From a virus: a stretch of 64,000 bases of DNA. The stretch is taken from the IMG/VR virus record IMGVR_UViG_3300029554_000001, one strand, 5' to 3'. Each line of letters begins with the position of its first letter. Positions within the stretch are counted from its first letter, which is position 1. This document shows, in pieces, positions 1-64,000 of this stretch. Position numbers and translations under genes: made by a program. The notes beneath the pieces were generated by a model. That model was not told the origin of the DNA. It did no database searches and worked only from the letters and a program-made list of their open reading frames with translations.

Positions 1-28
1 TTGATTATGAGACTATTATTTTTATAAT
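1..28 (+). promoter_or_regulatory. sigma70-like promoter
   Basis: TTGATT-N16-TATAAT at the window edge. Confidence 0.35.
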
Positions 29-39
29 AGAGGTGTAAC

Positions 40-558
40 ATGGACAATTTCTGGAAGACATCACTGGAAAATAAGAAGAAAGAATGGAAGACGGTTCTCG
101 AAAATAAGAAGAAAGAACTATCTGAGATTAACAAGGATTTAAATAATCTCAGAAGAAAATCTTATGATGAATATATTATGAAAGAACTCGCTCCAAAGCT
201 GATTGGGAATTGTTATATTCATCGGGGACATTATATTATGATTGTTCAACCTCCCAAGTTGTTAGAAGGAAGATGTGAGGTTAACTATTCTTCTTCATGG
301 GGTTGTATTGAGATTAACAATTTTGAAGATGAAACACCTTATGGTTGTTATACAGATTCAGAAATTGATGTAGCTCCTTATTATAATGAGGACATTGATT
401 TGTTTTTCCTTTTAAATTATCCGAAAAATTTTGACCATTTTCAGCCTATTTCTCGTGACGAGTTTTACGCCAAAATGGATGAAGCGATTTGCGAGTCTAA
501 AAAGAGGGTTGAAAATATGTTGAAAAAGGTAAATCCGCGCAAATTTTACAGGTTTTAA
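40..558 (+). CDS. hypothetical protein (172 aa)
   Basis: Open frame, SD-like AGAGGTG just upstream of ATG, TAA stop; no family recognised. Confidence 0.6.
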   Translation: MDNFWKTSLENKKKEWKTVLENKKKELSEINKDLNNLRRKSYDEYIMKELAPKLIGNCYIHRGHYIMIVQPPKLLEGRCEVNYSSSWGCIEINNFEDETPYGCYTDSEIDVAPYYNEDIDLFFLLNYPKNFDHFQPISRDEFYAKMDEAICESKKRVENMLKKVNPRKFYRF

Positions 559-602
559 TGTCAAAAATAGGTCAAAAACGAGTAAAAAGAGGTAAATAAA
601 AT

Positions 603-1631
603 ATGTTTTTTAATAAGTCTAAAAAAAACAATCCTGTCGAAAACAATCCTATCGAATATGAATCTTACCCTGCATCTGGTGTAGATTTTGAAGAATCTTC
701 CAGCGAATCTTACACGAATAATCTTCCTAATCATACAGTTATCAACAATCGTACTTGGGGATATGAAAAAATGGAAGATGTACCTTTTCCTGTTGGAGAA
801 GATTGGGAATGGATTGATTGTTACAAAGCTCTTTATAAGAACTATTATGTTTCTAATGACAAAGTAGAATATGTAGGTCCTAATCAAAACTTTGCATACG
901 AACTTAACAGAGTCTATTCTTTACCAGAAGAAGGAGAATTTAGTAAAATTGATTACTGTGGCAATGGCTTTCATGCTTGTTTAACTGTAAAAGATGTTTT
1001 AAATTGGTATAATTACATTTCTTATGATGCATTTGTTGTTGATAATTATGGGTATAATGTTGCTGTTAAATTAACTGTTGTTGCTAAAGCAAAACTTTTA
1101 ATTAATAAAAAAGATTTGGCAAATTGCTATGGTAAAACTGAACTTGACAATGGTAAAATTGTAGGAAAAGCTATTATCTTAACGGGGTTTGTTAATCCAA
1201 AAGAAGTTTATGATAACCGAAAAGAAGATAGATATTGGAGCCTTGACATTCTTAATGGCTACGCTTGTGATTATTTAAAAGCCATCTGCAAAAAAGAAGG
1301 CATTAATCTCAATGTTTTAAACAAGTTAATCAAAAAGCTTGCAATTACTTTCCCCTACTATGAGAAAATACTTGGCTTTATTGATGATAAAAATATCTCT
1401 ACAATGGCTTATATCAACGCTATGTTAGATGCATATCGTATTAATAGTAAAGAAATTTATCAAGTTTTAAATCAAAATTATGGTAAAGTATTGACGGAAG
1501 AAATCATAAATAACCTTGACTATCAATTTGCAATGCGTTTGGCTGACAATGATGATGCTTATAACAGAAGCTTATCTGTAGCTGAAAAAATGCAGATTCT
1601 TTATTCTCATCAGATGATTTCTAAAAAATAA
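603..1631 (+). CDS. hypothetical protein (342 aa)
   Basis: Long ORF with SD-like AGAGGT upstream; GNGFHAC motif that I cannot assign to a named family. Confidence 0.65.
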   Translation: MFFNKSKKNNPVENNPIEYESYPASGVDFEESSSESYTNNLPNHTVINNRTWGYEKMEDVPFPVGEDWEWIDCYKALYKNYYVSNDKVEYVGPNQNFAYELNRVYSLPEEGEFSKIDYCGNGFHACLTVKDVLNWYNYISYDAFVVDNYGYNVAVKLTVVAKAKLLINKKDLANCYGKTELDNGKIVGKAIILTGFVNPKEVYDNRKEDRYWSLDILNGYACDYLKAICKKEGINLNVLNKLIKKLAITFPYYEKILGFIDDKNISTMAYINAMLDAYRINSKEIYQVLNQNYGKVLTEEIINNLDYQFAMRLADNDDAYNRSLSVAEKMQILYSHQMISKK

Positions 1632-1643
1632 ATTAATAAGTAG

Positions 1644-1672
1644 TTGACAAATTCGAAAGAGTATGTTAATAT
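1644..1672 (+). promoter_or_regulatory. sigma70-like promoter
   Basis: TTGACA-N17-TAATAT. Confidence 0.55.
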
Positions 1673-1679
1673 AATAATA

Positions 1680-1805
1680 AGAACTGTGGTACAATTTACC
1701 TCCTTATAATAGACTGGATTTGCTAATAAGGCCACCTCCTTTTTCGTATTTTGTTCATGTTTGTTTCCTCTAAAAACAAATTTTGTACCACAGTTCTTTT
1801 TTATT
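1680..1805 (+). ncRNA. candidate ~125-nt small RNA or structured leader
   Basis: Promoter 1644-1672. The transcript would start at the 5' arm of a long-range stem (AGAACTGTGGTACAA 1680-1694 / TTGTACCACAGTTCT 1782-1796) followed by a T-run. Contains two CCTCC (anti-SD-like) motifs. Confidence 0.35.
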
Positions 1806-1826
1806 CCTTTGCAAAGGAGCTTACCA

Positions 1827-2036
1827 ATGAGATTGAATGATGTATCTCTAATAGGTTTTGCTCTTTATCTTTTATGTGGGCTTGCAGTAACATATAATGT
1901 TTATAATTGTCCTGCTAATAAAAATGATAAAGAAGTAACCTTGTTGCATTATTTAACTTTGATTTTTTGTTGGCCTATTGCTCTTGTTATGGCAGCAATT
2001 TATTGGGTTAAGATTCAGAGTGAAATAAGAAAATAA
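1827..2036 (+). CDS. small membrane protein (69 aa, two hydrophobic segments)
   Basis: ATG preceded by AAAGGAG. Track ORF 1761.. starts at TTG inside a hairpin-forming leader, so I shortened it to the SD-linked ATG. Confidence 0.5.
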   Translation: MRLNDVSLIGFALYLLCGLAVTYNVYNCPANKNDKEVTLLHYLTLIFCWPIALVMAAIYWVKIQSEIRK

Positions 2037-2056
2037 AAGAAAATTAAATAAAGCTC

Positions 2057-2085
2057 TTGACAACAGACTCTTTTTGGTTTATACT
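2057..2085 (+). promoter_or_regulatory. sigma70-like promoter
   Basis: TTGACA-N17-TATACT. Confidence 0.6.
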
Positions 2086-2122
2086 ATTAATAGTAAATTA
2101 GACTGAAAGGAGTCTTTTCTAT

Positions 2123-2716
2123 ATGTGCAAGTGGTGTGAGAATTATAGATTCACTATTAACGCTACAAGTAAAAAGAATCTTATTGACCATGGCAATTTT
2201 TATGTCCCTGCTAATTATTGCCCTGTATGTGGCACTTTGCTGAATGAAAATCTCAAAGAAAAGAATAAGTCAAGTAAACGTTACATTATTCGTGTCAAAT
2301 CTAATGTGAGACATAACCTTCCTAAAGATGGACAAAATTATTATTGTAGTGCTTTTGGTTTGCATTATGATGAATGTACTTTTGGTAAGAAGGAAGATGC
2401 TCGTCCTTTTAAGACACGCTTTGAAGCAAAGTGTACTGCTGACTGGTTCTTCAATGAAAATGATTATGAAATTGAAGAGATTGAAGATTTAACTCCTCCT
2501 ACTAAGAGGGATAAAAGAGAATTTAAAGAATCTAAACCTGAAAAAGAAAGCCTTAATGTTGCTCCTTTTAAGGAAGAAGAGTTTTGGTATGCTTCCGATT
2601 CTGGCTTGAAGCTGGCTTCTTTTTTACACGAAGGCAAACTTTATAAGTTCCCTGCTAATACAGTAAAACATTTAAATCAATTGGTTGAAGCAATTAACAC
2701 CATCGTGCATCATTAA
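2123..2716 (+). CDS. hypothetical protein with N-terminal CxxC...CxxC zinc ribbon (197 aa)
   Basis: ORF + SD AAAGGAG; Cys pairs CKWC / CPVC. Confidence 0.65.
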   Translation: MCKWCENYRFTINATSKKNLIDHGNFYVPANYCPVCGTLLNENLKEKNKSSKRYIIRVKSNVRHNLPKDGQNYYCSAFGLHYDECTFGKKEDARPFKTRFEAKCTADWFFNENDYEIEEIEDLTPPTKRDKREFKESKPEKESLNVAPFKEEEFWYASDSGLKLASFLHEGKLYKFPANTVKHLNQLVEAINTIVHH

Positions 2717-2737
2717 ACAAAATGAAAGGATGATAAT

Positions 2738-3232
2738 ATGATTAGTCCGACATATGGACGAGTAAATATGCGCCAAACAGCCGAAATTATTTTTGACTAC
2801 ATTAAAAGCCGTACAGATGTAGCAGAACATAATCATATTGTCATTGGTACTGATAGTCAAAATCACAAAGATGAAACAAAAGCCGTCATTGTTATTGCTG
2901 TCTATACCGATGGCAAAGGTGGCAAGTTCTTCTATGAGATTCAAAAATTACCTATTATCTTAAATTTGAAAGTTAAAATCCACAAAGAAACTGAATTAAG
3001 CATTGCTTATGCTGACCAGTTAATTGATGAATTAACAACTTTAGCTATTCAAGAAAATTTTGATTATGAAAAGTATACTAGCATTGGGATTCATGTAGAT
3101 GCTGGATATGCTGGGCCAAGTGGTCAAGTAATCCCAGAAATTGTTGGATGGTTGAAAGGTGCTGGTTATGAACCAACTGTTAAACCAGATAGTTTTGTAG
3201 CAAGTACGATTGCAGACAGGATTAGTAAATGA
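2738..3232 (+). CDS. RNase H-fold YkuK/DUF458-like protein (family assignment tentative)
   Basis: ORF + SD AAAGGA; IGTDSQ...ADRISK pattern resembles the DUF458/YkuK family as I remember it. Confidence 0.5.
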   Translation: MISPTYGRVNMRQTAEIIFDYIKSRTDVAEHNHIVIGTDSQNHKDETKAVIVIAVYTDGKGGKFFYEIQKLPIILNLKVKIHKETELSIAYADQLIDELTTLAIQENFDYEKYTSIGIHVDAGYAGPSGQVIPEIVGWLKGAGYEPTVKPDSFVASTIADRISK

Positions 3233-3351
3233 AAAATTCAAAAGATTTTTATTCTAATTGCGAAAAGCATAGCGGAGTTGATGGCATAGTTCAAAACCAA
3301 GAAAAACCGTTCTGCTCCAACTGCGGTGCGAAGATAGACGAAGGAGAATGA
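3229..3351 (+). CDS. small zinc-ribbon protein (40 aa)
   Basis: ATGA overlap with the previous stop; C-x3-H...CxxC. Below the track cutoff; lies in a GC-richer island. Confidence 0.35.
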   Translation: MKNSKDFYSNCEKHSGVDGIVQNQEKPFCSNCGAKIDEGE

Positions 3352-3354
3352 CCA

Positions 3355-3621
3355 ATGGACGTTGTTGGGCGAAAAGTTGTTAAAACGCGAGTACCTCATG
3401 TGTGCTTCGGTTGCGGGCGCAAATTTGAGCAAGGAGCTATGATGGAGCGCAGTTGCGTTTTCGATGGTACGCCGTGGACGTGCTATTTGTGCGAGAGCTG
3501 TCAGAAAGCATCTTCTGAGTTAGGATGGCAAGACGAGTATGGATTTGGAGACCTACGTGAACGTGCGATAGAGATAGAAAACATTAAGATGGACGGAGGA
3601 GAAAAACAAGATGGCAACTAA
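3355..3621 (+). CDS. Cys-rich zinc-binding protein (88 aa)
   Basis: ORF + SD AAGGAG; CFGCG...CYLCESC; visibly higher GC than its surroundings. Confidence 0.6.
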   Translation: MDVVGRKVVKTRVPHVCFGCGRKFEQGAMMERSCVFDGTPWTCYLCESCQKASSELGWQDEYGFGDLRERAIEIENIKMDGGEKQDGN

Positions 3622-3796
3622 ATGTTTTTGTGATAGATGCGGAATGCCTATTTCAAATCTTTTCAATATGAAGGTTTTAAAAATTAAAAGACATTTTGAA
3701 CGTGGCGGCGAAATTTGGGACGATTATCAATCTTATGATTTATGTAGTAATTGTTTAAAGAATGTGGAAGAATTTCTTCAAAAAAGCAATTCTTAA
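3611..3796 (+). CDS. zinc-ribbon protein (61 aa)
   Basis: ORF + SD GGAGGAG; CDRCG...CSNC. Confidence 0.55.
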   Translation: MATKCFCDRCGMPISNLFNMKVLKIKRHFERGGEIWDDYQSYDLCSNCLKNVEEFLQKSNS

Positions 3797-3811
3797 AAAT
3801 ACGTTCGAATA

Positions 3812-4129
3812 ATGGAAAAAGAAGCCATGAAAAATTTTAAAAATAAACTTCTTGGTTTTTGGTATTATATTAAATTCTATTATATTCATCCTAATAAACC
3901 TTATATGGATAAATTAAAGCGAGCAAGTGAAGTAATGAAAGCAAGTCCTTATTCATATAAGCAGTGGGCTGAATTTTTAAATAGGTCAGAAAAAGATGTA
4001 AGAAAGATTTTTCATAAGAGATTTTTCTTAACATGGAGAGATTACCTAATTATTGCAAATAAAACTAATACTACAGTAGCATATTTAATGCAAGAGACTA
4101 CTGCTAGTGTATATATTAAAAGGAGTTAA
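3812..4129 (+). CDS. hypothetical protein (105 aa)
   Basis: ORF on the dominant strand; weak SD; the start could be the ATG at 3827. Confidence 0.5.
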   Translation: MEKEAMKNFKNKLLGFWYYIKFYYIHPNKPYMDKLKRASEVMKASPYSYKQWAEFLNRSEKDVRKIFHKRFFLTWRDYLIIANKTNTTVAYLMQETTASVYIKRS

Positions 4130-4135
4130 TTTAAA

Positions 4136-4519
4136 GTGAATTTGAAGAAAAGCTATACTTATTATATTGTATATATGGGCTTGAAACCAGAAGCAACTAT
4201 TACAACTTATGGTAATGAAGAACGCACTCTTGATAAAGAGATTGACAGCATGGATGATATTACTGCAATTCAAACAAAGCTCAATGAAGAATACGGTTTT
4301 GCTGATTGCGTGATTATGTTTTATAAACTCCTTAGAACTTCTTATAACACTGTTCAGAATAATCCTAGTGGTATGGCTGATATGATGAGCGCTATGGCAG
4401 GAATGATGGGTAGTGGACTTCCTCAGACTGCTACAGAAAATTCTGCTGAGGCTGAAGTAAAGGATGAAGAAAATGTCGAAGAAACAAAGGAAGAAGATAA
4501 GGCAAGCGAAATTCAGTGA
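4136..4519 (+). CDS. hypothetical acidic-tailed protein (127 aa, GTG start)
   Basis: AAAGGAG 10 nt before GTG; alternative ATG at 4175. Confidence 0.5.
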   Translation: MNLKKSYTYYIVYMGLKPEATITTYGNEERTLDKEIDSMDDITAIQTKLNEEYGFADCVIMFYKLLRTSYNTVQNNPSGMADMMSAMAGMMGSGLPQTATENSAEAEVKDEENVEETKEEDKASEIQ

Positions 4520-4838
4520 TTATCAATATAATGATAATGACCCTCGTTTTAAAGTTCTATTCCGTAATGGAGACTGGCTTGTAATTAAATTTATCAATGA
4601 TGGAGCTTTTTATTCTTACTGCTTAAATTGTAGAGAATATCTTCATGCTACCTCCACTTTGTCTAATCCAGAATTTATTACAAGATACTCTCCTGAAAGA
4701 GAATTTACTTATTGCCCTTATTGCGGAAGTAAAAATCTTAAAAATTATTCTTATCTAATTGAAGAAAAAGCTATCCAATACAAAGACTTACCAGAAGAAT
4801 TAAAATTGTATCCTTATAAAATTGGGAAGAAAACTTAA
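4473..4838 (+). CDS. hypothetical protein with C-terminal zinc ribbon (121 aa)
   Basis: Track ORF 4464..; the ATG at 4473 has better SD spacing (AAGGA-8 nt); CLNC...CPYCG. Confidence 0.55.
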   Translation: MSKKQRKKIRQAKFSDYQYNDNDPRFKVLFRNGDWLVIKFINDGAFYSYCLNCREYLHATSTLSNPEFITRYSPEREFTYCPYCGSKNLKNYSYLIEEKAIQYKDLPEELKLYPYKIGKKT

Positions 4839-4845
4839 TAACCAC

Positions 4846-4874
4846 TTGACAACTCTCTTTGCTTGTAGTATTAT
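4846..4874 (+). promoter_or_regulatory. sigma70-like promoter
   Basis: TTGACA-N17-TATTAT. Confidence 0.55.
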
Positions 4875-4913
4875 ATAAATACAAATCGAAAAAGTAAGGA
4901 GAGTTGTTAAATT

Positions 4914-5450
4914 ATGTTTACTAAACAGGAATATCTTGAAGAATACAAGAACATTAATAAAAAAGCCAACATTACTAAACTTTTTGGCTATATCGAGGAA
5001 CGTCTTGACCATAATTCCAGCTTAGGTTGTAGCGTGGCTCGTTTTGAAAAATTTCACCTCAGTCCGACTTTATGGAAAATTCTAACTAATGATAAGCAAT
5101 TTAAAGTGCTTTGTAAATGTAGAGGATACGACCTTGTTTTTCAGAAGAATGAAGATGGTTCTTGGGTTGATATTACCAGCGCAAAAGCAAAAGTAGATGC
5201 AGAAATTTGGAATCAGCTTTTTAAAGATAACGATGTAAGTTATTTCTTTAATGTTATTATGGGGCGTCTTTTTGCTGTTGGTCGTGAAAAGAAAATCAAG
5301 CATCCTTATTACTTTATTCATAAAAATTGCTGTAGCCCTATTGTTTGGAAGTTAACAAACAGTAAAACTTTTCTTGAAAAAATTGTTGAAAATGGATGGG
5401 ACTTTGATTGTGGTCCTGATTCTATCCCTTACATTCAAATTAAGGGATAA
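4914..5450 (+). CDS. hypothetical protein (178 aa)
   Basis: ORF + SD AAGGAGA downstream of the promoter at 4846. Confidence 0.65.
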   Translation: MFTKQEYLEEYKNINKKANITKLFGYIEERLDHNSSLGCSVARFEKFHLSPTLWKILTNDKQFKVLCKCRGYDLVFQKNEDGSWVDITSAKAKVDAEIWNQLFKDNDVSYFFNVIMGRLFAVGREKKIKHPYYFIHKNCCSPIVWKLTNSKTFLEKIVENGWDFDCGPDSIPYIQIKG

Positions 5451-5475
5451 TTAAATAATGTGTGTAGGAGAAAAA

Positions 5476-5691
5476 ATGTATATTCCAAAAAGTGATAGAT
5501 AGATATCTTTACTTCCTTTTACTGGTTGTGATGAAAAGAAATGCCCATGGAAGGATTGTGTAAGACATCCTGAAAGTGGATTTACATATAATTCTATAGG
5601 GCATTTATCTTATCTTTGTAAAAAATTTAAAGAAGCCCCAAAAGAAGTTGAAGAAGTAAAGGAGAAAGAAACAAAAACAAATGATTCTTAA
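5476..5691 (+). CDS. hypothetical protein (71 codons) with in-frame TAG at 5500-5502
   Basis: AGGAGA-4 nt-ATG; the frame is open to TAA 5689-5691 except for a single TAG (codon 9). It fills an otherwise empty 230-nt gap. Confidence 0.5.
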
Positions 5692-6043
5692 AATTATTAT
5701 TAGCCTTTGGCGATTTGTTTTTATTTTAGATGTTTTGGTTTTCTTTTATCTTGTTAAAGAGATTACCAAATATGTAAACGACTTTTTTAATGCAAGGAAT
5801 ATTGATATTAAACTTTCCAGTGCTGGTACTGGTTCTGCAATGTCAATCATTCAAATTCTTATTCTAAGTGCTCTTCCAATCATTAATATTATTTTAGGTT
5901 GGACATGGATATTTAATTACGAAAAATTTATGAAATTAGCTTGCATTAAACTTAACAATCACATTCACAAGATGGGGTTAATTTCTGATGAATTAAAAGA
6001 TGAATTTTATTATAAAGTAATTAAAGATTTTGAAGGGTCTTAA
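5681..6043 (+). CDS. membrane protein (120 aa)
   Basis: ORF with two or three hydrophobic segments; overlaps the end of the previous gene. Confidence 0.55.
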   Translation: MILKIIISLWRFVFILDVLVFFYLVKEITKYVNDFFNARNIDIKLSSAGTGSAMSIIQILILSALPIINIILGWTWIFNYEKFMKLACIKLNNHIHKMGLISDELKDEFYYKVIKDFEGS

Positions 6044-6048
6044 TTGAT

Positions 6049-6537
6049 ATGAAAATTGAAAAAGAAACAATTCCTGCCCAAGAAAAAACATATTGGGTTG
6101 CAGAAGACGGTCGTAGATTCTCTACCGAAGAAGAATGTTTTGCTTATGAAAAAAGAGAAAGTATTCGTGATGTGATGAGGGAGCGTTTATTTTTGATTCC
6201 TAATCTTTACGAAGATGAAAAAGAATATTGGTTTATCATGGGTGAAGAAGCTACTCCTACTTATCTTATTAGTTATATCGAATATTTTTTAAGAATTTAT
6301 ATTAGCTCTTGGCAAAAAAAGACTTTGGCTCAAGCTTGCTTAGAACAGAAAAAAGACCAGAAGTATTATCTTATTGGATTGAAAATTGATAATGGCGGAG
6401 ATAATACTACTTTTGAAGTTCTTAATATTGATTCCGCAGAGGAAGAAACAAAAGAAGCTATCGCCGATTACGAAACAATCTTGAAAGAATATTCTGCTCT
6501 CAGAGAAAGACTTTCTATTTTCCCCGAAATAAATTAA
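6049..6537 (+). CDS. hypothetical protein (162 aa)
   Basis: ORF on the dominant strand, tight spacing to its neighbour. Confidence 0.65.
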   Translation: MKIEKETIPAQEKTYWVAEDGRRFSTEEECFAYEKRESIRDVMRERLFLIPNLYEDEKEYWFIMGEEATPTYLISYIEYFLRIYISSWQKKTLAQACLEQKKDQKYYLIGLKIDNGGDNTTFEVLNIDSAEEETKEAIADYETILKEYSALRERLSIFPEIN

Positions 6538-6544
6538 TAAATAC

Positions 6545-6573
6545 TTGACAACTCCTTTTGTGTCTGATATACT
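6545..6573 (+). promoter_or_regulatory. sigma70-like promoter
   Basis: TTGACA-N17-TATACT. Confidence 0.6.
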
Positions 6574-6613
6574 TTAATCATAAAGTAAATCGTTCTTGAA
6601 AGGGGTTGTTTAA

Positions 6614-6952
6614 ATGTATAATCGTAATTTTCATAATAAGATTGGTTCGGACAAAATCAAACTCACTTTCCACTCTCGTGACCGTGGCTTGGAAAGATTG
6701 GGTATTAAGAATGAAAGAGAGCTTCGTCAGTTAGCTTGTAATGCTCGTAACAAAGGTATCAATCTTGATGCCGTAACTATTTACAACTACGAAAAGATTG
6801 GGCTAACCAATGAGGAAATGTATACTTTTAAGCGTCGTTTTCGTACTAAGTCTAACAGTGAACGTATTTATTACCATAAAGGCTTTGTCTTTGTATTTGC
6901 TGGTAAAAATGCTTGTACACTTAAAACTGTAATCGAATTAAAAAATATTTGA
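6614..6952 (+). CDS. hypothetical protein (112 aa)
   Basis: ORF + SD AAAGGGG downstream of the promoter at 6545. Confidence 0.6.
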   Translation: MYNRNFHNKIGSDKIKLTFHSRDRGLERLGIKNERELRQLACNARNKGINLDAVTIYNYEKIGLTNEEMYTFKRRFRTKSNSERIYYHKGFVFVFAGKNACTLKTVIELKNI

Positions 6953-6961
6953 GGTGGTATT

Positions 6962-7366
6962 ATGATTTATAACGCTGGAGTTAACGGAAAAGAAAATAAA
7001 ACTGTTACCTACTATCCCGTTTTTGTGGTTGAATTTAACCAGTATAAGTGCGTTTACTATATCGAACGAAATATTTTTCATTTTGTTTTCAACTATTTCT
7101 TTGCTCAAGATTGTGAAGCGGACAATATTCTTTGCGCTCATTCCGCAGGAGGGGCGTTGGCATTTATTGGAGAATTTAAAGCTGACCCTAATAGCGAAAG
7201 ATTAATTAATAATTTTGTCAAAGCTGTTAAATCATACAACAATCCCTGTTCTAGTCCTAATGCCCCTCAATATCTCGACCACTATTTTTCTATTGTTCGA
7301 GATGAGCGTATTTTTAATCTTGCCCTAATGGATAATAAATATCGCACTTCCCCTGAAAACTTTTAA
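6962..7366 (+). CDS. hypothetical protein (134 aa)
   Basis: ORF + SD GAGGTGG. Confidence 0.6.
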   Translation: MIYNAGVNGKENKTVTYYPVFVVEFNQYKCVYYIERNIFHFVFNYFFAQDCEADNILCAHSAGGALAFIGEFKADPNSERLINNFVKAVKSYNNPCSSPNAPQYLDHYFSIVRDERIFNLALMDNKYRTSPENF

Positions 7367-7377
7367 GGAGGTTTAAC

Positions 7378-7887
7378 ATGGATAACTATGAAGCTATGAA
7401 GCCTTGGGAGCACGGAAAGATTGTTGAAATTCATCATGATATTAAGTCTATTTCTGTGTATCCTGTCGTTTATGAAAACAAAGATTTTTATGTCTGTCGA
7501 GTATCAGGTTCTACAGAAATAATTACAATTAGAAAAAATTCTTATCAAAATTATGTCTTTGAATCTTACGAAAAGTATATGAGTTGGAGACGAAACAACC
7601 CTCTTGCTAGTCTTAATAGCAGACATTTCTTTGTATATATCCCCAAGGATGAGAAAATTTCTTTCGCTGATAATTTTCCTGTTAGAGATTCTCTTGATGA
7701 AGCATTGGCTAAAGCTGAACACGCTTATGATGAAGAGGAGAAAACTTTTAAGCGTTTGCAAACCAGCTTTGAATATTATGCCAATAGAGTTGAAGACACA
7801 AAAGAAACTTTAAGACAGAAAAAGTCACGTATTGAAAATATTAAGGCTCAAATTGCGGAAAGGGATAAGAATAAAAATGGTATTTAA
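7378..7887 (+). CDS. hypothetical protein with C-terminal coiled-coil-like region (169 aa)
   Basis: ORF + SD AAGGAGG. Confidence 0.65.
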   Translation: MDNYEAMKPWEHGKIVEIHHDIKSISVYPVVYENKDFYVCRVSGSTEIITIRKNSYQNYVFESYEKYMSWRRNNPLASLNSRHFFVYIPKDEKISFADNFPVRDSLDEALAKAEHAYDEEEKTFKRLQTSFEYYANRVEDTKETLRQKKSRIENIKAQIAERDKNKNGI

Positions 7888-8209
7888 TATTACTGATAAC
7901 GGTCTTGCTCATTCTAATATGGAAACCTATTACTGCATTGGTATTCCTAGAAAGAAGCTTCCTCTTAACTATGGTGAATCACCTTCTTATGGTTTCGCTA
8001 ATAGAGGTTGGGCAAATATCCCTTATCTCATTGCAGAACAATTTACTCTTTCCTGTTATTCTTTTGATACCGAAAAAGATGCTAAGGAATGGTGGAGTAA
8101 GAACAAGAAGTTTTTCCTTGAAAACAAAACTTATACCAAGGAATATGACTTTAATTATGCGAAGATTATCAAGGTAGAAATTGGTAGTAAGTATACTATC
8201 ATGCATTAA
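7877..8209 (+). CDS. hypothetical protein (110 aa)
   Basis: Track ORF 7832.. begins at TTG; the first ATG (7877) overlaps the end of the upstream gene. Confidence 0.55.
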   Translation: MVFNITDNGLAHSNMETYYCIGIPRKKLPLNYGESPSYGFANRGWANIPYLIAEQFTLSCYSFDTEKDAKEWWSKNKKFFLENKTYTKEYDFNYAKIIKVEIGSKYTIMH

Positions 8210-8220
8210 AGGAGATTAAT

Positions 8221-8616
8221 ATGCTTCCTCTTAAGAATCACCCTGCTTACTATATTACTATTAATGCTAATCGAGATTCTGAAATTAAGACTCTTTTTGC
8301 AGGAGAAGATTATCTTGGTCTTGCTGGTTTCTTTGTTGATTTCGATAAGGCGAGACGTTTTAGCTGTCCTCTTTCAGCAGAAAAGTGGTTTAAATTCCAT
8401 TTTGATGATGAAACCCTTCCTCCTGCTTATTATGACTGGACAAGTATTACTATTGAAGAGCTTAAACTTGTTCCTGTTATGAACATCTATCTTTCTAAAG
8501 AAGAGACGGTTTCAAATTCTGTAACTCTTGAAACCACTACAAAGCGAGAAAAGCCTAAGCGTACTTATAAGAAGAAAAAGGTGGAAGATAAAATCGACAC
8601 CATTCCCGATACCTAA
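8221..8616 (+). CDS. hypothetical protein (131 aa)
   Basis: ORF + SD AAAGGAG. Confidence 0.6.
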   Translation: MLPLKNHPAYYITINANRDSEIKTLFAGEDYLGLAGFFVDFDKARRFSCPLSAEKWFKFHFDDETLPPAYYDWTSITIEELKLVPVMNIYLSKEETVSNSVTLETTTKREKPKRTYKKKKVEDKIDTIPDT

Positions 8617-8642
8617 TTCATAAAAATTTAACAACTTAAATA

Positions 8643-8671
8643 TTGACAGATATTCTTTCTTATGCTAAACT
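8643..8671 (+). promoter_or_regulatory. sigma70-like promoter
   Basis: TTGACA-N17-TAAACT. A 9-bp inverted repeat GACAGATAT/ATATCTGTC brackets it. Confidence 0.5.
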
Positions 8672-8747
8672 AATCATAGAAAAGGATATCTGTCCTTTAT
8701 TTTAATTTAAATAAATCTGTTGAAATACACAGAAGAATGGAGATAAT

Positions 8748-9779
8748 ATGGCAACTGTTTAGTATCATTATGGTAAAAATAATTCTTTGCTTCGTTGGTA
8801 TCATCCTATTGTAAGAGGCGTGACTTATAATAATGTGGTGGTAATTGATTGGCCTAAAAGCGAATTAAAGAGCGCAAGTATTGATATCTGTACTCAACCA
8901 AAGCTAAGTCCAGAAAAAATGTATAACCTTTATGGCTATAAGCCTGATATTGTAACAAATGCTTTCTTCTTTGATACTGCTAGCGGAACTTCTATCTGGA
9001 ATTTAAAAAGTAATAACACTGTTTATGCCAAGGATGGCAATTTCTCTAATGGCTGGGGTATTACAAATTCTGGAAAGATTATGAATGGCGTATTTAACAA
9101 TGGCGTTGGTTGGAGAGATTTTGGCACAGAATATCCTGCTTTGTTTAAAAATAAGCAGCCTCAATCTGTAAAAAACTATGCTGACATTGACTATGAAGCT
9201 AAAAGACAGATGTTCGGTTGGACAAAGACAGATGGCAATCCTAAGAATGAAAAGTATTTTATTGTTTCTGTTGTGTCTGGTGGTATGAAACTTTCCACTG
9301 CTCAAAACCTTATTAAATCTCTTTTCCCTGATGTAGACTATTGTTGCAATCAAGATGGTGGGAATTCTACTTATACAAACTTTGAAGGAAAACGCCTTTC
9401 TGCATCTGGTTGGTTAAGACCTGTTGATTCTATTCTCGCTTTCTGGCTTCGCTCTAACGCTGAAAGAGAAAAAGCAGAAACAGAAGAAAAGAAGCAAGAT
9501 AAGGCTAACAAGAAAGAAGAAAATCGTCCTAAGAAAACTGGTTATCGTTGTCAGTTAGGAGCTTTTAGTAATTCAACTCGCGCAATTACTTATAGAAATG
9601 AAATTAGAACTCTTACTGGCGTAATTGATTATTCAACTGCTTTTTGTATTCAAGACCCAAAAACTAAGCTCTATAAAGTTCAAGTAGGATTCTTTGCTAA
9701 AAAATCTGGTGCTGAAAAGGTTAAGGCAGATTTAGCTGAAAAGGGATATAATTGTTATATCTGCTATGTGGAGGAATAA
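8748..9779 (+). CDS. phosphodiester-glycosidase (NAGPA)-like domain + C-terminal SPOR domain protein; putative peptidoglycan-binding hydrolase; in-frame TAG at 8760-8762
   Basis: GGAG-5 nt-ATG at 8748; the frame joins track ORF 8787.. through TAG (codon 5). NAFFFD and NQDGGNST motifs (NAGPA-like). C-terminal YRCQLGAF...YKVQVGFF looks SPOR-like. Confidence 0.6.
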
Positions 9780-10156
9780 TGAAAATTTTTGATACTTGTC
9801 TTAAAATTGAAGAAATTTTAAAAGGTTATCTTATAGCTTCTAATAAAACAAACGACAAAAAGAAATCTGAATATTATAAACATGAAGCTTACAGGTTAAA
9901 TTTTACTACGAGAGAACTTGATTTATTTTATAACTGGGGCTTTTCTAATCTTATTTATGTACCCCATCTAAATCATTGGGCTTGTGTAATGCCTAAAGAC
10001 TATAAATATCTTAATTCTACTTCTTACCCCTATTCCAAAGAAGACCCTCCTATTATCTTTGTAAGTGGTAATGTTGATAGTGTATTAGATGAATATTTAA
10101 GCGAATTAGATGAATATTTAAACGAGGAAAAAAATAATGAACGAGAAAAAGTATGA
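9779..10156 (+). CDS. hypothetical protein (125 aa)
   Basis: TAATG overlap with the previous stop; the track start 9752 has no SD. Confidence 0.55.
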   Translation: MKIFDTCLKIEEILKGYLIASNKTNDKKKSEYYKHEAYRLNFTTRELDLFYNWGFSNLIYVPHLNHWACVMPKDYKYLNSTSYPYSKEDPPIIFVSGNVDSVLDEYLSELDEYLNEEKNNEREKV

Positions 10157-10442
10157 AGTAATTTCTGATATTACCTCTCCTATTGATTAGGAGATTGCAG
10201 ATTTTATTCAGCGTATTATTGACCAAGATGAAACTCTGGCTACTTTAACTGATACTTTCTTTATCAGTTATGACTATGAATATGAAAATGTTTATATTTG
10301 TACTACTTATCCACAATATTTAACTGTAATTAATCACCAGCTTTTTAAAGATTTATGTGATATAATTAATGAATATTACGGATTTTCTGTCTTTGTTAGA
10401 AAAATTGATTCAATTATTAGCATTAAATCTAAGGAAAACTAA
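10137..10442 (+). CDS. hypothetical protein (101 codons) with in-frame TAG at 10188-10190
   Basis: GAGGA-8 nt-ATG; open to TAA 10440-10442 apart from one TAG (codon 18). It fills a 365-nt gap in the ORF track. Confidence 0.5.
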
Positions 10443-10462
10443 CAATTTAATTTAATAAATAG

Positions 10463-10491
10463 TTGACAACACCTCTCTTTTATGGTATATT
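10463..10491 (+). promoter_or_regulatory. sigma70-like promoter
   Basis: TTGACA-N17-TATATT. Confidence 0.6.
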
Positions 10492-10521
10492 AAACATACT
10501 AAAAAAAAGAGAGGTGTTTTT

Positions 10522-11082
10522 ATGTTTGAAATTTTGTATATTATTAGCGGATTCTCTTTTATTGTATTTGTTATATTTGCTTTTTGTCTTACTCGTATTG
10601 TTTATAAAGATGAAGATGATGGATATAAAAACACAATAATTGATTGGATTAAAGAATATCACAAAGATTGGCGTAGTTGGACGCATTTAAAGTTTAACGA
10701 ATGGAAAAAATATTATATTTTAGCTCCTGATGAATGGAGATTAGCATGGTTTGCTCCCAAGCGAACTATTAGAGATAAACACGGAATTTGGGATACAATT
10801 TATATTAATTTTGGTTTTATTGGAAATATTAGATATGTCCTTTTTAAGCATAACATGGAAAATAGGCGCAGAAAGAATAAAGCTGCTCAAAGTTCTCAAG
10901 ATAATTTAAGATATGTTCTCGAAGCTGTTCAAGGAGATATTAATAAAATCCAAAAGAAAGCCGAAGAGGAAATCAATAAAGCCAAAGAAGAAACAGATAA
11001 GATTCGAGAATCTTATTTGAACGAAGAATCTTATTTAAATAAAGAAATTGAATTAAAATCTACTGATAAATGGGAGAATTGA
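10522..11082 (+). CDS. N-terminally membrane-anchored protein, paralogue of 11084-11722
   Basis: ORF + SD AGAGGTG. Shares YI(N/D)FGFIGN and LE(A/S)xQ(G/D)DI...EEEINKA with the next gene. Confidence 0.65.
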   Translation: MFEILYIISGFSFIVFVIFAFCLTRIVYKDEDDGYKNTIIDWIKEYHKDWRSWTHLKFNEWKKYYILAPDEWRLAWFAPKRTIRDKHGIWDTIYINFGFIGNIRYVLFKHNMENRRRKNKAAQSSQDNLRYVLEAVQGDINKIQKKAEEEINKAKEETDKIRESYLNEESYLNKEIELKSTDKWEN

Positions 11083-11083
11083 T

Positions 11084-11722
11084 ATGCCGCTATTAAAAAT
11101 TGCTCTGGTTTTACTTCTTGTTACTTTGATTGTATTTGCTATTTGGTTTCTTTGGTATCTTTTGCTTGGTCCACTTATTCTTAAAGGAATCTTTAAGGCT
11201 GATTTAGATGATATCAATGAAAAGCGCAAGCGGGAAGAATGTACCAAAATGGATTTTGATAAATGGTACGACATCTATTGTTTAAATACTAAAAAATGGG
11301 GTTTAGGTTGTCTTCCGCATTGCAGAATTGGCAAACATAATTACAAACAGGGAGATGTAGTAGTCCTTAGCAAACACTGGGACTTAGATTCTTTTTGTAC
11401 TAAAGATATTTATGTAGATTTTGGATTTATTGGTAATCTAAAATATTCTTTATGGAGACACAAATATCTTAAATCTAAAGAAACCAGAGAAACCCAAGAA
11501 AAAGAAGTAGAAAATCTCAGACTTATTCTTGAAAGCGCCCAAGATGATATTGAGATTCTTAAAAAGCAATCCGAAGAAGAAATTAATAAAGCAGCAGAAA
11601 CCTCTAAAAAAGTCAAAGCGAATCTTGACAAACAGGAATTACGTTGGTATCATAACACTTTTACGGGAAAAGATATTGTTGCCCCTGTAAAAATGCAAAC
11701 AGAAGCCGAAGTAGATTTTTAA
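11084..11722 (+). CDS. N-terminally membrane-anchored protein, paralogue of 10522-11082
   Basis: ORF + SD GGGAGA; conserved blocks shared with the upstream gene. Confidence 0.65.
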   Translation: MPLLKIALVLLLVTLIVFAIWFLWYLLLGPLILKGIFKADLDDINEKRKREECTKMDFDKWYDIYCLNTKKWGLGCLPHCRIGKHNYKQGDVVVLSKHWDLDSFCTKDIYVDFGFIGNLKYSLWRHKYLKSKETRETQEKEVENLRLILESAQDDIEILKKQSEEEINKAAETSKKVKANLDKQELRWYHNTFTGKDIVAPVKMQTEAEVDF

Positions 11723-11769
11723 ATAAAATATTTCCTTTATTTAGTTAAAAATTCTAAGGAGAATAATTA

Positions 11770-11991
11770 ATGTTTATTTGTTATGATAATTGTTTGTTTA
11801 ATTCCGATAATGTTAGCTTTATGAGAGTTACTGAAAGAGATGTCACAATTGGCTTGACGGGCGAAAATCATCTTTTGAAGTATGCAAATAAAGACCTTGC
11901 AAAAAAGGCTTTCTCTAAAATTCGTGTTGCTATTACAAAGAATTCTTCTATTGTAGATATCTCCGAAAGCAAACTTGAGGAGGTAATCTAA
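11770..11991 (+). CDS. hypothetical protein (73 aa)
   Basis: ORF + SD AAGGAGA; N-terminus MFICYDN resembles the next gene (MIICYDN). Confidence 0.55.
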   Translation: MFICYDNCLFNSDNVSFMRVTERDVTIGLTGENHLLKYANKDLAKKAFSKIRVAITKNSSIVDISESKLEEVI

Positions 11992-12309
11992 ATGATTATT
12001 TGCTATGATAATCAAATTATCAATTTATATATGGGTTGGAAAGCTATTCACCTTACTGTCTGTAGAGATTTTGGCTGGGAAATTTCTCCCTCTATTTATT
12101 CTCTTACTATTGAGCTTAATGATAAATCTTCTTGTAACTTGGGTGTTTTTACAGAAGATGAGTATTGTTTAGCAAAAATGGCAATGGACAAAATTAAAGA
12201 ATGTTTAGCGAACCACATTTCTTTCCTTGACCTTGATGAATATTTAGGTGTTTGGAAAAAGAAATTAGAAAAAGAAAAGGAAAAAGAAAAGGAAACTAAG
12301 AATGAATAA
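11992..12309 (+). CDS. hypothetical protein (105 aa)
   Basis: ORF + SD GAGGAGG. Confidence 0.55.
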   Translation: MIICYDNQIINLYMGWKAIHLTVCRDFGWEISPSIYSLTIELNDKSSCNLGVFTEDEYCLAKMAMDKIKECLANHISFLDLDEYLGVWKKKLEKEKEKEKETKNE

Positions 12310-12991
12310 CGGCTTTAATTTAAAAGAAGATAGAATTGCTTTTGACTGTATGCCGGAAGATATGCAGATGAGCGATGCAGGATTTAACACTCTTATTGGA
12401 TGTACTATTCTTTGGGGATTGATTTGTAATTTCTTCATCTGTATGTTCCTTGAAACACAGGTTTTTAACTTTGTATCGTCTCATCCTCTTCTCTTTATTC
12501 TGGGTTATTTTGCTTTGGCTTTTCTTGGAGCTATTATTATTAGTGGCACAGAAAACGCTGTAGTTGCTTTCCTCGGGTTTAATCTTATTTGTTTGCCCAT
12601 TGGAGCACTTCTAAGCGTTTATGTGAGCCAGTATGCAGCGTTGAGTATTAGTTATGTATGTCTTCTTACTGCTATTATTGTAGTAATTATGATTGTCGTT
12701 AGCACAGTATTTCCAGAGTATTTTTGCTCTCTTGGACATATCCTTCTTGTATCTTTAATTAGTATTATTTTTATTGAGGGAATTTTAGTGCTCTTTCTTG
12801 GATATGAAGGTCATGTAATTGATTATGCAGTTGTAGCATTGTTTTCTCTTTATATTGGCTATGATTGGTATTGTTCTCAGAGGTATGCGGCTACACCTTA
12901 TAATGCCATTAGTTGTGCAACAGACCTTTATCTTGATATTATTAATATCTTTGTTCGTTTGCTTGCAATTCTTGGTAAGAAAAAAGATTAA
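12302..12991 (+). CDS. BAX-inhibitor-1/YccA-family multipass membrane protein
   Basis: About 7 hydrophobic segments. C-terminal DLYLDIINIFVRLLAILG matches the characteristic BI-1/YccA C-terminal motif. Confidence 0.65.
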   Translation: MNNGFNLKEDRIAFDCMPEDMQMSDAGFNTLIGCTILWGLICNFFICMFLETQVFNFVSSHPLLFILGYFALAFLGAIIISGTENAVVAFLGFNLICLPIGALLSVYVSQYAALSISYVCLLTAIIVVIMIVVSTVFPEYFCSLGHILLVSLISIIFIEGILVLFLGYEGHVIDYAVVALFSLYIGYDWYCSQRYAATPYNAISCATDLYLDIINIFVRLLAILGKKKD

Positions 12992-12995
12992 ATAC

Positions 12996-13024
12996 TTGAC
13001 AACTCTTTATTCTTTTGGTATTAT
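12996..13024 (+). promoter_or_regulatory. sigma70-like promoter
   Basis: TTGACA-N17-TATTAT. Confidence 0.55.
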
Positions 13025-13055
13025 TTAAATATCAAAAATAAGGAGTTGTTTTTTG

Positions 13056-13451
13056 ATGCTGTATCATCTGTCTCAAGACCCTAATCTTACAATTTTAACC
13101 CCAAGAATTCCTAAGCACGCTGTTTCTTGGAATGAGGATGTTTCTATTCCAAGAGTTTGTTTTTCTCCTACTATTAAAGGTTGCCTTTCAGCTTTACAGG
13201 ACATTGGTATAGAATATTATGTATATACTCCTGTTAACCAAAAGTTAAAAGGCTATTCATGTAAAACCCGTGTAATTGATGCCGTTATTACCGGTGAACG
13301 TTGGATTAAAAAGCCTGTCCAAGTAAAGAAAATCGGTAAAATTAAATCTGTTTTTATCGGCATCGGAGAAAAGAGATTCATTAATTACAAAGGGCATAAA
13401 GAACTTATTTCTAAATTTATATATACTTATGAATGGAAGGAACGCTATTAA
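13056..13451 (+). CDS. hypothetical protein (131 aa)
   Basis: AAGGAG upstream; ATG immediately after the track's TTG start. Confidence 0.6.
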
Positions 13452-13765
13452 TGGAACGTATTAAAAAGGGACGCAGAGAACCCCCTCGCGACAAGAGAGA
13501 AAATTGCGGCGTTGTAACTTCTCTCCTCGATGCCAACGGTAATAATATTATCACTGGCAATCTTTACGAAATCAAGGGGAAGAAATATTCCTATATGGGA
13601 AGAGTGTTTTACAATAGATATCAGAAAGCCTTTGGCATTTTTATGGGTTGCTGGTATGGAGATAGGAATGCCTACAATCCTGACAGCTATGGTAAATTTG
13701 TAGCTATTCCTAAAGATAATGGTATGAAGAATCAAATTTTTCCTGTTGAAGAAATGGAGCTTTGA
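13451..13765 (+). CDS. hypothetical protein (104 aa)
   Basis: TAATG overlap with the previous stop; GGAAGGA 9 nt upstream. Confidence 0.55.
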   Translation: MERIKKGRREPPRDKRENCGVVTSLLDANGNNIITGNLYEIKGKKYSYMGRVFYNRYQKAFGIFMGCWYGDRNAYNPDSYGKFVAIPKDNGMKNQIFPVEEMEL

Positions 13766-13766
13766 T

Positions 13767-13973
13767 ATGAAAATTAAGCATATTAAATCTAAAGTTGTTT
13801 CGCCCGAAGAAAACCGTTGGTATGACATTGATTTTAACACAGAAATTGCAACTTGTTCTCGTTGTAAACGCAGAGGAAAAATTAGAACCACAATTACTAA
13901 ATGGGGTGGTTACGCAATTAGTAATCCTTATTGTCCCGCTTGTGGTGCTTTTATGAAAAACGGCTGTAATTGA
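13767..13973 (+). CDS. zinc-ribbon protein, paralogue of 14325-14558
   Basis: GGAG-7 nt-ATG; CSRCKRRGKIRTTI...CPACGAFMKNGCN. Confidence 0.55.
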   Translation: MKIKHIKSKVVSPEENRWYDIDFNTEIATCSRCKRRGKIRTTITKWGGYAISNPYCPACGAFMKNGCN

Positions 13974-13981
13974 GGTATAAT

Positions 13982-14293
13982 ATGTCAAAAATTGTTTGTG
14001 CTGCTATTAAATTTACTCCTAGATTTACCCCTGATAATATTAAAAAGGACATTATTCTTCCCTGTCCTCGTCATGGTGATGGTTATAGAAATTTTGCACA
14101 TATCAACAATATGTTAACAGGAAATTACAAACCTTTTGATTGGGACAAAGAAGAAGGTTTTATTGACGAAGCTGGAAACTTTTATACCAGAGAAAAGGCT
14201 TTTGAGCTTGTAAAAGATTCTCTTCCTGCTTCTCTTATTTACTTTAAAGAACAGCGTAAAGAAACAGAACTTTACTCGGAAGACTTGTACTAA
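13982..14293 (+). CDS. hypothetical protein (103 aa)
   Basis: TGAGGT SD then ATG 13982. Its last ~12 codons lie in the 40-nt sequence repeated at 14561. Confidence 0.55.
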   Translation: MSKIVCAAIKFTPRFTPDNIKKDIILPCPRHGDGYRNFAHINNMLTGNYKPFDWDKEEGFIDEAGNFYTREKAFELVKDSLPASLIYFKEQRKETELYSEDLY

Positions 14294-14296
14294 TGA
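14257..14296. repeat. 40-nt direct repeat, copy 1 (copy 2 at 14561-14600)
   Basis: TAAAGAAACAGAACTTTACTCGGA(A/G)GACTT(G/A)TA(C/T)TAATGA; 37/40 identical. The two copies bracket the zinc-ribbon gene 14325-14558. Confidence 0.8.
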
Positions 14297-14324
14297 CTAA
14301 CAAATGATGAGATGGAAATGTAAT

Positions 14325-14558
14325 ATGAAAACTAAATATATTAAATCTAAAATTGTTTCTTCCCCCAAAGCAAATTGGACTGATATAGATTTTTATTATG
14401 ATGTTAAGCCTTTTTATAAGACTCTTGCTATAGCAACTTGTTCTCATTGTAAAAAAAGAGGTATCATCCGAACCACTATTAACGACGTTGGAATTCATGT
14501 TGTTGCCAGTTCTTATTGTCCTGTTTGTGGAGCTTTTATGAAAAATGGTTGTAATTAA
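14325..14558 (+). CDS. zinc-ribbon protein, paralogue of 13767-13973
   Basis: Start chosen by alignment with the paralogue (MKTKYIKSK vs MKIKHIKSK); CSHCKKRG...CPVCGAFMKNGCN. Confidence 0.55.
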   Translation: MKTKYIKSKIVSSPKANWTDIDFYYDVKPFYKTLAIATCSHCKKRGIIRTTINDVGIHVVASSYCPVCGAFMKNGCN

Positions 14559-14560
14559 CA

Positions 14561-14600
14561 TAAAGAAACAGAACTTTACTCGGAGGACTTATATTAATGA
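14561..14600. repeat. 40-nt direct repeat, copy 2
   Basis: See 14257-14296. Confidence 0.8.
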
Positions 14601-14866
14601 ATAACAAAAAACATCCTGATATCGTTTCTTATGATGTCTATGAACAAGTTGCGTTTGAGAGAGACTTTGTAGAAGGCCAGTTAAATACACTTGGCTTTGG
14701 AGTAGGTAGTAAAGTAACATGCAGGAAGAAACTTGTAACTACATATCAAAAAGATGGACGCTATAATATTGCTCAAACCTTTGAAGTTTGTTCTGAATGT
14801 GGAGAACAGTTACATTCAGATATGAATTTCTGTCCTTATTGCGGAAGGAAAATTTTAGATGACTAA
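14597..14866 (+). CDS. zinc-ribbon protein (89 aa)
   Basis: ORF + SD GGAGGA; CSECG...CPYCG. Confidence 0.6.
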   Translation: MNNKKHPDIVSYDVYEQVAFERDFVEGQLNTLGFGVGSKVTCRKKLVTTYQKDGRYNIAQTFEVCSECGEQLHSDMNFCPYCGRKILDD

Positions 14867-15236
14867 TAATATTTTTGCTATGCCTATTGGTCTTAGAGGG
14901 ACAAGTACTGTTTGGCATGGTGACACTAAAATTGGAATTTGTTTAACTTCTAATAATTCTCCCTTGCTTGGAAACTTTGTTCCTTTGAATGAAATTTCTG
15001 TTATGGATAATAAAGGTGATAATCCTTTGTCTGAAAATGAACTTAAAACCATTACAGAAATTAGAACAGATATTTATGAAATTAACCCTGAACATGAGAG
15101 ATATATGTTGCTTGATGCAGACGAAGAAATTTATCTTGGAGAAAGAATAATTCGTTTACTTTATCTTTCTCATCGTGATGAATTTCTTGTAATTGGAATT
15201 CATTATTCTATTGATGACCCCGAAAAAATTTGTTAA
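14859..15236 (+). CDS. hypothetical protein (125 aa)
   Basis: ORF overlapping the previous stop; GGAAGGA upstream. Confidence 0.55.
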   Translation: MTNNIFAMPIGLRGTSTVWHGDTKIGICLTSNNSPLLGNFVPLNEISVMDNKGDNPLSENELKTITEIRTDIYEINPEHERYMLLDADEEIYLGERIIRLLYLSHRDEFLVIGIHYSIDDPEKIC

Positions 15237-15243
15237 TAAACCC

Positions 15244-15272
15244 TTGAAATAATCCTTTTATTTTGATATAAT
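15244..15272 (+). promoter_or_regulatory. sigma70-like promoter
   Basis: TTGAAA-N17-TATAAT. Confidence 0.55.
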
Positions 15273-15306
15273 TACCGTATCAAGATTGAAAGGATATAAA
15301 GATGAT

Positions 15307-16131
15307 ATGAGCTTTTATCTAAAAGAAACCACAACTAACTCTTATGTTCAGTTTGTTGGCAATCAGTACAGCTATATTTCAAATCCTGACAAGAAACATT
15401 TGTTTAAGGATGTTGACAAAGCTGCAAACATTGTTCTCAATCATTCTATTGTTGACAAGTTTTTGTCAAACCGTGTATTTTCCATCTATCACACCGAAAC
15501 TGGCAATCTGGTATATGATAAACTTGTCTCTAATGTAGCAAACAAAGGATTGATTCTTTTAAGTGTTTCTAAAGCAGTTCTTAGTTTGCAAGAAAGCTTA
15601 GGTGAAGCACCTGTCACAAATGGAAATCCTATCGAAATGGAATTTAAGGATTCAGTTTCACCTACTGTTTCCCATTCTAATTGCGCAAAAGCAATGATTG
15701 ATGGTGATGAACTTCCTGTTAAAGATTCAAATAAGAGATATCAGGCAAGTGAATATTCCAGAAATAAAATTCTTCCTTCTTTGGAAGCTATGTCAAAAAC
15801 TTTTGAAAATATCACTTCTGCTATTAACTCTCTTCCGTCTAATGAAGATTTAGCAACACAACTGGGTGATTACAATGCTCAAGTGGTTGATATTCTTCAT
15901 TACATTGAATTTTCTCACCTTGATGCCTGTAACGGTTATCTTACCTTCAAGAAACTTCAAGATGTTCTCATTGCAAGACGTACTGTTAAAGAACAGATGG
16001 AAATTATCAACAAGCTTGAAAATTGTGGCTTGATTGTTGAAAAGATTAATGCTGCTAATAATCGAGCTAAAAAGACACTTGAAGAGTCTCGTTCTTATTG
16101 CCCTCGTAGTGATATTGATATTTTTGATTGA
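15307..16131 (+). CDS. hypothetical protein (274 aa)
   Basis: First ATG in the track ORF (TTG 15286), downstream of the promoter at 15244. Start uncertain. Confidence 0.55.
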   Translation: MSFYLKETTTNSYVQFVGNQYSYISNPDKKHLFKDVDKAANIVLNHSIVDKFLSNRVFSIYHTETGNLVYDKLVSNVANKGLILLSVSKAVLSLQESLGEAPVTNGNPIEMEFKDSVSPTVSHSNCAKAMIDGDELPVKDSNKRYQASEYSRNKILPSLEAMSKTFENITSAINSLPSNEDLATQLGDYNAQVVDILHYIEFSHLDACNGYLTFKKLQDVLIARRTVKEQMEIINKLENCGLIVEKINAANNRAKKTLEESRSYCPRSDIDIFD

Positions 16132-16158
16132 TATTTTCTACTAAAATTTAATAAACAC

Positions 16159-16187
16159 TTGACAGCTTCTTTCTTACTTGCTATAAT
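16159..16187 (+). promoter_or_regulatory. sigma70-like promoter
   Basis: TTGACA-N17-TATAAT. Confidence 0.65.
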
Positions 16188-16219
16188 GCAGTTATAGTAA
16201 AGAAAGGAGCTGTTATTTT

Positions 16220-16462
16220 ATGAAAAAGATTGATAAAGTCCTCTGGTATTCTCAGGAAGATTTGAGAAAAGATATTGTCAAAGCTCTCTTTGGTGAGAAT
16301 GCAATTCTTGGCGGAGACTATGTTGATTTTCATTACAAACCTGAAAATGATGCTGGTCTTGTTGTTAAATTTTATGATAAAGATTCACCTTTTATATCTA
16401 AGACCTTTATCATTAGAATTGAAGATGCCGACAATAAGGAAGTTACTAAGGAGGAAATCTAA
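16220..16462 (+). CDS. hypothetical protein (80 aa)
   Basis: ORF + SD AAAGGAG after the promoter at 16159. Confidence 0.6.
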   Translation: MKKIDKVLWYSQEDLRKDIVKALFGENAILGGDYVDFHYKPENDAGLVVKFYDKDSPFISKTFIIRIEDADNKEVTKEEI

Positions 16463-16653
16463 TGGCTAATAAACTTGTATTGGGTATTATTGATTGTCCT
16501 TATTGCGGAAAACCTAACATTGTAGGTTGGGATGGGAATCATAAAACCCATTGTCTTTGTTGCAATAAAAAATTTACCATAAAGAGAACTCATATGCGTA
16601 ATACAAAGACGATTTCTAGTGATGAGACCACTATTTCTAAGGAGGAATTATAA
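16462..16653 (+). CDS. zinc-ribbon protein (63 aa)
   Basis: TAATG coupling; AAGGAGG; CPYCG...CLCC. Confidence 0.6.
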   Translation: MANKLVLGIIDCPYCGKPNIVGWDGNHKTHCLCCNKKFTIKRTHMRNTKTISSDETTISKEEL

Positions 16654-16994
16654 TGGATTGTAACAACACTCAAACTGAGGAGTTAACATACGCAAAGAAT
16701 AAAGACCCCATGTATGATGATGACCTTCTCAAGAATAATCATTTTAATGGTCTTTCTTATAAGGAACTTCTTGAGCTTTGGCTTGCTCTTAAGGACTTTT
16801 ACAAGCGTGGTTATATTCTGGATGATAGCCCTCTTGAACCTTATCGTAAAAAGTTTTGTGCAGAATGTTATAATGGCATCTTAGACATGGAAAATGAATT
16901 GCTTAAAATTCTTTCTGCTAAGTTTATTAATTTAGCTCTTACAGAAGATTATCCTCGCATAGTTATTAATTTTGGTGAAATTGAAAGGAGATAA
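16653..16994 (+). CDS. hypothetical protein (113 aa)
   Basis: TAATG coupling; AAGGAGG. Confidence 0.6.
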   Translation: MDCNNTQTEELTYAKNKDPMYDDDLLKNNHFNGLSYKELLELWLALKDFYKRGYILDDSPLEPYRKKFCAECYNGILDMENELLKILSAKFINLALTEDYPRIVINFGEIERR

Positions 16995-16997
16995 AAT

Positions 16998-17354
16998 ATG
17001 ATTGGTAAGCTTTATAATGCTAAATATATTGAAGAACATTTCCCATGGTCTGTTCAAAAGTATGAAGACCAATATGGAGAACCTGCGACTTCTCTTTTTG
17101 GTATTCTTGTAAACGAATTTACTAAGAAGTTTGTTTTTGGAAATTACCATACAATCGGTGGACCTATCAATGGCAATCCCATGTCTCCATATAAAGGGTG
17201 CTACGTCATGAAAACTACTTTTTCTCAGTTTAAAGACATTATTGTTCCCGCTGTTTTCTTTGAATGTATCAAAAGCAATTCTGAGGAAACTATTTCTCCA
17301 AAAGAAGAGAAAAAGTCTCATAAAGTTGCAATCCGCAAGGTAACAAAGAAATAA
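16998..17354 (+). CDS. hypothetical protein (118 aa)
   Basis: ORF + SD AAAGGAG. Confidence 0.6.
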   Translation: MIGKLYNAKYIEEHFPWSVQKYEDQYGEPATSLFGILVNEFTKKFVFGNYHTIGGPINGNPMSPYKGCYVMKTTFSQFKDIIVPAVFFECIKSNSEETISPKEEKKSHKVAIRKVTKK

Positions 17355-17359
17355 TATCT

Positions 17360-17626
17360 ATGGAATGGTATACATTTATAGAAAAAATGCCCAAAAGAAA
17401 CGAATCAATTTTTATTTGTATTTCAGGTGTAAATCGAGCGAAAGATAACAACGCTCCTGTTTTAAACCCAACGTATCAATGCGTTTTTGCAGGAACGTAT
17501 GATTCTGTTGTTTTTTTACAAAACCTAATTTTAATTTCAGAGAAATTTTCTCCTATCAAAAAAACTATTGTAAGGCGTGATTATACAATTTGGGATACCT
17601 TTGTTCACTGGGCAAGATTGGATTAA
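17360..17626 (+). CDS. hypothetical protein, tandem paralogue 1 of 3 (MEWY...WARLD)
   Basis: Shares its N-terminus (MEW(Y/F)xF) and C-terminus (WARL) with the next two genes. Confidence 0.55.
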   Translation: MEWYTFIEKMPKRNESIFICISGVNRAKDNNAPVLNPTYQCVFAGTYDSVVFLQNLILISEKFSPIKKTIVRRDYTIWDTFVHWARLD

Positions 17627-17629
17627 GTT

Positions 17630-17869
17630 ATGGAATGGTTTGATTTTGACAAGAAAAGACCTCATATTGGCGAAGAAATTTTCGTAATGCAAAGATTTTT
17701 TAATTACACCAAAATATTTATTGCTACTTATTTAGGAAGAGAAAGAACAGAAATTGAAGAAATATACGATGTTAAATTAGACAATTTCAAAAAATATTTT
17801 CAAGAAGATTATTCAAGCCCATATCATTCTTTTTTATCTTCCTGTTTACGTTGGGCGAGATTATATTAA
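17630..17869 (+). CDS. hypothetical protein, tandem paralogue 2 of 3
   Basis: MEWFDFDKKRPHIGEEIFV...RWARLY. Confidence 0.55.
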   Translation: MEWFDFDKKRPHIGEEIFVMQRFFNYTKIFIATYLGRERTEIEEIYDVKLDNFKKYFQEDYSSPYHSFLSSCLRWARLY

Positions 17870-17885
17870 AAAGGAATTAACAAAA

Positions 17886-18149
17886 ATGGAATGGTATAGT
17901 TTTGAAGATAGATAGCCACGTATCGGAGAAGAAGTTCTTATACTTGAAGATATTCGATTTACGGATGAAATTTTTGGTGGAAACTACGAAGTTTATTCAG
18001 CAATATTCCAAGGCAAAAAATTTGATTATTACGCAGATGAATATTTGATAACTTTAAGTAATTTTAAATCCTATCCTGACAAGTATCCTTGGGATTTTTC
18101 TCCTCGTGAGATTGATATAAATTTTGTTTTTTGGGCAAGATTGCATTGA
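17886..18149 (+). CDS. hypothetical protein, tandem paralogue 3 of 3, with in-frame TAG at 17913-17915
   Basis: MEWYSFEDR[TAG]PRIGEEVLI...FWARLH. Similarity to the two upstream paralogues continues across the TAG (codon 10); TGA stop. Confidence 0.6.
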
Positions 18150-18194
18150 AAGGAGAATTTTATTTTTAAAAAGATAGGAAAATTTAATAAACCA

Positions 18195-18223
18195 TTGACA
18201 AACTTTCCTTTGTTTGGTATACT
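18195..18223 (+). promoter_or_regulatory. sigma70-like promoter
   Basis: TTGACA-N17-TATACT. Confidence 0.6.
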
Positions 18224-18253
18224 TAGTATATCAAATGAGGGAGGTTTTCTTTT

Positions 18254-18442
18254 ATGACTAAGTTTCGTTGCATTGATAATTTCTATGTAAATGGTAAGCT
18301 GGAATGCTTGGCCGGTCGTTATTATCCTGTTGAATTTGCTGACGGGGATGATAAGGGTTATGTAACTATCCATAATACCGAAAGTAGCAAAGAAGTTTGG
18401 GCTACTTGTCTTGATTTGGGAGACTGCTTCGAAAAATTTTAA
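18254..18442 (+). CDS. hypothetical protein (62 aa)
   Basis: ORF + SD GAGGGAGG after the promoter at 18195. Confidence 0.55.
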   Translation: MTKFRCIDNFYVNGKLECLAGRYYPVEFADGDDKGYVTIHNTESSKEVWATCLDLGDCFEKF

Positions 18443-18455
18443 GGAGGTTTCTATT

Positions 18456-18803
18456 ATGAAGCTTACTCGTGAGGTTGATATTTACCAGTGTCCTGTTTCT
18501 ATTAAATATTGCTTTATATCATTCGGATGGTTAGAACCGAATACAGTTAAAATTACTGATTATGTGCGTGTTTGGCATGGAGAAATTGAGCTTGATGATG
18601 CTCCAGAAGGACTTGTAGAAATGGACATTCAAAAGGCTATTTGTGAGAAATGTTTCTGCCATTTCCAAAATGGTCGGGATAAAACCTTTTTTGGAAGAAG
18701 TATCTCAACTTCTGATATTATCAGTGTTAAAAAAGATAATACTGCTAGTTATTACTATTGTGATTCTATTGGTTGGGAGCTGATTAAAACTCAGGATAAA
18801 TGA
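18456..18803 (+). CDS. hypothetical protein (115 aa)
   Basis: AAGGAGG-8 nt-ATG 18456; the track start 18411 lacks an SD. Confidence 0.6.
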   Translation: MKLTREVDIYQCPVSIKYCFISFGWLEPNTVKITDYVRVWHGEIELDDAPEGLVEMDIQKAICEKCFCHFQNGRDKTFFGRSISTSDIISVKKDNTASYYYCDSIGWELIKTQDK

Positions 18804-18831
18804 ATAACTTTTTTGATTAAGGAGAAATATT

Positions 18832-19065
18832 ATGGCTGCTCAAAATATTATTCTAACTTTGTATAGCGATAATAATAACACATATCTTTGCTGGGATAGT
18901 GATAACAAGTATTATTACTTTGGTCAAAAAGATGATGATAATGTTATTTGCTGGTCTTCCCTTGAAGAGTTTAACAAGTTCTACGCTTTCGCTATTAAGA
19001 ATCTTTCAATTATGAAAGCTCCAAATCTCGCTCCTCGTTGTGCTCTTCTTTATAAGAACAAGTAA
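18832..19065 (+). CDS. hypothetical protein (77 aa)
   Basis: ORF + SD AAGGAGA. Confidence 0.6.
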   Translation: MAAQNIILTLYSDNNNTYLCWDSDNKYYYFGQKDDDNVICWSSLEEFNKFYAFAIKNLSIMKAPNLAPRCALLYKNK

Positions 19066-19104
19066 AAATATATAATAAGAGTCTTATTTGTTGAGATTAA
19101 ACCC

Positions 19105-19133
19105 TTGACAAATAGGACTTTTTGTTGTATTAT
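19105..19133 (+). promoter_or_regulatory. sigma70-like promoter
   Basis: TTGACA-N17-TATTAT. Confidence 0.55.
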
Positions 19134-19155
19134 ATTAAAGAATAGAGGTGAAAAT

Positions 19156-19950
19156 ATGTCAATGAAAGTAACGCCCCCTGACGCAAATGTTATTAACACA
19201 GTAGATGTAATTGAACATATTTTGGGTAAGGGTGGATTGATTGAACAAAATAAAGATGTATTGTTCAAACCAATTCTTTTTAATGAAATAACTCTTGATG
19301 TATTATTTCAATATCGTGAGTGGTTTTTTGCTTTTGTTCCTATTTATGAGTATCTTTTAACTTTAAAGCAACCTCGTAATTTTTACTCTTTTCCTACTAA
19401 ACAGTCAATTGTATTTAAAAGCACATTACTTGATTGTCAAAAAGAAAACTTTTTAGTTTCTCATACTAAAAATTACGATAAGGTTGTTCTTGATTATGGT
19501 TTACGTCCAGAACAATTAAACCAGAAATATCTTGAATCAGAAATCACTTTATTTGAAGACACTGATAAATTAATTATGAATTTAAAAAAGCAAGATAAAA
19601 AAGACCTTTTTGTTTTTTTATATTATATCATGGAACATGTTTGGGGAGCTATAACTGTAATTTGGGCTTTTAGAGATTTAATAAAAGAAAGCCATCCTAT
19701 AGCTACAATGCTTAACGGGCGGTGTTTTGGTACTCATATTACTGACCTTACTTATTATTCTACAAGTGAATTGAAAGTTTGTGAAAATAGCCTAAAGAAA
19801 AATAAATTTGATTACAACCTTTTTTATATTACACGAATTAGTAGAGACATGGAAAAGTGCATTTATTATCACGGTTTTAATGAACATGAGAATACTTTTA
19901 ATTCTACCCCTGATATTCCTAATGACGAGAATTGTGAGGATGATTATTAA
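19156..19950 (+). CDS. hypothetical protein (264 aa)
   Basis: GAGGTG-5 nt-ATG after the promoter at 19105. First of three translationally coupled genes. Confidence 0.65.
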   Translation: MSMKVTPPDANVINTVDVIEHILGKGGLIEQNKDVLFKPILFNEITLDVLFQYREWFFAFVPIYEYLLTLKQPRNFYSFPTKQSIVFKSTLLDCQKENFLVSHTKNYDKVVLDYGLRPEQLNQKYLESEITLFEDTDKLIMNLKKQDKKDLFVFLYYIMEHVWGAITVIWAFRDLIKESHPIATMLNGRCFGTHITDLTYYSTSELKVCENSLKKNKFDYNLFYITRISRDMEKCIYYHGFNEHENTFNSTPDIPNDENCEDDY

Positions 19951-20813
19951 TGGAAAATAAAACAATTACTTATGGGAATATTAGAAAACAATTTGCCTCT
20001 TTCTTAAAGATTCTTGTTGACATTCCTTTTAATTCTTTCTTTGACAATGAAAAGATTTGCCCTGATAAATTTGCTGTATTATTTAATTATCTTGAACCAA
20101 CTCTTCCAATGCTTCCTTATATTACCATGCTCAGAACTGAAAATCCAGATGTAACTGTTCCATTTTTCGTGAATAATCCTTTCTTTGACTATAAAAAGAA
20201 CAAAGATGGATTAAAAATAATTAAATTTAACTCTTGGGTTGGTTATTATGCTGAAATGAACACTTCTTTTAATGCAGATTTCATTGTTAAAAACGACGCC
20301 ATTAAAAATTATAGCCTAATGTATAAATATCTCAAGACTTTAAAAAATTGTGTCTCAATTATAGATGATTTTTTTCTTATGCTTGATGCACCAAAAAATT
20401 ATCTTAATCCTATTTATAAAAGTATTTCTGCAAAAACTATTAAGGTTTTAAATGAATTAATGGAATTTTATGGTAATTATATCTTGGTAAAAAAGAAGGG
20501 TGTAAGTCAGTATACAGCAAACAATAGGATTTATATTCATAACACTCAACCAGACACCCAAATTATTTATAATCCTTTTGTCCCTGTTACAGCCGTTGGT
20601 ACTAATAATCCTCTCTTCCCTGTTACAGCCGATTTAACTCTTGCTAGAGGTGGAGAAGAAACTAATTTGTTTGAAACCATTCCTCGCATTAATAATATTG
20701 CCGCTGAAATCATTGGGTGGAGAGAAATTGAAGGAGAATTTGACAGAACTTTGCGTGATAATGCTCATAGAACTGTTGCAAAATGTACTGAATTATTGAG
20801 GACAGCTACATGA
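19950..20813 (+). CDS. hypothetical protein (287 aa)
   Basis: TAATG coupling to the upstream gene. Confidence 0.65.
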   Translation: MENKTITYGNIRKQFASFLKILVDIPFNSFFDNEKICPDKFAVLFNYLEPTLPMLPYITMLRTENPDVTVPFFVNNPFFDYKKNKDGLKIIKFNSWVGYYAEMNTSFNADFIVKNDAIKNYSLMYKYLKTLKNCVSIIDDFFLMLDAPKNYLNPIYKSISAKTIKVLNELMEFYGNYILVKKKGVSQYTANNRIYIHNTQPDTQIIYNPFVPVTAVGTNNPLFPVTADLTLARGGEETNLFETIPRINNIAAEIIGWREIEGEFDRTLRDNAHRTVAKCTELLRTAT

Positions 20814-21634
20814 TTTGTTTAGATATGTATGGTATGGATGAATATCAAACTGAAAAGGCTAAAATTCTTTCTAAAGGAGAAAAGCCTAACAGACATAATA
20901 TTGTCCAATTTATTGCGGCTATGACTTGCTTAGTTAAGGATTTGGAAAAGGTAGATTTTGGAGAAGCAGTTTATAAAAAACCTAAGAGTAAAAATGATTG
21001 GATGATTCTTTGGAATATTTCTAAAAAATTTGATGTTATCCTTGAATATTACAATGAGTTGATTGTATGGCAACCAAGTTGGCTTGTGTCTCTTGTAAGT
21101 GATGCTTCATTATGGAATGCAAAAACAGGTGGAAAGCTGCCACAACCTTTTACTTATCTTAATGATGGTGCATCTTACAACAACCTATTAAATGGTAAAT
21201 CTTTCCATATTACTTGGTCTAGTATTATCGAAAGAAAAACATTTTTTGAAGAAAATGAGGTTGTTATTACTCAAGCATTTGAACGCGCATTAAACGGTAA
21301 AAACAAAAATTGTAACAATTATTTTGGAAGTTTAGGATTTTATATTACTCGTCATTGGCACGATTTACAATTTGCATTTGCTTTTTTAGATTATTTAACA
21401 ATTCGTATTACTTTTGATAAATATGAAAAAGAATCTTGTATTTGGCGCACCTTAAACCAACATAATATTATAAATAATCCAGAAAATTGTGATGAAATAA
21501 GACAAACAGTGGTTACAATTCACAAACTTCATTTGTCTATTAATGCAGTTAATTCAATATTAAATTTCAATTCTAATTCTATTGCTACCGAAAAAGAAAG
21601 AGTACATAATAATTATTATAATTACTGGATTTAA
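20810..21634 (+). CDS. hypothetical protein (274 aa)
   Basis: ATGA coupling to the upstream gene. Confidence 0.65.
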   Translation: MICLDMYGMDEYQTEKAKILSKGEKPNRHNIVQFIAAMTCLVKDLEKVDFGEAVYKKPKSKNDWMILWNISKKFDVILEYYNELIVWQPSWLVSLVSDASLWNAKTGGKLPQPFTYLNDGASYNNLLNGKSFHITWSSIIERKTFFEENEVVITQAFERALNGKNKNCNNYFGSLGFYITRHWHDLQFAFAFLDYLTIRITFDKYEKESCIWRTLNQHNIINNPENCDEIRQTVVTIHKLHLSINAVNSILNFNSNSIATEKERVHNNYYNYWI

Positions 21635-21665
21635 AATAAATTAATTTAAAAAGGAGATAACTATA

Positions 21666-22106
21666 ATGCCTAAATCTCGTATGGCACGCAATTTCAAAGC
21701 TCGAAAGGGAGCTTCTCTTAATTACACACTTCTTGCTCGTCAAAAGGAATTTCCTAAGTTGACTTGTAAGAAGAATCTTCCCACTCCTGATACTAAAGAT
21801 AGTGATAATCCTAATAATGTCAAGTACATTCTCAAGGAAAATGATACTCAATGTGCTATCTTCTCTACAGAGCTTAAGTCTCAAGATAATCACAAAGACC
21901 CTCTTTATTTGATTGTGGGTGCTCTTACTGGTGCTCTTCTTCTTACTGACAAGGAAATTGAAGAGTATTTTGATTTGACTCCTATGATTGATAAGAAGCT
22001 TACTCTTAAGGATGCTCCTTATAAGAACACTGGTGTTAAGATTGAGTACGACACCAATGATATTCCTACAGACATTGTTGATTTTAAGGGTACTCCTATT
22101 AAGTAA
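21666..22106 (+). CDS. hypothetical protein (146 aa)
   Basis: ORF + SD AAAGGAG. Confidence 0.6.
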   Translation: MPKSRMARNFKARKGASLNYTLLARQKEFPKLTCKKNLPTPDTKDSDNPNNVKYILKENDTQCAIFSTELKSQDNHKDPLYLIVGALTGALLLTDKEIEEYFDLTPMIDKKLTLKDAPYKNTGVKIEYDTNDIPTDIVDFKGTPIK

Positions 22107-22117
22107 AGGAGAATAAT

Positions 22118-23704
22118 ATGAAAAATAATGATTTCCCCACTAACCCAGTAGCTTTTGCTCAATATGTTTGGGAAAATATTGAAATTAAAGACATATTGGT
22201 TGATAGATTTCACAATTTTTGGAAAGTAACTTCTTATAAAATTTGCAATGGTCGTAAAATAAGAATTGAAATTCGTTGTATTAGTGACTCTGGCACAGAC
22301 TACAAAAATGGAGGTTGCAAAAAATTAACTCGTTATGACCTTGCTAGCAAATATTATTTTTATATTAATAATATTGCTGTTGAGATTCCCGATGTTGAAG
22401 ATTGGAATGCTGGAACTTTCGTTCAAAATTATAATACGCTTTGGTATATTCTTGATACAATGGTTCCCATTACAAAAGAAGAAACATCGGATATGGATGC
22501 TTTGTTTCTTTTAACCCAAGAAGCAGATAAGATTTACGAAGAAAATAACGAAAAAATTTCTACTATCAGGACTTTAAATGAATTAAAAAACAAATTTGAA
22601 AAACGTGATTATTATGATGGAGACAAGATTCGAGAAAAATGTGTTAACTGTCTCCCAAAAGAGGACAAAAAAATGACCGAAAACGAAAAAAATTACTTCC
22701 CTAAAAATAAGGGAAAAACGGGTGTCGATACCCAATTAAAATCCGCATTTTATTCGCAGGAAGAACTCGATGAAGCCATCAGAAAAATTGATGACTTCCT
22801 TGAAACCCATGCAAATACTGCTAAAAATAAGTGTAAAGAATCTGTTAAGAAATTTACAGACTTCTCCGACAAGGATTTGGATGAGATTTGTACACGAGTG
22901 GTGGACACTTTTTATTCGGCCTCTGATTTTTCTAAGAAAGCCTTTTGTGATTTTAGAAATTGGTGGAGAGAAAACCATAAAGATGATGAAGTTAAGGTAA
23001 AAGAATCTAAAAAAGAACCCGAAAATAAAACGGAAACTCTTAAAGTAAACAATAATTCTGTTATTACCGTTGATAATAATGAGGTTGATACTAAAAAGAA
23101 TAAAGTTAACAACACTGATGTAGAAAAGCCTAAGCCTGTCTTTAAGCTCGGTGATGTTGTCTATACTAAGGGAGAATCTGTTGGCTATATTTCTCGTATT
23201 GGATATACTGATAGATATTGTTATTATTATTGGACACCAATTATCATTTCTTCTAATGACAAGACACTTAAGGATGAAGAAATTGGCTTAACTTATCCTT
23301 ATGAAACCCATTACAAGCGTATTGGTAACTATCTTATGTCTGACCTTAATTGCGTTAAGAAAATGGCTCGTATTGATTCTGTTTATAAGTTAAGTGAAGA
23401 TAATCTTAAAAAGTTCCCTTATCTTGATAAGTATATAACCGACTTTGAAAATAATGAAAAAGATAATAACACACCTACAACAGATAGTGCAACACCTCCA
23501 CTCAGCAGAAAAACTGTTAATGCTAATTCACTCCCTAATTATCTTAATAAGCTTAATCTTACTGATTCTGCTTATCTTTGTGAAAGCAATACTGGTTTAA
23601 CTCATGCTAACGCATTAAAACTGAATGATGTTATTGATTCTCTTAATAGTATTATTCATTATCTTCAAGAAGAAGAGCGTAGAAGACAATTTGAAGAAAG
23701 ATAA
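22118..23704 (+). CDS. hypothetical protein (528 aa)
   Basis: Longest plus-strand ORF; SD AAAGGAG; followed by an intrinsic terminator. Confidence 0.7.
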   Translation: MKNNDFPTNPVAFAQYVWENIEIKDILVDRFHNFWKVTSYKICNGRKIRIEIRCISDSGTDYKNGGCKKLTRYDLASKYYFYINNIAVEIPDVEDWNAGTFVQNYNTLWYILDTMVPITKEETSDMDALFLLTQEADKIYEENNEKISTIRTLNELKNKFEKRDYYDGDKIREKCVNCLPKEDKKMTENEKNYFPKNKGKTGVDTQLKSAFYSQEELDEAIRKIDDFLETHANTAKNKCKESVKKFTDFSDKDLDEICTRVVDTFYSASDFSKKAFCDFRNWWRENHKDDEVKVKESKKEPENKTETLKVNNNSVITVDNNEVDTKKNKVNNTDVEKPKPVFKLGDVVYTKGESVGYISRIGYTDRYCYYYWTPIIISSNDKTLKDEEIGLTYPYETHYKRIGNYLMSDLNCVKKMARIDSVYKLSEDNLKKFPYLDKYITDFENNEKDNNTPTTDSATPPLSRKTVNANSLPNYLNKLNLTDSAYLCESNTGLTHANALKLNDVIDSLNSIIHYLQEEERRRQFEER

Positions 23705-23740
23705 TATGTAATTCAGTTAAATAATAACAAAAAATAACAA

Positions 23741-23770
23741 AAGAAGAGTCATTTTGGCTCTTCTTTTTTT
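23741..23770 (+). terminator. intrinsic terminator
   Basis: AAGAAGAG-loop-CTCTTCTT followed by T6. Confidence 0.6.
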
Positions 23771-23779
23771 ATTAAATAC

Positions 23780-23808
23780 TTGACTTCTGGTTTGCAATTT
23801 GCTATACT
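23780..23808 (+). promoter_or_regulatory. sigma70-like promoter
   Basis: TTGACT-N17-TATACT. Confidence 0.55.
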
Positions 23809-23840
23809 GTAAATACAAAGAAGAAAAGGAATGGTAATTT

Positions 23841-24110
23841 ATGACTTATTACGTTATTAAGTTTGTTTGGAAGGATTATCGCAACTTCGTTCAGACCACT
23901 TATGCTGGTTATAATTATAATATTTATCATAATTGGGGACCTTCTTTTTATTGTGACTTCAATGAAGCTGAAAAATTTGACAGTGTTGAAGCAGCTAAGA
24001 ATTTTTACGAAAAGTATAGTAGTTACTTTAAGGTTTCTATTGAAAGAGAAGATTCTTCTGTTTATATTTCCAAAATCGTTATTAACACAGAAGACGTGGA
24101 AAAAATTTAA
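23841..24110 (+). CDS. hypothetical protein (89 aa)
   Basis: ORF + SD AAAGGA after the promoter at 23780. Weak resemblance to 24126-24452 (YY(V/I)I...EEAK). Confidence 0.55.
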   Translation: MTYYVIKFVWKDYRNFVQTTYAGYNYNIYHNWGPSFYCDFNEAEKFDSVEAAKNFYEKYSSYFKVSIEREDSSVYISKIVINTEDVEKI

Positions 24111-24125
24111 AGGAGATTAAACATT

Positions 24126-24452
24126 GTGAAGAAGTCTTATTACATTATTAGAGTTACTCGTTCTGGAAAAAGCCTTTTTCATGGTAAAAAATATATCGGT
24201 GTTACTGAACATCTTGATAATACATCTACTTATTATTCTTTTGCTTCTGTTGACCAAGCTGTAAGATTTTCTACTTTAGAAGAAGCTAAAAATTGCTTAA
24301 TTAAAAATAAAAAAGACCTCTTTAACCCTGATGCTTTAACCTATCTTTATATTGAATCTATTGAGATTCTTCATATTGTTTACACAGAAGACATAGAAAG
24401 TGTATTTCATGGACTTCACTGTTTGGAAGATACTACTATCTGGATTAATTAA
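24126..24452 (+). CDS. hypothetical protein (108 aa, GTG start)
   Basis: AAAGGAG-10 nt-GTG; followed by the terminator at 24465-24509. Confidence 0.55.
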   Translation: MKKSYYIIRVTRSGKSLFHGKKYIGVTEHLDNTSTYYSFASVDQAVRFSTLEEAKNCLIKNKKDLFNPDALTYLYIESIEILHIVYTEDIESVFHGLHCLEDTTIWIN

Positions 24453-24464
24453 ATAACCTATTTT

Positions 24465-24509
24465 AAACTTGTTTATTTCATATCGGATAAACAAGTTTAT
24501 TTTTGTTTT
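24465..24509 (+). terminator. intrinsic terminator
   Basis: AAACTTGTTTAT-10 nt loop-ATAAACAAGTTT followed by ATTTTTGTTTT. Confidence 0.65.
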
Positions 24510-24532
24510 AAAATTTATTTTTGAAAAAGTGC

Positions 24533-24561
24533 TTGACAAGTTGACTGAGGTGTGTTATAAT
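24533..24561 (+). promoter_or_regulatory. sigma70-like promoter ahead of the GIY-YIG gene
   Basis: TTGACA-N17-TATAAT, TGT extension. Confidence 0.65.
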
Positions 24562-24602
24562 GTATATGGATTAATAGAATATTAAAGAAAGGAGATATTA
24601 TT

Positions 24603-25568
24603 TTGAAAGAATTTCAAGAATTTAAAGATTTAGAATAGTTTTATTTAAAAGCACAAGAAATATTTAAAGATAGAAAAAGAGTGGATAGTTACAAAGAAAT
24701 GTGTGAGCTTTTAGATGAACCTTATTATGCTTCACCTTCTCGCAAAGAGCGTCAAAAAATACAATTTACTACTTGGAAAAAATGTTTTACATGGCGCAAA
24801 TCAAAATAGAAGTTTATTAATATTAAAATGATTCCAAAAGAAATTTTTGACGAAAATCTTTAGGAATTAAAAAATAAACGAGAAGAAAAATCAAAAGCGC
24901 AATCTGAAAAAACTCTTCAAAATTATATTAAAAATTATAAACTTAATCATTTATTAACTGGAAGATGGCCTTCTCGTCCCTGCTCTTGGGATAAGAGAGG
25001 TGTATATATAGTTTATAATAAATCTAACAAAAATTCCTACAAAGGTCCTGTTTGTTATATCGGTAGTACTGCTATCGCTTTTTATAAAAGATTTAATAGT
25101 CATTTAAGCCCTTCTCAAACTATGTCTCAAGAAATAAGAGATTTAATGGAAGAGAAAGATACTCATATTAATTTTTTATGGTTCGCTCCTGATGATGCAA
25201 CAGAAGATGAAATACATGAGAAAGAAGCCGAGTTCTGGTCTATATATCAGAAAAAAGGATATCATATGCTTAATAAGCATATTCCTCAATATCATAGAAC
25301 TTTAAAAAATCCTAATAAAAAGAAAATTGCTCCCCATGGTTCTTATTTAACTGACGAAGATTGGATTAAATATAAAAAGATTAGTGCGAAAATTCCTTCT
25401 GATAAGATTCCTCTTTTAATTAAATTCTTGCAAAAAGATTTAAAATTAGAATTTTCAGAAGATTTTAATATGTGGACTGAACCTAATATGATTCCCAAAA
25501 TACAAAAGTTTGTTGAAGAAAATAAAAAGAAAGTGGAAATACGAGAGGTTGATAAAGATGACGAATAA
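24603..25568 (+). CDS. GIY-YIG homing-endonuclease-like protein with three in-frame TAGs (24636, 24807, 24861)
   Basis: AAAGGAGA-7 nt-TTG. GVYIVYN...CYIGST...R...E...N pattern (GIY-YIG) lies at 24996-25260. There is no ATG/GTG/TTG between TAG 24861 and the motif, so the catalytic domain can only be reached by reading through TAG. Confidence 0.6.
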
Positions 25569-26919
25569 TTAGCTTTATAGAAAATGCCAATAGAAATTAA
25601 AGGATGTTACAGAAGTAGAATCTTATAAAGCTATGTGTGCTTTATTAAACGAAGAATATTTCAAATATAAAAAAAGTAAAGATAGATAGCTTGAAGTTTG
25701 GAAAACTTGTTTTAGCTACGATTTACTTAAAAGTGGTAAGTTTATCAATATTAGACTTCTTTCAGAGTCAGAACATTTCCAGACTCTTACGGAACTGTTT
25801 AAAACAGATTCCATTTCTTACTCCCTTTGTGGCTTACTTAATCAATATAGTGATGAAACAAACGAAAGTATTGTTTATATAACTAAATCTGAATTAGCTT
25901 TTTGCTTAGGATTTTTTAATGAATCTTATAGCGCAGTAAAAAAATATCCTGAAATGTATTCTTATCAAGTTGAAAATGATATTTTAGCCCTTCGAAATAG
26001 CCGATATCCATTTATTAAAGAACATAAAGATTCTATTAAAGGTTGGAGAAAAGTAAAAAAAAATTCTTCTAAACCATCTAATGATACTCTTCAAAAAGTA
26101 GAAGATTTTACTACCCATTATTCATCTAATTATGAATATAAGGTCGAAAATGCTTTAAAGAACCTTGCTGATAGTGGTTATATTACTTTACATGAAGTCT
26201 ATATGGGTGCTTTTATTGATGATAACTTTAACTGGATTCCTAATATAGATAATATTTCAAATAAAGATGGTAGATATTACTTTAAAAGTGATGAAACAAC
26301 TACTTTAGTTATTCCTTATAAGGATAGAGAACTTACACCAGAAGAAGAAGTTAAATATATTCAAATTACCAATGAAATTTTCAGACAAATGAATCTTGAT
26401 GGAATTCAAGATGTTTTTAAACAAAATAAACAACTTAAATTTAGACAACAATTATTTCCTCAATTACTTTCTAACATGGGATGTTTATATATTTATAAAG
26501 CATACCGTATCGGATTTTCTTCTGAACATATTGGAGATAAAGAAACAAAAGTTAAAACTAAATTGCAATCTACTTTTGATATAGCTTCTTTAAAGAAAGC
26601 ATTAGCAGATAATAATAGTACAGCTACTAAAGCTAATCTTAAAAATGCCCAAAAACGTATTGAAGATAATATTTCTTCTAAGCATACTTTAGGTAATACT
26701 TTATCTGAAAGTCAAAAATTAGAACAAGAATATTCTACTTTTATATTAAAAAAGTTATCAAAAGAATTGCTTAATATAGATGTTGATTCCTATTTTCCTT
26801 CTACTTCTGATTCTTCTAATGCAATTCAATTCATTAATTCAAAGAAAAAAGCTATTTTTAATAATAGTTTACGACGTTTAAATAATAAAAGATAGTATGA
26901 TGAAAAATCTCAAAAATAA
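25558..26919 (+). CDS. hypothetical protein (453 codons) sharing an N-terminal module with the GIY-YIG gene; in-frame TAGs at 25570, 25591, 25687, 26893
   Basis: GAGAGG-9 nt-ATG. The frame joins track ORF 25954-26895. N-terminal YK(A/E)MC(A/E)LL...W K x CF...KFINI is shared with 24603-25568. If TAG is sense, the end moves to TAA 26917-26919. Confidence 0.5.
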
Positions 26920-26945
26920 ATTCCTTTATTTTACTACCCAAAATC

Positions 26946-27138
26946 CAAAAACGTACATTTTGAAAAATTGACGATTTTTTAAACCCTTATTTTATATGGC
27001 TTTAAACAAGGTCAGGTCAAAATTTGTCTATAGATATATTATATATTATTCTTAGGACAAATTTTGACCTGACCCTTTTAAAACCCTTATATTTACTGCA
27101 TTTAAAAATTTGCTGGAATTTCAAAATGTACGTTTTTG
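26946..27138. repeat. nested perfect inverted repeats (20-bp outer, 19-bp inner)
   Basis: Outer: CAAAAACGTACATTTTGAAA 26946-26965 vs its reverse complement 27119-27138. Inner: GGTCAGGTCAAAATTTGTC 27010-27028 vs 27056-27074. Flanking direct repeats TTTTAAA(A)CCCTTAT. Confidence 0.8.
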
Positions 27139-27300
27139 AAAAAAGTCCCTCAACAGGAGAGTTTCTAACTTCATACTTCGCTTACGCTCGTATTCACTAA
27201 GAAACTCTATCCTTTCTACAACTTTTATCTCAATATCTCTATAATAATAAGTAATACCTTCTTGTTTCATTTGAAAAAAGTACAGTCAAAAACTAGAAAA

Positions 27301-27535
27301 AGCATTAGAGTTTGTTGAAGTGAGCCTTGCGAACGATTACAAACTCTTATGCTATCTTTTTCTATTTTTGGCTGTAACCGCGAGAGGATGTTTGCATTAT
27401 GAAAGAGAGAGCATTAGCGACGGATGGAGCGTAATGCGACCATCTTTCATAATGATACAAACACCGCATCACGGTGGATTATCTGCGAAGCGCCTTCGTA
27501 ATGATAAATTATCGTAATGAAGCACTTTCGTAATT
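27301..27535 (+). ncRNA. GC-enriched, hairpin-dense segment upstream of tnpB (unclassified structured RNA or IS left-end)
   Basis: Stems 27301-27315/27339-27353, 27395-27406/27443-27454 (12 bp perfect, extendable) and 27462-27466/27472-27476. TCGTAAT occurs three times at 27496-27530. Confidence 0.3.
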
Positions 27536-27560
27536 ATTGAAACAAAATCTTATTAAACTA

Positions 27561-27589
27561 TTGACTTTTTATTTTATATCTGTTATTAT
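27561..27589 (+). promoter_or_regulatory. sigma70-like promoter ahead of tnpB
   Basis: TTGACT-N17-TATTAT. Confidence 0.5.
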
Positions 27590-27635
27590 ATTTACAGTAA
27601 GAAAGATGGAAATAATATTATTATAGAGGATTGAA

Positions 27636-28739
27636 ATGTTTAAGACCTACAAATATAGATTATATCCTAATAAAAAACAAACTGAACAAATTCAAAAAAC
27701 TTTTGGTTGTTGTCGTTTTGTTTATAATCAGGTTTTAAATTATAGAATTAATCTTTATGAAAATGAGAAAAAATCTATCAATAAATTTGATTGTAACAAT
27801 TATAAAAATAAAGTTCTTAAAGAAAAATATCCTTGGTTAAAAGAAGTAGATAAATTTGCTTTGGAAAATGCTATCTTTAATATGGATTCTGCTTTTCAAA
27901 AATTTTTTAAAGAACATTCAGGCTTTCCTAAATTTAAAAGTAAACATAATCACAAAAAATCTTATAAAACTAATTTTAGTAATAATATAAGAATTTCTTT
28001 TGAAAATAATAAAATTAAACTTCCTAAATTAAATTGGGTAAAAGTTAAATTTCATCGAATATTTTCAGGAAAAATTAAATCTGCTGTTATTTCTCAAAAT
28101 TCTTCTGGTAAATATTATGTTTCTATTTTAATTGAAACTGAAAATGAATCTACTTTTTTGCCATCTACAAATTCTTCTATTGGAATTGATTTAGGTATTA
28201 AAAATTTAATTATCACTTCTAATGGAGATAAATTTGATAATATTTATATTATTAAAAAATATGAAAAAAAGTTGGCAAAAGAACAAAGAAAATTATCAAA
28301 AAAAGTGAAGGATAGTAAAAATTATGAAAAACAGCGTAAAAAAGTTGCTGTAATATACGAAAAAATTCATAATAGTAGAATAGACTATTTACATAAAATC
28401 TCTCACAAACTCATTATCGAAAATCAAGTAATAGTTAGTGAGAATTTATCTGTAACTAATATGACTAAAAATCATAATCTTTCAAAATCAATTTTAGATT
28501 GTAGTTGGTACGAATTAACAAGACAGTTACAATATAAAACAGAATGGTATAACAAATCTTACATTAAAGTAGACCGTTTTTTCCCTTCTAGTCAAACTTG
28601 TCATGTTTGTGGCTATATAAATAAAAATGTAAAAAATTTAGCCGTCAGAAATTGGAAATGTCCTCAATGTAATACAATGCATGATAGAGATATTAACGCT
28701 GCAATTAACATCCTTAACGAAGGATTAAAATTATTATGA
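27636..28739 (+). CDS. tnpB: TnpB (IS200/IS605-family OrfB, RuvC-like RNA-guided nuclease)
   Basis: MFKTYKYRLYPNKKQ N-terminus; GIDLG (RuvC-I); SENL (RuvC-II E); CHVCG...CPQC zinc ribbon; HDRDINAAINI (RuvC-III). Confidence 0.85.
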   Translation: MFKTYKYRLYPNKKQTEQIQKTFGCCRFVYNQVLNYRINLYENEKKSINKFDCNNYKNKVLKEKYPWLKEVDKFALENAIFNMDSAFQKFFKEHSGFPKFKSKHNHKKSYKTNFSNNIRISFENNKIKLPKLNWVKVKFHRIFSGKIKSAVISQNSSGKYYVSILIETENESTFLPSTNSSIGIDLGIKNLIITSNGDKFDNIYIIKKYEKKLAKEQRKLSKKVKDSKNYEKQRKKVAVIYEKIHNSRIDYLHKISHKLIIENQVIVSENLSVTNMTKNHNLSKSILDCSWYELTRQLQYKTEWYNKSYIKVDRFFPSSQTCHVCGYINKNVKNLAVRNWKCPQCNTMHDRDINAAINILNEGLKLL

Positions 28740-28817
28740 TTTAATAAAATACGGCAGGAGTTGTCGGAATTTACGCTTGTGGAGATGGTAGGATGCGAAA
28801 TCAATGAAGCAAGAAAT
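28650..28817 (+). ncRNA. candidate TnpB omega-RNA (reRNA) scaffold
   Basis: GC-richer segment CGGCAGGAGTTGTCGGAATTTACGCTTGTGGAGATGGTAGGATGCGAAATCAATGAAGCAAGAAA directly after the tnpB stop, where omega-RNAs map in this family. The 5' limit is a guess. Confidence 0.4.
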
Positions 28818-28883
28818 TTTTTATAAAATATCTCACCTTAGAACTTCCCTTGTTTTATAATTAATAAAAAGGAAAATTAAATT

Positions 28884-29192
28884 ATGAAGTCTATGAAGCT
28901 TAACACATCTACTAAATATAAAAATAATAAGTTTCAAATTAAATACCTTAAAGCAAAAAAGAATGATATCATTCTATTTGCTGTTTACGCTGCTGAATGG
29001 GATGAAGAAGATAGTATCTTTTATAGAGCATATAATTTCTTTATCTATTTCAATAGAAATAAAAGAGCTGTTCATTATATTGAAAATAACTCTGTTTATT
29101 CTTATTATGGATTTATTTCCAATAATAACATGACTGCCTTTATGAATTCTTTTCAAAGAAATGCTTCTGAATTTTTAGATGAAGTAAGTTAA
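28884..29192 (+). CDS. hypothetical protein (102 aa)
   Basis: ORF + SD AAAGGA. Confidence 0.55.
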   Translation: MKSMKLNTSTKYKNNKFQIKYLKAKKNDIILFAVYAAEWDEEDSIFYRAYNFFIYFNRNKRAVHYIENNSVYSYYGFISNNNMTAFMNSFQRNASEFLDEVS

Positions 29193-29224
29193 AAATTAAC
29201 TGTTTAAGATAATAAAAAAGAAAA

Positions 29225-29485
29225 ATGATGAATAAGAAATTATGTTTTAATATTGAAAATCAATATTTGTATTTGGAACAAGTTTTGGTTGATTATATGG
29301 GCATTCCAATCTTTTTCTTGTGTAAAGACAAAAAACAATATTATATAGCGTTGTGTACAAACATTGATAAATTAAGTTACATTGTGACAAAGTTATCACT
29401 GTCAGACGTATATAATTTATTGGAAAATTCCAATGAGAGATGTTTTTTTGAAACAGCAAGAATATTGGGAGATAGTGTCAGGTGA
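29225..29485 (+). CDS. hypothetical protein (86 aa); possibly the 5' half of a split or frameshifted gene
   Basis: ORF with a weak SD. Overlaps the next ORF (other frame) by 53 nt around a T7 run. Confidence 0.4.
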   Translation: MMNKKLCFNIENQYLYLEQVLVDYMGIPIFFLCKDKKQYYIALCTNIDKLSYIVTKLSLSDVYNLLENSNERCFFETARILGDSVR

Positions 29486-29666
29486 TGAAGTTTGTATAGA
29501 TATGGTAACAAAGAAGAAAATTGACGCATTAGAACAATCTTTATTACCAGAAGCAGATGCTTATTTTAAAATTTTAACAAAACAAATTAAATTATATGTT
29601 CAGGAGGTTGATAATGAATACTTACAACAAACATACCGTCTTTCGCACTGTTCACTCTATTTATGA
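29433..29666 (+). CDS. hypothetical protein (77 aa); possibly the 3' half of a split or frameshifted gene
   Basis: No SD of its own; +1 frame relative to 29225-29485. Confidence 0.35.
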   Translation: MRDVFLKQQEYWEIVSGDEVCIDMVTKKKIDALEQSLLPEADAYFKILTKQIKLYVQEVDNEYLQQTYRLSHCSLYL

Positions 29667-30120
29667 ACATAACGATAATATTGTCCCTTGTGTTGTTGCT
29701 TTTACTCCTTGTAATGATATGACACTGACACCTAACCTTGCAGAGTATGAATTGCAAGATATATTTGATACTTTTGATTATCTTTTGAAAAATCAATTTG
29801 ACCTTTTTGCTAAATCAGCTATCTATAAAGGTAATTCTTTCCCTTTGAATATCTCTGGACTTGTTAGTGATGTTATTAATATCATGGAAAAGAATTATAA
29901 CTTTTATAGATGTTCTATTGAAATTGTAGAGTCTATTGAAAATGTTTACCTTGAAGAATTAACTGGTATTCGTGATATCAATGAGAAGAAAGAAATTAAG
30001 AAAGTCAATATTCAGTATGTTGACGGTATGGTTACTGATGCTGATAGAGAGAAGACTAAAAAATCTGACAAGTCCTTGTCAGGTCTTGAATTAGAAGAAG
30101 AATATAAAAAGAAAGGATAA
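29614..30120 (+). CDS. hypothetical protein (168 aa)
   Basis: CAGGAGG-7 nt-ATG 29614 inside track ORF 29596.. Confidence 0.55.
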   Translation: MNTYNKHTVFRTVHSIYEHNDNIVPCVVAFTPCNDMTLTPNLAEYELQDIFDTFDYLLKNQFDLFAKSAIYKGNSFPLNISGLVSDVINIMEKNYNFYRCSIEIVESIENVYLEELTGIRDINEKKEIKKVNIQYVDGMVTDADREKTKKSDKSLSGLELEEEYKKKG

Positions 30121-30130
30121 ATGATAAATT

Positions 30131-30622
30131 ATGATTACTTATTTTAAATTCAAAGATATGATTGATATTGCTTATCATAGTAATACCGATACTTTGTATT
30201 TTTCTTTTTCTGATGATTATCTTCAAGAACATTCTCCTTTTAAGAACTCTAAGGACTACATTCTTGAATATGAAAAGCGTACCACAGATAATCTTGAAGA
30301 TTTAGAAAATAATGTCGTTAGTATTATTCTTAAGTTGTATCATGATGATACCTTTGGTTATAACTCTGGTTGCTATATTGAACATTTTGTCAGTAAATTC
30401 AATAAGAAAATTGGTGTTAATGATTACGACTGGAATAGCTTTTTAAGAATTTTTAAAAAGGAACCATTGCTTAAGTTTACTAAACTTATGATTGATAACA
30501 GTGATAATATCAGTGATGAGTATGGTATTATTTCTGCTCTATATCTCATGTGTAAGAATCCTAACTTTGCTATATTGGGAGATGCAGGGTTTAAATTTAT
30601 TAATATGACAGGAGAGAATTAA
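30131..30622 (+). CDS. hypothetical protein, paralogue of 30625-31146
   Basis: Both end in ...(S/T)ALY(L/T)(M/L)C...GFK(F/L). Confidence 0.6.
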   Translation: MITYFKFKDMIDIAYHSNTDTLYFSFSDDYLQEHSPFKNSKDYILEYEKRTTDNLEDLENNVVSIILKLYHDDTFGYNSGCYIEHFVSKFNKKIGVNDYDWNSFLRIFKKEPLLKFTKLMIDNSDNISDEYGIISALYLMCKNPNFAILGDAGFKFINMTGEN

Positions 30623-30624
30623 AA

Positions 30625-31146
30625 ATGTCTGAACGTGTTTATAATTTTCAGGATATCCTTTATCTTAATTATTATACCGAAGAAGATAGTGAACATCATT
30701 TGATTGTTGATAATTTGGCTATTGATATGACTTGGGAGTATTCTCGTGAAAATGCTCCTTATGATTTACTTGCGCCCCGCAAGTGTGGCAATTTAAGCGA
30801 AGCTGTTGAATTTTGTAACCGTGTAGACAATGTTGTTTATAGAGGTTATAAGTATAATCAAGATAGCTATGTTACTTTTACTACTGGCGTTACTTTTTTG
30901 AATTTTACGCAGACTGTTCAAGATGCCATTGATAATAAGAATGGTTGGACTATGAAGGCTCTGGCTGAGTTATTTGAATCTCTTCCTTTGTCTAAGTTTA
31001 CTTCTCTTATTCAGGTTTATAGTGATGGATTTTTTCTTGATAGTACTTATGCTGTTATCTCTTGCCTATATACTTTATGTAATGGTTTGAGTGTTCCTTT
31101 GGTTACTGAGAGTGGGTTTAAATTGGAAAAGTTTACTATTTCTTAA
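30625..31146 (+). CDS. hypothetical protein, paralogue of 30131-30622
   Basis: ORF + SD AGGAGAG. Confidence 0.6.
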   Translation: MSERVYNFQDILYLNYYTEEDSEHHLIVDNLAIDMTWEYSRENAPYDLLAPRKCGNLSEAVEFCNRVDNVVYRGYKYNQDSYVTFTTGVTFLNFTQTVQDAIDNKNGWTMKALAELFESLPLSKFTSLIQVYSDGFFLDSTYAVISCLYTLCNGLSVPLVTESGFKLEKFTIS

Positions 31147-31169
31147 ATGGTACTTTATGAGGTAAATAT

Positions 31170-31244
31170 ATGAATTATGATATTGCACTTGCTATAGCAC
31201 TTGGAATGACAGTATTTGCTGTGGCTGTTTTGTTGTTTTTTTGA
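31170..31244 (+). CDS. candidate 24-aa hydrophobic peptide (MNYDIALAIALGMTVFAVAVLLFF)
   Basis: GAGGT-6 nt-ATG; single TM-like stretch; below the track cutoff; no paralogue seen. Confidence 0.3.
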   Translation: MNYDIALAIALGMTVFAVAVLLFF

Positions 31245-31258
31245 TAGGGTAAATGTAA

Positions 31259-31756
31259 ATGAATAAAAACGAATTTATTAAATATAAAAAAGAACAGTTT
31301 GCAAAAGGCTTAGAGAGCGCTTTTGACGAAAATAATTTATATGTAATTATTTTTACTGATAATCAACAGTCTTCTTGTTATGGTCATCATGAATACTGTG
31401 ATATGTATAGTGGTTGTGATAATACTTGGAGAGACAATATTAGAAATTTATTGACAGGAAAATTTAAATATTATAAAATGACTGTTAATAAGTGGATTAC
31501 TTATAAGTGTGATTGTGGCTGTAATACCTTTTATATTTATAAGGATTGGTTTGTTTGCTCTGAATGTTTTTCTGAACATATTATGAACAACTTTGTTATT
31601 ACTTATAAAACTAAGGAAGACGCTGAAAAAGTAACTATGCCAATGACTGAAACAGTTGGAATGAATACATGGCATAGATTTGGTTTAATTACTAAATATG
31701 AGTTTGATAAATTTATGAAAAATTGTACTAATCCTGAACAGGTTGTGTACTGGTAA
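31259..31756 (+). CDS. Cys-rich hypothetical protein (165 aa)
   Basis: ORF; CDCGC...CSEC. Confidence 0.6.
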   Translation: MNKNEFIKYKKEQFAKGLESAFDENNLYVIIFTDNQQSSCYGHHEYCDMYSGCDNTWRDNIRNLLTGKFKYYKMTVNKWITYKCDCGCNTFYIYKDWFVCSECFSEHIMNNFVITYKTKEDAEKVTMPMTETVGMNTWHRFGLITKYEFDKFMKNCTNPEQVVYW

Positions 31757-31798
31757 ATAAATTTACCAGAACAAGAAGTTTACTGGTGAGGTGAAATA

Positions 31799-31963
31799 AT
31801 GGATAAGATTACTTATTTGAAAAAAGCTAAAGAGAAAATTAATGAAGAGTATTTAGAAAAATTGCATGGAATAGATGAGATATTTAAGAGTGATAATGTC
31901 CAGATTGCAATTTGCGAGCAACGCTCGCGCGTTGATTTATGTCGGAAAGAATATTATTTGTAA
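31799..31963 (+). CDS. short ORF (54 aa) with good SD, overlapping the next ORF
   Basis: GAGGTG-5 nt-ATG. May be the true 5' end of 31875-32444, which would need a +1 shift; a GC-rich hairpin at 31914-31928 lies in the overlap. Confidence 0.35.
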   Translation: MDKITYLKKAKEKINEEYLEKLHGIDEIFKSDNVQIAICEQRSRVDLCRKEYYL

Positions 31964-32444
31964 TAATCTTTATCATGCTATTAAAAATGATGGGACTGTT
32001 TCTTTTGAAATTTATGAATTGAAGAGTTTGTTGAGAGGTAAACTTATTCATCCTTCTGATTGGTTTATTAGTAGATGTCCTAAGTGTGGATGCTATTTAT
32101 ATTACCCTTGTACAAGTACAAGTAAAGGTTATCCTGAATATAATAAACATGGTTTTGGTGGCGTATGTGCTAATTGTTTTGAAGAAAGATTAATTGAAAA
32201 TACTAAAGCTGCTAATTTTCCTATACGCGATAAACATGAATACCAACTTGTGAACTATAAATATTATATTAAAGCTGGTACTATGAATAGAAATGAACTT
32301 GAACAGTTTATGAGAGAACTTGGGAACAAAAAGTATTGCAATGGGACTTTAATGAGTATTGATAATGAATTGAATATATTAGAATTATGTGATACTATTG
32401 ATAGTGATACTGTTGATAGTGTTACTGTTGATAGTGTGGAATAA
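31875..32444 (+). CDS. Cys-rich hypothetical protein (189 aa) with C-terminal DS(D/V)TV repeats
   Basis: Long ORF but no SD at 31875 or 31896; CPKCGC...CANC; the 3' end carries tandem ACTGTTGATAGTG repeats. Confidence 0.5.
   Translation: MRYLRVIMSRLQFASNARALIYVGKNIICNNLYHAIKNDGTVSFEIYELKSLLRGKLIHPSDWFISRCPKCGCYLYYPCTSTSKGYPEYNKHGFGGVCANCFEERLIENTKAANFPIRDKHEYQLVNYKYYIKAGTMNRNELEQFMRELGNKKYCNGTLMSIDNELNILELCDTIDSDTVDSVTVDSVE
31913..31931. repeat. GC-rich 19-nt palindromic element, copy 1 (inverted copy at 33612-33630)
   Basis: TGCGAGCAACGCTCGCGCG. Its reverse complement differs from 33612-33630 (CGCGCGAGCGATGCTCGCA) only at one loop position. Confidence 0.75.
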
Positions 32445-32506
32445 AAAGTTTGAGTGTTGATTTTTATTTTTGATAGGAAAAATGAGGAGAAAAACATATG
32501 TAGATA

Positions 32507-32563
32507 CATTTTGGATAGGGTGTGCAGTTTTTGGACAGTTGTGTAAAGTTTTTGGTGTGGTAT
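32507..32563. repeat. three direct TTTTGG-N3-4-G(G/T)TGTG repeats
   Basis: ATTTTGGATAGGGTGTG / GTTTTTGGACAGTTGTGT / GTTTTTGGTGTGGTATG. Confidence 0.6.
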
Positions 32564-32609
32564 GAGATTAAGGCTTGAATTATATGGGAAAAATTGAGGT
32601 GTCTTGACA

Positions 32610-32649
32610 GTCGATATATCGGTAGTCGATATATCGGTAGTCGATATAG
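32610..32649. repeat. 15-bp tandem repeat x2.7, each unit containing the palindrome CGATATATCG
   Basis: GTCGATATATCGGTA GTCGATATATCGGTA GTCGATATAG; a TTGACA (32604-32609) abuts it. Confidence 0.85.
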
Positions 32650-32804
32650 ATAACAATATTCTTGTAACAGTTTGAATGAATAGTTGTAAAGTTATAAGTA
32701 TGATTGTTGTTTGACTGTGATTTTAAATAGGAAAAAACATAAGTGATATCACTTTGAAATCATTGTGCGTTCATTATATATTTATTTTAGATGTAGAGTG
32801 GTGT

Positions 32805-32862
32805 CAGTTTGATATCAGTTTGATATCATTTTGATATCATTTTGATATCATTTTGGAATCAG
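32805..32862. repeat. 11-bp tandem repeat x5 containing the palindrome TGATATCA
   Basis: CAGTTTGATAT x2, CATTTTGATAT x2, CATTTTGGAAT; the period is about one helical turn. Confidence 0.85.
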
Positions 32863-33069
32863 CCCTGACGTACCGAAGGCCAATTTTGGCCATTTTTCCC
32901 ATTCTGGTGCTCTTTTAGGTAAGGAGAGGTAGCCACAAGCACAATCTTTTTTCAAAAAAATTTACAAAAAATTCATAATTTATTCATAATCCAAACAAAC
33001 CACCCCTAAATGTTCAAAAATTCACATTTTTACTTTAATGCCCAAAAAGTAACAATATGTAATAACTTC

Positions 33070-33098
33070 TTGACAACCTTCCTCTCTTATGCTATAAT
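33070..33098 (+). promoter_or_regulatory. sigma70-like promoter ahead of the SleB-like hydrolase gene
   Basis: TTGACA-N17-TATAAT. Confidence 0.65.
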
Positions 33099-33124
33099 AC
33101 TCTCATGGTTGTATAAAGCTTCGT

Positions 33125-33163
33125 TAATGCTAACGCATTATTGTAATGCTAATGCATTATTGC
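33125..33163. repeat. two tandem small hairpins TAATGCTAA(C/T)GCATTATTG in the 5' leader of 33305-34357
   Basis: Direct repeat; each copy is self-complementary (TAATGC/GCATTA). Confidence 0.7.
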
Positions 33164-33304
33164 CAACGACCTAAGCGTTAAGGACATACAAACTTTTATT
33201 TAATTTTTATTTAACCCTTTTATCTGTAAAAGCAAGTATGTCAAATAAACTTAAGGAAGGAACCTTTGTCTTAACTAAAGTTAAAACAAAGAAGGTAACA
33301 AGAA

Positions 33305-34357
33305 ATGGAAAACAAGAAATATACAATTAAATATAGCAAGTCTAATCGACTTGAATACGCCAAGTCTAATCGACTTGAATATAGTCATAATAACACAAAC
33401 ACAAACACACCCACCCATGAAGCACAGCTCACAAATACACATCCTCTAATTAAGACAAGTGTTCGTAAAGCGATTGCAACTTGTCTCACATTCAGTTTAG
33501 TGGTAAGTGTAGTAGGATATGCTCAAGCCTTAAATAAAACAGGTGAAGATAACTTTTCTAAAGATAATCCTTCAACCCTGAGTGAAACTGAAATCTCATC
33601 TCCTCATTCATCGCGCGAGCGATGCTCGCATTATATTGCCATTAAAAACTTTCAAACACAAAAAGAAAATTATTGGAACACAAACAACATTGGAAATATT
33701 AGTCCTGATAGAATTTTTTATGTGGACATGAGTAAAATGGTTGAGAATAATGCTAAAAATAACGATGAGTCTGTTTATATTTTTTCAGACATGAGCGTAC
33801 AGTATTCCGAAGGTCAAACTTCTGGAAGTCAAAATTCCAAATCTGAACAGACAGAACCTAAAACCTCAACTTATCGCTACGCATATTTAATTCATCTGAC
33901 TGATTCTGAACGTCATGTAGTAGAAAGTATTGTAGCTGGCGAGAGTGGAAATCAGCCTTTTGTAGGAAAGAAACTCGTAGCACAGGCTGTTTATAATGGC
34001 ATGTTGAGAGACAATATGTCCCCCTCACAAGTAAGAAAACAATACTCCTATGATGGATATAAGGACATTGATGAATTTGAAAAAGAATGTCTTAAAGCCT
34101 ATGGCAACACAAATGCTGCTGATGAATGTAGACAAGCAGTAAAAGAGATATTTAATAATTATAGTATGCCTACAGATGATTTTGTATTATTCTTCTACGC
34201 TCCTGCACATAGTAAAGGTACATGGCATGAAAATGCTAAAACTTTAAAGCCCATTACTTATGTAAATGAAGATGGAAGCACTACTAATTATATTGGTGGT
34301 CATAAATTCTTTGCTTTGAAAGATGAACCTGTAATCAATTATACCAGAGAAGGTTAA
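33305..34357 (+). CDS. membrane-anchored SleB-like cell-wall hydrolase (Hydrolase_2-like C-terminal domain)
   Basis: TM segment AIATCLTFSLVVSVVGYA. C-terminal VVESIVAGESGNQPFVGKKLVAQAVYNGML...GGHKFF resembles the SleB/CwlJ-type hydrolase pattern. N-terminal duplicated SKSNRLEY. Confidence 0.55.
   Translation: MENKKYTIKYSKSNRLEYAKSNRLEYSHNNTNTNTPTHEAQLTNTHPLIKTSVRKAIATCLTFSLVVSVVGYAQALNKTGEDNFSKDNPSTLSETEISSPHSSRERCSHYIAIKNFQTQKENYWNTNNIGNISPDRIFYVDMSKMVENNAKNNDESVYIFSDMSVQYSEGQTSGSQNSKSEQTEPKTSTYRYAYLIHLTDSERHVVESIVAGESGNQPFVGKKLVAQAVYNGMLRDNMSPSQVRKQYSYDGYKDIDEFEKECLKAYGNTNAADECRQAVKEIFNNYSMPTDDFVLFFYAPAHSKGTWHENAKTLKPITYVNEDGSTTNYIGGHKFFALKDEPVINYTREG
33612..33630. repeat. GC-rich 19-nt palindromic element, copy 2
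   Basis: See 31913-31931. Confidence 0.75.
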
Positions 34358-34815
34358 CAAAGTTAAGGATTTATAATAATATAATTTATTTGTAAGCAAG
34401 CTTAGGACTTGAGTACGGTCTGAATATAGTTTGGATATATTTTGGATATATTTTAATTCTAAAATATGGTGAACTTAATTTAGACTGAAAAGTAATTATA
34501 ATTATAATTAAATTAAAAGAAAAGCAAAAAGAAATAGAAAAAAATAAAAATAAAAAGAAAATAAATAATTTAATTATAATACATTACAAATACAAAAGTA
34601 CAAAGCTACTAAAAATTAGTAGTATACTTTTACCTAAATGATGATGCAACAAAAAACAGAACGAAATTTATAAGTAATTAATATATAATTAATCCATAAT
34701 TTTGTTTAGTTGTATATCTATTGCTCAAATCTTTTTTTAAAGATTTGTATTTGCTCAAGTATGCTTTATACAACCGAAAAATGTCTGTAGTAAATCAAGA
34801 AAAGTTATTAAACCC

Positions 34816-34844
34816 TTGACAAGCTACAGGCATTTTGTTATAAT
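34816..34844 (+). promoter_or_regulatory. sigma70-like promoter
   Basis: TTGACA-N17-TATAAT. Confidence 0.65.
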
Positions 34845-34878
34845 AACTAATATAAAGAATGTGAAGAGAGGTATGTAT

Positions 34879-35349
34879 ATGCCAAGAGGTAGACCGAGGA
34901 AAAATCAACGACAACAGGAGTTGCCGAAAAATCCTCTGCCTGTCATTAAAGATTCTAAAACTGAACAAGTTGAAACTAAAACAACTAATCCTATGACAGA
35001 AATAAATACTTCCCCCTTGCCAACAAAAGAAATTTTCTCTTCTTCAAAAAAGAAAAAAGAGGATGACACACCTCGATGTGTATGTTGCAAAGAACCTGTT
35101 TATTCAGGGCGTAGATTAAATCTATCTTTACTTACAACACTTGCATCTTATCATTTTGCTATAGAGGAAATGCAGCCTTATATTTGTAGTAGGTGTGCTT
35201 CTGATTTAGGTGAGGTTATTAATAAATGGCTCATTAATCATGGAGCAGAAGTTAAGCCATACTATAAGCCAGAATACATGGCTAAGAGATATTATGAGAA
35301 TTTAAATAATCCAAACAAAAATTTAAAGGAGGATAATTCAAATGGCTGA
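34879..35349 (+). CDS. hypothetical protein with AT-hook-like N-terminus (MPRGRPRK) and Cys4 cluster
   Basis: GAGAGG-6 nt-ATG after the promoter at 34816. The track ORF begins at TTG inside the promoter. Confidence 0.55.
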   Translation: MPRGRPRKNQRQQELPKNPLPVIKDSKTEQVETKTTNPMTEINTSPLPTKEIFSSSKKKKEDDTPRCVCCKEPVYSGRRLNLSLLTTLASYHFAIEEMQPYICSRCASDLGEVINKWLINHGAEVKPYYKPEYMAKRYYENLNNPNKNLKEDNSNG

Positions 35350-35641
35350 GACCAGTATTGATTTCATTCATGGAGAAGATGTTGCAGTATGGAGTTCTGA
35401 TTATTTTACTGTAATTAGAACTATGGAGGAATATCTCAAGAATTATCCTGACGAAGTAAGCATTGTATCTGACTACAGTGACAGTGATGGACAGAACAGA
35501 TGTTTGACTATTAAGATTCCTGCTAAGTGGATGAGAAATCCCAAGCCTCCCAAGAGTCGCAATTTGACTGAGGAACAGAGAGCAGCCATGAAGGAACGTG
35601 GCAAGAGAATTGCTGCTTCAAGATGGGGAAATAAGGAATAA
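35342..35641 (+). CDS. hypothetical protein (99 aa)
   Basis: AAAGGAGG SD; last plus-strand gene before the terminator at 35669. Confidence 0.6.
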   Translation: MAETSIDFIHGEDVAVWSSDYFTVIRTMEEYLKNYPDEVSIVSDYSDSDGQNRCLTIKIPAKWMRNPKPPKSRNLTEEQRAAMKERGKRIAASRWGNKE

Positions 35642-35668
35642 AGATTTAAAAGAAAATAAAAATTTGAA

Positions 35669-35705
35669 AGACCTAACTTTTATAAGTTGGGTCTTTTTTA
35701 TTTTG
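35669..35705 (+). terminator. intrinsic terminator closing the plus-strand block
   Basis: AGACCTAACTT-TTAT-AAGTTGGGTCT followed by TTTTTATTTT. Confidence 0.7.
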
Positions 35706-35925
35706 AGGGTAGTTTGGCGAAATATTTGGAGTACTTATAAATAAATTATCTATATTTAAGTTTCAATTTTGTAAAGTAGGTGTGAAGTAGTATAATTTGA
35801 TGGGTAGGAAAGGAAATTGATTCTAAGATGAAATTTATAAAGAATTGATTATAATGAAATGGTGAGAATGAAATGGCGGGATATTTGCTGAATATTTCTT
35901 GGGGAGAGTTATGGGTAGCGAAGCG

Positions 35926-36215
35926 GGAAAAAGAATCGCCCCTTGTGGATTAAAAAGACTCCCCCGTTGCACTTTAAAAAGGGTGGGTGGGTTGGGAGAT
36001 AAAGTAAGAAAGAAACATAGTGGGACCTTCGCATCCGACGAACCTAAAAAAGTTTTGCCCTTTGATGAGGGTTTATTGAAAGGAAGGCGTTTTTCCTTTC
36101 GATTACCGATTTTTAATTTTCTGGGGTGGTGGTGGGGGAAACTAAAAAATCTCCCCCTTGGAAATTAGAAAAAATCTCCCATTGAACAAGGAAAAAATTC
36201 CCCATTAAAAGGGAA
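35926..36215. repeat. six dispersed A5-6-N2-4-C3-5-(A/T)TTG iteron-like motifs in a G/C-tract-rich island
   Basis: Examples: AAAAAATCTCCCCCTTGG, AAAAAATCTCCCATTGA, AAAAAATTCCCCATTAA, AAAAAGACTCCCCCGTTG, AAAAAGAATCGCCCCTTG, AAAAAAGTTTTGCCCTTTG. Also GGTGGGTGGGTTGGG and GGGGTGGTGGTGGGGG tracts. Confidence 0.6.
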
Positions 36216-36217
36216 AC

Positions 36218-36269
36218 AGATTCTCACTGAGTAAGAATCTTAACTTATAGCCACTGAGTAACTATAAGT
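36218..36269. repeat. two adjacent hairpins with the same loop sequence CACTGAGTA
   Basis: AGATTCT-CACTGAGTA-AGAATCT (36218-36240) and ACTTATAG-CCACTGAGTAA-CTATAAGT (36243-36269). Confidence 0.7.
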
Positions 36270-36308
36270 GCTAAGAAGTCTAACCCACCCTCCCTACCAA
36301 GACTTCAC

Positions 36309-36758
36309 TTAACAGACACGGATTGAACCAATGTCTTCATAACGAACGATTTTATATTCTTCTCGATTATTATCACGAAGATGAATTTCCTGAAGTCGTT
36401 CATTCCAAGTTACATAATCGCAACACATATCGGTGCCATCTTTAAGATAAATCTGAGTCACAGGATGTTCCCTCCTTATTTTCTTCCAAAAATATTTTTG
36501 TTGTTCACAGAAATGTTTATATTCATATTTTTCATCCATTCGACGGTATTCTTCATAATACTTTTTAGCCATAGCTAAAGAATCAATAGATTTACCATCT
36601 TTGAATTTTCTGGAATACAACATTGAGTCTGTATCCATTTTAGCAATTCCAATGAATGTGAGAATTGTAATAGGAATTACAATAAACCAAAACAAAGGAA
36701 CTCCTGCAAACAATCGAATCAAGATGGCAATGGGAAGACCAATTGCAAAATAAGGCAA
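36309..36758 (-). CDS. membrane protein (149 aa, TTG start)
   Basis: Two N-terminal hydrophobic segments; AAAGG 10 nt before TTG. Last gene of the minus block. Confidence 0.55.
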   Translation of the reverse strand: MPYFAIGLPIAILIRLFAGVPLFWFIVIPITILTFIGIAKMDTDSMLYSRKFKDGKSIDSLAMAKKYYEEYRRMDEKYEYKHFCEQQKYFWKKIRREHPVTQIYLKDGTDMCCDYVTWNERLQEIHLRDNNREEYKIVRYEDIGSIRVC

Positions 36759-36798
36759 AGTATCACAACCTTTCTTTAATTTTGATTACACTTAGGCT

Positions 36799-37113
36799 TC
36801 AGCAGTAATTTTTCCCCCCTCTCTTTTCTTTAACTACCTGAGCATAATCCATTTCATAACACCAAATAGAGCCATTATCATACAAAGGCTTGACAATGAC
36901 ACTATCAGGATTCTGCAACCTATCTCTGACATAATTTACTTCTTTCATAGAGAAGAAGTAACGACTGGTTTCATCCTTACGCTTACGCATACAAAGTTTA
37001 TTAAAATGACAGATGCACTCTGTAAAGTAAGAGTCAAGCATTTCAGACATAACTTCAGCAAAAATAACAGCAGAAGAGATAGGAGCAAGGTTATTGTTAA
37101 GATTCTTTTTCAT
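36799..37113 (-). CDS. hypothetical protein (104 aa), weak paralogue of 59458-59790
   Basis: ORF + SD AAAGGA; shared (D/K)xT(S/K)xRY(F/V)FS(M/L)K block. Confidence 0.6.
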   Translation of the reverse strand: MKKNLNNNLAPISSAVIFAEVMSEMLDSYFTECICHFNKLCMRKRKDETSRYFFSMKEVNYVRDRLQNPDSVIVKPLYDNGSIWCYEMDYAQVVKEKRGGKNYC

Positions 37114-37162
37114 GATAATAAATCCTTTCTAAAATAAATAGTTTAATTGTTAAGGTTAATTT

Positions 37163-37188
37163 GTAAGAAAGGGGAGATTTCTCTCCCC
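37163..37188 (-). terminator. intrinsic terminator (minus strand)
   Basis: Minus strand reads GGGGAGAGAAATCTCCCC followed by TTTCTT. Confidence 0.55.
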
Positions 37189-37322
37189 AATCTTATTTAG
37201 CTCTACCAATGAGCCACAAGATTGCGATTGCAATTTCGAAGCAAAGCAAGCAACCTTCGATGGTTATACGCCTCGCCTCCTTTCATTAGATTTCAAGGAA
37301 TCTACATATACATCACCTCCTT

Positions 37323-37904
37323 TCAGTCATCATCCTCATAATCTAATGCCTCTAATTCTTCATCAGACAACTTCCAATTATCAGGAAAATTATCCCAAAA
37401 GGTATAATTCCTATATTTGTCAAGAAGCCCGATTTTCTGAAGCTCTTTAGCTTCTACATCCGTATTACGTTCATAATACGTATACATGAGATATTTAGTT
37501 TGAGATTGGGTTTTACAGTACTCAGCATAATACTTTTCTTTAAGTTCTTTGTTATACCTCCAACTCCACATTTTTTGGTCATGTTCTCTTTTAGTTTCGT
37601 TAATAATGTTCTCTGTTAAGACATCACTATAACGATACTTATGAAGAGAATCCCAAAGAATCCTTTGCTGAGGAGTTAAATCATCTTCAAGATGACCTCG
37701 TTTAACTCTTTGTTTTCGTTCGAACTCTGCTTGACATTTTTGTTCTTCTTCTTTGCTTTCGTGGATTGCTCCACCAATTGCAAGGATGATGGGGATTGCC
37801 AGTAGAAAAACGACAGTAGTTGACAAAGCATTTCCGAACAAACCTTGGTTAAAGATTGCTGTTCCGAGTAAGCCCACGAAAAATGCGAATAAAGCATACA
37901 GCAT
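37323..37904 (-). CDS. membrane protein (193 aa)
   Basis: AAAGGAGG SD; two N-terminal TM segments. Confidence 0.65.
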   Translation of the reverse strand: MLYALFAFFVGLLGTAIFNQGLFGNALSTTVVFLLAIPIILAIGGAIHESKEEEQKCQAEFERKQRVKRGHLEDDLTPQQRILWDSLHKYRYSDVLTENIINETKREHDQKMWSWRYNKELKEKYYAEYCKTQSQTKYLMYTYYERNTDVEAKELQKIGLLDKYRNYTFWDNFPDNWKLSDEELEALDYEDDD

Positions 37905-37931
37905 TACACCACCTCCTTTCTTATTATAACA

Positions 37932-38633
37932 TTAATGCTGCTGAAACACAACAGTTTTTACTTTCTTATTCCAACATTTTTGGCAAACCGTGCATGTGAC
38001 AGTTTTATCATGCTGGTTAGGACAAGTCGTATAATTCTTGGGAAAATCAGGGTTCTTAGACTTGTCCTTAAAATCAACATAAGCCACAGGAAGATTATAC
38101 GGATTAGGAACAATCCAATCCTTATCCCATGCAGAGAAGATAATGTTTAAGTTTTTAGGAAGCTTTTCATTTTCAGAAAGCCACTCATTCACAATGAAAT
38201 ACTTCTTCGTAAATGCCATGAACTTAATTTTAGGATTCTTCAAAGCGATGTTAACCATTCCATCGAAGAAATCATAATCAGGAATATCACCAGCGTCGAA
38301 AAATCTACAAAGACCAAGACCAGAATGTTTGAGCTTAAAGTCAACCTGATTCCAGAAATCCTCGTGGTCATTATTGTAAATACGAAGGTTACGCAGATAC
38401 GAAGCCTGAACGACTGTTAAAGTCTGGGTTCCTTTCATGCAATAGCAACCATCTTTTTTACAAGGGGCATCTTCACGACAACAACAAGTCGGTACTGCCA
38501 AATCAATGACTCCCATACCAGTTTTGGAATTTTTGCTGGTCATATGAATCTCATTCGTTCTCATAGAAAGATGCTGAATGTATTCCTCACGAGACAGGGT
38601 GAATTCCTTCTTGTTGTTAACAGACTTAGCCAT
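37932..38633 (-). CDS. Cys-rich protein, possibly GP88-like (assignment from memory, tentative)
   Basis: ORF + SD AAAGGAA; KTG...VPTCCCREDAPCKKDGCYC...RN pattern. Confidence 0.5.
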   Translation of the reverse strand: MAKSVNNKKEFTLSREEYIQHLSMRTNEIHMTSKNSKTGMGVIDLAVPTCCCREDAPCKKDGCYCMKGTQTLTVVQASYLRNLRIYNNDHEDFWNQVDFKLKHSGLGLCRFFDAGDIPDYDFFDGMVNIALKNPKIKFMAFTKKYFIVNEWLSENEKLPKNLNIIFSAWDKDWIVPNPYNLPVAYVDFKDKSKNPDFPKNYTTCPNQHDKTVTCTVCQKCWNKKVKTVVFQQH

Positions 38634-38692
38634 AATTAAAACTTCCTTTCAAAAATAAATTTGTTAGTTAATGGGTGTTTAGGGACTATATA

Positions 38693-39223
38693 TTAACAGT
38701 ACTCATGGGCAGTTTTGTTTTCATCCATAGCACTGATTGCCTTAGTGGAAAGGCAGTAAAGGTCTTCACTTGTAAAAGAATGAAGCTGGTTTTGGGCTTT
38801 GTGTTTGGCATCATCAAAGCTTTTTGCTTCAACGACAACTTCGAGAGTGCCTTTAACTTCAAGATTAACTTCATACTTTTGAAGTTTAGAAGATAATTTA
38901 AGCTCTGTTGCATAATACTCTTTAAGAGTACTTATAGCTAAAATGAAACTAGACCTAAAAGCAAGACCAGACCAAAGAGTAATGTTGCTCTTAAGGTCAA
39001 CAATCCAATAAACAGGAGGACGTTCAAGTTCTTCTTTCATTTCCGACTGTTCCTTAAGATACTTCATAAAATCTCGAAGGTATTCATACATATAGGCTTC
39101 TTTAATATATTTGCCATCATAATGAGAAGTAGGCAAAGAAATGTTATCATAATATTCAGGGTCTCCAAAAGCAATCATGACAACAGGCTTATTGATATGG
39201 TCTCCGCAGAAATAAGTTAACAT
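38693..39223 (-). CDS. hypothetical protein (176 aa)
   Basis: AAGGAG-8 nt-ATG; TAATG overlap with the upstream gene. Confidence 0.6.
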   Translation of the reverse strand: MLTYFCGDHINKPVVMIAFGDPEYYDNISLPTSHYDGKYIKEAYMYEYLRDFMKYLKEQSEMKEELERPPVYWIVDLKSNITLWSGLAFRSSFILAISTLKEYYATELKLSSKLQKYEVNLEVKGTLEVVVEAKSFDDAKHKAQNQLHSFTSEDLYCLSTKAISAMDENKTAHEYC

Positions 39224-39549
39224 TACGCACACTCCTTTTCAATTTCTTTGATATGAGACAGCATGGAATTTACGATAGGAACAAAACTATGCGTATAAGA
39301 AAGCGCATAATGGTTTTTCCAATCACGACTATCCCAAATCCATTTGATAGAAAGCTTTTTAGTTTCAGGATTATAGATAGTCATAATTCCAAGACATCTC
39401 TCGGGACTTTCATCAAGAACGTCAACTTTGGAAGGGTAGAATTCGATATAATATCTATGTTCTACATTTGCCCAAGGGGTAAAGATTTTAAATTTGCCAT
39501 ACTCATTTTCGAGGTTGGTACGAACAGAACGAAGATTTAAGGTTGACAT
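39223..39549 (-). CDS. hypothetical protein (108 aa)
   Basis: AAAGGAG-8 nt-ATG at 39549 (the track start 39582 lacks an SD). Confidence 0.6.
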   Translation of the reverse strand: MSTLNLRSVRTNLENEYGKFKIFTPWANVEHRYYIEFYPSKVDVLDESPERCLGIMTIYNPETKKLSIKWIWDSRDWKNHYALSYTHSFVPIVNSMLSHIKEIEKECA

Positions 39550-39582
39550 AATTATACTCCTTTCAATTTTAAACGGTATCAT

Positions 39583-40143
39583 TTAAATGATATAAGATTT
39601 ATACTTTTCATTTGTAAGCACTTTCTTTTTAATTACATCCTTATAATTCATGATATAAGATTCAATTGGTTTATTCCACTGCCAACAATCCTTACGAGTT
39701 TCCTGACCGATGCAAGATTTTGTTCCCTCGTAAACAGTGATAAAGAAGGGTCTATACTGATTACGAAGCATTTGAGAGATTCGTTTCACTTCTGTCCAAT
39801 CACAGATTACATTAAGGACATTAGAACAGATAAACACATCTGCACTAGGAAAACCATAACCCTCATCGGGATAATTCCTATACCCATCAGGATACCAATA
39901 CGGGTCATAGCCAATGTATTTGATGTTCTTACACTTAAGGAAGTCTCCAATAACTTCGGGATAACGACCGCACCCCCAATCATAAATAATTAAAGGAGCA
40001 AAGTTTGATTCTGAATGACTAAAAGCGTTTTTACACCAAATTTTGTCATATTTCAACTGACTCCAATCAATATGATTGTAGATACGGGGAAGCTTAGAAC
40101 TATTAACGGATGTGAACTTAGAAGTGATAGGCTGGTTTTTCAT
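39583..40143 (-). CDS. class-I SAM-dependent methyltransferase-like protein
   Basis: IIYDWGCGRY (motif I-like) and ADVFICSNVLNVI; AAAGGAG SD before ATG 40143. Substrate unknown. Confidence 0.55.
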   Translation of the reverse strand: MKNQPITSKFTSVNSSKLPRIYNHIDWSQLKYDKIWCKNAFSHSESNFAPLIIYDWGCGRYPEVIGDFLKCKNIKYIGYDPYWYPDGYRNYPDEGYGFPSADVFICSNVLNVICDWTEVKRISQMLRNQYRPFFITVYEGTKSCIGQETRKDCWQWNKPIESYIMNYKDVIKKKVLTNEKYKSYII

Positions 40144-40175
40144 AGTTTGTACTCCTTTCAAATTTAAAAAGTTTT

Positions 40176-40820
40176 TTACTGTTTAAAGGTAAGCAGAAGA
40201 ACTTCGTAGCAATCTACTTGACTGGCTTCATAAAGTTCATCAATATAAATTCCTGCATCCATGATAGCTTTGCAAGCCTTTAATTCTCCCTTCGATAAAC
40301 AATCCTTATTAAAAAGAGTGTTTTCAGTGGGCATAGAAGCAATATAACACAGAGCCAGTTTTGGAAAGAATTCATATTTATGAACCTTAAAGCCAACCTT
40401 ACCTTCTTTTACTAAAGAATTAAAGGTGTCAGCGTCCATACAAACTGCTGCTCTCATATTTTCACAACTATTATCTTCAATACAAATATCCTCCCATGAA
40501 TTAATAGAATCTCCATTCTCATCGTAGTAGAAGGTTACTTCTAAAACGCAAGTAATGTCAAAGGGTTGAGGAAGACAAGCATTTTGAATTTGCGCTTGTC
40601 CATTGCAGCGTTCAATACAATATTCAATAGCACTATCATTGTCTTCTTCATCAATTCCTTCATCTTCTTTAATTAATTCTTTATCGTAGAAAAAGATTTC
40701 TTTCCCTTTTGCACAAAGCCAAGGATGAACAATAGGGGTAGATTTCTCTATCCCATATTCTCCATTGATAATAGGCTCAATAGCAGATTTGACGCAACCA
40801 TGGTATAAAGTGTAAGACAT
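40176..40820 (-). CDS. hypothetical acidic protein (214 aa)
   Basis: ORF + SD AAAGGAG. Confidence 0.65.
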   Translation of the reverse strand: MSYTLYHGCVKSAIEPIINGEYGIEKSTPIVHPWLCAKGKEIFFYDKELIKEDEGIDEEDNDSAIEYCIERCNGQAQIQNACLPQPFDITCVLEVTFYYDENGDSINSWEDICIEDNSCENMRAAVCMDADTFNSLVKEGKVGFKVHKYEFFPKLALCYIASMPTENTLFNKDCLSKGELKACKAIMDAGIYIDELYEASQVDCYEVLLLTFKQ

Positions 40821-40855
40821 AATTCATAACTCCTTTCAAATGTATGTTAATTTAA

Positions 40856-41131
40856 TTAACAATCAATGGTTACAGTTTCTTCAACGACAAGAAAATCGCC
40901 AACAAGTTCGCAAGCATAAACAGTGAACTCACTACCAGCGACACATTCGATAGGAATTTTATTGCTGTAGTAGCCAAGACGCTCAAGGATTTCATCTCCT
41001 TTACCCTCATCAAGCATAGCGCTGAGTTCAAGATATTCTTCTTCACTTTCAACCGCATAGATATGAAGTTGAGTTTTGGAGCCAGAATCACCACTGAGCC
41101 AATTGTATAGAGTAGAAGAATTGTATTTCAT
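40856..41131 (-). CDS. hypothetical protein (91 aa)
   Basis: ORF + SD AAAGGAG. Confidence 0.6.
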   Translation of the reverse strand: MKYNSSTLYNWLSGDSGSKTQLHIYAVESEEEYLELSAMLDEGKGDEILERLGYYSNKIPIECVAGSEFTVYACELVGDFLVVEETVTIDC

Positions 41132-41167
41132 AGTTAAACTCCTTTCAAATTAAAACGAATTGTTTTG

Positions 41168-41431
41168 TTACCAGTTGTAGTTATCGAAATGAAGGGTATT
41201 AGCCACATAGTTTTTTGCGGCCTTGAGCGAAGAGAATGCTTTGATAAAGGTGTAAACAACTACACCATCAATAACACTCCTTTTACTCAATTCCCAACCC
41301 TTACGAGAGAAAACAGGACGAGAAATATAATATTTCTCATCTCTAGACATATAAAAGTTTTCTCCTTTTGTGCCAGTTACAGGCTTCCAACGAACGATGT
41401 TGTGAGAATCAGTAAGAATGATATTAGACAT
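41168..41431 (-). CDS. hypothetical protein (87 aa)
   Basis: ORF + SD AAAGGAA. Confidence 0.6.
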   Translation of the reverse strand: MSNIILTDSHNIVRWKPVTGTKGENFYMSRDEKYYISRPVFSRKGWELSKRSVIDGVVVYTFIKAFSSLKAAKNYVANTLHFDNYNW

Positions 41432-41460
41432 ATAAGCACTTCCTTTCTTTTTTAATTAAT

Positions 41461-42021
41461 TTAACTCAAAAGCTTAAGAGTTCCTGTTTTACCACAGCCA
41501 CCACATCTCCAAACAGAAGGGTTAGACCTGATACCTTGAACTGTGTTACAATTACGCTGATAAGTTTTCACCACCTTTTTACAACAATCACAGTAAATTT
41601 TGTAATTGCTGTTATATTCAAGTCGCTGTTTAAGATACATATTATAGTTTTCATCAAAACTACATCTCTGAATATGTGTACCATAAACAGCATTGTATTT
41701 GGTAATGGCTTTATACCAACCGCCTGAATGTTCATGGTTTAGCCCATTGTTAACGCAATGAGCGACTTCATGAATCATAGTTCCTTGTACGTTCTTATCA
41801 TCTCCAATCTCAAAATATCTCTTGTTGAAATTCAAAACGAAATAGCGTTTACCATCAATCGAACGTTTAGGGCAGCACTGACCTAACCGATTCTTAGCTC
41901 TTGTATTCCATTCTACGACGATTTTTGTTTCAGATAATTCTGTGAATCCAAGCTTAATCAGATTTATTCTTGCCAGTTCAACGTAATTTTTGACAGCTTC
42001 AATGTTGGTATACTTAGACAT
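41461..42021 (-). CDS. SprT-like zinc metalloprotease with C-terminal zinc ribbon
   Basis: HEVAH (HExxH) followed by H...GGW; CDCC...CGGCG. ATG 42021 preceded by AAAGGA. Confidence 0.6.
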   Translation of the reverse strand: MSKYTNIEAVKNYVELARINLIKLGFTELSETKIVVEWNTRAKNRLGQCCPKRSIDGKRYFVLNFNKRYFEIGDDKNVQGTMIHEVAHCVNNGLNHEHSGGWYKAITKYNAVYGTHIQRCSFDENYNMYLKQRLEYNSNYKIYCDCCKKVVKTYQRNCNTVQGIRSNPSVWRCGGCGKTGTLKLLS

Positions 42022-42057
42022 AATTCTTAAATCCTTTCTTTTCGACAAATATTATTG

Positions 42058-42246
42058 TTAGTGTTCCAAAGTTTCTTGGTCTTTGATGTCCTGCATGGTA
42101 GTTTCGACTGTATTACCACATTCCCAAGGATAGAGAAGTTGACCACACACAGGACAAATGTAGTCAAATTCATCATCAAAGGTGAGATTCACCTCAATTC
42201 CACAATCGGGGCAACACTTACCAGTGCCATTAATAATTCGTAACAT
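42058..42246 (-). CDS. zinc-ribbon protein (62 aa)
   Basis: AAAGGAGG SD; CPDCG...CPVCG. Confidence 0.6.
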   Translation of the reverse strand: MLRIINGTGKCCPDCGIEVNLTFDDEFDYICPVCGQLLYPWECGNTVETTMQDIKDQETLEH

Positions 42247-42265
42247 ATTGTTTACCTCCTTTCAA

Positions 42266-42982
42266 TTAATCCATGTGACCACAGTACCATCCAATGTCAG
42301 TGCAACCAACGATGGATAAATAATTCTTGATTTTATCAACCCACTGTTCCCAACTCCATTCACCTTGCTTATTAGAACGAGGAATCATCTTGTATTTCTG
42401 ACCTTCGTATTTGAAAATCATACCGTATCCAATTGCACAACATCCCTTATCCTCAGACATTTTGCAAAGGTCTTCCCAAATCTGAGCAATTGCTTTAATA
42501 GCAGGGATTTTATTGTCATCATAATCTTCAGGGGCGAAGAGAATAATGGGATAATTCTTATGCTCTTCAGTATCATCAGTTTCATAATCACTCCAAACAT
42601 TGCAAGGAGCGAAATAGAAAAACCAGCTTGTTGCACATTCAATATACATGCCATACTTAAGAGCAAATTCCTCAAGCCATTCAGGAGCACCTGAATACAT
42701 ATAATCACACAAAGTTCCCTCAGAAGAGAAACTGATGATATTGGTAGAAGGAGCATACTCGCAATACTTAGTAGGATGAACACCTTCAACATCATCAATC
42801 CAAGTATTCAGGGGGACATATTTCTTTTCTTCCTTATCCCACAAATTACGAATATAACGAGTACGTTTGTTGTTGTAATAAATACAAACATCATCAACGC
42901 ATTCATGCTCGGCAAGTAATGCCTTAAATTCTTCAACGATGTTGGCAATATCGGACTTGCTGTAATCATACTTCTTAGACAT
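42266..42982 (-). CDS. hypothetical protein (238 aa)
   Basis: ORF + SD AAAGGAA. Confidence 0.65.
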   Translation of the reverse strand: MSKKYDYSKSDIANIVEEFKALLAEHECVDDVCIYYNNKRTRYIRNLWDKEEKKYVPLNTWIDDVEGVHPTKYCEYAPSTNIISFSSEGTLCDYMYSGAPEWLEEFALKYGMYIECATSWFFYFAPCNVWSDYETDDTEEHKNYPIILFAPEDYDDNKIPAIKAIAQIWEDLCKMSEDKGCCAIGYGMIFKYEGQKYKMIPRSNKQGEWSWEQWVDKIKNYLSIVGCTDIGWYCGHMD

Positions 42983-43021
42983 AATCGTAATTCCTTTCTA
43001 AATAAAAAGTTTTAAAAGTTA

Positions 43022-43050
43022 TTGACAAGAATGAATTTGTATGTTACAAT
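43022..43050 (+). promoter_or_regulatory. plus-strand sigma70-like promoter inside the minus-strand gene block
   Basis: TTGACA-N17-TACAAT. Confidence 0.55.
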
Positions 43051-43051
43051 A

Positions 43052-43300
43052 CACATAGAGTTAAGAGACCAGTAACCTCTTAACCCTATGTGTTATGTTT
43101 TAATTTAATGTTTAGACTTCCATGAAGCCAGTCAAGACAATCACAGAATAATAAACATTAAATCTGTAGTTTATCTGTTTGATTTTCTACATGGTCTTTC
43201 ATCTCCTTTCTTCCTTAAGACAAGGGTTTCATTTATATGAACAGCTTACGGGGCTGGAGTTTTAGACAGGAACAGGATTATTCCTGTTCCTTTTCTTTTT
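43052..43300 (+). ncRNA. predicted antisense RNA covering peptide ORF a
   Basis: Promoter 43022-43050; 5' hairpin 43052-43094; terminator hairpin 43269-43290 plus T-run. Confidence 0.4.
43112..43192 (-). CDS. ATG-TAG small peptide, member a: MXKIKQINYRFNVYYSVIVLTGFMEV (X=TAG)
   Basis: AAAGGAG-10 nt-ATG TAG; 26 sense codons then TAA. Homologous to 52148-52228. Lies inside the antisense unit 43052-43300. Confidence 0.45.
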
Positions 43301-43742
43301 CTTTGTAAGGCTTAAGGGGAATACGATTACGAGTAGAATATTCGCCAGTATCGTTGTCCATGAGGAATTCGTTTTCACATTCGTCACAGAAGAATTTGGT
43401 TTCAGTTTTAAAATCATCAACTCCTGTTACTCCCCAATTTCCACAATAAGGACAACGAGGTTCACGATACTGACCAAAGTGAATATCTTTCTGATACTCT
43501 TCAGACCGAGGTTCACTCCAAACCTTGACAGAGAAGGTATTGCCAGACTTGTCATCAGGGTCAATCTCTGCCATACAGATATCCTGTTCAACATCCTGAC
43601 CATCACGGACAAAGACGATGTTTACACCATGATATCCTTCCTCTTGCTCGCAATAAATTCTAAATTGACCATTAGGAGTATCAACGAAAGCATGAGTGAA
43701 GCCATTAATCGTGCTCAAACCAATCTTGTTGTACTGTTTCAT
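43278..43742 (-). CDS. hypothetical protein with CPYCG...CDEC zinc ribbon (154 aa)
   Basis: GAAGGAG-9 nt-ATG 43742. The C-terminal KEKEKEQE codons overlap a plus-strand terminator hairpin. Confidence 0.6.
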   Translation of the reverse strand: MKQYNKIGLSTINGFTHAFVDTPNGQFRIYCEQEEGYHGVNIVFVRDGQDVEQDICMAEIDPDDKSGNTFSVKVWSEPRSEEYQKDIHFGQYREPRCPYCGNWGVTGVDDFKTETKFFCDECENEFLMDNDTGEYSTRNRIPLKPYKEKEKEQE

Positions 43743-43827
43743 AATATAAATCTCCTTCAATTAAAAATAATTTTTTAAAAAACTCTTGACAATATGAGCA
43801 AGTAAGATTGTAGACCTACCTACTTTT

Positions 43828-44376
43828 TTACCAGCCGTAAACATTGCAAACTTGTTTACCAATAGCTCGGGTATACTTGGTAATATCTTTGGGAGTTGCT
43901 TTACCATGATACAATTTCCAACAGAAATTATCAAGCTGGTCAGAAGAGATTTCAGGTTTCACTTCCCTATATAAAGTGTAGTTTGTTCCGTCATGATGAG
44001 TTTGCATAGAGCGAAGATTGTTGTGAGAATCAACCCACCACTTACCATACTCACTACCCATTTTGAAGTTAAGACAGGCTTTAATATTATGCTCATCGAG
44101 AAGAGTATATCCCATTCTACGCCCATTCCAAAGACCAACATCAGCAATCTCGATGATACGACCTTCTGTGGAAATATCGAGGTTACATATTTCATCCTTA
44201 AAGTACATATCATTAAGGTCTAACATCTCTTCATGGAACTTATATTCTTCCCACTCAGAGTAATCAACTCCACATTCATCAAGTCTTTCCTTGATGTCAT
44301 CAATCCAATCATCGAGGTTCAGGTCGTAGTTGCTCCAAACGATACGAGAATTGCTTTTATTATTCTTGGTAGCCAT
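43828..44376 (-). CDS. hypothetical protein (182 aa)
   Basis: AAAGGAA-8 nt-ATG 44376. The track's longer N-terminus overlaps the upstream gene and lacks an SD. Confidence 0.6.
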   Translation of the reverse strand: MATKNNKSNSRIVWSNYDLNLDDWIDDIKERLDECGVDYSEWEEYKFHEEMLDLNDMYFKDEICNLDISTEGRIIEIADVGLWNGRRMGYTLLDEHNIKACLNFKMGSEYGKWWVDSHNNLRSMQTHHDGTNYTLYREVKPEISSDQLDNFCWKLYHGKATPKDITKYTRAIGKQVCNVYGW

Positions 44377-44437
44377 AATCATAATTCCTTTCTTTTTTAT
44401 CATAATTAGAATGTTTTGATATAGAAAAAGCTGGAGA

Positions 44438-44989
44438 TTATATCCCAGCAAATCCTTTATAAGTTTCAACAATCTTGTTTTTTTCTTCAATGATGTCCTT
44501 AGTTGCTTTTTTTATACTGTAAATAAGATTGTCTCTCAATGTAGGATAGATTTGATATTCATCCCATTTAGCAAGCCAACCATCTTTATCTTCAAGCAAA
44601 GGTTCGGGACAGCATTCAGGAGAAGCATTAAGTGCAATAGAGTCAGTATAACTACCACTTCTCCAAGTGATATAATAACAACCACCCTGTTTGCTAATTG
44701 CGACACTTTCATCATTACCATAATCTCTGTAATAATGAGCATAAAGATTTGTTCTTGAAAAAAGATTGGCTTCTTCAGCGATTTTTACCAAAGAGAGAAT
44801 CTGATTAACAACTACAGTCCACTTAGCTCTACCGATTGCTTCTGTACGAGGAATGTAATATTCCTTAGTATTTTCATGAACAGTCTTAGCATCCTGATAA
44901 CGCTGAAGAAGTTCCATCATTTCGGTATCTTCGGTTTCTTCGCAAGAAATGGTGACGGTCATGCCCTTGTAAGTATTAGTGTTAGTCAT
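44438..44989 (-). CDS. hypothetical protein, paralogue of 45056-45631
   Basis: MTNTNTYKGMTVTISCEETEDTEMMEL vs MTNTKTYENMTVTVTCKENEDTEMMEL. Confidence 0.65.
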   Translation of the reverse strand: MTNTNTYKGMTVTISCEETEDTEMMELLQRYQDAKTVHENTKEYYIPRTEAIGRAKWTVVVNQILSLVKIAEEANLFSRTNLYAHYYRDYGNDESVAISKQGGCYYITWRSGSYTDSIALNASPECCPEPLLEDKDGWLAKWDEYQIYPTLRDNLIYSIKKATKDIIEEKNKIVETYKGFAGI

Positions 44990-45055
44990 AGTTATGTTTC
45001 CTTTCTTTTTAAGTTGAAGTGTGAATAGGTGCTTAGTATATAAGAAAACTGGGGA

Positions 45056-45631
45056 TTATTCCCCAGTAATCTCAGAATAATTTTCTTGGATGGAACGAAT
45101 TCTATCCTCGTCAACTTTAATTCTGCGCTCAATTTCTTTCATAAGAGCAGAACGGAAAAGATTATAAATGTTATAATCATCCCATTTAACGAGCCAACCA
45201 TCTTTGTCCTCACCCCATTCAGAAGAATAATACTCTTCATCAGGATTTAAGAAACAGGTACTTGCGATACCCCCGTTTATTGAGCACTTAAGGAAGTAGC
45301 CTTTGTCTTTACCAACGGAGCTATAAGAAAGCCACATGCGGCAACGTTCACCAGTATCGTCCCTACAAAAAGAAATTCTCAAGAAATTATCAATCGTACC
45401 CCTCATATTGAAACTTGTAGCTGTCTCACACAACCCGAGAAGCTGATTGCAAATTTCAGTCCATTTAGCAGAACCAATAGCTTTAATACGAGGAAGGTAA
45501 AATTCCTCAGTGCGCGAGAGTGTAGCCTTAGTGTCATTCATCTTTTTAATGAGTTCCATCATTTCGGTGTCTTCATTCTCCTTGCAAGTAACAGTAACGG
45601 TCATGTTCTCATAAGTCTTAGTGTTAGTCAT
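45056..45631 (-). CDS. hypothetical protein, paralogue of 44438-44989
   Basis: ORF + SD AAAGGG; shared N-terminal and C-terminal (DKDGWL(A/V)KWD(E/D)Y) blocks. Confidence 0.65.
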   Translation of the reverse strand: MTNTKTYENMTVTVTCKENEDTEMMELIKKMNDTKATLSRTEEFYLPRIKAIGSAKWTEICNQLLGLCETATSFNMRGTIDNFLRISFCRDDTGERCRMWLSYSSVGKDKGYFLKCSINGGIASTCFLNPDEEYYSSEWGEDKDGWLVKWDDYNIYNLFRSALMKEIERRIKVDEDRIRSIQENYSEITGE

Positions 45632-45704
45632 AATACAACCCTTTCTCCCCGTATAGCCGTTAGGTCAGCTTAAATATTAGTTGCTTGTTGTTGCTTAAGG
45701 TTAA

Positions 45705-47321
45705 TTAGTCACGAGGAGTAACACGAACTTTGAGCTTGTTTTTCTTGGCATACTCACAAATAGCTTTGTACTCGTCCTCAGTGATACTACGGTTGGAAGC
45801 TCCTCTTGCCTGAACAATAGCTTCGTTTTCAATTTCAATAGTAACAAGAGACTTGTCAGTATCTTTAGTCTTACGAAGTAAAACAATCAGACAATTTCTC
45901 TTGATTATTCTGCTCAGGTAACTATACACACAATGATTCAACTCAGAACCTTCGCGTTTAACATCATCTGCATTCTTAGGACGAACAATACTGTATGTCT
46001 TATCCTCTGTAACAAAAGGCTTGAAATCTTTATAAGCCTTTTCAAACATCTCAGCCTGTTCCTCGGTAAGCTTGATTTCATAGTTGCGAGAAGTGATATC
46101 ATGAGTCTGCTTAAGGTAAGAGCTGTAAAGAGTAGGCTTGATATCCATGGAAACGCACATATCAAGATAATCACGAAGTTCGCCCATAAACGAGTTTAAA
46201 CTCTTAAAACCTTGGTTGACAGCCTCTTCACAAACATAATCCATAAACTTACCAAAAGTATAGAACTGATAGAATTTGGAATTTCTATAAGAAGTATAAT
46301 TCCTAAGATAAGCAGATAGAGTGCTAGTGAAAACATTTCCACCATACCCACCAATCTGGACATGGTTGAATTGAAATTCTTCGTCCCAATACTTAGCTTT
46401 TTCAATGATATCAAACCATTCCTGATTCGTGTAATGGCAGAAATCCTCTAAAGTTTGTCCACCGTTGTAACCATAATACTGAGTATCCTCGTCTTTCTTA
46501 AAAGCGGAACCAACAATAGACTGCAAATTCATCCAATCATCAAGAATGTTTCTGTCATTGGCTTCTTTATACTCTGCCTTGGTAAGATGAACAAGTTTGT
46601 AAACAGGTTCAGCAGTTTCAATCTTAAGACTAAGAAGAGCGTTTTGAATAGATTTGGGAGCAGTACGGAAGATGATTTCAGCAGATTTATTTCTACTTAA
46701 TGCGAATCTCAATTCTCTGAAAGTATAGTTAACGCCAATATTTTCAACGGGAATATCCCAAACTTGAGAGATAAAAGAAACTGCACTGTCACCCATTCCA
46801 GCTTCATAAACAGGAGCATTACCATCACTAACAGGTTTTGCATTAGGTTCAAGAATAGGAATTAACTGTTCACCATCCATGATAAAGTTGCAAGAGGAAT
46901 TGTTGGTGGCAATTCTATATCTGTAATGACGAGATACAATAGCACCAAGAGGGAAGCAATAGCCAACATTGACCCAGAAATCACCGCCTTTCAAATTAAT
47001 TTCTTTAATGATAAAAGTGTCGGGTAAAAGACAGTCACGATTGACAGGAGCACCAGTGAATAAATCAAAATACCACTGAAAATCAGAACGGTTCGAACTG
47101 TAATGAACAATGACTTTCTTTCCAAGAGGAGTAAAATCACTATTATAGCGATTGTTCTGAACCTTGGTCATTTCAACTCTTGCTTCTTCAAGCTCATCAG
47201 AGAGCTTTTTAATACGAGCGTTAATTTCTTTCTCTTTGGCAGAGATTTCATAGTTGTTGAAAAAGCTCTCATAATCATGAATGGAGGACTTGTAGAAGTT
47301 AGCAATAGCAGTGTTAGACAT
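45705..47321 (-). CDS. PcfJ-like domain protein (538 aa)
   Basis: C-terminal EGSELNHCVYSYLSRIIKRNCLIVLLRK...VTIEI...QARGASN resembles the PcfJ-like domain. AAAGGAAA SD before ATG 47321. Confidence 0.55.
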   Translation of the reverse strand: MSNTAIANFYKSSIHDYESFFNNYEISAKEKEINARIKKLSDELEEARVEMTKVQNNRYNSDFTPLGKKVIVHYSSNRSDFQWYFDLFTGAPVNRDCLLPDTFIIKEINLKGGDFWVNVGYCFPLGAIVSRHYRYRIATNNSSCNFIMDGEQLIPILEPNAKPVSDGNAPVYEAGMGDSAVSFISQVWDIPVENIGVNYTFRELRFALSRNKSAEIIFRTAPKSIQNALLSLKIETAEPVYKLVHLTKAEYKEANDRNILDDWMNLQSIVGSAFKKDEDTQYYGYNGGQTLEDFCHYTNQEWFDIIEKAKYWDEEFQFNHVQIGGYGGNVFTSTLSAYLRNYTSYRNSKFYQFYTFGKFMDYVCEEAVNQGFKSLNSFMGELRDYLDMCVSMDIKPTLYSSYLKQTHDITSRNYEIKLTEEQAEMFEKAYKDFKPFVTEDKTYSIVRPKNADDVKREGSELNHCVYSYLSRIIKRNCLIVLLRKTKDTDKSLVTIEIENEAIVQARGASNRSITEDEYKAICEYAKKNKLKVRVTPRD

Positions 47322-47386
47322 AATCAATTTTCCTTTCTTAATTAGACAAAATGTTTGTAGTGACTATATATTAAAGGTAGGAGGGA

Positions 47387-48061
47387 TTAACCCTCCTTTA
47401 CCTTTTTACAGAAAGCTTTGTATTTCTGACTATTGAGGACCCCAAGAATCTTATCTTTAGCTTCGGGCTGACTCTTATAGTAGTCGGAGTTATAGCCAAA
47501 GTGTCTCTGATAAATCATATCAGGATTTTTCTCCAGTAATGCTTCAAGAGGACAATACAGGCTTACAGTAACTTTTTCGCCGTTGTACTTGTAAGGCATT
47601 TTGATATAGATATCACATGAACCATAGCCGCACGTAGGAACATAAGCACTGAATTCGTATTTCTTCAGATAAGGATAAGCCATGAAAATTGCCTCTCTGA
47701 AACTCTTAATAAGATGGGCATTTTGATATTCAAGAGGGACAACATACTGGTAAGCATCTTCGTAATGGTCTCTTTTCCAACCATTACGTTCTTCTGTGAA
47801 TCTAAAATTTCTCTTGATTTCAGGGAGACGTGTGTAATGGGTTTCATAGTAGCTAACATTATTCGAAGATATAGGGATATACTTAATACCACAGACATCT
47901 TTCATTTTGATTTTCTCAGTCACAAGCCAGAGAAGGACATGGGTAGGGAAGCACTTTTCCCACACATCCCATTCTTGGATGAATTTCTTAGCTCTTTCGT
48001 ATCCAACAAATTCATCATTGCGATAAGTACCCTGATATTCAGCATAAATAGCCATAGTCAT
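47387..48061 (-). CDS. hypothetical protein (224 aa)
   Basis: ORF + SD AAAGGAA; the start could be the second ATG (48055). Confidence 0.6.
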   Translation of the reverse strand: MTMAIYAEYQGTYRNDEFVGYERAKKFIQEWDVWEKCFPTHVLLWLVTEKIKMKDVCGIKYIPISSNNVSYYETHYTRLPEIKRNFRFTEERNGWKRDHYEDAYQYVVPLEYQNAHLIKSFREAIFMAYPYLKKYEFSAYVPTCGYGSCDIYIKMPYKYNGEKVTVSLYCPLEALLEKNPDMIYQRHFGYNSDYYKSQPEAKDKILGVLNSQKYKAFCKKVKEG

Positions 48062-48131
48062 AATTCCTTTCTTTTCAATAGATGTGTTGTTGTTTATGTT
48101 TGTTATTTATATTTGAGTTTTGTTCTCTTTT

Positions 48132-48335
48132 TTAATAAGTGGGATTAGCTTTAGAAAGTTCCCAAGATTCTTTTTTCAGCAATGCATGAGCTTCTTCATA
48201 AGCAGTAAAAAATTCTTGGTCAGTTTTGTAATCACCCATGCTATGAACCATTTCTCTGATATAGTCATCCATGAAGGGAATAGATGCTTCAAAATCGACC
48301 AAAGCGCCACTGAGATTTTCTACTAAAGTAATCAT
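48132..48335 (-). CDS. hypothetical protein (67 aa)
   Basis: AAAGGAG-8 nt-ATG 48335. Confidence 0.55.
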   Translation of the reverse strand: MITLVENLSGALVDFEASIPFMDDYIREMVHSMGDYKTDQEFFTAYEEAHALLKKESWELSKANPTY

Positions 48336-48354
48336 TGTTATATCTCCTTTCTTT

Positions 48355-48549
48355 TTAAGTGTCAATAGCCAAATTCTTTACACAATATCCATACTTTTCT
48401 TCAAGGTTTTCACAAATAGAGTCTTCTATATCTCTTAAAAAACTGGTACAAAGGTCATCGTACTCAAGGTCAACTTCAGATGGAAGGCTTTCACTGGGGA
48501 TATCGTTTTCATCAGTGTCCCATTCAATATTGGTAACGTGAATAATCAT
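48355..48549 (-). CDS. hypothetical acidic protein (64 aa)
   Basis: AAAGGAG-7 nt-ATG 48549. Confidence 0.55.
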   Translation of the reverse strand: MIIHVTNIEWDTDENDIPSESLPSEVDLEYDDLCTSFLRDIEDSICENLEEKYGYCVKNLAIDT

Positions 48550-48623
48550 ATTCAATCTCCTTTCTTAAATGAGAGGGAGAGATATTTCGCTCTCCCTCAT
48601 GTTGATTGTTTGAACAGTTGAAA

Positions 48624-49115
48624 TTAAACAGAGGGTCTACCAAGCCATTCAATGTTGTCTGCCTTGATAGTCATACAACCAGTCTCATTGGAAGACGTGA
48701 AATAACTATCAGGAACAAAACCAGTCTTACGAAGGTCTTCCTTAGAAATAGGCTTCCCATTGAGATAGTGCTGGACCTTGGGCTTATTGGGCGTATCGTA
48801 CACACGGAGATACTCATTATACTCACCCTTCTTATTGGTGTGGCAGATGATACGATTGCTGTTATCCTTCCACTGACCCCAAGGAAGCTTAGAAGCAGTA
48901 TCAATAGGGATATTCTTCTCAGCAGCCTTTGCGATTGCCTTCTTGGTATGCTTGTAGTTGACACCGATACGGTAAGTACCGATAACACGCTTAAGAACAG
49001 AGACACCAGCTTTACGACCGAGAGCAGAGAGAGTCACATCGGAAACGTAAGCCATCTTGAAGAACTGACCAGCGGGGATAGAGTTGACCTTGAGGTTGAA
49101 ATAAGTGTTATTCAT
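48624..49115 (-). CDS. hypothetical basic protein (163 aa)
   Basis: ORF + SD AAAGGAAA; GC-richer codon usage than the plus block. Confidence 0.65.
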   Translation of the reverse strand: MNNTYFNLKVNSIPAGQFFKMAYVSDVTLSALGRKAGVSVLKRVIGTYRIGVNYKHTKKAIAKAAEKNIPIDTASKLPWGQWKDNSNRIICHTNKKGEYNEYLRVYDTPNKPKVQHYLNGKPISKEDLRKTGFVPDSYFTSSNETGCMTIKADNIEWLGRPSV

Positions 49116-49194
49116 GATATTTCCTTTCTGCCCGTAAACCCGATAGCACAGGATAATAAATTGGTTTATTGTGGATTGTTATGTGAGAAAACGA

Positions 49195-49497
49195 TTAGAT
49201 GTCAATTTCGATGATTTTACCATCCCAGTTATCGTGATTGTAAGTCTCAGCCCATGCAGATGTATCATTGAAGTTGTTTTCATCATCAAGAATATCATCA
49301 TCTACAAGAGACTCAATAGCTTCTTCCAGCTCGTCCATCGTAGAGATGTTGCAAAAGTTATAATTATCTACATCAATATGCCGACAAGCTTCGATAAACA
49401 GCTCAAATAAATGAATCTGAGCTTTCTCCATAGTGTCGAAGAACTCAGGTTCACCAATTTCACGCTCACAGCAATCAATAACCATAAACTTCTTCAT
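49195..49497 (-). CDS. small acidic protein, paralogue of 56918-57220
   Basis: MKKFMV(I/T)D(C/T)CEREIG...NHDNWDGKI(I/F)EI(D/E)I; roughly two-thirds identical by eye. Confidence 0.65.
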   Translation of the reverse strand: MKKFMVIDCCEREIGEPEFFDTMEKAQIHLFELFIEACRHIDVDNYNFCNISTMDELEEAIESLVDDDILDDENNFNDTSAWAETYNHDNWDGKIIEIDI

Positions 49498-49536
49498 AAT
49501 TTTTATTTCCTTTCTTCAATCAAATGTTGTTTGTTG

Positions 49537-49686
49537 TTACTCGCCTTTAATCACATTTACAAGCAGATGATAAATCATTTCATCCGCAGCTTCGGCATCC
49601 TGCATCATAACGGTTACTTCATCGAAAGCAACATCGTTAATCACTCTGAATGTAGCTCTATCCTTATTCTGGATAATTGTAATCAT
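49537..49686 (-). CDS. hypothetical protein (49 aa)
   Basis: ATGA overlap with the upstream stop; fills a gap below the track cutoff. Confidence 0.4.
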   Translation of the reverse strand: MITIIQNKDRATFRVINDVAFDEVTVMMQDAEAADEMIYHLLVNVIKGE

Positions 49687-50024
49687 TTATTTGCGCCTCC
49701 TTCAAAATAATATTCAGAACAATGAAAAGCTTTTTCAAGCGCGTTCTTGATACTCATGAGCTTGTAGCCACATTTTCTTTGCTGTTCTGCCAGCCCTTCG
49801 TAATACATAGATTCTGCCTGTGTGTTAGAACCTAATGCCCAGATATGTTTATTACGAGCATCAGCAAAGTGCTCCCCAATTGCACCATCAAGCGCATGAT
49901 AGAGAGCTAGAACTTCATCAAGAGTATCAAACTCAAGGATAGCTTTCCAACTACCGGGACATGCTTTCTTAATCATGTGTTCGTCAATGATTTTGTTAGT
50001 GGGCTTGTAAGCGATAGTGTTCAT
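49683..50024 (-). CDS. hypothetical protein (113 aa)
   Basis: ORF + SD AAAGGAA. Confidence 0.6.
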   Translation of the reverse strand: MNTIAYKPTNKIIDEHMIKKACPGSWKAILEFDTLDEVLALYHALDGAIGEHFADARNKHIWALGSNTQAESMYYEGLAEQQRKCGYKLMSIKNALEKAFHCSEYYFEGGANK

Positions 50025-50080
50025 AGTTAAATTCCTTTCTTAATTAAGTGTGTTGTTTGTAGGTATTATGTGAGTGTGGA

Positions 50081-50506
50081 TTACGGAGTCGCAATCCACA
50101 CAACAGCAATGTAGTCATCAGATGTTTCTTTAGTCCCATTATTATCCATGGTGAGAATATAAGGAGCATCTTCGTATACAGCCATATTAGTTTCAAGAGT
50201 ATAAATACCATCGAAACCTTCATCCTGAGTTACATTGAGAACTCTGAAACGATATTCTCCATGTTCTACATCAGAATCTACAAGTTCTGCATAAACAGGA
50301 TAAGTGTTTTCTTCAAACTTTGCTTCGGGAAGGTTGCTGGGAGGGATAGGAGCGTTAGTCTTAGCTAACTGTTCCTGTAATTCTTCCACTTGCGTAAGGT
50401 AATCCTTCACAGAATCACCCAAAGCTGCAACTCTTTCTCTGCTGTTGAGATACATAAAGGTCATGAGGATTGCGATGATGAGGACAAACAAATTAATCTT
50501 CTTCAT
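50081..50506 (-). CDS. secreted or membrane-anchored protein (141 aa)
   Basis: AAAGGAG-8 nt-ATG 50506; N-terminal MKKINLFVLIIAILMTFMYL signal/anchor. Confidence 0.6.
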   Translation of the reverse strand: MKKINLFVLIIAILMTFMYLNSRERVAALGDSVKDYLTQVEELQEQLAKTNAPIPPSNLPEAKFEENTYPVYAELVDSDVEHGEYRFRVLNVTQDEGFDGIYTLETNMAVYEDAPYILTMDNNGTKETSDDYIAVVWIATP

Positions 50507-50525
50507 TTTTTTATTCTCCTTTCGA

Positions 50526-51536
50526 TTAAGCGGCAATACGATTCCAAACAGAGTTCAGAATAGGCATGGTGTTAACTGCAACAGCCGTGAACGCTCCCGT
50601 AGTGGTAGACTTAGAAGATTTACGCATCTGAGTGGGATGACTCTCAAAGTCAGAAATTGCATTCAAAGCTTTCCAAGCTGTGTTATTGAAGTTCTGAAGG
50701 TCATCCTGATTGTAAGCTGTCATAAGCTTTTCAATCATAGCCAAATTACGAATCTGGATAATCTCAGAATCCTCAGTCTTAACAGGGAAGAGCTCACGAG
50801 CAAGAGCTTCGAATGCTTCCTTGGAATAAGGAGTGACCGCAAGCTTTTCAGCCTCAACCTTAAGACGCTCAAGATAGTTGGTATTCTGAAGCAGAATAGT
50901 TTTAGCCTGTTCCAACTTGGCCTGCATGGAATTGCTGTGACGAATACTTACACGGTTCTCTGCTCCCTTGGTTGCACGAGCGATACAGTTGGAACAGAAG
51001 ATACGGATGCTGATGAACATCGCCTGAATTGCCTTAGAACCATCATGGCTATTAAGGAACATCATGGTGGGCAAGAACTCATCATCCAGAATCTTCATGG
51101 GCTCGGTAGACATGGTGATGAAGCTCTTGGCTCCATTGGGCCCATAGCTACCAGCAGTTTCAAACTTAGCACCTCCCAAAGCAAGAGAGTCCAAGAAGTC
51201 AAAAGCCTCACGATTCTGAAGAATGTTGTAGTTCTTACCAACAATACCCAGAGGTGCATTGGTATCAGTACGAATGGTTGCAAACTGGTCAGGGATGATA
51301 AAAGGAGTATCAACCAGAATCTTCTGGTCATTCCATTCCTGTTCAACCTTGTTCACAAACTGGATAGGACGCTTTTCGACGGAGTAATCCAGACCACTGA
51401 GCTTGAGAGCAGACTCAAGAGAGGTTACGTTCTCAAGAGTGATACCCATATCTTCGTAGTACTTCTTACGAGGAGTGTTCTCAACGGCTTCCAGAACAGC
51501 ATTGACCTTTTTAGTGTCATAGTTAGCGATTCCCAT
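50526..51536 (-). CDS. DUF932-domain protein (phage/plasmid-like protein, TIGR03299-type)
   Basis: NYNILQNREAFDFLD...ETAGSYGPNGAKSF...MFLNSHDGSKA...RIFCSNC...SIRHS matches the DUF932 pattern. AAAGGAAA SD before ATG 51536; minus promoter at 51603-51631. Confidence 0.75.
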   Translation of the reverse strand: MGIANYDTKKVNAVLEAVENTPRKKYYEDMGITLENVTSLESALKLSGLDYSVEKRPIQFVNKVEQEWNDQKILVDTPFIIPDQFATIRTDTNAPLGIVGKNYNILQNREAFDFLDSLALGGAKFETAGSYGPNGAKSFITMSTEPMKILDDEFLPTMMFLNSHDGSKAIQAMFISIRIFCSNCIARATKGAENRVSIRHSNSMQAKLEQAKTILLQNTNYLERLKVEAEKLAVTPYSKEAFEALARELFPVKTEDSEIIQIRNLAMIEKLMTAYNQDDLQNFNNTAWKALNAISDFESHPTQMRKSSKSTTTGAFTAVAVNTMPILNSVWNRIAA

Positions 51537-51602
51537 AAAAATTTCCTTTCCGAGCATTAGCTCTAAACAAATGTATTGTGTTGTTTGATTTAAGATGAGA
51601 TT

Positions 51603-51631
51603 ATTATAAATCCCAAATCCGTAAATGTCAA
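51603..51631 (-). promoter_or_regulatory. minus-strand sigma70-like promoter upstream of the DUF932 gene
   Basis: Reverse complement reads AATACTTGACA-N17-TATAAT. Confidence 0.6.
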
Positions 51632-51658
51632 GTATTTAAACCAAATAAAGTAAATTAT

Positions 51659-51823
51659 TTAGTAAGAATACTTCCAAAGTAAGTCAAAGAGTTCCTTAAT
51701 AAGCTTTTCAGCTTCATCATGGTCTGCTTTGGGCATACAACTATCGGAATTAATATCCTCTTTTAACTTAGCGAGGATGTCGAGATAGCTAAGGTCAGTT
51801 TCGACGGTGGTTTTAATTTTCAT
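51659..51823 (-). CDS. hypothetical protein (54 aa)
   Basis: AAAGGAAA SD; below the track cutoff. Confidence 0.45.
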   Translation of the reverse strand: MKIKTTVETDLSYLDILAKLKEDINSDSCMPKADHDEAEKLIKELFDLLWKYSY

Positions 51824-51851
51824 TTTGTTTCCTTTCTGTACTAAAAAGTAC

Positions 51852-51880
51852 TTGACAAGATTGATGTTATGTGTTAATAT
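51852..51880 (+). promoter_or_regulatory. plus-strand sigma70-like promoter inside the minus block
   Basis: TTGACA-N17-TAATAT with upstream TGTGT. Confidence 0.55.
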
Positions 51881-51952
51881 ATGTATAGATGATAAGAAGA
51901 ATCCTATACTTCTTACTTACCATCTATACATCTTCGTAATTAATGTGTGAGA

Positions 51953-52024
51953 TTAATTACGGTTATAGATAATCATTATCTACATGAGATTGTAGAAATA
52001 ATTAACGTAGAAGATTCTCTACAT
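51953..52024 (-). CDS. ATG-TAG small peptide, member b: MXRIFYVNYFYNLMXIMIIYNRN
   Basis: AAAGGAG-9 nt-ATG TAG; second ATG TAG in frame at 51985-51980. The C-terminal IYNRN is shared with member e. Confidence 0.4.
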
Positions 52025-52147
52025 GGCTTTCAACTCCTTTCCTCCTTAGACAAGGGACAATTATATAACAGTTTATAGGAACTGATTATATTAGAATAAG
52101 AGAATCGCCTATACAATTCTCTTAGTGAATTATTTTAGTTTAAACTA

Positions 52148-52228
52148 TTAAAGTTCGTATGCTCCGCCAAGAACAATAGAACAATAATAAACATTAAACT
52201 AATAGTTTATTTGTTTGACTGTCTACAT
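52148..52228 (-). CDS. ATG-TAG small peptide, member c: MXTVKQINYXFNVYYCSIVLGGAYEL
   Basis: AAAGGAG-7 nt-ATG TAG; homologous to member a (KQINYxFNVYY). Confidence 0.45.
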
Positions 52229-52304
52229 AGACATTCTCCTTTCCATTTAGCACTAATATATAAACAGTTTATAGGAACTGATTATATCAAGAAAGAGCAG
52301 GATT

Positions 52305-52484
52305 TTATTCCTGCTCTTTTTCTATTGTGTACAAATACTGCTTTCGCTTTTCTTTGTACTGCTTATTGATTTTGTACCGATAATTGCCATGAGTCTTACG
52401 CTGGATTCCTTCACAGCGGTCATAGTACATACCATCGTACTGGGGATACTCTGTGATAGCATTGTTAGGTGTACGTTTAGACAT
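52305..52484 (-). CDS. hypothetical basic protein (59 aa)
   Basis: GGAGGG-8 nt-ATG 52484, ATGTCTAA overlap with the upstream stop. The C-terminal EKEQE codons overlap a plus-strand terminator hairpin. Confidence 0.5.
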   Translation of the reverse strand: MSKRTPNNAITEYPQYDGMYYDRCEGIQRKTHGNYRYKINKQYKEKRKQYLYTIEKEQE

Positions 52485-54816
52485 AACTTTTGCCCTCCAA
52501 ACCATATTCTTTAGCATCAAGTTTACTGCTACTTGCACTATAACCTTGACCTTTGTTGAGTACAATGTTTACAGGACATTTAATTCCCTTCTCATGAATC
52601 CAGTTAATTACAAACTTAACTGCATCAGGTTCGTTTCCAAGCCAACGATTGTAAAGTCCATGAATTTGAATGACTTCATTGTGGGTGTTGACTTCAATCG
52701 TAAAGAAAGGAATATCAATATTTTCATTCTTTCTTAAAAATAGAATGTTTGTTCTACCTTCTGCAACACGACTAATATAACCACCAACACAATGATGAAG
52801 ATATACACCTTCTTTCGTAATTTTGTTCATCTCTTCAGGAACAACGATAGAGAAATTATCATCAGCATACTCAAACTTTTCTTTGCGTTGGTCATAAAGT
52901 TTAGCTGCTAACTTATTTAACCTCTCTTGTTCTTCTTTGTTTCTTGCTTCTTTGTCTGTAATGTTGATTTCAATCAGCATATTGTGATAACGATGAAGCT
53001 CATTCACATCTTTACAGGCGTACAAATCAATATTTGGTCTGTTAGTGTTTGAAATTTGCTTAAACAGGTTGAGAGCATCAGAAAAGATTCTGAACACGTC
53101 TTCTTGCTGACCTTTCTTATCGGTTTTTTCCTGAAGACGCATAAGCTTGAGAAGATTCTTTTTATTCTTTTCATTTTGTTCAGGAGTTAATGACTGGATA
53201 TCTCTTTCTTTGTTTATATACAAGCTTTCTTTCCAAGAATTTCTTCTACGAGAATCAAAAGTGTACACACTGTTATTTACTCCAACAAAATACAAAAACT
53301 CACGATAGTTAGAATGAACATTATTCATTCTTTTTGCCATGGTAAAGTAAAAGTCGGAATCTTTGTCAGTAATAGAAGAAAGATTTTTAACGCCAGCAAC
53401 AAATTGAACGATTTCAATTACACATCGAGGAGTATAGGTCGCGCCTGTGTAAATATAAGTTGGACTGTTAGGGCTCTTTTTCTTTTCCTCAAACATCTTA
53501 TCCACCAATTCAAGCTGGTGCTTGTTCATGCCACTAAGCTCATAAATGTTTGCAGATTTAGAATATTTTCTAAATCCAAAAAGATGTTCAATATCAGATT
53601 TTGCAGATGCACTCATGAGATAATTGGCGATGTATTTATATCTAGCTTTGTAAAATTGTTCGATGGCAGGACATCTAAGAGTGTAAATAATCCTGAGAAT
53701 TAAGGAATTTGTTTTAGTCATAATGTCACTATCATTGATGATAGAAGAGATATAAAACAATCTCTTAAACTTAAACATGTCCTCAAAACCTTTGAAGAAA
53801 CAGACATTATCAGAAGGAATTCCAATATCTGAAGAACTGGACACTCTAAATACAACATTTTTACTAAGAGTTGAAGCGGGATTGAAGATTGTTACTTTTC
53901 CCTTGTTGTCAATGAGAATTCGTGTCTGTTCTTCGAACTTGAAATAACCACCAAACTGACGAATGACACAGTAATTTTCATTTAAAATATTAAATGTCCA
54001 AATTGTATCTTTGTATTCAGTGTGGTACTCATTATTCCAAGAGTTTTTAACATCAATGGCCTTCTTAGGATATAACTGACGAAGTTCGTCTAAATTAACA
54101 GTTGGTAAACTATTAACAATTTCAGAAATATCCGCTGATGATTTGGAGACGGTACGAGGATACGCCATTTTATAATAATCAGCGAATGTATAAGGAGTCC
54201 ATTGTGTCCATCTGATTCTCGGATTGCTTTCCTTTTCGGTAAATTCCTCAATTGCTTGAGAAAAATGGAAATGGTAAACAGCCTTATACAAATCATGTTG
54301 AAGGAAATGAACAAATCCTAAACTATAGAATTTACCTCCTTTAGATTTAAATGCGATGTCTCCATTAACATCAAATGGAGCAGGGCAATTCTTGAAAAGG
54401 AAATAACGCTCCATAAAATAGTAGTTTCTTTTCTCTTCAGGAATCTTTCTAATGTTGATTGTCATTATGCCAAATACAAGCATTTCAAATTCAGGGTAAT
54501 ATTTGGCATAAGCAACTTTTGCATTTTTACCAGAACCAACCACAATTGTGTGGGATTGAATATTACTCACATTGAAATGACCAGTTACTCCTTTACGATA
54601 CTGTCCAATAGTATCATTATGCTGAATAATTTCATACTCTCCTCTCAGCAAGTGGAAAGCTTTACCATTTGCTTTCTGTTGCCAATATACAGTGATATCA
54701 GGGCAACTATTAAGATTGGGATTAGCTCCTTCTTTAGTTGAGAGGAACTTTTTTACAGTGGCTTTGTTCTTTTCAATGATTTCGTTGGGAATGTTGTCAA
54801 TGTAAGTGGTGTTCAT
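52477..54816 (-). CDS. PcfJ-like domain protein (779 aa)
   Basis: C-terminal EGVYLHHCVGGYISRVAEGRTNILFLRK...FTIEV...QIHGLYN (PcfJ-like); AAAGGAAA SD. Confidence 0.6.
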   Translation of the reverse strand: MNTTYIDNIPNEIIEKNKATVKKFLSTKEGANPNLNSCPDITVYWQQKANGKAFHLLRGEYEIIQHNDTIGQYRKGVTGHFNVSNIQSHTIVVGSGKNAKVAYAKYYPEFEMLVFGIMTINIRKIPEEKRNYYFMERYFLFKNCPAPFDVNGDIAFKSKGGKFYSLGFVHFLQHDLYKAVYHFHFSQAIEEFTEKESNPRIRWTQWTPYTFADYYKMAYPRTVSKSSADISEIVNSLPTVNLDELRQLYPKKAIDVKNSWNNEYHTEYKDTIWTFNILNENYCVIRQFGGYFKFEEQTRILIDNKGKVTIFNPASTLSKNVVFRVSSSSDIGIPSDNVCFFKGFEDMFKFKRLFYISSIINDSDIMTKTNSLILRIIYTLRCPAIEQFYKARYKYIANYLMSASAKSDIEHLFGFRKYSKSANIYELSGMNKHQLELVDKMFEEKKKSPNSPTYIYTGATYTPRCVIEIVQFVAGVKNLSSITDKDSDFYFTMAKRMNNVHSNYREFLYFVGVNNSVYTFDSRRRNSWKESLYINKERDIQSLTPEQNEKNKKNLLKLMRLQEKTDKKGQQEDVFRIFSDALNLFKQISNTNRPNIDLYACKDVNELHRYHNMLIEINITDKEARNKEEQERLNKLAAKLYDQRKEKFEYADDNFSIVVPEEMNKITKEGVYLHHCVGGYISRVAEGRTNILFLRKNENIDIPFFTIEVNTHNEVIQIHGLYNRWLGNEPDAVKFVINWIHEKGIKCPVNIVLNKGQGYSASSSKLDAKEYGLEGKSYV

Positions 54817-54864
54817 TTTCTGAATTTCCTTTCATTTTTAAATTAGTTGATTATGTTGGCTGAG

Positions 54865-55215
54865 TTATTCTTCATCTTTCCATTTGTCATATTCGGGCAT
54901 AGGTTCAACTCCTTCCATTTCTTTTGTTTTTGGATTCCAATAAATTCTTTTGCCACACACACTAGGAGAATAAAAATTATTGCGCCACTCCTTAGTTGCT
55001 TTGTGTTCTGCTCCCATTTTTACAATTAAAACAGGTAAAACAATGAAAATTAATGTGAATAAGTCCACAACGGTAATAGCAATTACTGGGGTAAAAACAA
55101 TGATTACTGGAATATTATAACCGCCAATGTATTTGATTATACACATAACAACTGTAGCTACAACAAGGATGTAATTAAATGTAGCTCTGATATTATTGTT
55201 ATTATTGTTATTCAT
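54865..55215 (-). CDS. membrane protein with poly-Asn N-terminus (116 aa)
   Basis: AAAGGAAA-8 nt-ATG 55215; three hydrophobic segments. Confidence 0.55.
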   Translation of the reverse strand: MNNNNNNNIRATFNYILVVATVVMCIIKYIGGYNIPVIIVFTPVIAITVVDLFTLIFIVLPVLIVKMGAEHKATKEWRNNFYSPSVCGKRIYWNPKTKEMEGVEPMPEYDKWKDEE

Positions 55216-55312
55216 TTCTAAATTTCCTTTCTTTAAAGTGGAGAGGGTATATTTCAACCCTCTCCTATTTTGTTGTTAATCTGATGAGAATTTATAGATA
55301 AGTAATTAAGAA

Positions 55313-55825
55313 TTACTCATAATCTTCCTCACAATCCTCATCTTCATCCTTGAAATCATCATACTTACCTGCTAAGTCCTTACGAAGAGCATTGACTGCA
55401 CGAGCTTCAAGGAGAGCCTTAAGAGCCCGTTCATCGAGTTCACAATCAATATCACGAGTGTTGCAGATTTCCTCACCAGCTTCGTCAAACAAAGCTTTCT
55501 TTTCGTAGCTGAGGACACAAGGATAAGTGATACCATCAACCTTAACTTCGAGGACTTCATCAGGGTTGATTTCCTTCTCATTCATAGAGGACTCAAACTG
55601 GGCCTGAGCCATAACCTCCATGACGAGAGCCATGCCAGTCTTGTCACTGTTATTAACAATACGCTGAATAACAGCAAGACCAGCTTCACGGTCGCGGTCA
55701 TTGACAGAACCCATGCAGCCGCATTTAATTCCGTCGATATAAAGGAATTCCATGTTAGTGCTGTTTTCCTTCATGAGCTGGACGCGATTGAGGGACTTCT
55801 TGGTGTTGATGTTGATGTTAGCCAT
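55313..55825 (-). CDS. hypothetical protein with highly acidic C-terminus (170 aa)
   Basis: AGAAAGG-8 nt-ATG 55825; the track N-terminal extension lacks an SD. Confidence 0.6.
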   Translation of the reverse strand: MANININTKKSLNRVQLMKENSTNMEFLYIDGIKCGCMGSVNDRDREAGLAVIQRIVNNSDKTGMALVMEVMAQAQFESSMNEKEINPDEVLEVKVDGITYPCVLSYEKKALFDEAGEEICNTRDIDCELDERALKALLEARAVNALRKDLAGKYDDFKDEDEDCEEDYE

Positions 55826-55934
55826 AATAGACCTTTCTCTCGTGGGTTTTAATGTCTTTTTCCTTGACAAATTTATTGAGCTTAAAGGCTCATTAAAGTG
55901 CAGGATATATTTCAATCCTGCGCTCTATCAACCT

Positions 55935-56141
55935 TTACGGCTTTTCAATCAGGTCTTTTATTTGAGCTCTTAAACAAATTAAAGTGCCGATTCTTGTGCA
56001 ACAATAACTAATATCTGCATTATTACCTTGGGATTTAGCTTCTTTTGCATTTTCAATTTCAATGTCCATCGCTTGTAACAACTCATACCTTGCTTGCTTG
56101 AGGAAATAGTCTGCTCTACCCTGATGAGTCTTGTTATTCAT
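55935..56141 (-). CDS. hypothetical protein (68 aa), paralogue of 56157-56342
   Basis: AAAGGAG SD; shared CT(R/E)IG(T/V)L(I/V)..(R/K)...(I/L)I(E/K) block. Confidence 0.55.
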   Translation of the reverse strand: MNNKTHQGRADYFLKQARYELLQAMDIEIENAKEAKSQGNNADISYCCTRIGTLICLRAQIKDLIEKP

Positions 56142-56156
56142 ATTAATTGTTCTCCT

Positions 56157-56342
56157 TTAGAGTTCTTTGATGATATCATTTGCATAATTTTTCAGTGCTA
56201 CAAGAACACCGATTTCCGTACAAATTGGCTCGATATTACTCTCAGGATTAAAAGCGATACGGTCTTTCAATCTCTGAGTTTCCTCTTCGATTGCTTTCTG
56301 AAGAAGATATTCAGTACGGTTGGTTAGATAAGTTTTATCCAT
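56157..56342 (-). CDS. hypothetical protein (61 aa), paralogue of 55935-56141
   Basis: AAAGGAA SD. Confidence 0.55.
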   Translation of the reverse strand: MDKTYLTNRTEYLLQKAIEEETQRLKDRIAFNPESNIEPICTEIGVLVALKNYANDIIKEL

Positions 56343-56388
56343 AATTTTAATTCCTTTCTTAATTAAAATGCAAAATATATTTTAACCT

Positions 56389-56715
56389 TTAGAAGTTAAG
56401 AGCAGGGACAGTAAGCAGATACATATTCCAGTAATCCCAATTTTTGTTAAGTTCTTTTAAAAGATGAGAAGGGCTGATTCTCCAATCAGGAGATGTAGGG
56501 ACACCATTATCTTCCAATTGGTCAACAAGTTTAATCTTGTTAAGAAGAAGAAATTCTTCCAGTTTCTCCTTATTGATTTTATTGAAGCCATCTTTCTGAA
56601 TACATACAGCCCACATAATATTCTCCACAACTGTTCTATGGTTGGAAGAATAAACAGGGTAGAAATTGACTCCATCATGGGCAACGAGGACGTAGTTATA
56701 AGTCTGATTAGTCAT
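56389..56715 (-). CDS. hypothetical protein (108 aa)
   Basis: GAGGAGG SD within the end of the upstream gene. Confidence 0.6.
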   Translation of the reverse strand: MTNQTYNYVLVAHDGVNFYPVYSSNHRTVVENIMWAVCIQKDGFNKINKEKLEEFLLLNKIKLVDQLEDNGVPTSPDWRISPSHLLKELNKNWDYWNMYLLTVPALNF

Positions 56716-56717
56716 AG

Positions 56718-56882
56718 TTAAAAATCCTCCTCTTCCTGAGCGTCAGTAGCTTCAAAATCATCAGACCAAGTAATATCTTCTTTACCATAGCCCTCGACCT
56801 TGGCAAAAGCATCATTTTCAGATTCGGCTTCAACCTGAACAAAGCCATAACGAGCAAACGTGACATTGTAAATCTTTTTCAT
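56718..56882 (-). CDS. hypothetical acidic protein (54 aa)
   Basis: AAAGGAAA SD; below the track cutoff. Confidence 0.45.
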   Translation of the reverse strand: MKKIYNVTFARYGFVQVEAESENDAFAKVEGYGKEDITWSDDFEATDAQEEEDF

Positions 56883-56917
56883 AGTATTATTTCCTTTCTT
56901 AATTCAGATGTTTAAAA

Positions 56918-57220
56918 TTAGATTTCGATTTCAAAGATTTTGCCATCCCAGTTATCATGGTTAGTAGTTTCAGCCCATGCACAAGTACCCTCGAAGTTGT
57001 TCTCGTCATCGAAAATGTCATTATCAATGAGAGAATCAATAGCTTTTTCAAGCTCTTCTTTTGTAGTGACAACATACTTATTATAATCATCTGCATCAAG
57101 ATGCCGACAAGCCTCAAGAAACAAATTGAACAAGTGAATCTGAGCTTTCTCCATGGTATCAAAGAAATAAGGATGACCAATCTCACGTTCGCAAGTATCA
57201 GTGACCATAAACTTCTTCAT
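56918..57220 (-). CDS. small acidic protein, paralogue of 49195-49497
   Basis: AAAGGAAAG SD; first gene after the minus promoter at 57312-57340. Confidence 0.65.
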   Translation of the reverse strand: MKKFMVTDTCEREIGHPYFFDTMEKAQIHLFNLFLEACRHLDADDYNKYVVTTKEELEKAIDSLIDNDIFDDENNFEGTCAWAETTNHDNWDGKIFEIEI

Positions 57221-57311
57221 AATTTTCTTTCCTTTCTTAAATCACAAATGTTGTTTAGTTCTCATCAATGCAAAAGCAACTTGTATCAGAATCAACTTTA
57301 TTATTGGTTAT

Positions 57312-57340
57312 ATTATACTTTCCTTTCTTAATGGTGTCAA
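57312..57340 (-). promoter_or_regulatory. minus-strand sigma70-like promoter upstream of 56918-57220
   Basis: Reverse complement reads AATACTTGACA-N17-TATAAT. Confidence 0.6.
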
Positions 57341-57368
57341 GTATTTAAAAAGAAATTTTACAAACTAC

Positions 57369-57397
57369 TTGACAAGTGTTGTGATTTGTGTTATATT
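57369..57397 (+). promoter_or_regulatory. plus-strand sigma70-like promoter inside the minus block
   Basis: TTGACA-N17-TATATT, TGT extension; divergent from the minus promoter 57312-57340. Confidence 0.55.
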
Positions 57398-57398
57398 A

Positions 57399-57640
57399 CA
57401 CTCATCAAGCAAGGTATGTAACTTTTACTTGATGAGTGTAGGTTTTACAATACCTGTAACTGTGGATTAGTTACGATGGTACACGATACGAACGACCGAG
57501 ATTTGTCTATCCATATCAACATGTAAAATTTTCTACATATTAATTTCTCCTTTCGTGAGTAATTATGTAAACAGGCTTTACAGGAGTCTGGTGTCTTAAG
57601 TAAGACTGGTAGTTAGTAGCTACCAGTCTTTTCTCTTTTA
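57399..57640 (+). ncRNA. predicted antisense RNA covering peptide ORF d
   Basis: Promoter 57369-57397; 5' hairpin ACACTCATCAAG...CTTGATGAGTGT; terminator 57603-57629 plus T-run. Confidence 0.4.
57467..57538 (-). CDS. ATG-TAG small peptide, member d: MXKILHVDMDRQISVVRIVYHRN
   Basis: AAAGGAG-8 nt-ATG TAG. Aligns with member e but is less hydrophobic (possibly decayed). Confidence 0.35.
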
Positions 57641-58570
57641 CTTCTTATAAACCATAAAGGTGAGAAGATAATCACGAATCTTTTCAGCGGGATGTCCTTC
57701 ATGCTCTTCAATCTTGTCCTGAGCAACACGAACAAACTCATCACAGCTCTTATACTGCTTAAGGTTCAGCAGAAAATAGTTGAATGCTTTGGTATCCTCA
57801 CAGTGCTTGTAGCAAGCAGAAATTCCTGCCAACATGCGCTGAGTATAAACCATATCATCCTTCCAACCAGTCCCCTGAAGAACAGCGAACACAAAACGAA
57901 GAGCGTTTTCACCATCGCGTTTAACAATACGATACAGCTCTTCAATTGCATTGATATTGTTATAGCGGTTAATGGTGCTATTGCGATTGGTCTTAACAGT
58001 CAGACCAAATTCCTTTGTGACCTGATTGATAATTACTGCTGTAGGCTTCTTGGCACAAAGTTCAGCTTTATATCTTTCATAGCCACGAAGATTGGTCTTA
58101 CCCTCGTTCTGAGTAGCAAACAAATCTGCTTCTTCTTCCAGAGTAAGATTGATAAATACTTTGCAAGTGATAGCATAGATGGGGAAGCCTTTACTCTGCA
58201 TATAAAGCAGAGCACTCAAGGTATGAGCCCCATCCATAAGAAACAGATGCCAAGTATTACCAACTTTACGAATAGAAGCCGCTTTAATTTCAACCTTGTT
58301 GATATTAAAGTTGTTGGTAATTTTAGCTACTTCATAGTTTTTGGGTTCGCGCTGATAGTGCAAGTCAATTTCAGGCATAAAAAGAGGAATGTCTCTAATA
58401 GCCCAGTTACGACCATCTTCTCTCTTTTCAATCTCCCTTTCCACAGAGAGCTTAAAGGCATAAACGGTCTTGGACTGTTCATTGGTGATTGCTTTGGGCT
58501 TAAGTGCATCGAACAGGACTTCACTGACGGACTTTTCGTTCTTGATGTTGGTGAGATTAATCTTCTTCAT
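57638..58570 (-). CDS. ParB/sulfiredoxin-fold (ParB-like nuclease / DGQHR-like) domain protein
   Basis: YQREP...FLMDGAHTLSAL resembles the ParB N-terminal-domain core (DGxHR-type); AAAGGAA SD. Tentative. Confidence 0.45.
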   Translation of the reverse strand: MKKINLTNIKNEKSVSEVLFDALKPKAITNEQSKTVYAFKLSVEREIEKREDGRNWAIRDIPLFMPEIDLHYQREPKNYEVAKITNNFNINKVEIKAASIRKVGNTWHLFLMDGAHTLSALLYMQSKGFPIYAITCKVFINLTLEEEADLFATQNEGKTNLRGYERYKAELCAKKPTAVIINQVTKEFGLTVKTNRNSTINRYNNINAIEELYRIVKRDGENALRFVFAVLQGTGWKDDMVYTQRMLAGISACYKHCEDTKAFNYFLLNLKQYKSCDEFVRVAQDKIEEHEGHPAEKIRDYLLTFMVYKK

Positions 58571-58613
58571 GATTCTAAATTCCTTTCAAGTTAAAAAAGT
58601 TTGTAGTTATCAC

Positions 58614-58642
58614 TTGACAGATATTATCAAGTGTGCTAAGAT
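58614..58642 (+). promoter_or_regulatory. plus-strand sigma70-like promoter inside the minus block
   Basis: TTGACA-N17-TAAGAT. Confidence 0.5.
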
Positions 58643-58643
58643 A

Positions 58644-58885
58644 AACACAAGTAGAAAGCCTACACTCTCTACTTGTGATGCAATTAATACGGATTAATTA
58701 CGATTGTAAATGATGAAGACTATTATTATAGACCAATAATAGTCAACTGCTAAGATTTTCTACATAGCAAAACTCCTTTCTAATTTAATAATACATTAAT
58801 TCATTGTAGGCTAAATTAATGTGCGAGTGAATAAGTTGGGCTTAAACACTCTATTGAGGGATGGAAGTTATTTTCCATCCCTCTA
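58644..58885 (+). ncRNA. predicted antisense RNA covering peptide ORF e
   Basis: Promoter 58614-58642. 5' hairpin CACAAGTAGA-loop AAGCCTACACTC-TCTACTTGTG. Distal hairpin 58856-58883 has no clear T-run. Confidence 0.35.
58694..58765 (-). CDS. ATG-TAG small peptide, member e: MXKILAVDYYWSIIIVFIIYNRN
   Basis: AAAGGAG-7 nt-ATG TAG; hydrophobic core SIIIVFII. Confidence 0.45.
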
Positions 58886-58892
58886 ACAATGT

Positions 58893-59087
58893 TTAAACTC
58901 TTTCAACCTTATAAGGCTTGCAAGCAACAACATCGAAATTGTTTACAAGCCAGTCAGGTTTGGTTTCTTTAGTATTAAGGAATTTACAAACAATGTTTGC
59001 AAGCACTTCACTGTTAAATACAGTTTTTTCCTTCATACTCATTGTAACTGTTACGGATTTTCCGTATTTGTTTGTAATCTTAAACAT
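58893..59087 (-). CDS. hypothetical protein (64 aa)
   Basis: GGAGG-7 nt-ATG 59087, overlapping the upstream stop (ATGTTTAA). Confidence 0.5.
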   Translation of the reverse strand: MFKITNKYGKSVTVTMSMKEKTVFNSEVLANIVCKFLNTKETKPDWLVNNFDVVACKPYKVERV

Positions 59088-59394
59088 GCCACACCTCCGT
59101 CTTGATGCCCTTACCGTTATAATAACGACGAGCACCATAATTGGCTCTGTCACTGAAGCACTCAGCACAAGGAATTAATTCCTTACGCTTTCCCTCCTTG
59201 ATTTCCTTGAGTGAAAGATTGAAGCACTGTTCAACCTCACACTTATCACACATCTTACAGGATTTACCCTTGCAAATGTTTTCGCAGAAGTTGTTCTTAA
59301 CTTTGCAGAGATGCTTAATACCCCAAGAGGAATTCATCTCAGCTAAGGTCTGGTCGAGAGTGTAGTTATGACCTATAACACTAATCTTTTTCAT
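59080..59394 (-). CDS. Cys-rich protein (104 aa)
   Basis: AAAGGAG SD; CKVKNNFCENICKGKSCKMCDKCEVEQC. Confidence 0.6.
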   Translation of the reverse strand: MKKISVIGHNYTLDQTLAEMNSSWGIKHLCKVKNNFCENICKGKSCKMCDKCEVEQCFNLSLKEIKEGKRKELIPCAECFSDRANYGARRYYNGKGIKTEVWHV

Positions 59395-59457
59395 TTTACT
59401 TTGACTCCTTTCAAGTCTGTATTAAATTTAATTTTAAATTTGTCTTAAGCTATATGG

Positions 59458-59790
59458 TTAGAAACAAATACGTTTCTTTTTGATTTTGGTAAGCATCCAA
59501 CACCAAGGATTTCCAAAATCATCTTCAAGAGGAGTAACCTTAATGGTTACAAGCACCTCAGTACTAAGATGCTCAAGGATATAATCCAAATTCTTAAGAG
59601 AGAAAACATATCTTTCTTTTGTATCATCTTTAGTGCTTTTTGCGCACCATTTAATGATTTCTTTCAAGCCCGAATCAATCAGGCAGTTCAGGTTCCCATA
59701 AGTGTCAAGCGTTTTATTAAGAGAAGGTGCTTCTAAATGGGTAGGATTGTTGGTGAGAGAGCGAACGGTGTTTTTTAATTTCTTGGACAT
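59458..59790 (-). CDS. hypothetical protein (110 aa), weak paralogue of 36799-37113
   Basis: AAAGGAAA SD. Confidence 0.6.
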   Translation of the reverse strand: MSKKLKNTVRSLTNNPTHLEAPSLNKTLDTYGNLNCLIDSGLKEIIKWCAKSTKDDTKERYVFSLKNLDYILEHLSTEVLVTIKVTPLEDDFGNPWCWMLTKIKKKRICF

Positions 59791-59826
59791 TTTCTTTATT
59801 TCCTTTCTTTTGTTGATTATTGATAT

Positions 59827-60018
59827 TTACACTTGCTTAAGATACTTAAGGTTTAATTCTAATTTGGAATCCATTGTTAAGCCATTTTCGCGCTTGATTC
59901 TGCCACACAAGTTATTCAAAGCTTGTTTCTCAGAAGAAGCCGTGGTATAACCAGAAAAATGGCAATAATAGTTATACCATCTGGTTACGGGACCATCGTA
60001 GTAATATTTGAGTTTCAT
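59827..60018 (-). CDS. hypothetical protein (63 aa)
   Basis: AAAGGAGG-7 nt-ATG 60018. Confidence 0.5.
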   Translation of the reverse strand: MKLKYYYDGPVTRWYNYYCHFSGYTTASSEKQALNNLCGRIKRENGLTMDSKLELNLKYLKQV

Positions 60019-60037
60019 ATATACACCTCCTTTCAAC

Positions 60038-60283
60038 TCAAATAAAATTGAAAACTTTACACTCTTCATGGACATAGCCTCCAAGAACTTCAGGACAGGA
60101 CTGGAAATAACCAGATGCATCCTGAATGTGGATGAGAATGGTATCGTCCATATTTAATGAACCTTTGCGCACTTTTGCTCTAAGCGAGCGACGAATTCGT
60201 TCCCAAATGTTGCACTTTTCTTCGAATACATCATAGATGACTTTGCCATCCTTTTTGACATATCCACTATACCATCTTGTCAT
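60038..60283 (-). CDS. hypothetical protein (81 aa)
   Basis: AAAGGAGGG 12 nt before ATG 60283. Its SD/5' end overlaps the plus-strand promoter at 60290-60318. Confidence 0.5.
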   Translation of the reverse strand: MTRWYSGYVKKDGKVIYDVFEEKCNIWERIRRSLRAKVRKGSLNMDDTILIHIQDASGYFQSCPEVLGGYVHEECKVFNFI

Positions 60284-60289
60284 AACTAC

Positions 60290-60318
60290 TTGACACCCTC
60301 CTTTTGTTGTGTTATAAT
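60290..60318 (+). promoter_or_regulatory. plus-strand sigma70-like promoter inside the minus block
   Basis: TTGACA-N17-TATAAT, TGT extension. Confidence 0.6.
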
Positions 60319-60319
60319 A

Positions 60320-60655
60320 CCTAATAAGAAAAGTGGTTGACCAATCCACTCTTCTTATTAAATTGATTAGTCTAAGTCTAACTTAGATATATCTATCTGG
60401 AAGAATTCAATCAGCTATTCAACACTTAGGTGTTGCATGTACCAATTAAATTCAAACTCAGAAGTGATATACTACTTCAGAATAGAACCAATCTTTGCTT
60501 TATTACTAAGACTATCCTACATGAATTCCTCCTTTCTTTTAACTCGTTAGTGTTGTGACTAACTTGTTATTCGTTATCTTATTGGTCAGATAAGATAGAG
60601 TCTTAGCTGCAACTAAGCACTCTATGAAGGGTAGGAGCATATGTTCCTACCCTTT
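60320..60655 (+). ncRNA. predicted antisense RNA covering ORF f
   Basis: Promoter 60290-60318; 5' hairpin ~60324-60359; distal hairpin 60629-60652 followed by TTT. Confidence 0.35.
60367..60522 (-). CDS. ATG-TAG ORF, member f (51 codons; TAG at codons 2, 17, 36)
   Basis: AAAGGAGG-5 nt-ATG TAG. Same module architecture as the small peptides, but the product is longer and not hydrophobic. Confidence 0.35.
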
Positions 60656-60663
60656 AACAATGC

Positions 60664-61005
60664 TTAGATGTTATCCCACTGATTAGTGATGAAATTAAAG
60701 CATCGAACAGTTCCACCAATCTTTTTCTCCCAGCGGGGGTTGTTTTTGTTCAATGTATAAGTGGCAAGGCGACTTTTAGCAGCCGTGACAATAATATCAT
60801 ACTGACCGAGTTCCTGAAGAGACTTGATATAGTTCATGAGTTTGACATCATTTTCAAATTCGATGTCAATTGTTCTGGAAGCACTGACAATATCAGTGCA
60901 ATGGTCATCCACACCTTCAGGTTTCCACCCCTGTTCAAAGTGGCTGATAATAGAATCAATATCATAGATGCAGATGCGTTTAACAAACTTAACAGTGTAA
61001 TTCAT
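60664..61005 (-). CDS. hypothetical protein (113 aa)
   Basis: AAAGGAAAA SD. The stop is followed by the conserved GCATTGTTA-hairpin-ATAGAGTGCTTAG junction. Confidence 0.6.
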   Translation of the reverse strand: MNYTVKFVKRICIYDIDSIISHFEQGWKPEGVDDHCTDIVSASRTIDIEFENDVKLMNYIKSLQELGQYDIIVTAAKSRLATYTLNKNNPRWEKKIGGTVRCFNFITNQWDNI

Positions 61006-61034
61006 TTCTTTTTTCCTTTCTGTTTATAAAAGTC

Positions 61035-61063
61035 TTGACAAGCACAATTTCATGTGTTATACT
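61035..61063 (+). promoter_or_regulatory. plus-strand sigma70-like promoter inside the minus block
   Basis: TTGACA-N17-TATACT, TGT extension. Confidence 0.6.
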
Positions 61064-61064
61064 T

Positions 61065-61295
61065 GTTATTAGAATAAGAGAAGTGCCTACACACCTCTCT
61101 TATTAATAAGCTTTTATTCTTCTTAGAAATTATAGTTCTTTAGAATTACAACTACAACGACGTTTAAAGAATAATTGACTGAAATAATCTTCTTCATTGT
61201 TTTACCTCCTTAAGAAGATAAAAGCAAACAAGGATGTAGGTCCTTATTCACTACAGAGGAGAGATGTGGGGATATCTCTCCTTCTGTTATATTTG
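61065..61295 (+). ncRNA. predicted antisense RNA covering peptide ORF g
   Basis: Promoter 61035-61063. 5' hairpin AATAAGAGA-loop AGTGCCTACACACC-TCTCTTATT. Terminator 61258-61282 plus TTCTGTTATATTT. Confidence 0.4.
61123..61197 (-). CDS. small hydrophobic peptide, member g (no TAG): MKKIISVNYSLNVVVVVILKNYNF
   Basis: AAGGAGG-7 nt-ATG AAG. Closest relatives are members h, i and j. Differs from i by 11 synonymous and 4 non-synonymous codons. Confidence 0.5.
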   Translation of the reverse strand: MKKIISVNYSLNVVVVVILKNYNF

Positions 61296-61326
61296 AGTAG
61301 TTTAACGACTTGCTCAGGTCGAGAGG

Positions 61327-61728
61327 TTAGTTCTGATAATCGTCAGAAACTAATACCCATTCTTCCCCATTACTATCAATAAGATGAATGGTTGTTCTAT
61401 CCTCACTGATAGTTACATTCTGAAGATTAGAGAACCAATCCTCAGTTGTTGTGTAGCTATCCTCAACTCCTTTGTTATAACCAGCGTTATATGCACCAGT
61501 TACGTCTTCGTTAGTGAAGACTTCTGCTGGTGCACTTTTACTGTAATCAATATGGTCAAGAATAACAGCGATTCCAATCGCAAGGACAACTACCAGAATA
61601 AACATAGCTCTGGGATTCATGCTCTTATTTTGAGCTATTGCTTCAAGATTAATAACAAGACCGTACACAATCATGATAGCAACAATAGCAATAGCAACAA
61701 TGGTAACATTGGTAATATTGATAAACAT
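61327..61728 (-). CDS. membrane protein (133 aa)
   Basis: The second ATG (61728) has proper SD spacing; the track start 61734 is 1 nt from the SD. Two N-terminal TM segments. Confidence 0.55.
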   Translation of the reverse strand: MFINITNVTIVAIAIVAIMIVYGLVINLEAIAQNKSMNPRAMFILVVVLAIGIAVILDHIDYSKSAPAEVFTNEDVTGAYNAGYNKGVEDSYTTTEDWFSNLQNVTISEDRTTIHLIDSNGEEWVLVSDDYQN

Positions 61729-61762
61729 CTTCATTTCCTTTCTGGTTTTTTACGTCTTTTCC

Positions 61763-61791
61763 TTGACAAACAATTATTTATGTGTTATTAT
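61763..61791 (+). promoter_or_regulatory. plus-strand sigma70-like promoter inside the minus block
   Basis: TTGACA-N17-TATTAT (TATAAT 3 nt further), TGT extension. Confidence 0.55.
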
Positions 61792-61837
61792 AATGATGAG
61801 AAGGTTGCCTACACAACCTCCTTAATGCATAATTATC

Positions 61838-61912
61838 TTAGAAGTTGTGATTCTTCAAGATAATCATACTAACTATGCCGAGAACATAGTCAATAAATGT
61901 TATTTTCTACAT
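61838..61912 (-). CDS. ATG-TAG small peptide, member h: MXKITFIDYVLGIVSMIILKNHNF
   Basis: AAAGGTG-5 nt-ATG TAG. Confidence 0.45.
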
Positions 61913-62056
61913 TTTATCACCTTTTCATAATTTAATACTTAATTATAAATTATGTAGGTAATCTATAATTAAGCAGACTGCTTATTGCGACTAAGCACTC
62001 TATAAGATAGAGGAAGATACTCTTATCTTCCTCTACCCTAACAATGCTTATTATGC

Positions 62057-62131
62057 TCAGAAGTTATAATTCTTCAGTATGGCAACTGTTACAACATTAA
62101 GAGCATAATTTACGGAAATCGTTTTCTACAT
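62057..62131 (-). CDS. ATG-TAG small peptide, member i: MXKTISVNYALNVVTVAILKNYNF
   Basis: AAAGGAGG-8 nt-ATG TAG; in tandem with member h. Confidence 0.5.
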
Positions 62132-62219
62132 GATGATTTCCTCCTTTCCGAGTGCGATTTGGATTACTAAGCACTCTATTAAGCCCACCATCAATTACGA
62201 TGATGGGCTTTAACAATGC

Positions 62220-62390
62220 TCAGATAGGGATACAAATAACATATCCATCATCCAAGAATCGGGGATAAAGCTTATTCTTATTGAGAAGCTTATCTCCAAT
62301 CTCTTTTGCTTCCTCCTCATTAGAGGCAGACACGAATACTGTATCACAACCACTAATGATGGAAGTGATATATTTGACTTTGTATGTCAT
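62220..62390 (-). CDS. hypothetical protein (56 aa)
   Basis: AAAGGAA SD; below the track cutoff. The stop is followed by the conserved junction motif. Confidence 0.5.
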   Translation of the reverse strand: MTYKVKYITSIISGCDTVFVSASNEEEAKEIGDKLLNKNKLYPRFLDDGYVICIPI

Positions 62391-62417
62391 TTTCTTTTAT
62401 TCCTTTCTATAAAAGTC

Positions 62418-62446
62418 TTGACAAATACAACTTTATATGTTATACT
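62418..62446 (+). promoter_or_regulatory. plus-strand sigma70-like promoter inside the minus block
   Basis: TTGACA-N17-TATACT, TGT extension. Confidence 0.6.
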
Positions 62447-62447
62447 T

Positions 62448-62680
62448 GTTGTTGTAGTAAGAAAGATGCCTATACACCTTTCTTACAAAAAGAGTGATTA
62501 TTAACCTTATCAGAAGTTATAATTCTTTAGGACGAGAATCGTAACAACATTTAAAGTATAATCTATTGTAATTATCTTCTACATTTATTACCTCCTGAAG
62601 ATTGATAGAAGTACTTATCAATATAGGTTAATAAGCACTACAAAACATTGGGACACTTGTTCGGAAGTGTCCCTTTTGCT
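62448..62680 (+). ncRNA. predicted antisense RNA covering peptide ORF j
   Basis: Promoter 62418-62446. 5' hairpin GTAAGAAAG-loop ATGCCTATACACC-CTTTCTTAC. Strong terminator GGGACACTT-GTTCGG-AAGTGTCCC 62650-62673 plus TTTT. Confidence 0.45.
62510..62584 (-). CDS. ATG-TAG small peptide, member j: MXKIITIDYTLNVVTILVLKNYNF
   Basis: CAGGAGG-6 nt-ATG TAG. Confidence 0.5.
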
Positions 62681-62739
62681 TTGTTTGGAGAAAGGCTATT
62701 TGTTTATACTCGTTAACCTTCCAGAACGAGTTGGATGAG

Positions 62740-62880
62740 TTAAATGTGGCGAATGTACCACATGAAACCCTTCTTACCTCCTGTGCATCTGTAGATGATG
62801 TACATGGAAGTAAGGCTGATAACACCAGCGATAGCAATGATACTACCAATGATGCTAACAATGAAGATAGCTTCCATCAT
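62740..62880 (-). CDS. small single-TM protein (46 aa) with basic C-terminus
   Basis: AAAGGAGG-10 nt-ATG 62880; MMEAIFIVSIIGSIIAIAGVISLTSMYIIY then RCTGGKKGFMWYIRHI. Confidence 0.5.
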   Translation of the reverse strand: MMEAIFIVSIIGSIIAIAGVISLTSMYIIYRCTGGKKGFMWYIRHI

Positions 62881-63003
62881 GTTCTTTCTACCTCCTTTCA
62901 TGATGGACTGCTGACTTTGGTTTCCCATCATCAGTGCCGTAGTAACCAACTACGACAGACAAGAGAGATTATTAGTCTCTCTTGTTTCGGGGTTGTGGAG
63001 AGG

Positions 63004-63327
63004 TTATTCCTTAACAGGAATAAGACCTCCTTCGATGGTGTAATAGGCGTACTCCTTGTCACCATCCTTATCAATATTGACAAGGTAGCGGACACGGGTA
63101 ACAACATCGTTGTCAGCCCACACACGGAATTCTTCCACGGAAGAGCAATCGTCTTCCACGCAGATTTCCACGTCAACGTAACCCTTGCGAGTAACATTGT
63201 TGTTGATGCGAACAGTGATTTCATCCACAGAATAGCCACCAATCGCTTCATCAGCGAAAGTGATGTCCATGTTGTTGAGGATGTTGGCGATAACACCAAA
63301 AATATTAAGAACGAGACGGTTTTCCAT
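63004..63327 (-). CDS. hypothetical protein (107 aa)
   Basis: AGAAAGG SD; first gene of the minus block within the window. Confidence 0.6.
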   Translation of the reverse strand: MENRLVLNIFGVIANILNNMDITFADEAIGGYSVDEITVRINNNVTRKGYVDVEICVEDDCSSVEEFRVWADNDVVTRVRYLVNIDKDGDKEYAYYTIEGGLIPVKE

Positions 63328-63710
63328 AATTTGCTACCTTTCTGGTTTTAACGTCTTATAACCTGACGAAATTATTGAGATTTATTAATTTCTTAACCAT
63401 TGAAAAAATGACCAAGAGATTAATTTTGAATGTTTGTGTAAATTAATTCTTAACTCTTCAGGATGAGAAGAAGCAAGGATTAATTTACACTGATGATTGA
63501 CTATTTATTCGAATGAGAACAAACAGTCAATATGCAAACCAAATGTACAAATGAATACACTTGAATTTACATTTACCTCTTAAGAAAGATTTAAGAAGTA
63601 CATAAAATCAGTTGGAAGTAGAGGTAGAAATAAAAAATTAAAAAAATTTTTCAAAAAATAAAAAAATTAAAAATTAAAAAAAATAAAAAAATTAAAAATC
63701 CCCACCCCGA

Positions 63711-63745
63711 CAAAAAAAGGATAGAAGCTATCACAGCCTCTATCC
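63711..63745 (-). terminator. intrinsic terminator (minus strand) after the partial right-edge gene
   Basis: Minus strand reads GGATAGAGGCTGTGATAGCTTCTATCC followed by TTTTTTT. Confidence 0.6.
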
Positions 63746-63753
63746 TTAAAATA

Positions 63754-63792
63754 TATTCAATTATATTATTCAATTACATTATTCAATTACAC
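63754..63792. repeat. 13-bp tandem repeat x3 (TATTCAATTA(T/C)A(T/C))
   Basis: TATTCAATTATAT TATTCAATTACAT TATTCAATTACAC, immediately after the stop of the right-edge gene. Confidence 0.75.
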
Positions 63793-63797
63793 CCTAC

Positions 63798-64000
63798 TTA
63801 CACATGCCCATCACTTATAACCCCAAGTAAATCATTCCAAAATGCCGATTCCCATTTTTTACTTCCGACATCCTTTTTACTCAATCCAATGCCATTTCTC
63901 TTGTTCGCAACATAATCTTTCATTACTCTCATTATTTTTTCGTTAATAACAAGACTTACTTTATCATTCCATAAAAATCCTTTGTATCTCTTACCTTTGT
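63798..64000 (-). CDS. 3' end of an unidentified gene continuing beyond the window
   Basis: Frame open from the window edge to TAA 63800-63798 (…KDVGSKKWESAFWNDLLGVISDGHV*). Followed by the minus-strand terminator 63711-63745. Confidence 0.45.
   Translation of the reverse strand, partial: KGKRYKGFLWNDKVSLVINEKIMRVMKDYVANKRNGIGLSKKDVGSKKWESAFWNDLLGVISDGHV

Follow-up and report, generated by a model that had tools for sequence, protein, structure and literature searches.

Predicted reading of TAG as glutamine in a common human-gut phage whose relatives carry a suppressor tRNA

Classical amber suppressors include the E. coli supE tRNA-Gln with a CUA anticodon and the psu suppressors of phage T4. 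Among gut phages, TAG is translated as glutamine in the crAss-like and Lak phages and in the large Firmicutes-associated Jade, Sapphire and Agate clades (bioRxiv 10.1101/2021.08.26.457843), and for crAss-like phages this recoding has been validated by metaproteomics (PMC9523058). Suppressor tRNAs with a CUA anticodon are common in such phages, yet Borges et al. detected one in just ~40% of the genomes recoded at TAG (bioRxiv 10.1101/2021.08.26.457843). Group I introns are described in the anticodon loops of bacterial tRNAs, as in the cyanobacterial tRNA-Leu UAA and the Azoarcus tRNA-Ile (PMC13168695).

We analysed a 64,000-nucleotide stretch of viral DNA (the window), which lies on ENA contig ERZ920262 k127_15581, whose attached gene calls are code-15-aware, and its relatives, together covering ~135 kb of non-redundant sequence from a genome of ~215 kb; the closest relative is 96.9% identical to the window's contig at the nucleotide level. 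The window very probably stems from an uncultured human-gut phage of ~212-224 kb in which TAG is translated as glutamine (genetic code 15). As judged from its sequence, this phage is very common, with one marker protein on at least 1000 public contigs, and would read TAG as glutamine via its own suppressor tRNA. The code change is real but of a kind already well described, fitting the code-15 phages (Ivanova 2014, Borges 2021/22, Peters 2022) and leaving the known picture of stop-codon recoding unchanged. Shared with those phages are in-frame TAGs aligned with Gln, a phage tRNA(CUA) (here in relatives), late structural and lysis genes that are recoded next to blocks still readable in the standard code, preferential recoding of homing-endonuclease genes, and a human-gut genome of ~200-220 kb. 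The points of agreement with the Sapphire/Jade clade are the size of the genome (~201-210 kb), the gut as its source and the partial nature of the recoding, with TAG-bearing genes forming a minority in both (27/180 here versus 26% published for Sapphire; bioRxiv 10.1101/2021.08.26.457843). A terminase fragment and a 528-aa marker had no match among 50,697 GenBank phage records.

A first-pass annotation, made from the letters of the window alone, had proposed that TAG acts as a sense or read-through codon and that six genes become continuous only if it is translated. Both proposals hold: all 11 TAGs that it listed (5500, 8760, 10188, 17913, 24636, 24807, 24861, 25570, 25591, 25687 and 26893) lie in frame in six SD-preceded genes, in segments free of TAA or TGA interruptions and closed only by those two codons, and TAG is the terminator of 0-2 of ~110 genes. 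The six genes are as follows:

5476..5691, plus strand: 71-aa gene with TAG 5500 at codon 9; same ORF on the ENA contig
8748..9779, plus strand: gene for a 343-aa SPOR-domain protein (Pfam SPOR) with TAG 8760 at codon 5
10137..10442, plus strand: 101-aa gene with TAG 10188 at codon 18; found by ENA and SD-aware calls
17886..18149, plus strand: third tandem paralogue, 87 aa, with TAG 17913 at codon 10; same length in the ENA call
24603..25568, plus strand: GIY-YIG endonuclease-like gene (Pfam GIY-YIG) with TAGs 24636, 24807 and 24861
25558..26919, plus strand: 453-aa gene sharing an N-terminal domain with 24603..25568, with TAGs 25570, 25591, 25687 and 26893; same length in the ENA call

These genes might instead be pseudogenes in decay, such as degenerate homing-endonuclease genes, with TAG an ordinary and merely rare stop. 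Several of them are endonuclease-like or mobile (GIY-YIG, in a region that varies between relatives), and genes of this kind often decay. However, decay would have to account for 11 of 11 interruptions being TAG although, of the stop triplets that occur off frame within genes, just 10-14% are TAG, for frames that lack any TAA or TGA interruption, for TAGs and downstream frames kept across 12-17 genomes, for the exchange of TAG with CAA, a codon two mutations away, and for the presence of a dedicated tRNA(CUA) in the relatives. We regard this explanation as extremely improbable and effectively refuted already.

At TAGs 5500, 8760, 10188 and 17913, the true start might instead lie downstream, leaving the TAG in a leader or short upstream ORF. 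Over-extended starts would indeed yield N-proximal TAGs, and TTG 8787 opens a 330-aa ORF that table-11 callers chose on sister contigs, versus 343 aa in the code-15 ENA call. This is nonetheless unlikely, as every upstream ATG follows a GGAG/AGGAG-type SD and was picked by two independent callers, relatives share the peptide that precedes the TAG, and TAG is demonstrably decoded elsewhere in the genome. In 5476-5691, the TAG, the preceding peptide MYIPK..R and the AGGAG SD are kept in 13 relatives, while TAGs 8760 and 10188 are each invariant in 14; for all three genes, TAG, upstream peptide and SD persist in every one of the 13-14 carriers per gene. At 17913, the similarity between paralogues that had been noted across the TAG is borne out by tblastn, which aligns residues 1-87 with the second paralogue (E = 3.6e-7), so that the alignment begins at residue 1, and the TAG is kept in both relatives that have the gene (L011 and L012). 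With TAG set as sense, an SD-aware caller recovered the start of the first-pass annotation for five of the six genes; for 17886-18149 it placed the start upstream, at 17754. The ENA contig calls likewise match five (5476-5691, 8748-9779, 10137-10442, 17886-18149 and 25558-26919), and the call for 24603-25568 begins later, at 24699.

In the GIY-YIG gene, the Pfam domain spans residues 133-216 (23.2 bits, cut-off 22.6). The absence of any in-frame start between TAG 24861 and this domain is confirmed, the first being ATG 25122, within the domain itself. An orthologue in a relative (L010, 84% identical) has CAA at 24807. The N-terminal domain is common to this gene, 25558-26919 and their homologues. 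Homologues of 25558-26919 in five relatives (28% identical) are unbroken for ~460 residues; TAG occurs in them as many as 9 times, TAA and TGA not at all. TAG 26893 in this gene may be a sense codon or a leaky stop.

Stop-codon usage points the same way. Under table 11, gene ends in the window comprise 86-91 TAA, 18-19 TGA and 1-2 TAG; TAG terminates 0-2 of the 107-110 genes called, all such cases staying open in frame, and these ends are confined to the 24.6-26.9 kb stretch, where the frame runs on. If the TAG share is taken as 10%, the chance of zero TAG ends in 105 genes is P <= ~1.6e-5. The earlier figure of ~125 CDS was too high (107-115 genes were called), and of its stop counts the TAA majority stands, while the "about two dozen" TGA ends come to ~19. 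Re-prediction with tables 11, 15 and 4 favours table 15: coding density in the window rises modestly, from 79.8% (table 11) to 83.4%, and in its plus-strand block from 80.2 to 86.2%, whereas table 4 lowers the window value to 77.2%. The gain is strong in the late region of a relative, where density climbs from 57.2 to 87.8% and mean gene length from 118 to 292 aa. For this widespread gut phage, whose sister assemblies in public databases are annotated with table 11, that annotation truncates or splits genes, mildly in the window and severely in the late region.

Within this genome, the window makes up the part that is poor in TAG, with ~1.0 TAG per 1000 codons versus ~6 in two relatives (L020/L043). 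Its second part forms one large block:

36300..64000, minus strand: block of 48 genes that lack TAG both within their frames and as a stop, read identically in codes 11 and 15

In this block, which includes two PcfJ-like genes as well as DUF932 and ParB-like DUF6551 genes, 7283 codons contain 190 CAA/CAG and no TAG, the stops are 43 TAA and 5 TGA, and density is unaffected by table 15. It is a large code-neutral segment, from which TAG is absent both as sense and as stop. Beyond the window, the late region as seen in a relative encodes a terminase with an intein and lysin-like genes at ~6 TAG per 1000 codons, and flanking late genes have 4-7 TAGs each. The very low density in the window (~1 per 1000 codons) would suit a stop that is still genuine and that host machinery reads through at a low, programmed level, with no reassignment. 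Yet neighbouring genes, the terminase included, contain 4-12 TAGs each, so the product of leaky read-through would be negligible; TAG has moreover been purged as a terminator, and a phage tRNA(CUA) is present in the relatives. To read-through of this kind we give next to no credence.

The first-pass annotation held that the inserted residue could not be read from the window. Comparative evidence does give an answer, glutamine, and one site of the window itself agrees: opposite TAG 25687, Gln is conserved in 7/7 aligned homologues that lack TAG there; the N-domain alignment places TAG 24807 opposite Gln as well. In orthologues at least 75% identical among the related genomes, CAA or CAG accounts for 28 of 42 differences between TAG and another codon; no non-Gln codon opposite a variable TAG occurs more than twice, and all non-Gln codons together make up about one third of the 42. 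Near-identical homologues show Q<->TAG polymorphisms. A flanking DUF4379 gene carries 11-12 TAGs, and between its orthologues (86% identical) the variable TAG sites are CAA in 4/4. When this 11-12-TAG gene is compared with distant cellular homologues (<=60% identical), Gln is the most enriched residue opposite TAG (6.9-fold) and the plurality residue at three TAG sites. On these comparative grounds, TAG is very probably decoded as glutamine.

The tRNA search agrees. A tRNA(CUA) gene was found by ARAGORN at a syntenic site in 25/25 related genomes, including the 96.9%-identical one (L050:9823-9893), and thus in relatives alone; the window and the 10 kb on each side of it contain no tRNA. It adjoins tRNA-Arg(UCU) at the end of an array of 10-15 tRNA genes, ~19 kb upstream of the window, and the matching site on the window's own contig, for which the tRNA is known from relatives alone, is at ~105.3 kb. 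With density gain, TAG/Gln exchange and this tRNA in agreement, the proposal of a code-15-like, amber-recoded gut phage is sustained; the checks of coding density, homologues at the TAGs and suppressor tRNA, run or approximated, all came out on its side. The Rfam tRNA model scores the genes at 36.8-55.9 bits (gathering score 29). Three unrelated tRNA(CUA) bodies alternate at this one conserved locus. In type A the 1:72 pair (U.U) is weak and is combined with G73, both as in E. coli tRNA-Gln; type B has the acceptor stem G1-C72/C2-G71/G3-C70 with U73, resembling tRNA-Gly in its identity elements; and type C combines a long variable arm of class II with G73, resembling tRNA-Ser. Because these bodies look unlike tRNA-Gln, the charging enzyme and a uniform inserted residue are assigned by inference.

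Decoding as another residue (pyrrolysine, serine or glycine), or as one that varies with the tRNA type, must be weighed here, as ARAGORN labels the gene "Pyl" by its anticodon, type B has a Gly-like stem with U73, and type C a Ser-like class-II arm with G73. It is nevertheless most unlikely: CAA and CAG dominate the substitutions whichever of types A, B and C a genome carries, and no Ser or Gly codon recurs opposite variable TAG sites in the related genomes. Pyrrolysine decoding would call for a pylT-type tRNA, whose D and T loops are atypical, along with pylS/pylBCD genes and TAGs in genes of the methylamine methyltransferase type. It was rejected, since the tRNAs score as standard ones, their D and T loops are ordinary, and Gln codons are what TAG is exchanged with; no pyl genes occur among the Pfam annotations of flanking genes (~135 kb of ~215 kb seen).

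In 10/25 genomes the anticodon loop of tRNA(CUA) is split by a 219-nt group-I-like insert, which comes after U and ends in G. The insert matches the full Rfam Intron_gpI model at 34.9 bits (E = 2.6e-7), a score below the gathering threshold of 50, and the same tRNA also occurs as an allele that lacks the intron. This resembles the group I introns of bacterial tRNAs (~220 nt, in the anticodon loop after U and ending in G), but the host gene here is a phage nonsense suppressor, its splicing is predicted, and it is seen in relatives, outside the window. Unlike in other code-15 gut phages, three unrelated tRNA(CUA) bodies occupy one locus with 10/25 split, a situation for which we found no description in the literature; the suppressor ends a long tRNA array instead of lying beside the lysis cassette; and the part read here holds no RF2 or aaRS "code-change module", with no release-factor gene (GGQ motif) in ~135 kb of non-redundant sequence. 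As with supE and psu, a tRNA with a CUA anticodon would insert Gln at UAG against RF1, but here suppression appears to be a strategy fixed in the genome, which has purged TAG as a terminator, in place of a mutant allele that rescues nonsense mutations. A genome population with replaced or intron-split suppressor tRNAs offers material on the timing of the code switch and on tRNA charging.

The mechanism by which the phage would switch codes follows the pattern and model published for recoded gut phages (bioRxiv 10.1101/2021.08.26.457843), to which this genome adds a clean, well-sampled case of switching in mid-infection. After infection, the phage tRNA(CUA) would be transcribed and, in ~40% of genomes, first spliced; a host enzyme would then charge it with Gln, and the charged tRNA would compete against host RF1. 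Since it must be expressed, charged and beat RF1, full-length products of TAG genes would appear only after the suppressor has built up. Genes needed before that point would have no TAG as sense or stop and would therefore be read identically in both codes. This code-neutral early set would comprise the minus-strand block in full (36.3-64 kb) and the greater part of the plus-strand block. In the window, a TAG among the first 5-18 codons would delay the GIY-YIG gene and its neighbour, the gene for the SPOR protein, which binds the cell wall, and three small ORFs. Past the window, as seen in a relative, the late genes (lysin-like genes and the intein-bearing terminase among them) are densely recoded.

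More speculatively, and in our judgement with the odds against it, TAG could be a positional gate beyond a rare synonym for Gln, with the suppressor swaps and intron acting as a splicing timer or reflecting a defence arms race. An early TAG would then give a cheap abort of translation before the suppressor is present, and the group-I-like intron in 40% of alleles would put the code switch on an RNA-splicing timer as well; alternatively, the tRNA dynamics might stem from an arms race against host defences that target tRNAs. TAGs are skewed to the 5′ ends of genes, with 25% in the first tenth versus 10% for CAA/CAG (KS p = 2e-5), and the first TAG lies no more than 30 codons from the start in 18/27 TAG-bearing genes.

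The first-pass annotation had proposed that TAG is a sense or read-through codon and that the genome is recoded in the manner of code 15, in which TAG specifies Gln; both the observation and this reading proved right, with Gln as the predicted residue. Six genes had been described as continuous only if TAG is translated (5476-5691; 8748-9779, a SPOR-domain protein; 10137-10442; 17886-18149; 24603-25568, a GIY-YIG protein; and 25558-26919). Every TAG reported within them lies in frame, in segments bounded by TAA or TGA alone, and a Shine-Dalgarno-aware gene caller with TAG as a sense codon recovers the proposed start in five of the six, while for 17886-18149 it picked an upstream start at 17754 instead. 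Similarity crosses TAG 17913 as described: the alignment of the third tandem paralogue to the second begins at residue 1. In 24603-25568, residues 133-216 are confirmed as a GIY-YIG domain, and no start codon separates it from TAG 24861, the first in-frame start being ATG 25122, within the domain itself.

Under table 11, the standard bacterial code, the window contains 107-110 genes, so that the earlier tally of ~125 CDS comes out somewhat lower here; these genes end in TAA (86-91), TGA (18-19) or TAG (1-2), and all of the TAG-terminated ones lie within 24.6-26.9 kb, where the frame plainly runs on. Because TAG makes up 10-14% of the off-frame stop triplets inside genes, the presence of zero genuine TAG terminators in ~105 genes is improbable (p <= 1.6e-5), and TAG is indeed never a convincing stop. 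The coding density of the window rises modestly when table 15 replaces table 11, from 79.8 to 83.4%, while in the late region of a relative the same change takes density from 57 to 88% and the mean gene from 118 to 292 aa. Code 4, with TGA as sense, was rejected, as TGA is a regular stop and coding density in the window drops to 77.2%. Raw ORF coverage with alternative stop sets and a flanking-coding-score test per stop type were both too noisy to discriminate. Two weak ORFs with low coding scores also carry TAGs, at codons that are not conserved in relatives:

60367-60522, minus strand, 51 codons with three in-frame TAGs
35899-36234, plus strand, 89 aa ending at TAG 36166, or 107 aa with read-through

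Exact-protein look-ups place the window (33% G+C) on ENA contig ERZ920262 k127_15581, a 215,558-bp sequence from a human-gut metagenome, with window position 1 at approximately contig position 124,699. Code 15 had already been applied to this contig by an automatic gene caller; its stored gene calls, evidently the output of a code-15 model, match the first-pass coordinates for five of the six TAG genes. Sister contigs are numerous (205-224 kb), and their table-11 calls give shortened versions, such as a SPOR protein of 330 aa versus 343 aa. A flanking 151-aa protein is unchanged on at least 1000 contigs, which makes this uncultured gut phage a very common one; GenBank TPA names on this protein include 'Siphoviridae sp. 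ctLqe90'. GenBank phage records yielded no DNA match to the window (megablast, 20 kb) and no protein match (tblastn with a 528-aa marker and a terminase fragment), and no single repeated DNA motif was specific enough for sampling the genome. Related genomes were taken from IMG/VR around four anchors.

Although the inserted residue had been considered unreadable from the window, codon exchange and homologue alignment together identify it, at the level of sequence comparison, as Gln. Across 180 non-redundant genes with orthologues at least 75% identical, there are 42 distinct events in which TAG is exchanged with another codon, 28 of them involving Gln codons (CAA 15, CAG 13), with every other codon appearing at most twice. 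CAA is two mutations away from TAG, and the pattern is thus the one predicted by synonymous drift among three Gln codons, not by nonsense mutations. Pyrrolysine was rejected on this substitution spectrum and on the shape of the tRNA. Homologues of 25558-26919 in five relatives (28% identity) remain open for ~460 codons with up to 9 TAGs and no TAA or TGA, and near-identical pairs of them differ by Q versus TAG at five sites. Aligning the TAG genes with homologues, as had been outlined, set TAG 25687 opposite a Gln conserved in seven paralogues or homologues that lack TAG at that site, and the closest orthologue has CAA in place of TAG 24807. The DUF4379 zinc-ribbon gene directly upstream of the window carries 11-12 TAGs, and orthologues 86% identical to it have CAA at 4/4 variable TAG sites. 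In cellular homologues with no more than 60% identity, the residue showing the strongest enrichment opposite the TAGs of this gene is Gln (6.9-fold), which is also the plurality residue at three of the sites, at one of which it is found in 82 of 108 homologues.

The window and the 10 kb on either side contain no tRNA genes. Stepping outward with chimeric protein queries led to an upstream array of 10-15 tRNA genes whose last members are tRNA-Arg(UCU) and, immediately after it, tRNA(CUA); synteny puts this site ~19 kb before window position 1. The search for a tRNA(CUA) gene, one of the checks set out for the code-15 reading, found one at the syntenic site in 25 of 25 related genomes. In the closest relative, which shares 96.9% identity with the window's contig across ~10.9 kb of alignment, the gene lies at L050:9823-9893 and scores 36.8 bits against the Rfam tRNA model (gathering score 29). 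A phage-encoded suppressor is predicted for the window's phage from these relatives, and the codon-substitution evidence suggests that a host enzyme would charge tRNA(CUA) with Gln. A regex scan of 1.77 Mb of loci, which together represent only ~60% of the genome, found no GGQ motif of release factors. The tRNA array is preceded by a holin gene (Phage_holin_6_1), and the suppressor locus is adjoined by a 121-aa gene with a Pfam Acb2/Tad1 hairpin domain (anti-CBASS/Thoeris sponge family):

L089:11099-11464 and equivalents, ~18 kb upstream of the window, Acb2/Tad1 gene

Three unrelated tRNA(CUA) bodies alternate at this one locus between conserved flanks in the 25 relatives (L045-L058, L088-L098):

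Type A, U1.U72 mismatch, G73 and hypervariable stems with compensatory changes, 16/25 (10 intact, 6 split)
Type B, Gly-like acceptor stem and U73, 4/25
Type C, long variable arm, 5/25 (1 intact, 4 split)

In type A, the stems show many compensatory changes between genomes, while the acceptor stem and flanks are constant. With each of the three types, the genomes show exchange between TAG and Gln codons, albeit in small numbers. A 219-nt insert splits the anticodon loop in 10 of the 25 genes (for example L047:9578-9871, L058:8586-8878 and L045:8580-8890), following U35 in type A genes and U33 in type C genes, and its last base is G. This insert matches Rfam Intron_gpI over the full model length at E = 2.6e-7, its 34.9 bits falling short of the gathering score of 50, and the predicted spliced product is exactly as long as the type C gene that lacks the intron (L090).

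Judged from predicted start codons, TAG is also concentrated near gene starts, with 25% of TAGs versus 10% of CAA/CAG codons in the first gene decile (KS p = 2e-5), and 18 of the 27 genes containing TAG have their first one no more than 30 codons from the start. Such a bias would fit a gate at which translation is cut short early. Better conservation of N-proximal TAGs than of internal ones was not supported (invariant in 10/12 vs 20/32, p = 0.28). The 5′ bias and the variability of the suppressor locus, both largely outside the window, might be the sole aspects of specialist interest. TAG recoding in phages is already well established, with Ivanova 2014 reportedly among the studies that established stop-codon recoding, and this is a well-documented further case with no novel mechanism. 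The phenomenon has been documented by Borges et al. (bioRxiv 10.1101/2021.08.26.457843) and Peters et al. (PMC9523058).

The frequency of in-frame TAGs varies along the genome:

Window, ~1.0 per 1000 codons
9.4 kb upstream of the window, 3.4 per 1000 codons
Late region past the window's right end, in a relative, ~6 per 1000 codons

Among the products of the late region are an intein-containing terminase and a lysin-like protein. In the published model, early genes are written in the host code, late and selfish genes await the suppressor, and homing-endonuclease genes are preferentially recoded (bioRxiv 10.1101/2021.08.26.457843), and the distribution here fits its early/late division. A relative has, beyond the window's right end, a TAG-rich terminase-large-subunit-like gene that contains an intein with Hint and LAGLIDADG motifs (L020:18435-20636); a TAG-rich GIY-YIG gene (L020:20811-21626) follows or interrupts it. 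At ~6.5-8.4 kb past that end, a 630-aa protein (L005:1587-3479, minus strand of the locus) matches Pfam PF05183, a eukaryotic-type RdRP family, and is possibly a YonO-like single-subunit RNA polymerase; its gene has one TAG near the start and precedes a LAGLIDADG gene.

Gene calls divide the window into two blocks:

1 to ~36.2 kb, plus-strand genes
36.3 kb to past the window end, minus-strand genes

Recognisable genes are two PcfJ-like genes, DUF932, ParB-like DUF6551, TnpB/IS605 OrfB and the SPOR-domain protein. The minus-strand block (36.3-64 kb) has no TAG in 7283 codons, versus 190 standard Gln codons, and no TAG stops, and is identical under codes 11 and 15. Its PcfJ-like, DUF932 and ParB-like genes are characteristic of the leading regions of plasmids or ICEs. 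G+C is 35-39% in 36300-64000 versus 27-33% in 1-36250, and the Gln preference is reversed (CAG 127/CAA 63 versus CAG 70/CAA 158), a contrast that suggests a different origin or expression regime for the minus-strand block. The endonuclease-like genes with TAGs are closely followed by an intact TnpB gene, where the G+C of the window is at its lowest (26.7%):

27636-28739, plus strand, TnpB/IS605 OrfB, 367 aa with HTH_OrfB, OrfB_IS605 and Cas12f1-like TNB domains

Three direct copies of TTTGATATCATT with 11-bp spacing (32819-32852) occupy an ~860-bp gene-free gap (32444-33305), and an AT-rich palindrome, TAATTATAATTA, lies at 34493-34510 within the gap 34357-34816; these are possibly regulatory or origin-like repeats. 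The motif TTAAATACTTGACA, in which an A/T-rich element precedes a -35-like TTGACA, recurs before genes on both strands (6538, 12988 and 23772, plus; 51639 and 57348, minus) and is probably a host-sigma70-type early promoter.

Follow-up and report, generated by a model that had tools for sequence, protein, structure and literature searches.

TAG-containing genes of the window

The 64,000-nucleotide stretch of viral DNA analyzed here (the window) is part of a Firmicutes-type jumbo phage of ~215 kb from the human gut, a distant relative of SPbeta whose RNA polymerase is YonO-like. Our analysis covered ~103 of the 215 kb of this lineage. Six longer genes in the window contain in-frame TAG codons and are listed with a promoter, a negative control, and a doubtful case.

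5476-5691, plus strand: g5476, 71 codons; TAG at codon 9 (5500-5502); AGGAG 5 nt before the ATG
8748-9779, plus strand: g8748, 343 codons; NAGPA-like plus SPOR, putative cell-wall-binding hydrolase; TAG at codon 5 (8760-8762)
10137-10442, plus strand: g10137, 101 codons; TAG at codon 18 (10188-10190)
17886-18149, plus strand: g17886, 87 codons; TAG at codon 10 (17913-17915); the upstream gene ends at 17869, before the start
24533-24561, plus strand: consensus sigma-70-type promoter (TTGACA-17-TATAAT) before g24603
24603-25568, plus strand: g24603, TTG start; GIY-YIG homing-endonuclease-like; TAGs at codons 12, 69, and 87
25558-26919, plus strand: g25558, 453 codons; N-terminal domain paralogous with that of g24603; TAGs at codons 5, 12, 44, and 446
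27636-28739, plus strand: TnpB gene (IS605-family), negative control; in-frame TAG at 27624-27626
31842-32444, plus strand: g31842, doubtful, 200 codons; TAGs at codons 5 and 11; ATG right after the second TAG; weak Shine-Dalgarno (SD) motif

All eleven TAG positions that a preliminary description had given for the six genes were re-derived from the sequence and are exact. One of the eleven, codon 446 of g25558, probably ends translation, and a TAA follows 7 codons on as backup. The product assignments of the preliminary description also held. The SPOR domain of g8748 was recovered with Pfam (E = 2e-12), and homologues carry PF09992 (NAGPA) plus PF05036 and have the N-terminus in common across the TAG position. 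This N-terminus (M-A-T-V-#-Y-H-Y-G-K-N-N-S-L-L, where # is TAG) can be aligned with homologues to as low as 45% identity. The GIY-YIG domain of g24603 corresponds to PF01541 (E = 8.7e-5), and the peptides of the short ORFs described below are hydrophobic. For TnpB, we rejected the TAG as a sense codon: the HTH_OrfB_IS605 model begins at position 1 (MFKTYKYRLYP), and the TAG lies upstream of the true start.

TAG as a glutamine codon

Judged from sequence comparison, TAG is a sense codon in this phage and is read as glutamine, because it swaps with CAG or CAA in orthologues, is nearly absent as a terminator, and is matched by a tRNA(CUA) in relatives. At most three of 136 genes could be TAG-terminated, with a backup TAA 5-7 codons on (21 for one doubtful ORF). 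Gln and TAG exchange at codon 37 of a gene just left of the window and, between strains, within one short ORF. TAG makes up ~6% (5.9%) of Gln-type codons in the genome region.

The evidence for the suppressor tRNA comes from contigs of close relatives rather than from that of the window. In 10 of 14 related strains it closes a tRNA array located ~19 kb to the left of the window, and an eleventh strain has a tRNA(CUA) with an insertion in the anticodon loop. The Gln-like tRNA(CUA) has U1:U72, G73, and an encoded CCA, and it resembles the phage's own tRNA-Gln(UUG). Six different tRNA bodies occupy this locus among near-identical strains, one of them unrelated and not Gln-like. The 25 genes adjoining the array contain no TAGs. 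The array lies on the plus strand, in the same orientation as the genes to its right, and those of these genes that fall in the window have host-type promoters.

A family of ATG-TAG mini-ORFs

The nine short ORFs that had been described in the minus-strand block with TAG as codon 2 were all found; each is an SD-ATG-TAG site, with ATGs at 62584, 62131, 61912, 60522, 58765, 57538, 52228, 52024, and 43192. A further SD-ATG-TAG ORF, of 4 codons, lies at 37307.

43112-43192, minus strand: SD-ATG-TAG mini-ORF, 26 codons, M#KIKQINYRFNVYYSVIVLTGFMEV
51953-52024, minus strand: SD-ATG-TAG mini-ORF, 23 codons; second TAG internal
52148-52228, minus strand: SD-ATG-TAG mini-ORF, 26 codons; second TAG internal
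57467-57538, minus strand: SD-ATG-TAG mini-ORF, 23 codons, M#KILHVDMDRQISVVRIVYHRN; an internal Gln is TAG in one strain
58694-58765, minus strand: SD-ATG-TAG mini-ORF, 23 codons, M#KILAVDYYWSIIIVFIIYNRN
60367-60522, minus strand: SD-ATG-TAG ORF, 51 codons; TAGs at codons 2, 17, and 36
61123-61197, minus strand: family member with AAG at codon 2 (MKKIIS...)
61838-61912, minus strand: family member, codon 2 is TAG
62057-62131, minus strand: family member, codon 2 is TAG
62510-62584, minus strand: family member, codon 2 is TAG
32498-32578, plus strand: SD-ATG-TAG mini-ORF outside the minus-strand family, M#IHFG#GVQFLDSCVKFLVWYEIKA
43022, 51852, 57369, 58614, 60290, 61035, 61763, and 62418 (first hexamers), plus strand: eight near-consensus TG-extended sigma-70-type promoters
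52290-52321, 57602-57630, 61256-61283, and 62650-62673, plus strand: terminators
62457-62486, 61797-61824, 61075-61102, 58646-58677, 52097-52124, and 51891-51916, minus strand: conserved 13-bp hairpin, apex G-U-[RUAG]-G-C

The mini-ORF family comprises about ten copies, each of which is the first ORF ahead of a gene. Its peptides do not reach the length of a usual membrane helix, and comparison with Pfam and Rfam gave no sequence match to any family. Of the distinct peptides, 51 have TAG at codon 2, 7 have AAG, and 2 have AGT; none has CAA or CAG. Differences among family members fall on the three codon positions in the ratio 44:17:58, with pN/pS = 0.25. By this measure the reading frames behind the codon-2 TAG are under purifying selection, so the mini-ORFs would be translated when TAG is decoded.

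Each of the eight plus-strand promoters is directed back across a mini-ORF. Based on these promoters and the plus-strand terminators, we predict cis-antisense RNAs of roughly 230 nt, or ~440 nt where one unit covers both the 52024 and 52228 ORFs. The 13-bp hairpin lies between the mini-ORF and its antisense promoter and shows compensatory changes in 8 of 13 pairs (RNAalifold).

Positional bias of TAG

Of the 11 TAGs in the window, seven lie in codons 2-20, where 1.08 would be expected (p = 5.5e-6, with a threshold picked after the data had been seen). With 19 kb of flanks included, the count is 10 of 32 against 2.7 expected (p = 1e-4); the early-TAG excess in the flanks taken alone was without significance. 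The 20-codon threshold is that of the preliminary description, and TAG numbers are small. Its statement that TAG is not placed like a random sense codon was borne out by comparison with CAA and CAG over 136 genes: early positions account for 34% of TAGs but 9.8% of CAA and 9.5% of CAG codons (Fisher p = 1.4e-4), and TAG tops all codons in enrichment within codons 2-20. At the same threshold, three diverged sister species gave 10 of 40 against 3.05 expected (p = 4e-4), and the unrelated code-15 phage phAss-1 showed a weaker bias (15 of 107 against 7.8 expected, p = 0.009). Standard-code phages have their in-frame TAGs mainly near 3' ends, with few 5' cases.

TAGs fade gradually along genes with no sharp stop, and 4 of 32 in the window plus flanks lie past 55% of gene length. 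No 5' bias is seen in TAG-rich genes, namely homing-endonuclease-like genes, structural genes of phAss-1, and a DUF4379 gene with 11 TAGs that lies just outside the window on the left. Of the translational gate proposed earlier, the recoding and a non-random, apparently selected 5' placement stand, but TAG-rich genes have their TAGs spread along the gene.

Conservation of early TAGs

All ten 5' TAGs of window genes are constant in strains down to ~85% nucleotide identity. The TAG of g5476 is unchanged in 9 of 9 strain variants although adjoining residues vary, and those of g8748 and g10137 are constant in 8 and 10 strain variants, respectively. In the 60367-60522 ORF, all three TAGs are constant between strains despite seven residue differences. 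Several mid-gene TAGs, in contrast, become Gln, Gly, Arg, or Trp codons between strains. In g24603 of strain L054, codon 12 is still TAG, whereas codon 69 encodes Gly, codon 87 encodes Gln, and one new TAG is present. Between the paralogues, TAG codon 5 of g25558 aligns with TAG codon 12 of g24603, and TAG codon 44 of g25558 aligns with a Gln.

The YonO-like RNA polymerase gene, outside the window, has exactly one early TAG per lineage, at codon 52 or codon 41. The exchange is reciprocal (ADS-Q-...-ITG-# versus ADS-#-...-ITG-Q), and both TAGs sit at true Gln positions in a well-conserved block (SLADSQMLKSIRDITGQ). The TAG of a 348-aa protein has shifted likewise: three lineages have it at codon 3, a fourth at codon 12.

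The 5' placement of TAG is non-random and looks selected. Selection for TAG itself is suggested because codon 2 of the mini-ORFs is never CAA or CAG, because 5' TAGs stay constant across strains while several mid-gene TAGs drift, and because the single early TAG shifts site in the polymerase and 348-aa genes. In the relative L030 (83% protein and 79% nucleotide identity for g8748), the g8748 site is CAG; in its g10137 orthologue, protein similarity spans the TAG, with Lys opposite. These two sites are thus either young or dispensable.

Alternative explanations

Early TAGs could be an annotation artefact if true starts lay downstream and the TAGs were in-frame leader stops or ends of short upstream ORFs. 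The TnpB TAG, 3 codons upstream of the true start, is such a case, g31842 has an ATG directly after its second TAG, and public gene calls err the opposite way for the polymerase (ATG start, TAG at codon 11). For the six longer genes, however, the starts upstream of the TAGs hold up. All six have an SD motif of 4-6 nt (GGAG, GAGG, AGGAG, AAGGA, or AAGGAG) 5-10 nt before the start. No ATG, GTG, or TTG occurs within 40 codons downstream of the last TAG in g5476, g10137, g17886, and one flank gene; the N-terminus of g8748 is conserved across its TAG, as are the paralogues g24603 and g25558 across theirs. Starts were called with our own simple gene caller, and TGA or TAA pseudo-recoded as sense served as the control. 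The same caller placed a 5' TGA in 0 of 14 affected genes and a 5' TAA in 4 of 80, with an SD never longer than GAGG. Since pseudo-recoding yields almost no 5' cases, the 5' TAGs are not a start-calling artefact; the scarcity of 5' TAGs in standard-code phages also speaks against one. This reading, which the preliminary description had named as one that would overturn it, is largely refuted already and barely credible.

Three further explanations accept the starts. Rare codons might gather at gene starts generally, because of a translational ramp or because mRNA structure is avoided around the start, with TAG following suit. Rare GC-rich codons are indeed somewhat enriched in codons 2-20 (CCG 23%, ACC 21%, baseline 11%), but TAG is enriched most (34%) while CAA and CAG, for the same amino acid, stand at 9.5-9.8%. 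A ramp would account neither for a paralogous family with TAG precisely at codon 2 nor for site turnover that preserves one TAG, and we consider it very improbable. Tolerance of ambiguous decoding, under which TAG survives only at permissive positions such as N-terminal tails because the tRNA varies by strain and one type may insert another amino acid, is also very improbable. The six tRNA(CUA) bodies at one locus and the Glu, Lys, Gly, Arg, or Trp found opposite TAG at some sites fit it; yet C-terminal tails, which should be just as permissive, are not enriched in TAG apart from two or three likely stops, and the polymerase TAGs occupy true Gln positions. The more serious contender, although still unlikely, is cost minimization with no regulation: suppression would be incomplete, each TAG would cost the cell the peptide made up to it, weak purifying selection would purge late TAGs faster, and early ones would be the least damaging leftovers of drift (CAG to TAG). 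The lability of mid-gene TAGs and their exchange with Gln codons, the CAG at the g8748 site in a relative, the gradual fade along genes, and the equal cost logic cited for UUA codons (PMC10732093) all agree with it. It leaves unexplained the codon-2 TAG, never CAA or CAG, in about ten diverged paralogous mini-ORFs, the one early TAG with a moving site in the polymerase and the 348-aa protein, and the persistence of 5' TAGs where neighboring codons changed between strains.

Comparison with known systems

The prfB gene for RF2 contains an early in-frame UGA and is autoregulatory, with escape by +1 frameshifting stimulated by an internal SD. In the phage, as in prfB, an early in-frame stop would sense the cell's termination or decoding state; prfB senses a release factor and frameshifts, whereas here escape would come from a suppressor tRNA, with no need for frameshifting. 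The early stop of prfB as a sensor is also mentioned in work on the bldA tRNA-Leu(UAA) of Streptomyces (PMC10732093), which is the closest analogue. There, UUA is a rare codon read by one dedicated tRNA in a small percentage of genes, with an extreme bias to the start of the coding sequence that is attributed to how little is wasted if the tRNA is missing (PMC10732093); the preliminary argument that a 5'-proximal TAG is the cheapest block had thus already been made for UUA. Ribosomes stall at UUA, a sense codon, whereas at TAG the peptide would be released by RF1. The bldA system belongs to cellular development and leaves the code unchanged; the present one is viral.

In code-15 phages (TAG to Gln, with suppressor tRNAs), regulation of late and lysis genes has been proposed (Borges et al., bioRxiv 10.1101/2021.08.26.457843; Peters et al., PMC9523058; phAss-1, PMC10607447). 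Our phage is like them in reading TAG as Gln, avoiding it as a terminator, encoding tRNA(CUA), and having early genes mostly compatible with the standard code, and the idea of in-frame stops blocking premature translation is common to both. These studies treat which genes or genome blocks carry recoded stops (Borges et al.; PMC9523058; PMC10607447), and word searches of their text found no analysis of within-gene TAG position. Unlike the code-15 descriptions, TAG is sparse and 5'-concentrated here, the RNA polymerase would be gated, and there is an ATG-TAG mini-ORF family.

Start-stop elements of E. coli, an SD-AUG followed by a stop, were found by Ribo-RET (bioRxiv 10.1101/520783). Read with the standard code of the host, the nine SD-ATG-TAG sites match this definition exactly. 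A pure start-stop is untranslated beyond its stop, whereas here purifying selection (pN/pS = 0.25) acts in frame on the 21-49 codons that follow the TAG. Type I toxin-antitoxin systems of Firmicutes prophages, such as bsrG/SR4 and yonT/SR6 of SPbeta, pair a small hydrophobic peptide with a cis-antisense RNA. The mini-ORFs resemble them as small hydrophobic peptide genes under a convergent cis-antisense RNA, predicted here, with a strong promoter. Unlike type I systems, the family has about ten copies, each the first ORF ahead of a gene, its peptides fall short of a usual membrane helix in length and match no Pfam or Rfam family, and translation would require TAG decoding.

A proposed suppressor-dependent gate

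We favor, as the best and a reasonably probable reading of the sequence, that the early TAG is a gene-specific, suppressor-dependent translational gate or throttle. TAG has been cleared from stop positions and is read as glutamine by the phage's Gln-like tRNA(CUA). Where it remains, it lies mostly in the first ~20 codons of a minority of genes, the first ~50 of the polymerase, and codon 2 of the 23-26-codon ORFs. With host RF1 unopposed, ribosomes would terminate after a few codons, wasting almost nothing and leaving no long truncated product; full-length protein would follow when mature, charged phage tRNA becomes available. We infer the competition with RF1, any delay in suppression, and the benefit of withholding these products. 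Suppression may begin very early because the array shares its orientation with genes that have host-type promoters, if it is transcribed alike; that would leave little room for a timed gate, and early TAGs may then act as a constant throttle instead.

The gate would act gene by gene inside polycistronic transcripts. The most interesting candidate is the YonO-like RNA polymerase: a consensus host-type promoter closely precedes the block of two genes that includes it, and its expression would need TAG decoding. With neighbors of the tRNA array free of TAG and the polymerase dependent on TAG decoding, the phage may have a cascade.

Genomic setting

A 215,558-bp contig from a human-gut metagenome (ENA ERZ920262, k127_15581) encodes one protein of the window, and the same genes recur on many near-identical contigs of 209-224 kb. 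The window itself (64 kb, 33% G+C) is without a tRNA gene; its genes are plus-strand as far as ~36.2 kb and minus-strand from there on. We lengthened the sequence to 82.7 kb by way of proteins near both window ends, and relatives added ~20 kb further left; the sequence covered came to ~103 kb of the lineage and ~70 kb from sister species. Exact-protein look-ups returned near-identical contigs only, and hence no divergence, and a scan with the family alignment of g8748 as the query found no relatives of intermediate distance (g8748 and the five other longer TAG-bearing genes of the window are named by start coordinate). No GenBank phage matched 46 kb of the window in a megablast search, and PHROGs and Pfam scans of the larger window genes gave mostly unknown functions. 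The relatives of the phage RNA polymerase, together with strong SD sites, point to a probable Firmicutes host; the one other hint is a 67%-identical match on a contig in a genome bin of an uncultured Clostridium sp.

TAG is read as a sense codon

The preliminary description took in-frame TAG to be a sense codon, and this was upheld by Gln/TAG exchanges, by the near-absence of TAG as a terminator and by a tRNA(CUA) in related strains. As in genetic code 15, TAG stands at Gln-codon positions of relatives. Codon 5 of g8748 is TAG here and CAG in a relative, a flank gene has either TAG or Gln at codon 37 depending on the strain, the interior of one mini-ORF reads RQIS or R#IS between versions (# denotes an in-frame TAG), and the polymerase shows a reciprocal Gln/TAG exchange at two positions. 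Terminator use of TAG is also as low as expected of code 15: TAG could be the final stop in no more than 3 of 136 genes, all backed by a TAA a few codons on, and treating TAA or TGA as sense exposes ~80 and 14 genes, respectively, with 3'-terminal stops of those kinds. In the 67-codon ORF at L002 7494-7697 (window coordinates -1904 to -1701), a second strain has a TAA stop opposite the TAG at codon 62. TAG is therefore still a terminator in this ORF, with a TAA backup five codons on. The TAG at codon 446 of g25558 appears to be arranged likewise.

Related strains carry an array of 13-16 tRNA genes 19-29 kb left of the window. In 10 of 14 of them, ARAGORN and Rfam placed a tRNA(CUA) at the array end, directly after tRNA-Arg(UCU), which supplies the phage-encoded CUA anticodon typical of code 15. 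Five tRNA(CUA) variants have U1:U72, G73 and an encoded CCA, as in the phage's own tRNA-Gln(UUG); the sixth has an unrelated body that is not Gln-like and is without an encoded CCA. True absence of the suppressor was ruled out for one of the four strains in which it had gone undetected: L121 has the gene, missed by ARAGORN and split directly after the anticodon by a ~233-nt insertion, which had no Rfam group I intron match at gathering score. In strain L119, the suppressor site holds an interrupted tRNA of another identity. The anticodon-loop insertion hints that, in some strains, the suppressor would need an additional maturation step.

The suppressor is hyper-variable among otherwise near-identical strains, and other array tRNAs are interrupted as well. 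The tRNA insertion of L119 bears a GIY-YIG endonuclease ORF, itself with in-frame TAGs.

Variable and interrupted tRNAs of the array
L120-L132, positions ~9700-9900 (~19 kb left of window start): suppressor, six bodies
L119 8550-10000: interrupted tRNA, Rfam matches spanning 120-160 nt
L121 3682-3803 and 9268-9400: interrupted tRNAs, matches as for L119
L131 7572-7728 and 8223-8355: interrupted tRNAs, matches as for L119

Starts of the TAG-bearing genes lie upstream of the TAGs

The codon positions reported for the in-frame TAGs were all correct on re-derivation, and the starts upstream of them held up. An SD motif of 4-6 nt (GGAG, GAGG, AGGAG, AAGGA or AAGGAG) is located 5-10 nt before the start in 6/6 genes. 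For g5476, g10137 and g17886, no other ATG, GTG or TTG is listed within 40 codons downstream of the TAG. A database search with g8748 returned homologues at 35-57% identity, and its N-terminus, MATV#YHYGKNNSLLRWYHP, aligns residue for residue with homologue N-termini such as MAVKYNYGTHNSLLRWYNP. Finally, g24603 and g25558 have paralogous N-terminal domains in which TAG codon 12 of g24603 aligns with TAG codon 5 of g25558, and TAG codon 44 of g25558 lies opposite a Gln of g24603.

The domain common to g24603 (GIY-YIG) and g25558 spans ~70 residues (VxSYKxMCxLL ... GKFINI; window 24603-26919), and it suggests a duplicated DNA-binding module of the homing-endonuclease kind. Both genes lie behind a consensus promoter of their own.

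Start errors were seen in both directions, in the polymerase and in an IS605-family TnpB gene within the phage genome:

27636-28739, plus strand: TnpB gene with OrfB_IS605, Cas12f1-like TNB and HTH domains

The "codon 7" TAG of TnpB was dropped as a 5' case; it lies upstream of the true start and outside the gene, because position 1 of the Pfam model falls on MFKTYKYRLYP. Two doubtful ORFs, g31842 and the ORF at 35911, were left out of the main statistics.

Between public contigs (L003, L010 and L012 versus L002 and L008), the gene calls for this phage disagree, with genes shortened or wrongly started, because the contigs were called under different codes, some of them standard. For example, g8748 is 330 aa in some calls and 343 aa in others, and other genes are split or missing. 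Protein databases therefore hold shortened versions of these genes. These inconsistent calls are also a practical lesson for annotation.

In-frame TAGs are concentrated near gene starts

We called genes over the 82.7 kb with a simple caller that weighed codon log-odds together with SD score and start type. It was run under three pseudo-codes, in which TGA, TAA or TAG was read as sense. Early in-frame stops with convincing SD motifs were largely specific to TAG.

Early in-frame stops under three pseudo-codes
TGA as sense: in-frame TGAs all at or past true gene ends; 0/14 affected genes with TGA in the first 20 codons
TAA as sense: early TAA in 4/80 affected genes, none with an SD longer than GAGG
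TAG as sense: early TAG and recognisable SD in 8/15 genes (SD weak in one); only 2-3 TAGs resemble true stops

The bias was assessed by hypergeometric permutation, with the codons 2-20 threshold taken from the preliminary description.

TAGs in codons 2-20
Window, six genes: 7/11 TAGs, expected 1.08, p = 5.5e-6
Window and flanks: 10/32 TAGs, expected 2.7, p = 1e-4
Window and flanks, by gene: 7/13, expected 2.5, p = 0.004

Codons 2-20 make up 11.3% of all codon positions in the 136 genes. They hold 34% of TAGs compared with 9.8% of CAA and 9.5% of CAG codons (Fisher odds ratio 4.9, p = 1.4e-4), and TAG is the most 5'-concentrated of all codons with at least 20 occurrences. TAG is present in only 15 of the 136 genes; such restriction to a minority of genes, together with a 5' bias, is the rare-codon pattern of tRNA-gated regulation of the bldA type.

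Replication matters here because the threshold came from the preliminary description and the bias was not significant in the flanks alone. In three diverged sister species (~70 kb; 61-70% protein identity), 10/40 TAGs were early against 3.05 expected (p = 4e-4), with a TGA control of 0. The unrelated code-15 phage phAss-1 (OQ749652) had 15/107 early TAGs against 7.8 expected (p = 0.009) and, counted by gene, 15 against 6.9 expected (p = 7e-4); these counts exclude three giant structural genes, and the same caller regained the published 41 TAG-bearing genes. In ~60 loci of distant standard-code phages, in-frame TAGs lay mostly near 3' ends.

The proposed 5' preference of TAG thus stands over the 136 genes, in the sister species and in phAss-1, but not in the flanks alone or in TAG-rich genes, where no 5' bias was found (a DUF4379 gene with 11 TAGs, homing-endonuclease-like genes and phAss-1 structural genes). 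The DUF4379 zinc-ribbon gene (438 codons; L002 4493-5809, window coordinates -4905 to -3589) has its 11 TAGs along its whole length. It is absent in strain L033, so it appears to be a recent insertion, probably mobile, adapted to the recoded code.

Early TAGs are maintained as TAG

Codon 2 of the mini-ORF family, the persistence of 5' TAGs among strains and the turnover of their sites all support selection for TAG itself at 5' positions. An unbiased family scan of all related loci yielded 60 distinct peptides, in which codon 2 was TAG in 51, AAG in 7 (two loci), AGT in 2 and CAA/CAG in 0, yet TAG accounts for just 5.9% of Gln-type codons. In strains down to ~85% nucleotide identity, 10/10 5' TAGs of window genes were kept while neighbouring residues changed. 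Several internal TAGs of the same strains are replaced by codons for Gln, Gly, Arg or Trp, others persist, and TAGs also arise anew.

Early TAGs also persist when their site moves. A 348-aa protein has TAG at codon 3 in three lineages; in the fourth, codon 3 is Glu and TAG is at codon 12. The terminase large subunit has TAG at codon 22, 29 or 51 by lineage, and in a 552-aa protein codon 13 is TAG in four lineages. Retention of one early TAG though the site moves is predicted by a regulatory requirement and not by neutral synonymy.

A TAG-bearing phage RNA polymerase

Immediately beyond the right end of the window is the gene for a single-subunit YonO-like RNA polymerase (Pfam PF05183). The best-matching relatives of this polymerase in GenBank are from Bacillus phage BUCT082 (43% identity), Clostridium phage c-st and Enterocloster phages.

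Polymerase loci
L008 1586-3600 (minus strand of the locus)
L216 460-2340
L218 1179-2927
L221 1124-2878

Every lineage has one in-frame TAG within the conserved N-terminal block of the polymerase, and this TAG occupies one or the other of two Gln positions separated by 11 codons: ...SLADSQMLKSIRDITG#... in the window clade and two sister lineages, and ...SLADS#MLKSIRDITGQ... in the third. The public start (ATG, with TAG at codon 11) would have made this a 5' case, which we rejected; homologues are 41-47 residues longer N-terminally, and translation truly starts at an SD-preceded GTG, so that the TAG is codon 52. Public calls give the polymerase as 569, 579 or 630 aa, with a start too late in all. 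The gene lies in a two-gene block behind a consensus host-type promoter, yet it depends on TAG decoding.

Mini-ORF cassettes of the minus-strand block

The mini-ORFs, short SD-ATG-TAG ORFs of the minus-strand block, encode peptides of 23-26 aa whose core is hydrophobic and beta-branched. Coding constraint is evident past the TAG (pN/pS = 0.25; differences by codon position 44:17:58). The peptides must therefore be produced, which requires TAG reading. Each minus-strand cassette consists, in order, of an SD (AAAGGAG), ATG TAG, 21-24 more codons (49 in one), a stop and a 13-bp hairpin. The hairpin shows compensatory changes in 8 pairs and has the apex G-U-[RUAG]-G-C, and its 5' arm is similar to the SD of the downstream gene. 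The 3' part of the cassette contains an opposite-strand, near-consensus TG-extended promoter aimed back over the hairpin and ORF, followed by the SD and start of a TAG-free gene. The mini-ORF and this gene are 180-400 nt apart, and the leader folds more stably than shuffled sequence (z = -4.2 and -5.4). In four units, a plus-strand terminator lies past the ORF, giving antisense RNAs of ~230 nt (~440 nt for a two-ORF unit), which are predictions from consensus promoters and terminators.

Repeated elements of the block
43000-62700, both strands: each long intergenic region of the minus-strand block is one repeated cassette; ~8 cis-antisense RNAs predicted
48365, 51631 and 57340, minus strand: the only three near-consensus sigma-70-type promoters on this strand of the block
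58880-58930, 60600-60660, 62000-62060 and 62170-62210 (approximate), minus strand: recurring upstream motifs

Own-strand promoters are few, so the phage polymerase may transcribe the minus-strand block. Upstream of several mini-ORFs is the motif CATTGTTA, a hairpin, then ATAGAGTGCTTAG; a second repeated motif, CC-TRTAAA-CTGTT-YAYATAA, precedes others. Each of the two is a possible terminator/promoter pair for a polymerase other than the host's.

Three known arrangements resemble the cassettes. Type I toxin-antitoxin loci have a similar layout, with a small hydrophobic peptide gene and, here, a predicted cis-antisense RNA; the mini-peptides had no Pfam match up to E = 10 and the window no Rfam family at gathering score, so that neither database shows similarity to such loci. 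The layout is also like that of leader-peptide control, with a short ORF in a structured leader before a gene. Start-stop elements share the pattern of SD, start and immediate stop, but the cassettes differ from them in the coding constraint beyond the TAG. It is possible, though we think it improbable, that the SD-ATG-TAG cassettes are code-switch sensors. Under the host code, each would be a start-stop, with its leader untranslated and exposed to polarity or cleavage and to antisense RNA made constitutively from a host-type promoter; reading of codon 2 by the phage suppressor tRNA would then let ribosomes traverse the leader ORF of 23-26 codons and switch on the downstream TAG-free operon. 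More speculatively, the RUAG hairpin apex might act like a T-box and bind the tRNA's anticodon. If the cassettes were such sensors, the whole TAG-free gene block would be coupled to the genetic-code change and, with the TAG-gated polymerase, would form a tRNA-driven developmental cascade.

A model for early TAGs

The preliminary description read early TAGs as a translational gate opened once a suppressor tRNA decodes TAG. This interpretation is partly supported, by the recoding, the positional bias and the selection for TAG. While RF1 is unopposed, translation would end after 1-50 codons; with charged tRNA(CUA) available, ribosomes would read through the TAG. An early TAG would thus be a cheap off state that avoids truncated proteins. 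Plus-strand genes are preceded by consensus TTGACA-17-TATAAT sites, often TG-extended, and within operons with such host-type promoters an early TAG could provide gene-by-gene control. The position of the TAG-dependent polymerase behind a host-type promoter suggests a cascade, in which host polymerase would produce the tRNAs and polymerase mRNA, and the phage polymerase would then transcribe later genes. An early TAG could also act as a constant throttle instead of a timed gate; the sequence fits either.

A functional analogue is found in Streptomyces, where UUA codons read by bldA are strongly biased to CDS starts, with the same cost logic (PMC10732093). In the papers on phage stop recoding that we searched, no treatment of where recoded stops lie within genes turned up. 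The phenomenon is a form of the known stop-codon recoding of phages, and the original observation is confirmed and extended.

The leading idea on phage stop reassignment, that it regulates late or lytic genes, rests mainly on which genes bear recoded stops. Within-gene TAG position is an independent, sequence-only test of regulation. A regulatory stop is expected to occupy the cheapest termination site, to stay TAG without drifting to CAG, and to be replaceable by another early TAG; all three are seen in this phage. Its TAG-bearing RNA polymerase and its family of ATG-TAG mini-ORFs make the gate hypothesis directly testable.

Follow-up and report, generated by a model that had tools for sequence, protein, structure and literature searches.

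In a human-gut phage of ~210 kb (IMGVR_UViG_3300029554_000001), ten short ORFs were found to lie in cassettes with a strong promoter pointing against them, and nine of the ORFs carry TAG as their second codon. The window, the whole stretch of DNA that was analyzed, is 64,000 nucleotides long. We lean toward reading these loci as cassettes akin to type I toxin-antitoxin systems, with the genetic code as an additional lock and with putatively toxic peptides as products, a view that rests on sequence comparison. The combination of a TAG-second-codon peptide gene and a strong antisense promoter has not been described so far. The initial annotation knew of no toxin-like peptide set gated by a code change, and no publication describing one was found in the literature.

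Peptide genes and the decoding of TAG

All ten minus-strand ORFs of the initial annotation are present at the positions reported there, each with a strong Shine-Dalgarno (SD) sequence, GGAG(G) or AAGGTG, 5–10 nt upstream. The start is ATG TAG in nine and ATG AAG in one (61123–61197), as had been claimed. Nine products of 23–26 aa form one family, with the gapless alignment M-q/K-K-I-x-x-(V/I)-(N/D)-Y-x-x-(N/S/G)-(V/I), where q stands for TAG and Q for CAR, and they fall into the C-terminal sub-families first proposed. The ORF at 43112–43192 has TAG at codon 2 and encodes MqKIKQINYRFNVYYSVIVLTGFMEV (26 aa), whose orthologues swap Q and q at codon 6. A tandem pair consists of an upstream member at 52148–52228 (MqTVKQINYqFNVYYCSIVLGGAYEL, 26 aa, two TAGs), which is without its own antisense promoter, and a downstream member at 51953–52024 (MqRIFYVNYFYNLMqIMIIYNRN, 23 aa, two TAGs). 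Peptides of 23 aa are also encoded at 57467–57538 (MqKILHVDMDRQISVVRIVYHRN, from a hydrophilic sub-family) and 58694–58765 (MqKILAVDYYWSIIIVFIIYNRN). The 24-aa products are those of 61123–61197 (MKKIISVNYSLNVVVVVILKNYNF, AAG at codon 2, with a predicted 5'UTR hairpin sequestering the SD, z = -2.3), of a second tandem pair at 62057–62131 (upstream, MqKTISVNYALNVVTVAILKNYNF) and 61838–61912 (downstream, MqKITFIDYVLGIVSMIILKNHNF), and of 62510–62584 (MqKIITIDYTLNVVTILVLKNYNF). The odd tenth locus, 60367–60522, is indeed unrelated to the family; its ORF of 51 codons contains four TAGs (MqDSLSNKAKIGSILKqYITSEFEFNWYMQHLSVEqLIEFFQIDISKLDLD) and shares the cassette layout.

A search of IMG/VR for the SD, ATGTAG and family pattern gave 29 matching loci, all on contigs of 108–220 kb from one phage clade. 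With an HMM of the family, 74 copies were found, representing 64 unique ORFs and confined to this single clade of gut phages of 108–224 kb. Along minimum-spanning-tree edges, substitutions at codon positions 1, 2 and 3 numbered 103, 51 and 187, and single-nucleotide codon changes were synonymous in 126 cases vs 82 non-synonymous. This codon periodicity and synonymous excess bear out the coding constraint that had been proposed from 61123 and 62057, which differ at 11 sense codons synonymously and at 4 non-synonymously (5 with codon 2), and also by a TAA/TGA exchange at the stop. Sub-families with diverged DNA are still alike at the peptide level. The recurrence and the substitution patterns go beyond chance, and judged by the latter the mini-ORFs are real protein-coding genes under purifying selection.

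Comparison between relatives indicates that TAG is glutamine in the phage that carries the cassettes. In a 275-aa gene, two strains have CAG at codon 124 and two others have TAG, Q/q exchanges between relatives also occur within the mini-peptides, and q aligns with Q between paralogous GIY-YIG-like genes. Only 2 of 97 ORFs are terminated by TAG. The late genes are TAG-rich in general; the terminase and endolysin genes, 5–10 kb beyond the window, have 4–6 TAGs each. The right arm is standard-coded, its 37 genes holding 178 CAA or CAG codons and no TAG, and within this arm TAG is confined to the cassettes, where the ten ORFs use TAG 16 times vs CAR 5 times. The ~105 kb examined yielded no suppressor tRNA. 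Under the standard code the nine ATG-TAG ORFs yield Met-stop, as had been pointed out, and, given the recoding, synthesis of the TAG-bearing peptides would depend on the decoding of TAG.

Among the 64 unique ORFs, 46 have TAG at codon 2 and none has CAA or CAG there; one CAA was found later, outside this set. At internal glutamine positions of the family, TAG occurs 19 times vs 11 for CAR. In about 8 of ~26 lineages, codon 2 is AAG, AAA, AGT, ACA, CGT or CAA and the standard code suffices for translation, so that the earlier description of a family switched on by a genetic-code change does not strictly hold. Since ~30% of lineages do without TAG at this position (having, for example, Lys, Ser or Thr), gating by TAG is frequent and not obligatory, and the code lock is dispensable.

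Antisense promoters and RNA elements

Overlapping antisense transcription had been claimed, and it is supported at the sequence level by eight plus-strand promoters that converge on the ORFs. Each is of the sigma-70 type, TTGACA-17-, with a TG-extended -10 element. These -10 elements are TACAAT (promoter at 43022–43050), TAATAT (51852–51880, serving the tandem pair 51953/52148), TATATT (57369–57397, back-to-back with a sense promoter at 57340–57312), TAAGAT (58614–58642), TATAAT (60290–60318, a 12/12 match facing the 51-codon ORF), TATACT (61035–61063, facing the AAG-type peptide), TATTAT (61763–61791, serving the tandem pair 61838/62057) and TATACT (62418–62446). Every one of the eight consensus promoters on the plus strand of the right arm is directed at a cassette, and right-arm genes outside the cassettes have neither TAG nor an antisense promoter. 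Across the family, TTGACA-17-TG-n-TAnnnT is found in 67 of 74 copies, 39–84 nt beyond the ORF stop.

Downstream of each promoter is a hairpin with which the antisense RNA would begin and the peptide mRNA would end. The hairpins lie at 43051–43093 (plus-strand loop GACCAGTAACC), 51881–51931 (loop TCCTATAC), 57398–57439, 60322–60360 (the 51-codon cassette, loop TTGACCAAT) and 62457–62486 (loop GCCTATAC), and, with the shared loop GCCTACAC, at 58646–58677, 61066–61109 and 61797–61824. All 56 unique antisense 5' ends are predicted to fold into a hairpin (-10 to -26 kcal/mol), and the stems co-vary. A plus-strand terminator follows right past the SD in 5 of the 8 cassettes. The one at 43268–43291, just past the SD of the 43112 peptide, is an intrinsic terminator and would end an antisense RNA of ~245 nt, and that at 52290–52321 would end one of ~440 nt spanning both tandem ORFs; the others are at 57602–57630, 61256–61283 and 62650–62673, the last being bidirectional. 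A canonical terminator is absent from 3 of the 8 antisense units.

In 50 of 55 unique modules, the loop motif of the antisense hairpin was found again between positions -43 and -61 of the mRNA 5'UTR, compared to 10% of non-cognate pairs and 15% of shuffles. This 5'UTR motif, element X, co-varies with the hairpin loop over ~10 motif classes, which implies a 5'-3' kissing interaction; such co-varying loop complementarity is typical of type I toxin-antitoxin mRNAs. On the minus strand, X is TCCTATA at 52074–52080, identical to the antisense-hairpin loop and thus complementary to the 3' hairpin loop of its own mRNA. It lies in a 5'UTR hairpin loop at 58805–58812 (AGCCTACA), 61235–61240 (CCTACA) and 62622–62627 (CCTATA), and is also present in the 5'UTR at 60581–60588 (TGACCAAT, 51-codon cassette) and 61953–61958 (CCTACA). 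The 43112 ORF is preceded by a near-invariant minus-strand block (43193–43262), a candidate non-consensus promoter or 5'UTR, which contains CCCCGTAAGC and CTGTTCATATAAAT. Here CCCCGTAAGC is an imperfect X in the present strain, and relatives have a perfect CCCGTAA. In four cassettes, transcription of the peptide gene may start downstream of X.

Peptide character and rival readings

The likeness to type I toxins that had been proposed stands for the convergent layout of promoter, hairpin and terminator, but the composition of the peptides speaks against transmembrane toxins of the classic alpha-helical kind. V, I, Y, F, T and W make up 35–57% of residues, and L plus A only 4–17%. The N-terminal half alternates polar and apolar residues, and the hydrophobic stretch is ~10–13 residues long. 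The median of the maximum 15-residue hydropathy is 1.82, compared to 2.25–3.2 for most of the classic type I toxins examined; AapA1 likewise has 1.82. The hydrophobic core earlier ascribed to all nine peptides is present in eight and fails for the 57467 peptide (GRAVY -0.24). By composition, the peptides look like amphipathic beta-strands or beta-hairpins and not helical membrane toxins. As first stated, they match no known family in database comparison, and no toxin family.

This character could also fit ordinary non-toxic late small phage proteins, for example beta-strand binders of a host or phage protein, with TAG and the antisense RNA serving timing only. We consider this the less probable account, and a serious one. 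The beta-type composition, the polar/apolar alternation, the hydrophilic sub-family, the lack of homology to toxins, the unrelated and non-hydrophobic 51-aa ORF in a shared layout and the general TAG-richness of the late genes are all in its favor. However, it is typical of toxic peptides to have, as would be the case here, three layers of repression for a product of only 24 aa, along with multi-copy paralogs and fast strain turnover, and the other right-arm genes lack both TAG and an antisense promoter.

It is doubtful that the mini-ORFs are leaders sensing the state of the code, with translation past TAG after the switch turning on a downstream gene through mRNA structure, stability or read-through and the peptide being irrelevant. 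A same-strand gene does lie directly downstream of each cassette, AUG-UAG is a start-stop in the standard code, and the 3' hairpin mostly lacks a sense-direction U-tract, so that one transcript probably covers both the ORF and the gene after it. A leader role is hard to reconcile with the purifying selection on an amino-acid sequence conserved between sub-families or with the lineages lacking TAG, and it leaves the convergent promoter kept in 67 of 74 copies unexplained. The genes that follow the cassettes are unrelated to each other, and consensus promoters at 57340 and 51631 serve two of them separately. Also, the stop lies 12–25 nt ahead of the hairpin, and alternative pairing is not evident.

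Decayed copies are present, so no single cassette is essential. The cassettes are located between small accessory genes, the neighboring genes vary between relatives in which the cassette is retained, and cassettes are exchanged or lost between near-identical strains. Such a location and turnover would suit mobile promoter/stem-loop units acting mainly as recombination linkers that shuffle accessory genes, with the ORF a selfish or incidental passenger. PeSLs of T4-type phages are composite promoter-terminator motifs that mediate such modular shuffling (PMC2839356, PMC4122927). Unlike PeSLs, the cassette promoter is directed against the genes, and the purifying selection on the ORF, the specific retention of TAG and the co-variation of X with its complement, which indicates an RNA-level function, make this reading improbable. 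A linker role may be additional to, rather than an alternative to, the other roles.

Lastly, a 5' block with strong nucleotide conservation and structured hairpins would be expected of non-coding RNA or DNA elements with fortuitous, untranslated ORFs, but the codon periodicity, the synonymous excess, the peptide conservation despite diverged DNA and the correct SD spacing make this highly implausible.

Proposed layers of repression

In the toxin-antitoxin-like model, the order on the gene strand is element X (in many cases within a hairpin loop), a strong SD, AUG-UAG, an ORF of 23–26 codons and a stop, followed by the hairpin with a loop complementary to X and then, on the other strand, a sigma-70 promoter of the host type with consensus sequence. 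The first lock would be the code itself, with TAG read as glutamine only after the phage code switch. Before the switch, a ribosome would start and terminate at once, leaving neither product nor truncated fragment. As a second lock, host RNA polymerase would make an antisense RNA of 220–440 nt with a stabilizing 5' hairpin. Being complementary to the entire ORF, start codon and SD, this RNA would prevent translation, cause cleavage of the duplex, or both. The third lock, suggested by co-variation, would be an inert fold in which the 5' element of the mRNA kisses its own 3' hairpin loop; the 5' loop of the antisense RNA would mimic that 5' element. The peptide would then build up only late, once suppressor tRNA is available and host-type transcription has fallen off. 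Repression this heavy suggests that the product would be harmful if made early, as might be the case for a lysis-timing or cell-killing effector.

The phage and its reading of TAG

The window comes from a 209-kb JGI contig, and the same genome (209-224 kb; for example NCBI JAKSHK010002335.1 or JGI Ga0244885_100037) was found in many human-gut assemblies; the phage is widespread across human gut metagenomes. No match to the region was found among GenBank phages by megablast, and tblastn of the DUF932 protein against the same phages returned only relatives with <32% identity. Therefore, an annotated close relative is not available. In the left arm (1-36 kb), genes are on the + strand and follow 13 consensus TTGACA-17-TATAAT promoters; in the right arm (36-64 kb), they are on the minus strand. 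Right-arm products include two PcfJ-like proteins, DUF932, a ParB-like DUF6551 protein, an AcrIC5-like protein, and a SprT-like protein. The PcfJ, DUF932, and ParB-like products had suggested the leading region of a conjugative plasmid, and this idea was dropped after a terminase and an endolysin were found nearby.

A polymerase gene with an RdRP fold (PF05183), presumably the fold of YonO-like RNA polymerases, adjoins the window on the right. It was seen in two loci from relatives of the phage, L069 (1587-3602, minus strand) and L083 (9845-12760, + strand), with an open frame of 971 codons in L083. An upstream in-frame ATG, a candidate start, is followed by TAG at codon 11, and in some strains a LAGLIDADG gene follows or interrupts the polymerase gene. 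Past this gene are an endolysin and a terminase large subunit (L083 18407-21005, + strand), the latter apparently split by an inserted GIY-YIG endonuclease gene (18996-19922) with TAG codons in both terminase parts. Since endolysin and terminase genes lie near the window, the element is a phage. It is large and apparently lytic. The left arm also carries, all on the + strand, a TnpB/IS605 OrfB-family gene at 27636-28739 (PHROG 506, E = 4e-134; Pfam OrfB_IS605 and Cas12f1-like TNB), a Bax1-I/YccA-family membrane protein at 12302-12991, and a SPOR-domain protein at 8787-9779. The last two may be relevant to envelope or lysis control.

Several lines of evidence show that the phage reads TAG as Gln, like the code-15 phages of Borges et al. 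TAG is avoided as a stop: the 97 ORFs of at least 70 aa end in TAA (77), TGA (18), or TAG (2), and both TAG-ended ORFs have a TAA 7-21 codons further on. Codon 124 of a 275-aa gene is TAG in two strains and CAG in two, in otherwise identical context, and the frame runs 155 codons beyond it. Two paralogous GIY-YIG-like (homing-endonuclease-like) genes on the + strand, at 24603-25568 and 25558-26919, contain 3 and 4 in-frame TAGs, and a TAG of one aligns with a Gln of the other. Late genes in L083 are rich in TAG (endolysin, 4; terminase large-subunit fragment, 6; a 547-codon ORF, 6). Swaps between Gln codons and TAG were also seen inside the small peptides described below when orthologues were compared. 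A suppressor tRNA(CUA) was searched for with ARAGORN in the window, in more than 60 loci, and in two rightward steps (to the RdRP-like gene, then to the terminase); no tRNA was detected in ~105 kb, comprising the window and ~40 kb rightward in several relatives.

A peptide family, mostly with TAG at codon 2

All ten minus-strand mini-ORFs reported by the initial annotation were recovered where it had placed them. Nine open with ATG TAG, and 61123-61197 opens with ATG AAG. Each follows a strong SD, GGAG(G) or AAGGTG, by 5-10 nt, as proposed. The nine peptides of 23-26 residues form one family with the gapless alignment M-(q/K)-K-I-x-x-(V/I)-(N/D)-Y-x-x-(N/S/G)-(V/I), where q is TAG read as Gln; two examples, with Gln at the TAG position, are IISVNYSLNVVVVVILK and TISVNYALNVVTVAILK. 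The ORF at 60367-60522, with 51 codons and four TAGs, stands outside the family. All of these cassettes lie inside a 43-62.6-kb stretch of the standard-coded arm, and the left arm and ~30 kb of late genes contain none. Starts further upstream in the same frame (ATGCAAATGTAG, TTGAAAGCC and others) were rejected because they are too near or within the SD.

The SD, ATGTAG, and family pattern was found at 29 IMG/VR loci, every one in 108-220-kb contigs of this clade, and a family HMM that did not use codon 2 yielded 74 copies, 64 of them unique. For the pair at 61123 and 62057, the 11 synonymous and 4 non-synonymous differences counted earlier were correct for sense codons; codon 2 and the stop differ in addition. 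The codon-periodic conservation that had been proposed as a check was found in the homologues, with 103/51/187 substitutions at codon positions 1/2/3 (minimum-spanning-tree edges). Single-nucleotide codon changes were synonymous in 126 cases vs 82 non-synonymous. The 23-26-codon ORFs are under purifying selection.

The database check gave no match for the peptides or the 51-aa ORF in Pfam, NCBIfam, or PHROGs, even at E<=10 or E<=0.1, and no homology to described toxins (Hok, Fst, Ldr, Ibs, TxpA, BsrG, and others) was detected in the same searches. Scanning GTDB genomes with a codon-2-independent pattern recovered only a related phage contig and chance matches antisense to glycosyltransferase genes, with no bacterial chromosomal homologues. 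Eight family members, with codon-2 variants including CAA, CGT, and AAG, are carried by CAVKBM010000181.1 (L077/L080), a 28-kb related-phage contig in a Bacteroidaceae MAG bin. Its SD and TTGACA/TATAAT usage point to a Firmicutes-type host and, therefore, the bin label is probably not the true host. The peptides constitute a new, unannotated small-protein family, missed by standard gene callers because its members are <30 aa and begin with Met-stop in code 11.

As first noted, the ATG-TAG ORFs give Met-stop under the standard code, and the peptide needs TAG to be decoded, here as Gln. CAA/CAG and TAG number 178 vs 0 in 37 right-arm genes and 5 vs 16 in the ten cassette ORFs. At codon 2, unique family ORFs have TAG (46), AAG (10), AAA (3), ACA (3), or AGT (1), and CAA/CAG is absent; loci found later include one copy with CAA, one with CGT, and one whose TAG has moved to codon 3. 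Internal Gln positions use TAG 19 times vs CAA/CAG 11 times and flip between orthologues. These counts demonstrate that TAG is strongly favored over the synonymous Gln codons at codon 2. It is not obligatory, as about 8 of 26 lineages are translatable under the standard code. A C-terminal-motif scan of the ILKNYNF sub-family, unbiased for codon 2, returned 11 TAG vs 9 AAG copies. One explanation for ATG-TAG, retention for pairing with UGUAGG/CCUACA loops, was rejected because cassettes with other loops have ATG-TAG and the AAG-type cassette (61123-61197) has a CCUACA loop. Six + strand ORFs of the left arm (3281-3442, 3539-3796, 5458-5691, 8748-9779, 10137-10442, and 17886-18149) would have their sole TAG(s) in the first 3-18 codons if an upstream SD-led start is used. 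These candidate starts hint that the phage uses 5'-proximal TAG gating more widely.

Antisense promoters, hairpin loops, and turnover

The antisense transcription units suggested by the initial annotation are borne out at the level of promoter prediction: all eight + strand consensus promoters of the right arm converge on a cassette, with -10 boxes at 43050, 51880, 57397, 58642, 60318, 61063, 61791, and 62446. In each, TTGACA is perfect, the spacer is 17 nt, and the -10 is extended by TG. Across relatives, a convergent TTGACA-17-TG-TAnnnT promoter lies 39-84 nt past the stop in 67 of 74 copies, and each copy without it is either the upstream member of a tandem pair or truncated in its flanks. 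Protein genes on the + strand behind these promoters were rejected because no ORF with an SD lies there and the codon periodicity matches the minus-strand frame. A 5' hairpin of the antisense RNA was predicted in 56/56 unique modules (-10 to -26 kcal/mol), and its stem co-varies. After the hairpin, the transcript would cross the ORF, the start codon, and the SD. A + strand intrinsic terminator closes the predicted RNA at ~220-440 nt in 5/8 window cassettes; in the other 3/8 it ends at hairpins with weak T-tracts.

The strongest of the new results lies in the loop of this hairpin. The loop motifs, read on the antisense strand, are CCTACA, CCTATA, AGCCTACA, CCCGTAA, CCTGTAA, TCCTATA, CCCACA, CCTGCA, or TCCCGTAT, and that of the 51-codon cassette is TGACCAAT. 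In 50 of 55 unique modules, the sense strand repeats the motif at positions -43 to -61 relative to the ATG; with non-cognate loop classes the rate is 10%, and with shuffled UTRs it is 15%. The 5'UTR motif and the complement in the 3' hairpin loop co-vary over ~10 motif classes, and several cassettes place the motif in a 5'UTR hairpin loop. This repetition means that a 5' element of the mRNA is the complement of the loop in the mRNA's 3' hairpin and is copied in the 5' loop of the predicted antisense RNA. In the AAG-type copy, a hairpin with z = -2.3 is predicted to enclose the SD. An Rfam search of the cassettes gave no known antitoxin or sRNA family.

Other elements accompany the cassettes. 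A second 5' block, ..CC(Y)(R)TAA(A)(G)CTGTT(T/C)A(T/C)ATAA.., lies on the minus strand upstream of four of them (43193-43262, 52025-52092, 52229-52290, and 57539-57600). It is near-invariant among orthologues, whereas third positions of the ORF vary, and it may be a non-consensus (extended -10-like) promoter or a structured 5'UTR. A conserved minus-strand intergenic element, consisting of a stop codon, GCATTGTTA(A)AG, a hairpin, and (A)ATAGAGTGCTTAGT, follows several right-arm genes (~58843-58895, 60614-60660, 61992-62045, and 62168-62215) and could be a phage-specific promoter, processing site, or terminator. Also, a hammerhead type II ribozyme-like element is present on the minus strand at 62916-62992, between the gene at 63004-63327 and the 62510 cassette (Rfam RF02276, 31.2 bits against a gathering score of 37, E = 1.8e-4 on a 501-nt stretch). 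Its CGAAAC, GUC, and CUGAUGA cores are intact.

Decayed family copies that retain only the C-terminal ..MIILKNHNF and stop were seen in two related loci, L015 (minus strand, offset 2508) and L029 (plus strand, offset 7807). In L069 and L075, the tandem pair of the window is replaced by a different cassette. Together these indicate rapid cassette turnover between near-identical strains.

Comparison with known systems and interpretation

The peptides had been described as hydrophobic, which does not hold for the one at 57467 (GRAVY -0.24), and one sub-family is hydrophilic. The maximum hydropathy over 15 residues ranges from 0.43 to 2.61, with a median of 1.82, vs 2.25-3.2 for most classic toxins compared. 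Residues are 35-57% V/I/Y/F/T/W and 4-17% L+A, and the hydrophobic moment of most peptides is at least as high for beta as for alpha geometry. The peptides also have an alternating V-N-Y-x-L-N-V pattern and a short hydrophobic run. This composition and pattern suggest that the peptides are amphipathic beta-strands or beta-hairpins, not helical membrane toxins.

Convergent cis-antisense arrangements are found at the type I loci bsrG/SR4, txpA/RatA, and hok. In outline, type I toxin-antitoxin systems pair a small hydrophobic toxic protein with an antisense RNA (PMC6563280); aapA1 combines control by mRNA folding with kissing loops (PMC5416894), and yonT/SR6 of SPbeta is a further comparison locus (PMC5848175). 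Like the B. subtilis prophage loci bsrG/SR4, yonT/SR6, and txpA/RatA, aapA1/IsoA1 of H. pylori, and hok/Sok, the cassettes have a small ORF with a strong SD, a stronger, convergent promoter for a predicted antisense RNA, hairpin loops suited to kissing, a modeled 5'-3' mRNA fold that could hold the message inert, and several paralogues per genome on a mobile element. In contrast to them, the peptides have no sequence homology to known toxins, are shorter (23-26 aa), and are beta-strand-like, not clear transmembrane helices. Also, the predicted antisense RNA spans the whole ORF and SD, about ten cassettes are packed into 20 kb of a recoded phage that is large and apparently lytic, and most have a recoded stop at position 2, a feature of no type I system described. 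The layout thus matches that of type I loci, with the recoded stop added in most copies.

Stop-codon recoding as a late or lysis timer was put forward for code-15 phages (Borges et al., bioRxiv 10.1101/2021.08.26.457843; Peters et al., PMC9523058). The phage shares with them TAG as Gln, early genes that fit the standard code, and TAG-rich late genes (terminase, endolysin); in genome size and low recoded-gene fraction it resembles the Sapphire-type clades, a tentative assignment. The cassettes fit and sharpen the proposal that in-frame stops prevent premature harmful late functions. Unlike the proposed timer genes of code-15 phages, they have TAG at one fixed site, codon 2, belong to a multi-copy mini-gene family in the standard-coded arm, and add dedicated antisense promoters and a predicted mRNA fold. 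A term search of the paper by Borges et al. found no mention of antisense RNAs or toxins, and literature searches turned up no account of genes, antisense-guarded or toxin-like, that a recoded stop controls, in line with the initial annotation. What is new is the peptide family and the regulatory combination; type I-like cassettes and recoding-timed late genes are kinds already described.

We tentatively propose that the cassettes are a battery of cell-killing or lysis-timing mini-peptides armed by a mid-infection code change. The codon-2 TAG would be a silent start-stop in the host code, with AUG-UAG giving no product and no fragment, and antisense RNAs made by the host polymerase and the 5'-3' kissing fold would be two more safeties. 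After the code switch and a fall of host-type antisense transcription, the peptide could be made. AUG-stop mini-ORFs and lambda bar minigenes are precedents for start-stop units; a cassette in the standard code is likewise a strong-SD AUG-UAG, but has a conserved coding frame after the stop, read in the late code of the phage.

A non-toxic late small protein is a plausible alternative. The cassettes may, as an additional property, serve as recombination linkers like the PeSLs of T4-type phages, which are promoter/stem-loop cassettes (PMC2839356, PMC4122927). Both are repeated units of a sigma-70 promoter and a stem-loop, sit among the small accessory genes of a plastic region, and are tied to the replacement of genes between closely related phages; close strains of the present phage have exchanged flanking genes and cassettes, and some copies have decayed. 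However, PeSL promoters drive the downstream gene and PeSLs have no ORF, whereas the cassette promoter is antisense, pointing against the genes, and the peptide gene is conserved; association with junctions was seen in part. A leader peptide that senses the code is disfavored by the amino-acid constraint, the unrelated downstream genes, and the dedicated antisense promoter. A leader-peptide transcription attenuator, which would have an intrinsic terminator or antiterminator after a largely unconstrained ORF, does not fit: the 3' hairpin lacks a sense-direction U-tract except at 58694, and purifying selection acts on the peptide itself. Non-coding repeats are excluded by the codon periodicity.

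Recoding as a timer of late and lysis genes is still a hypothesis, and the cassettes offer a compact test of it: a 24-codon gene, a recoded stop at a fixed position, natural Lys-codon controls in the same genome, and a predicted antisense partner. If the proposal of code-armed toxic peptides is true, they would be the first toxin set in nature to be controlled by a switch of the genetic code, would mirror engineered amber-gated kill switches, and would give direct evidence for recoding as a gene-specific timer. If the peptides are toxic, type I toxin-antitoxin logic would extend to large, apparently lytic phages, with an added regulatory layer, the state of the genetic code, that has been described for no toxin.
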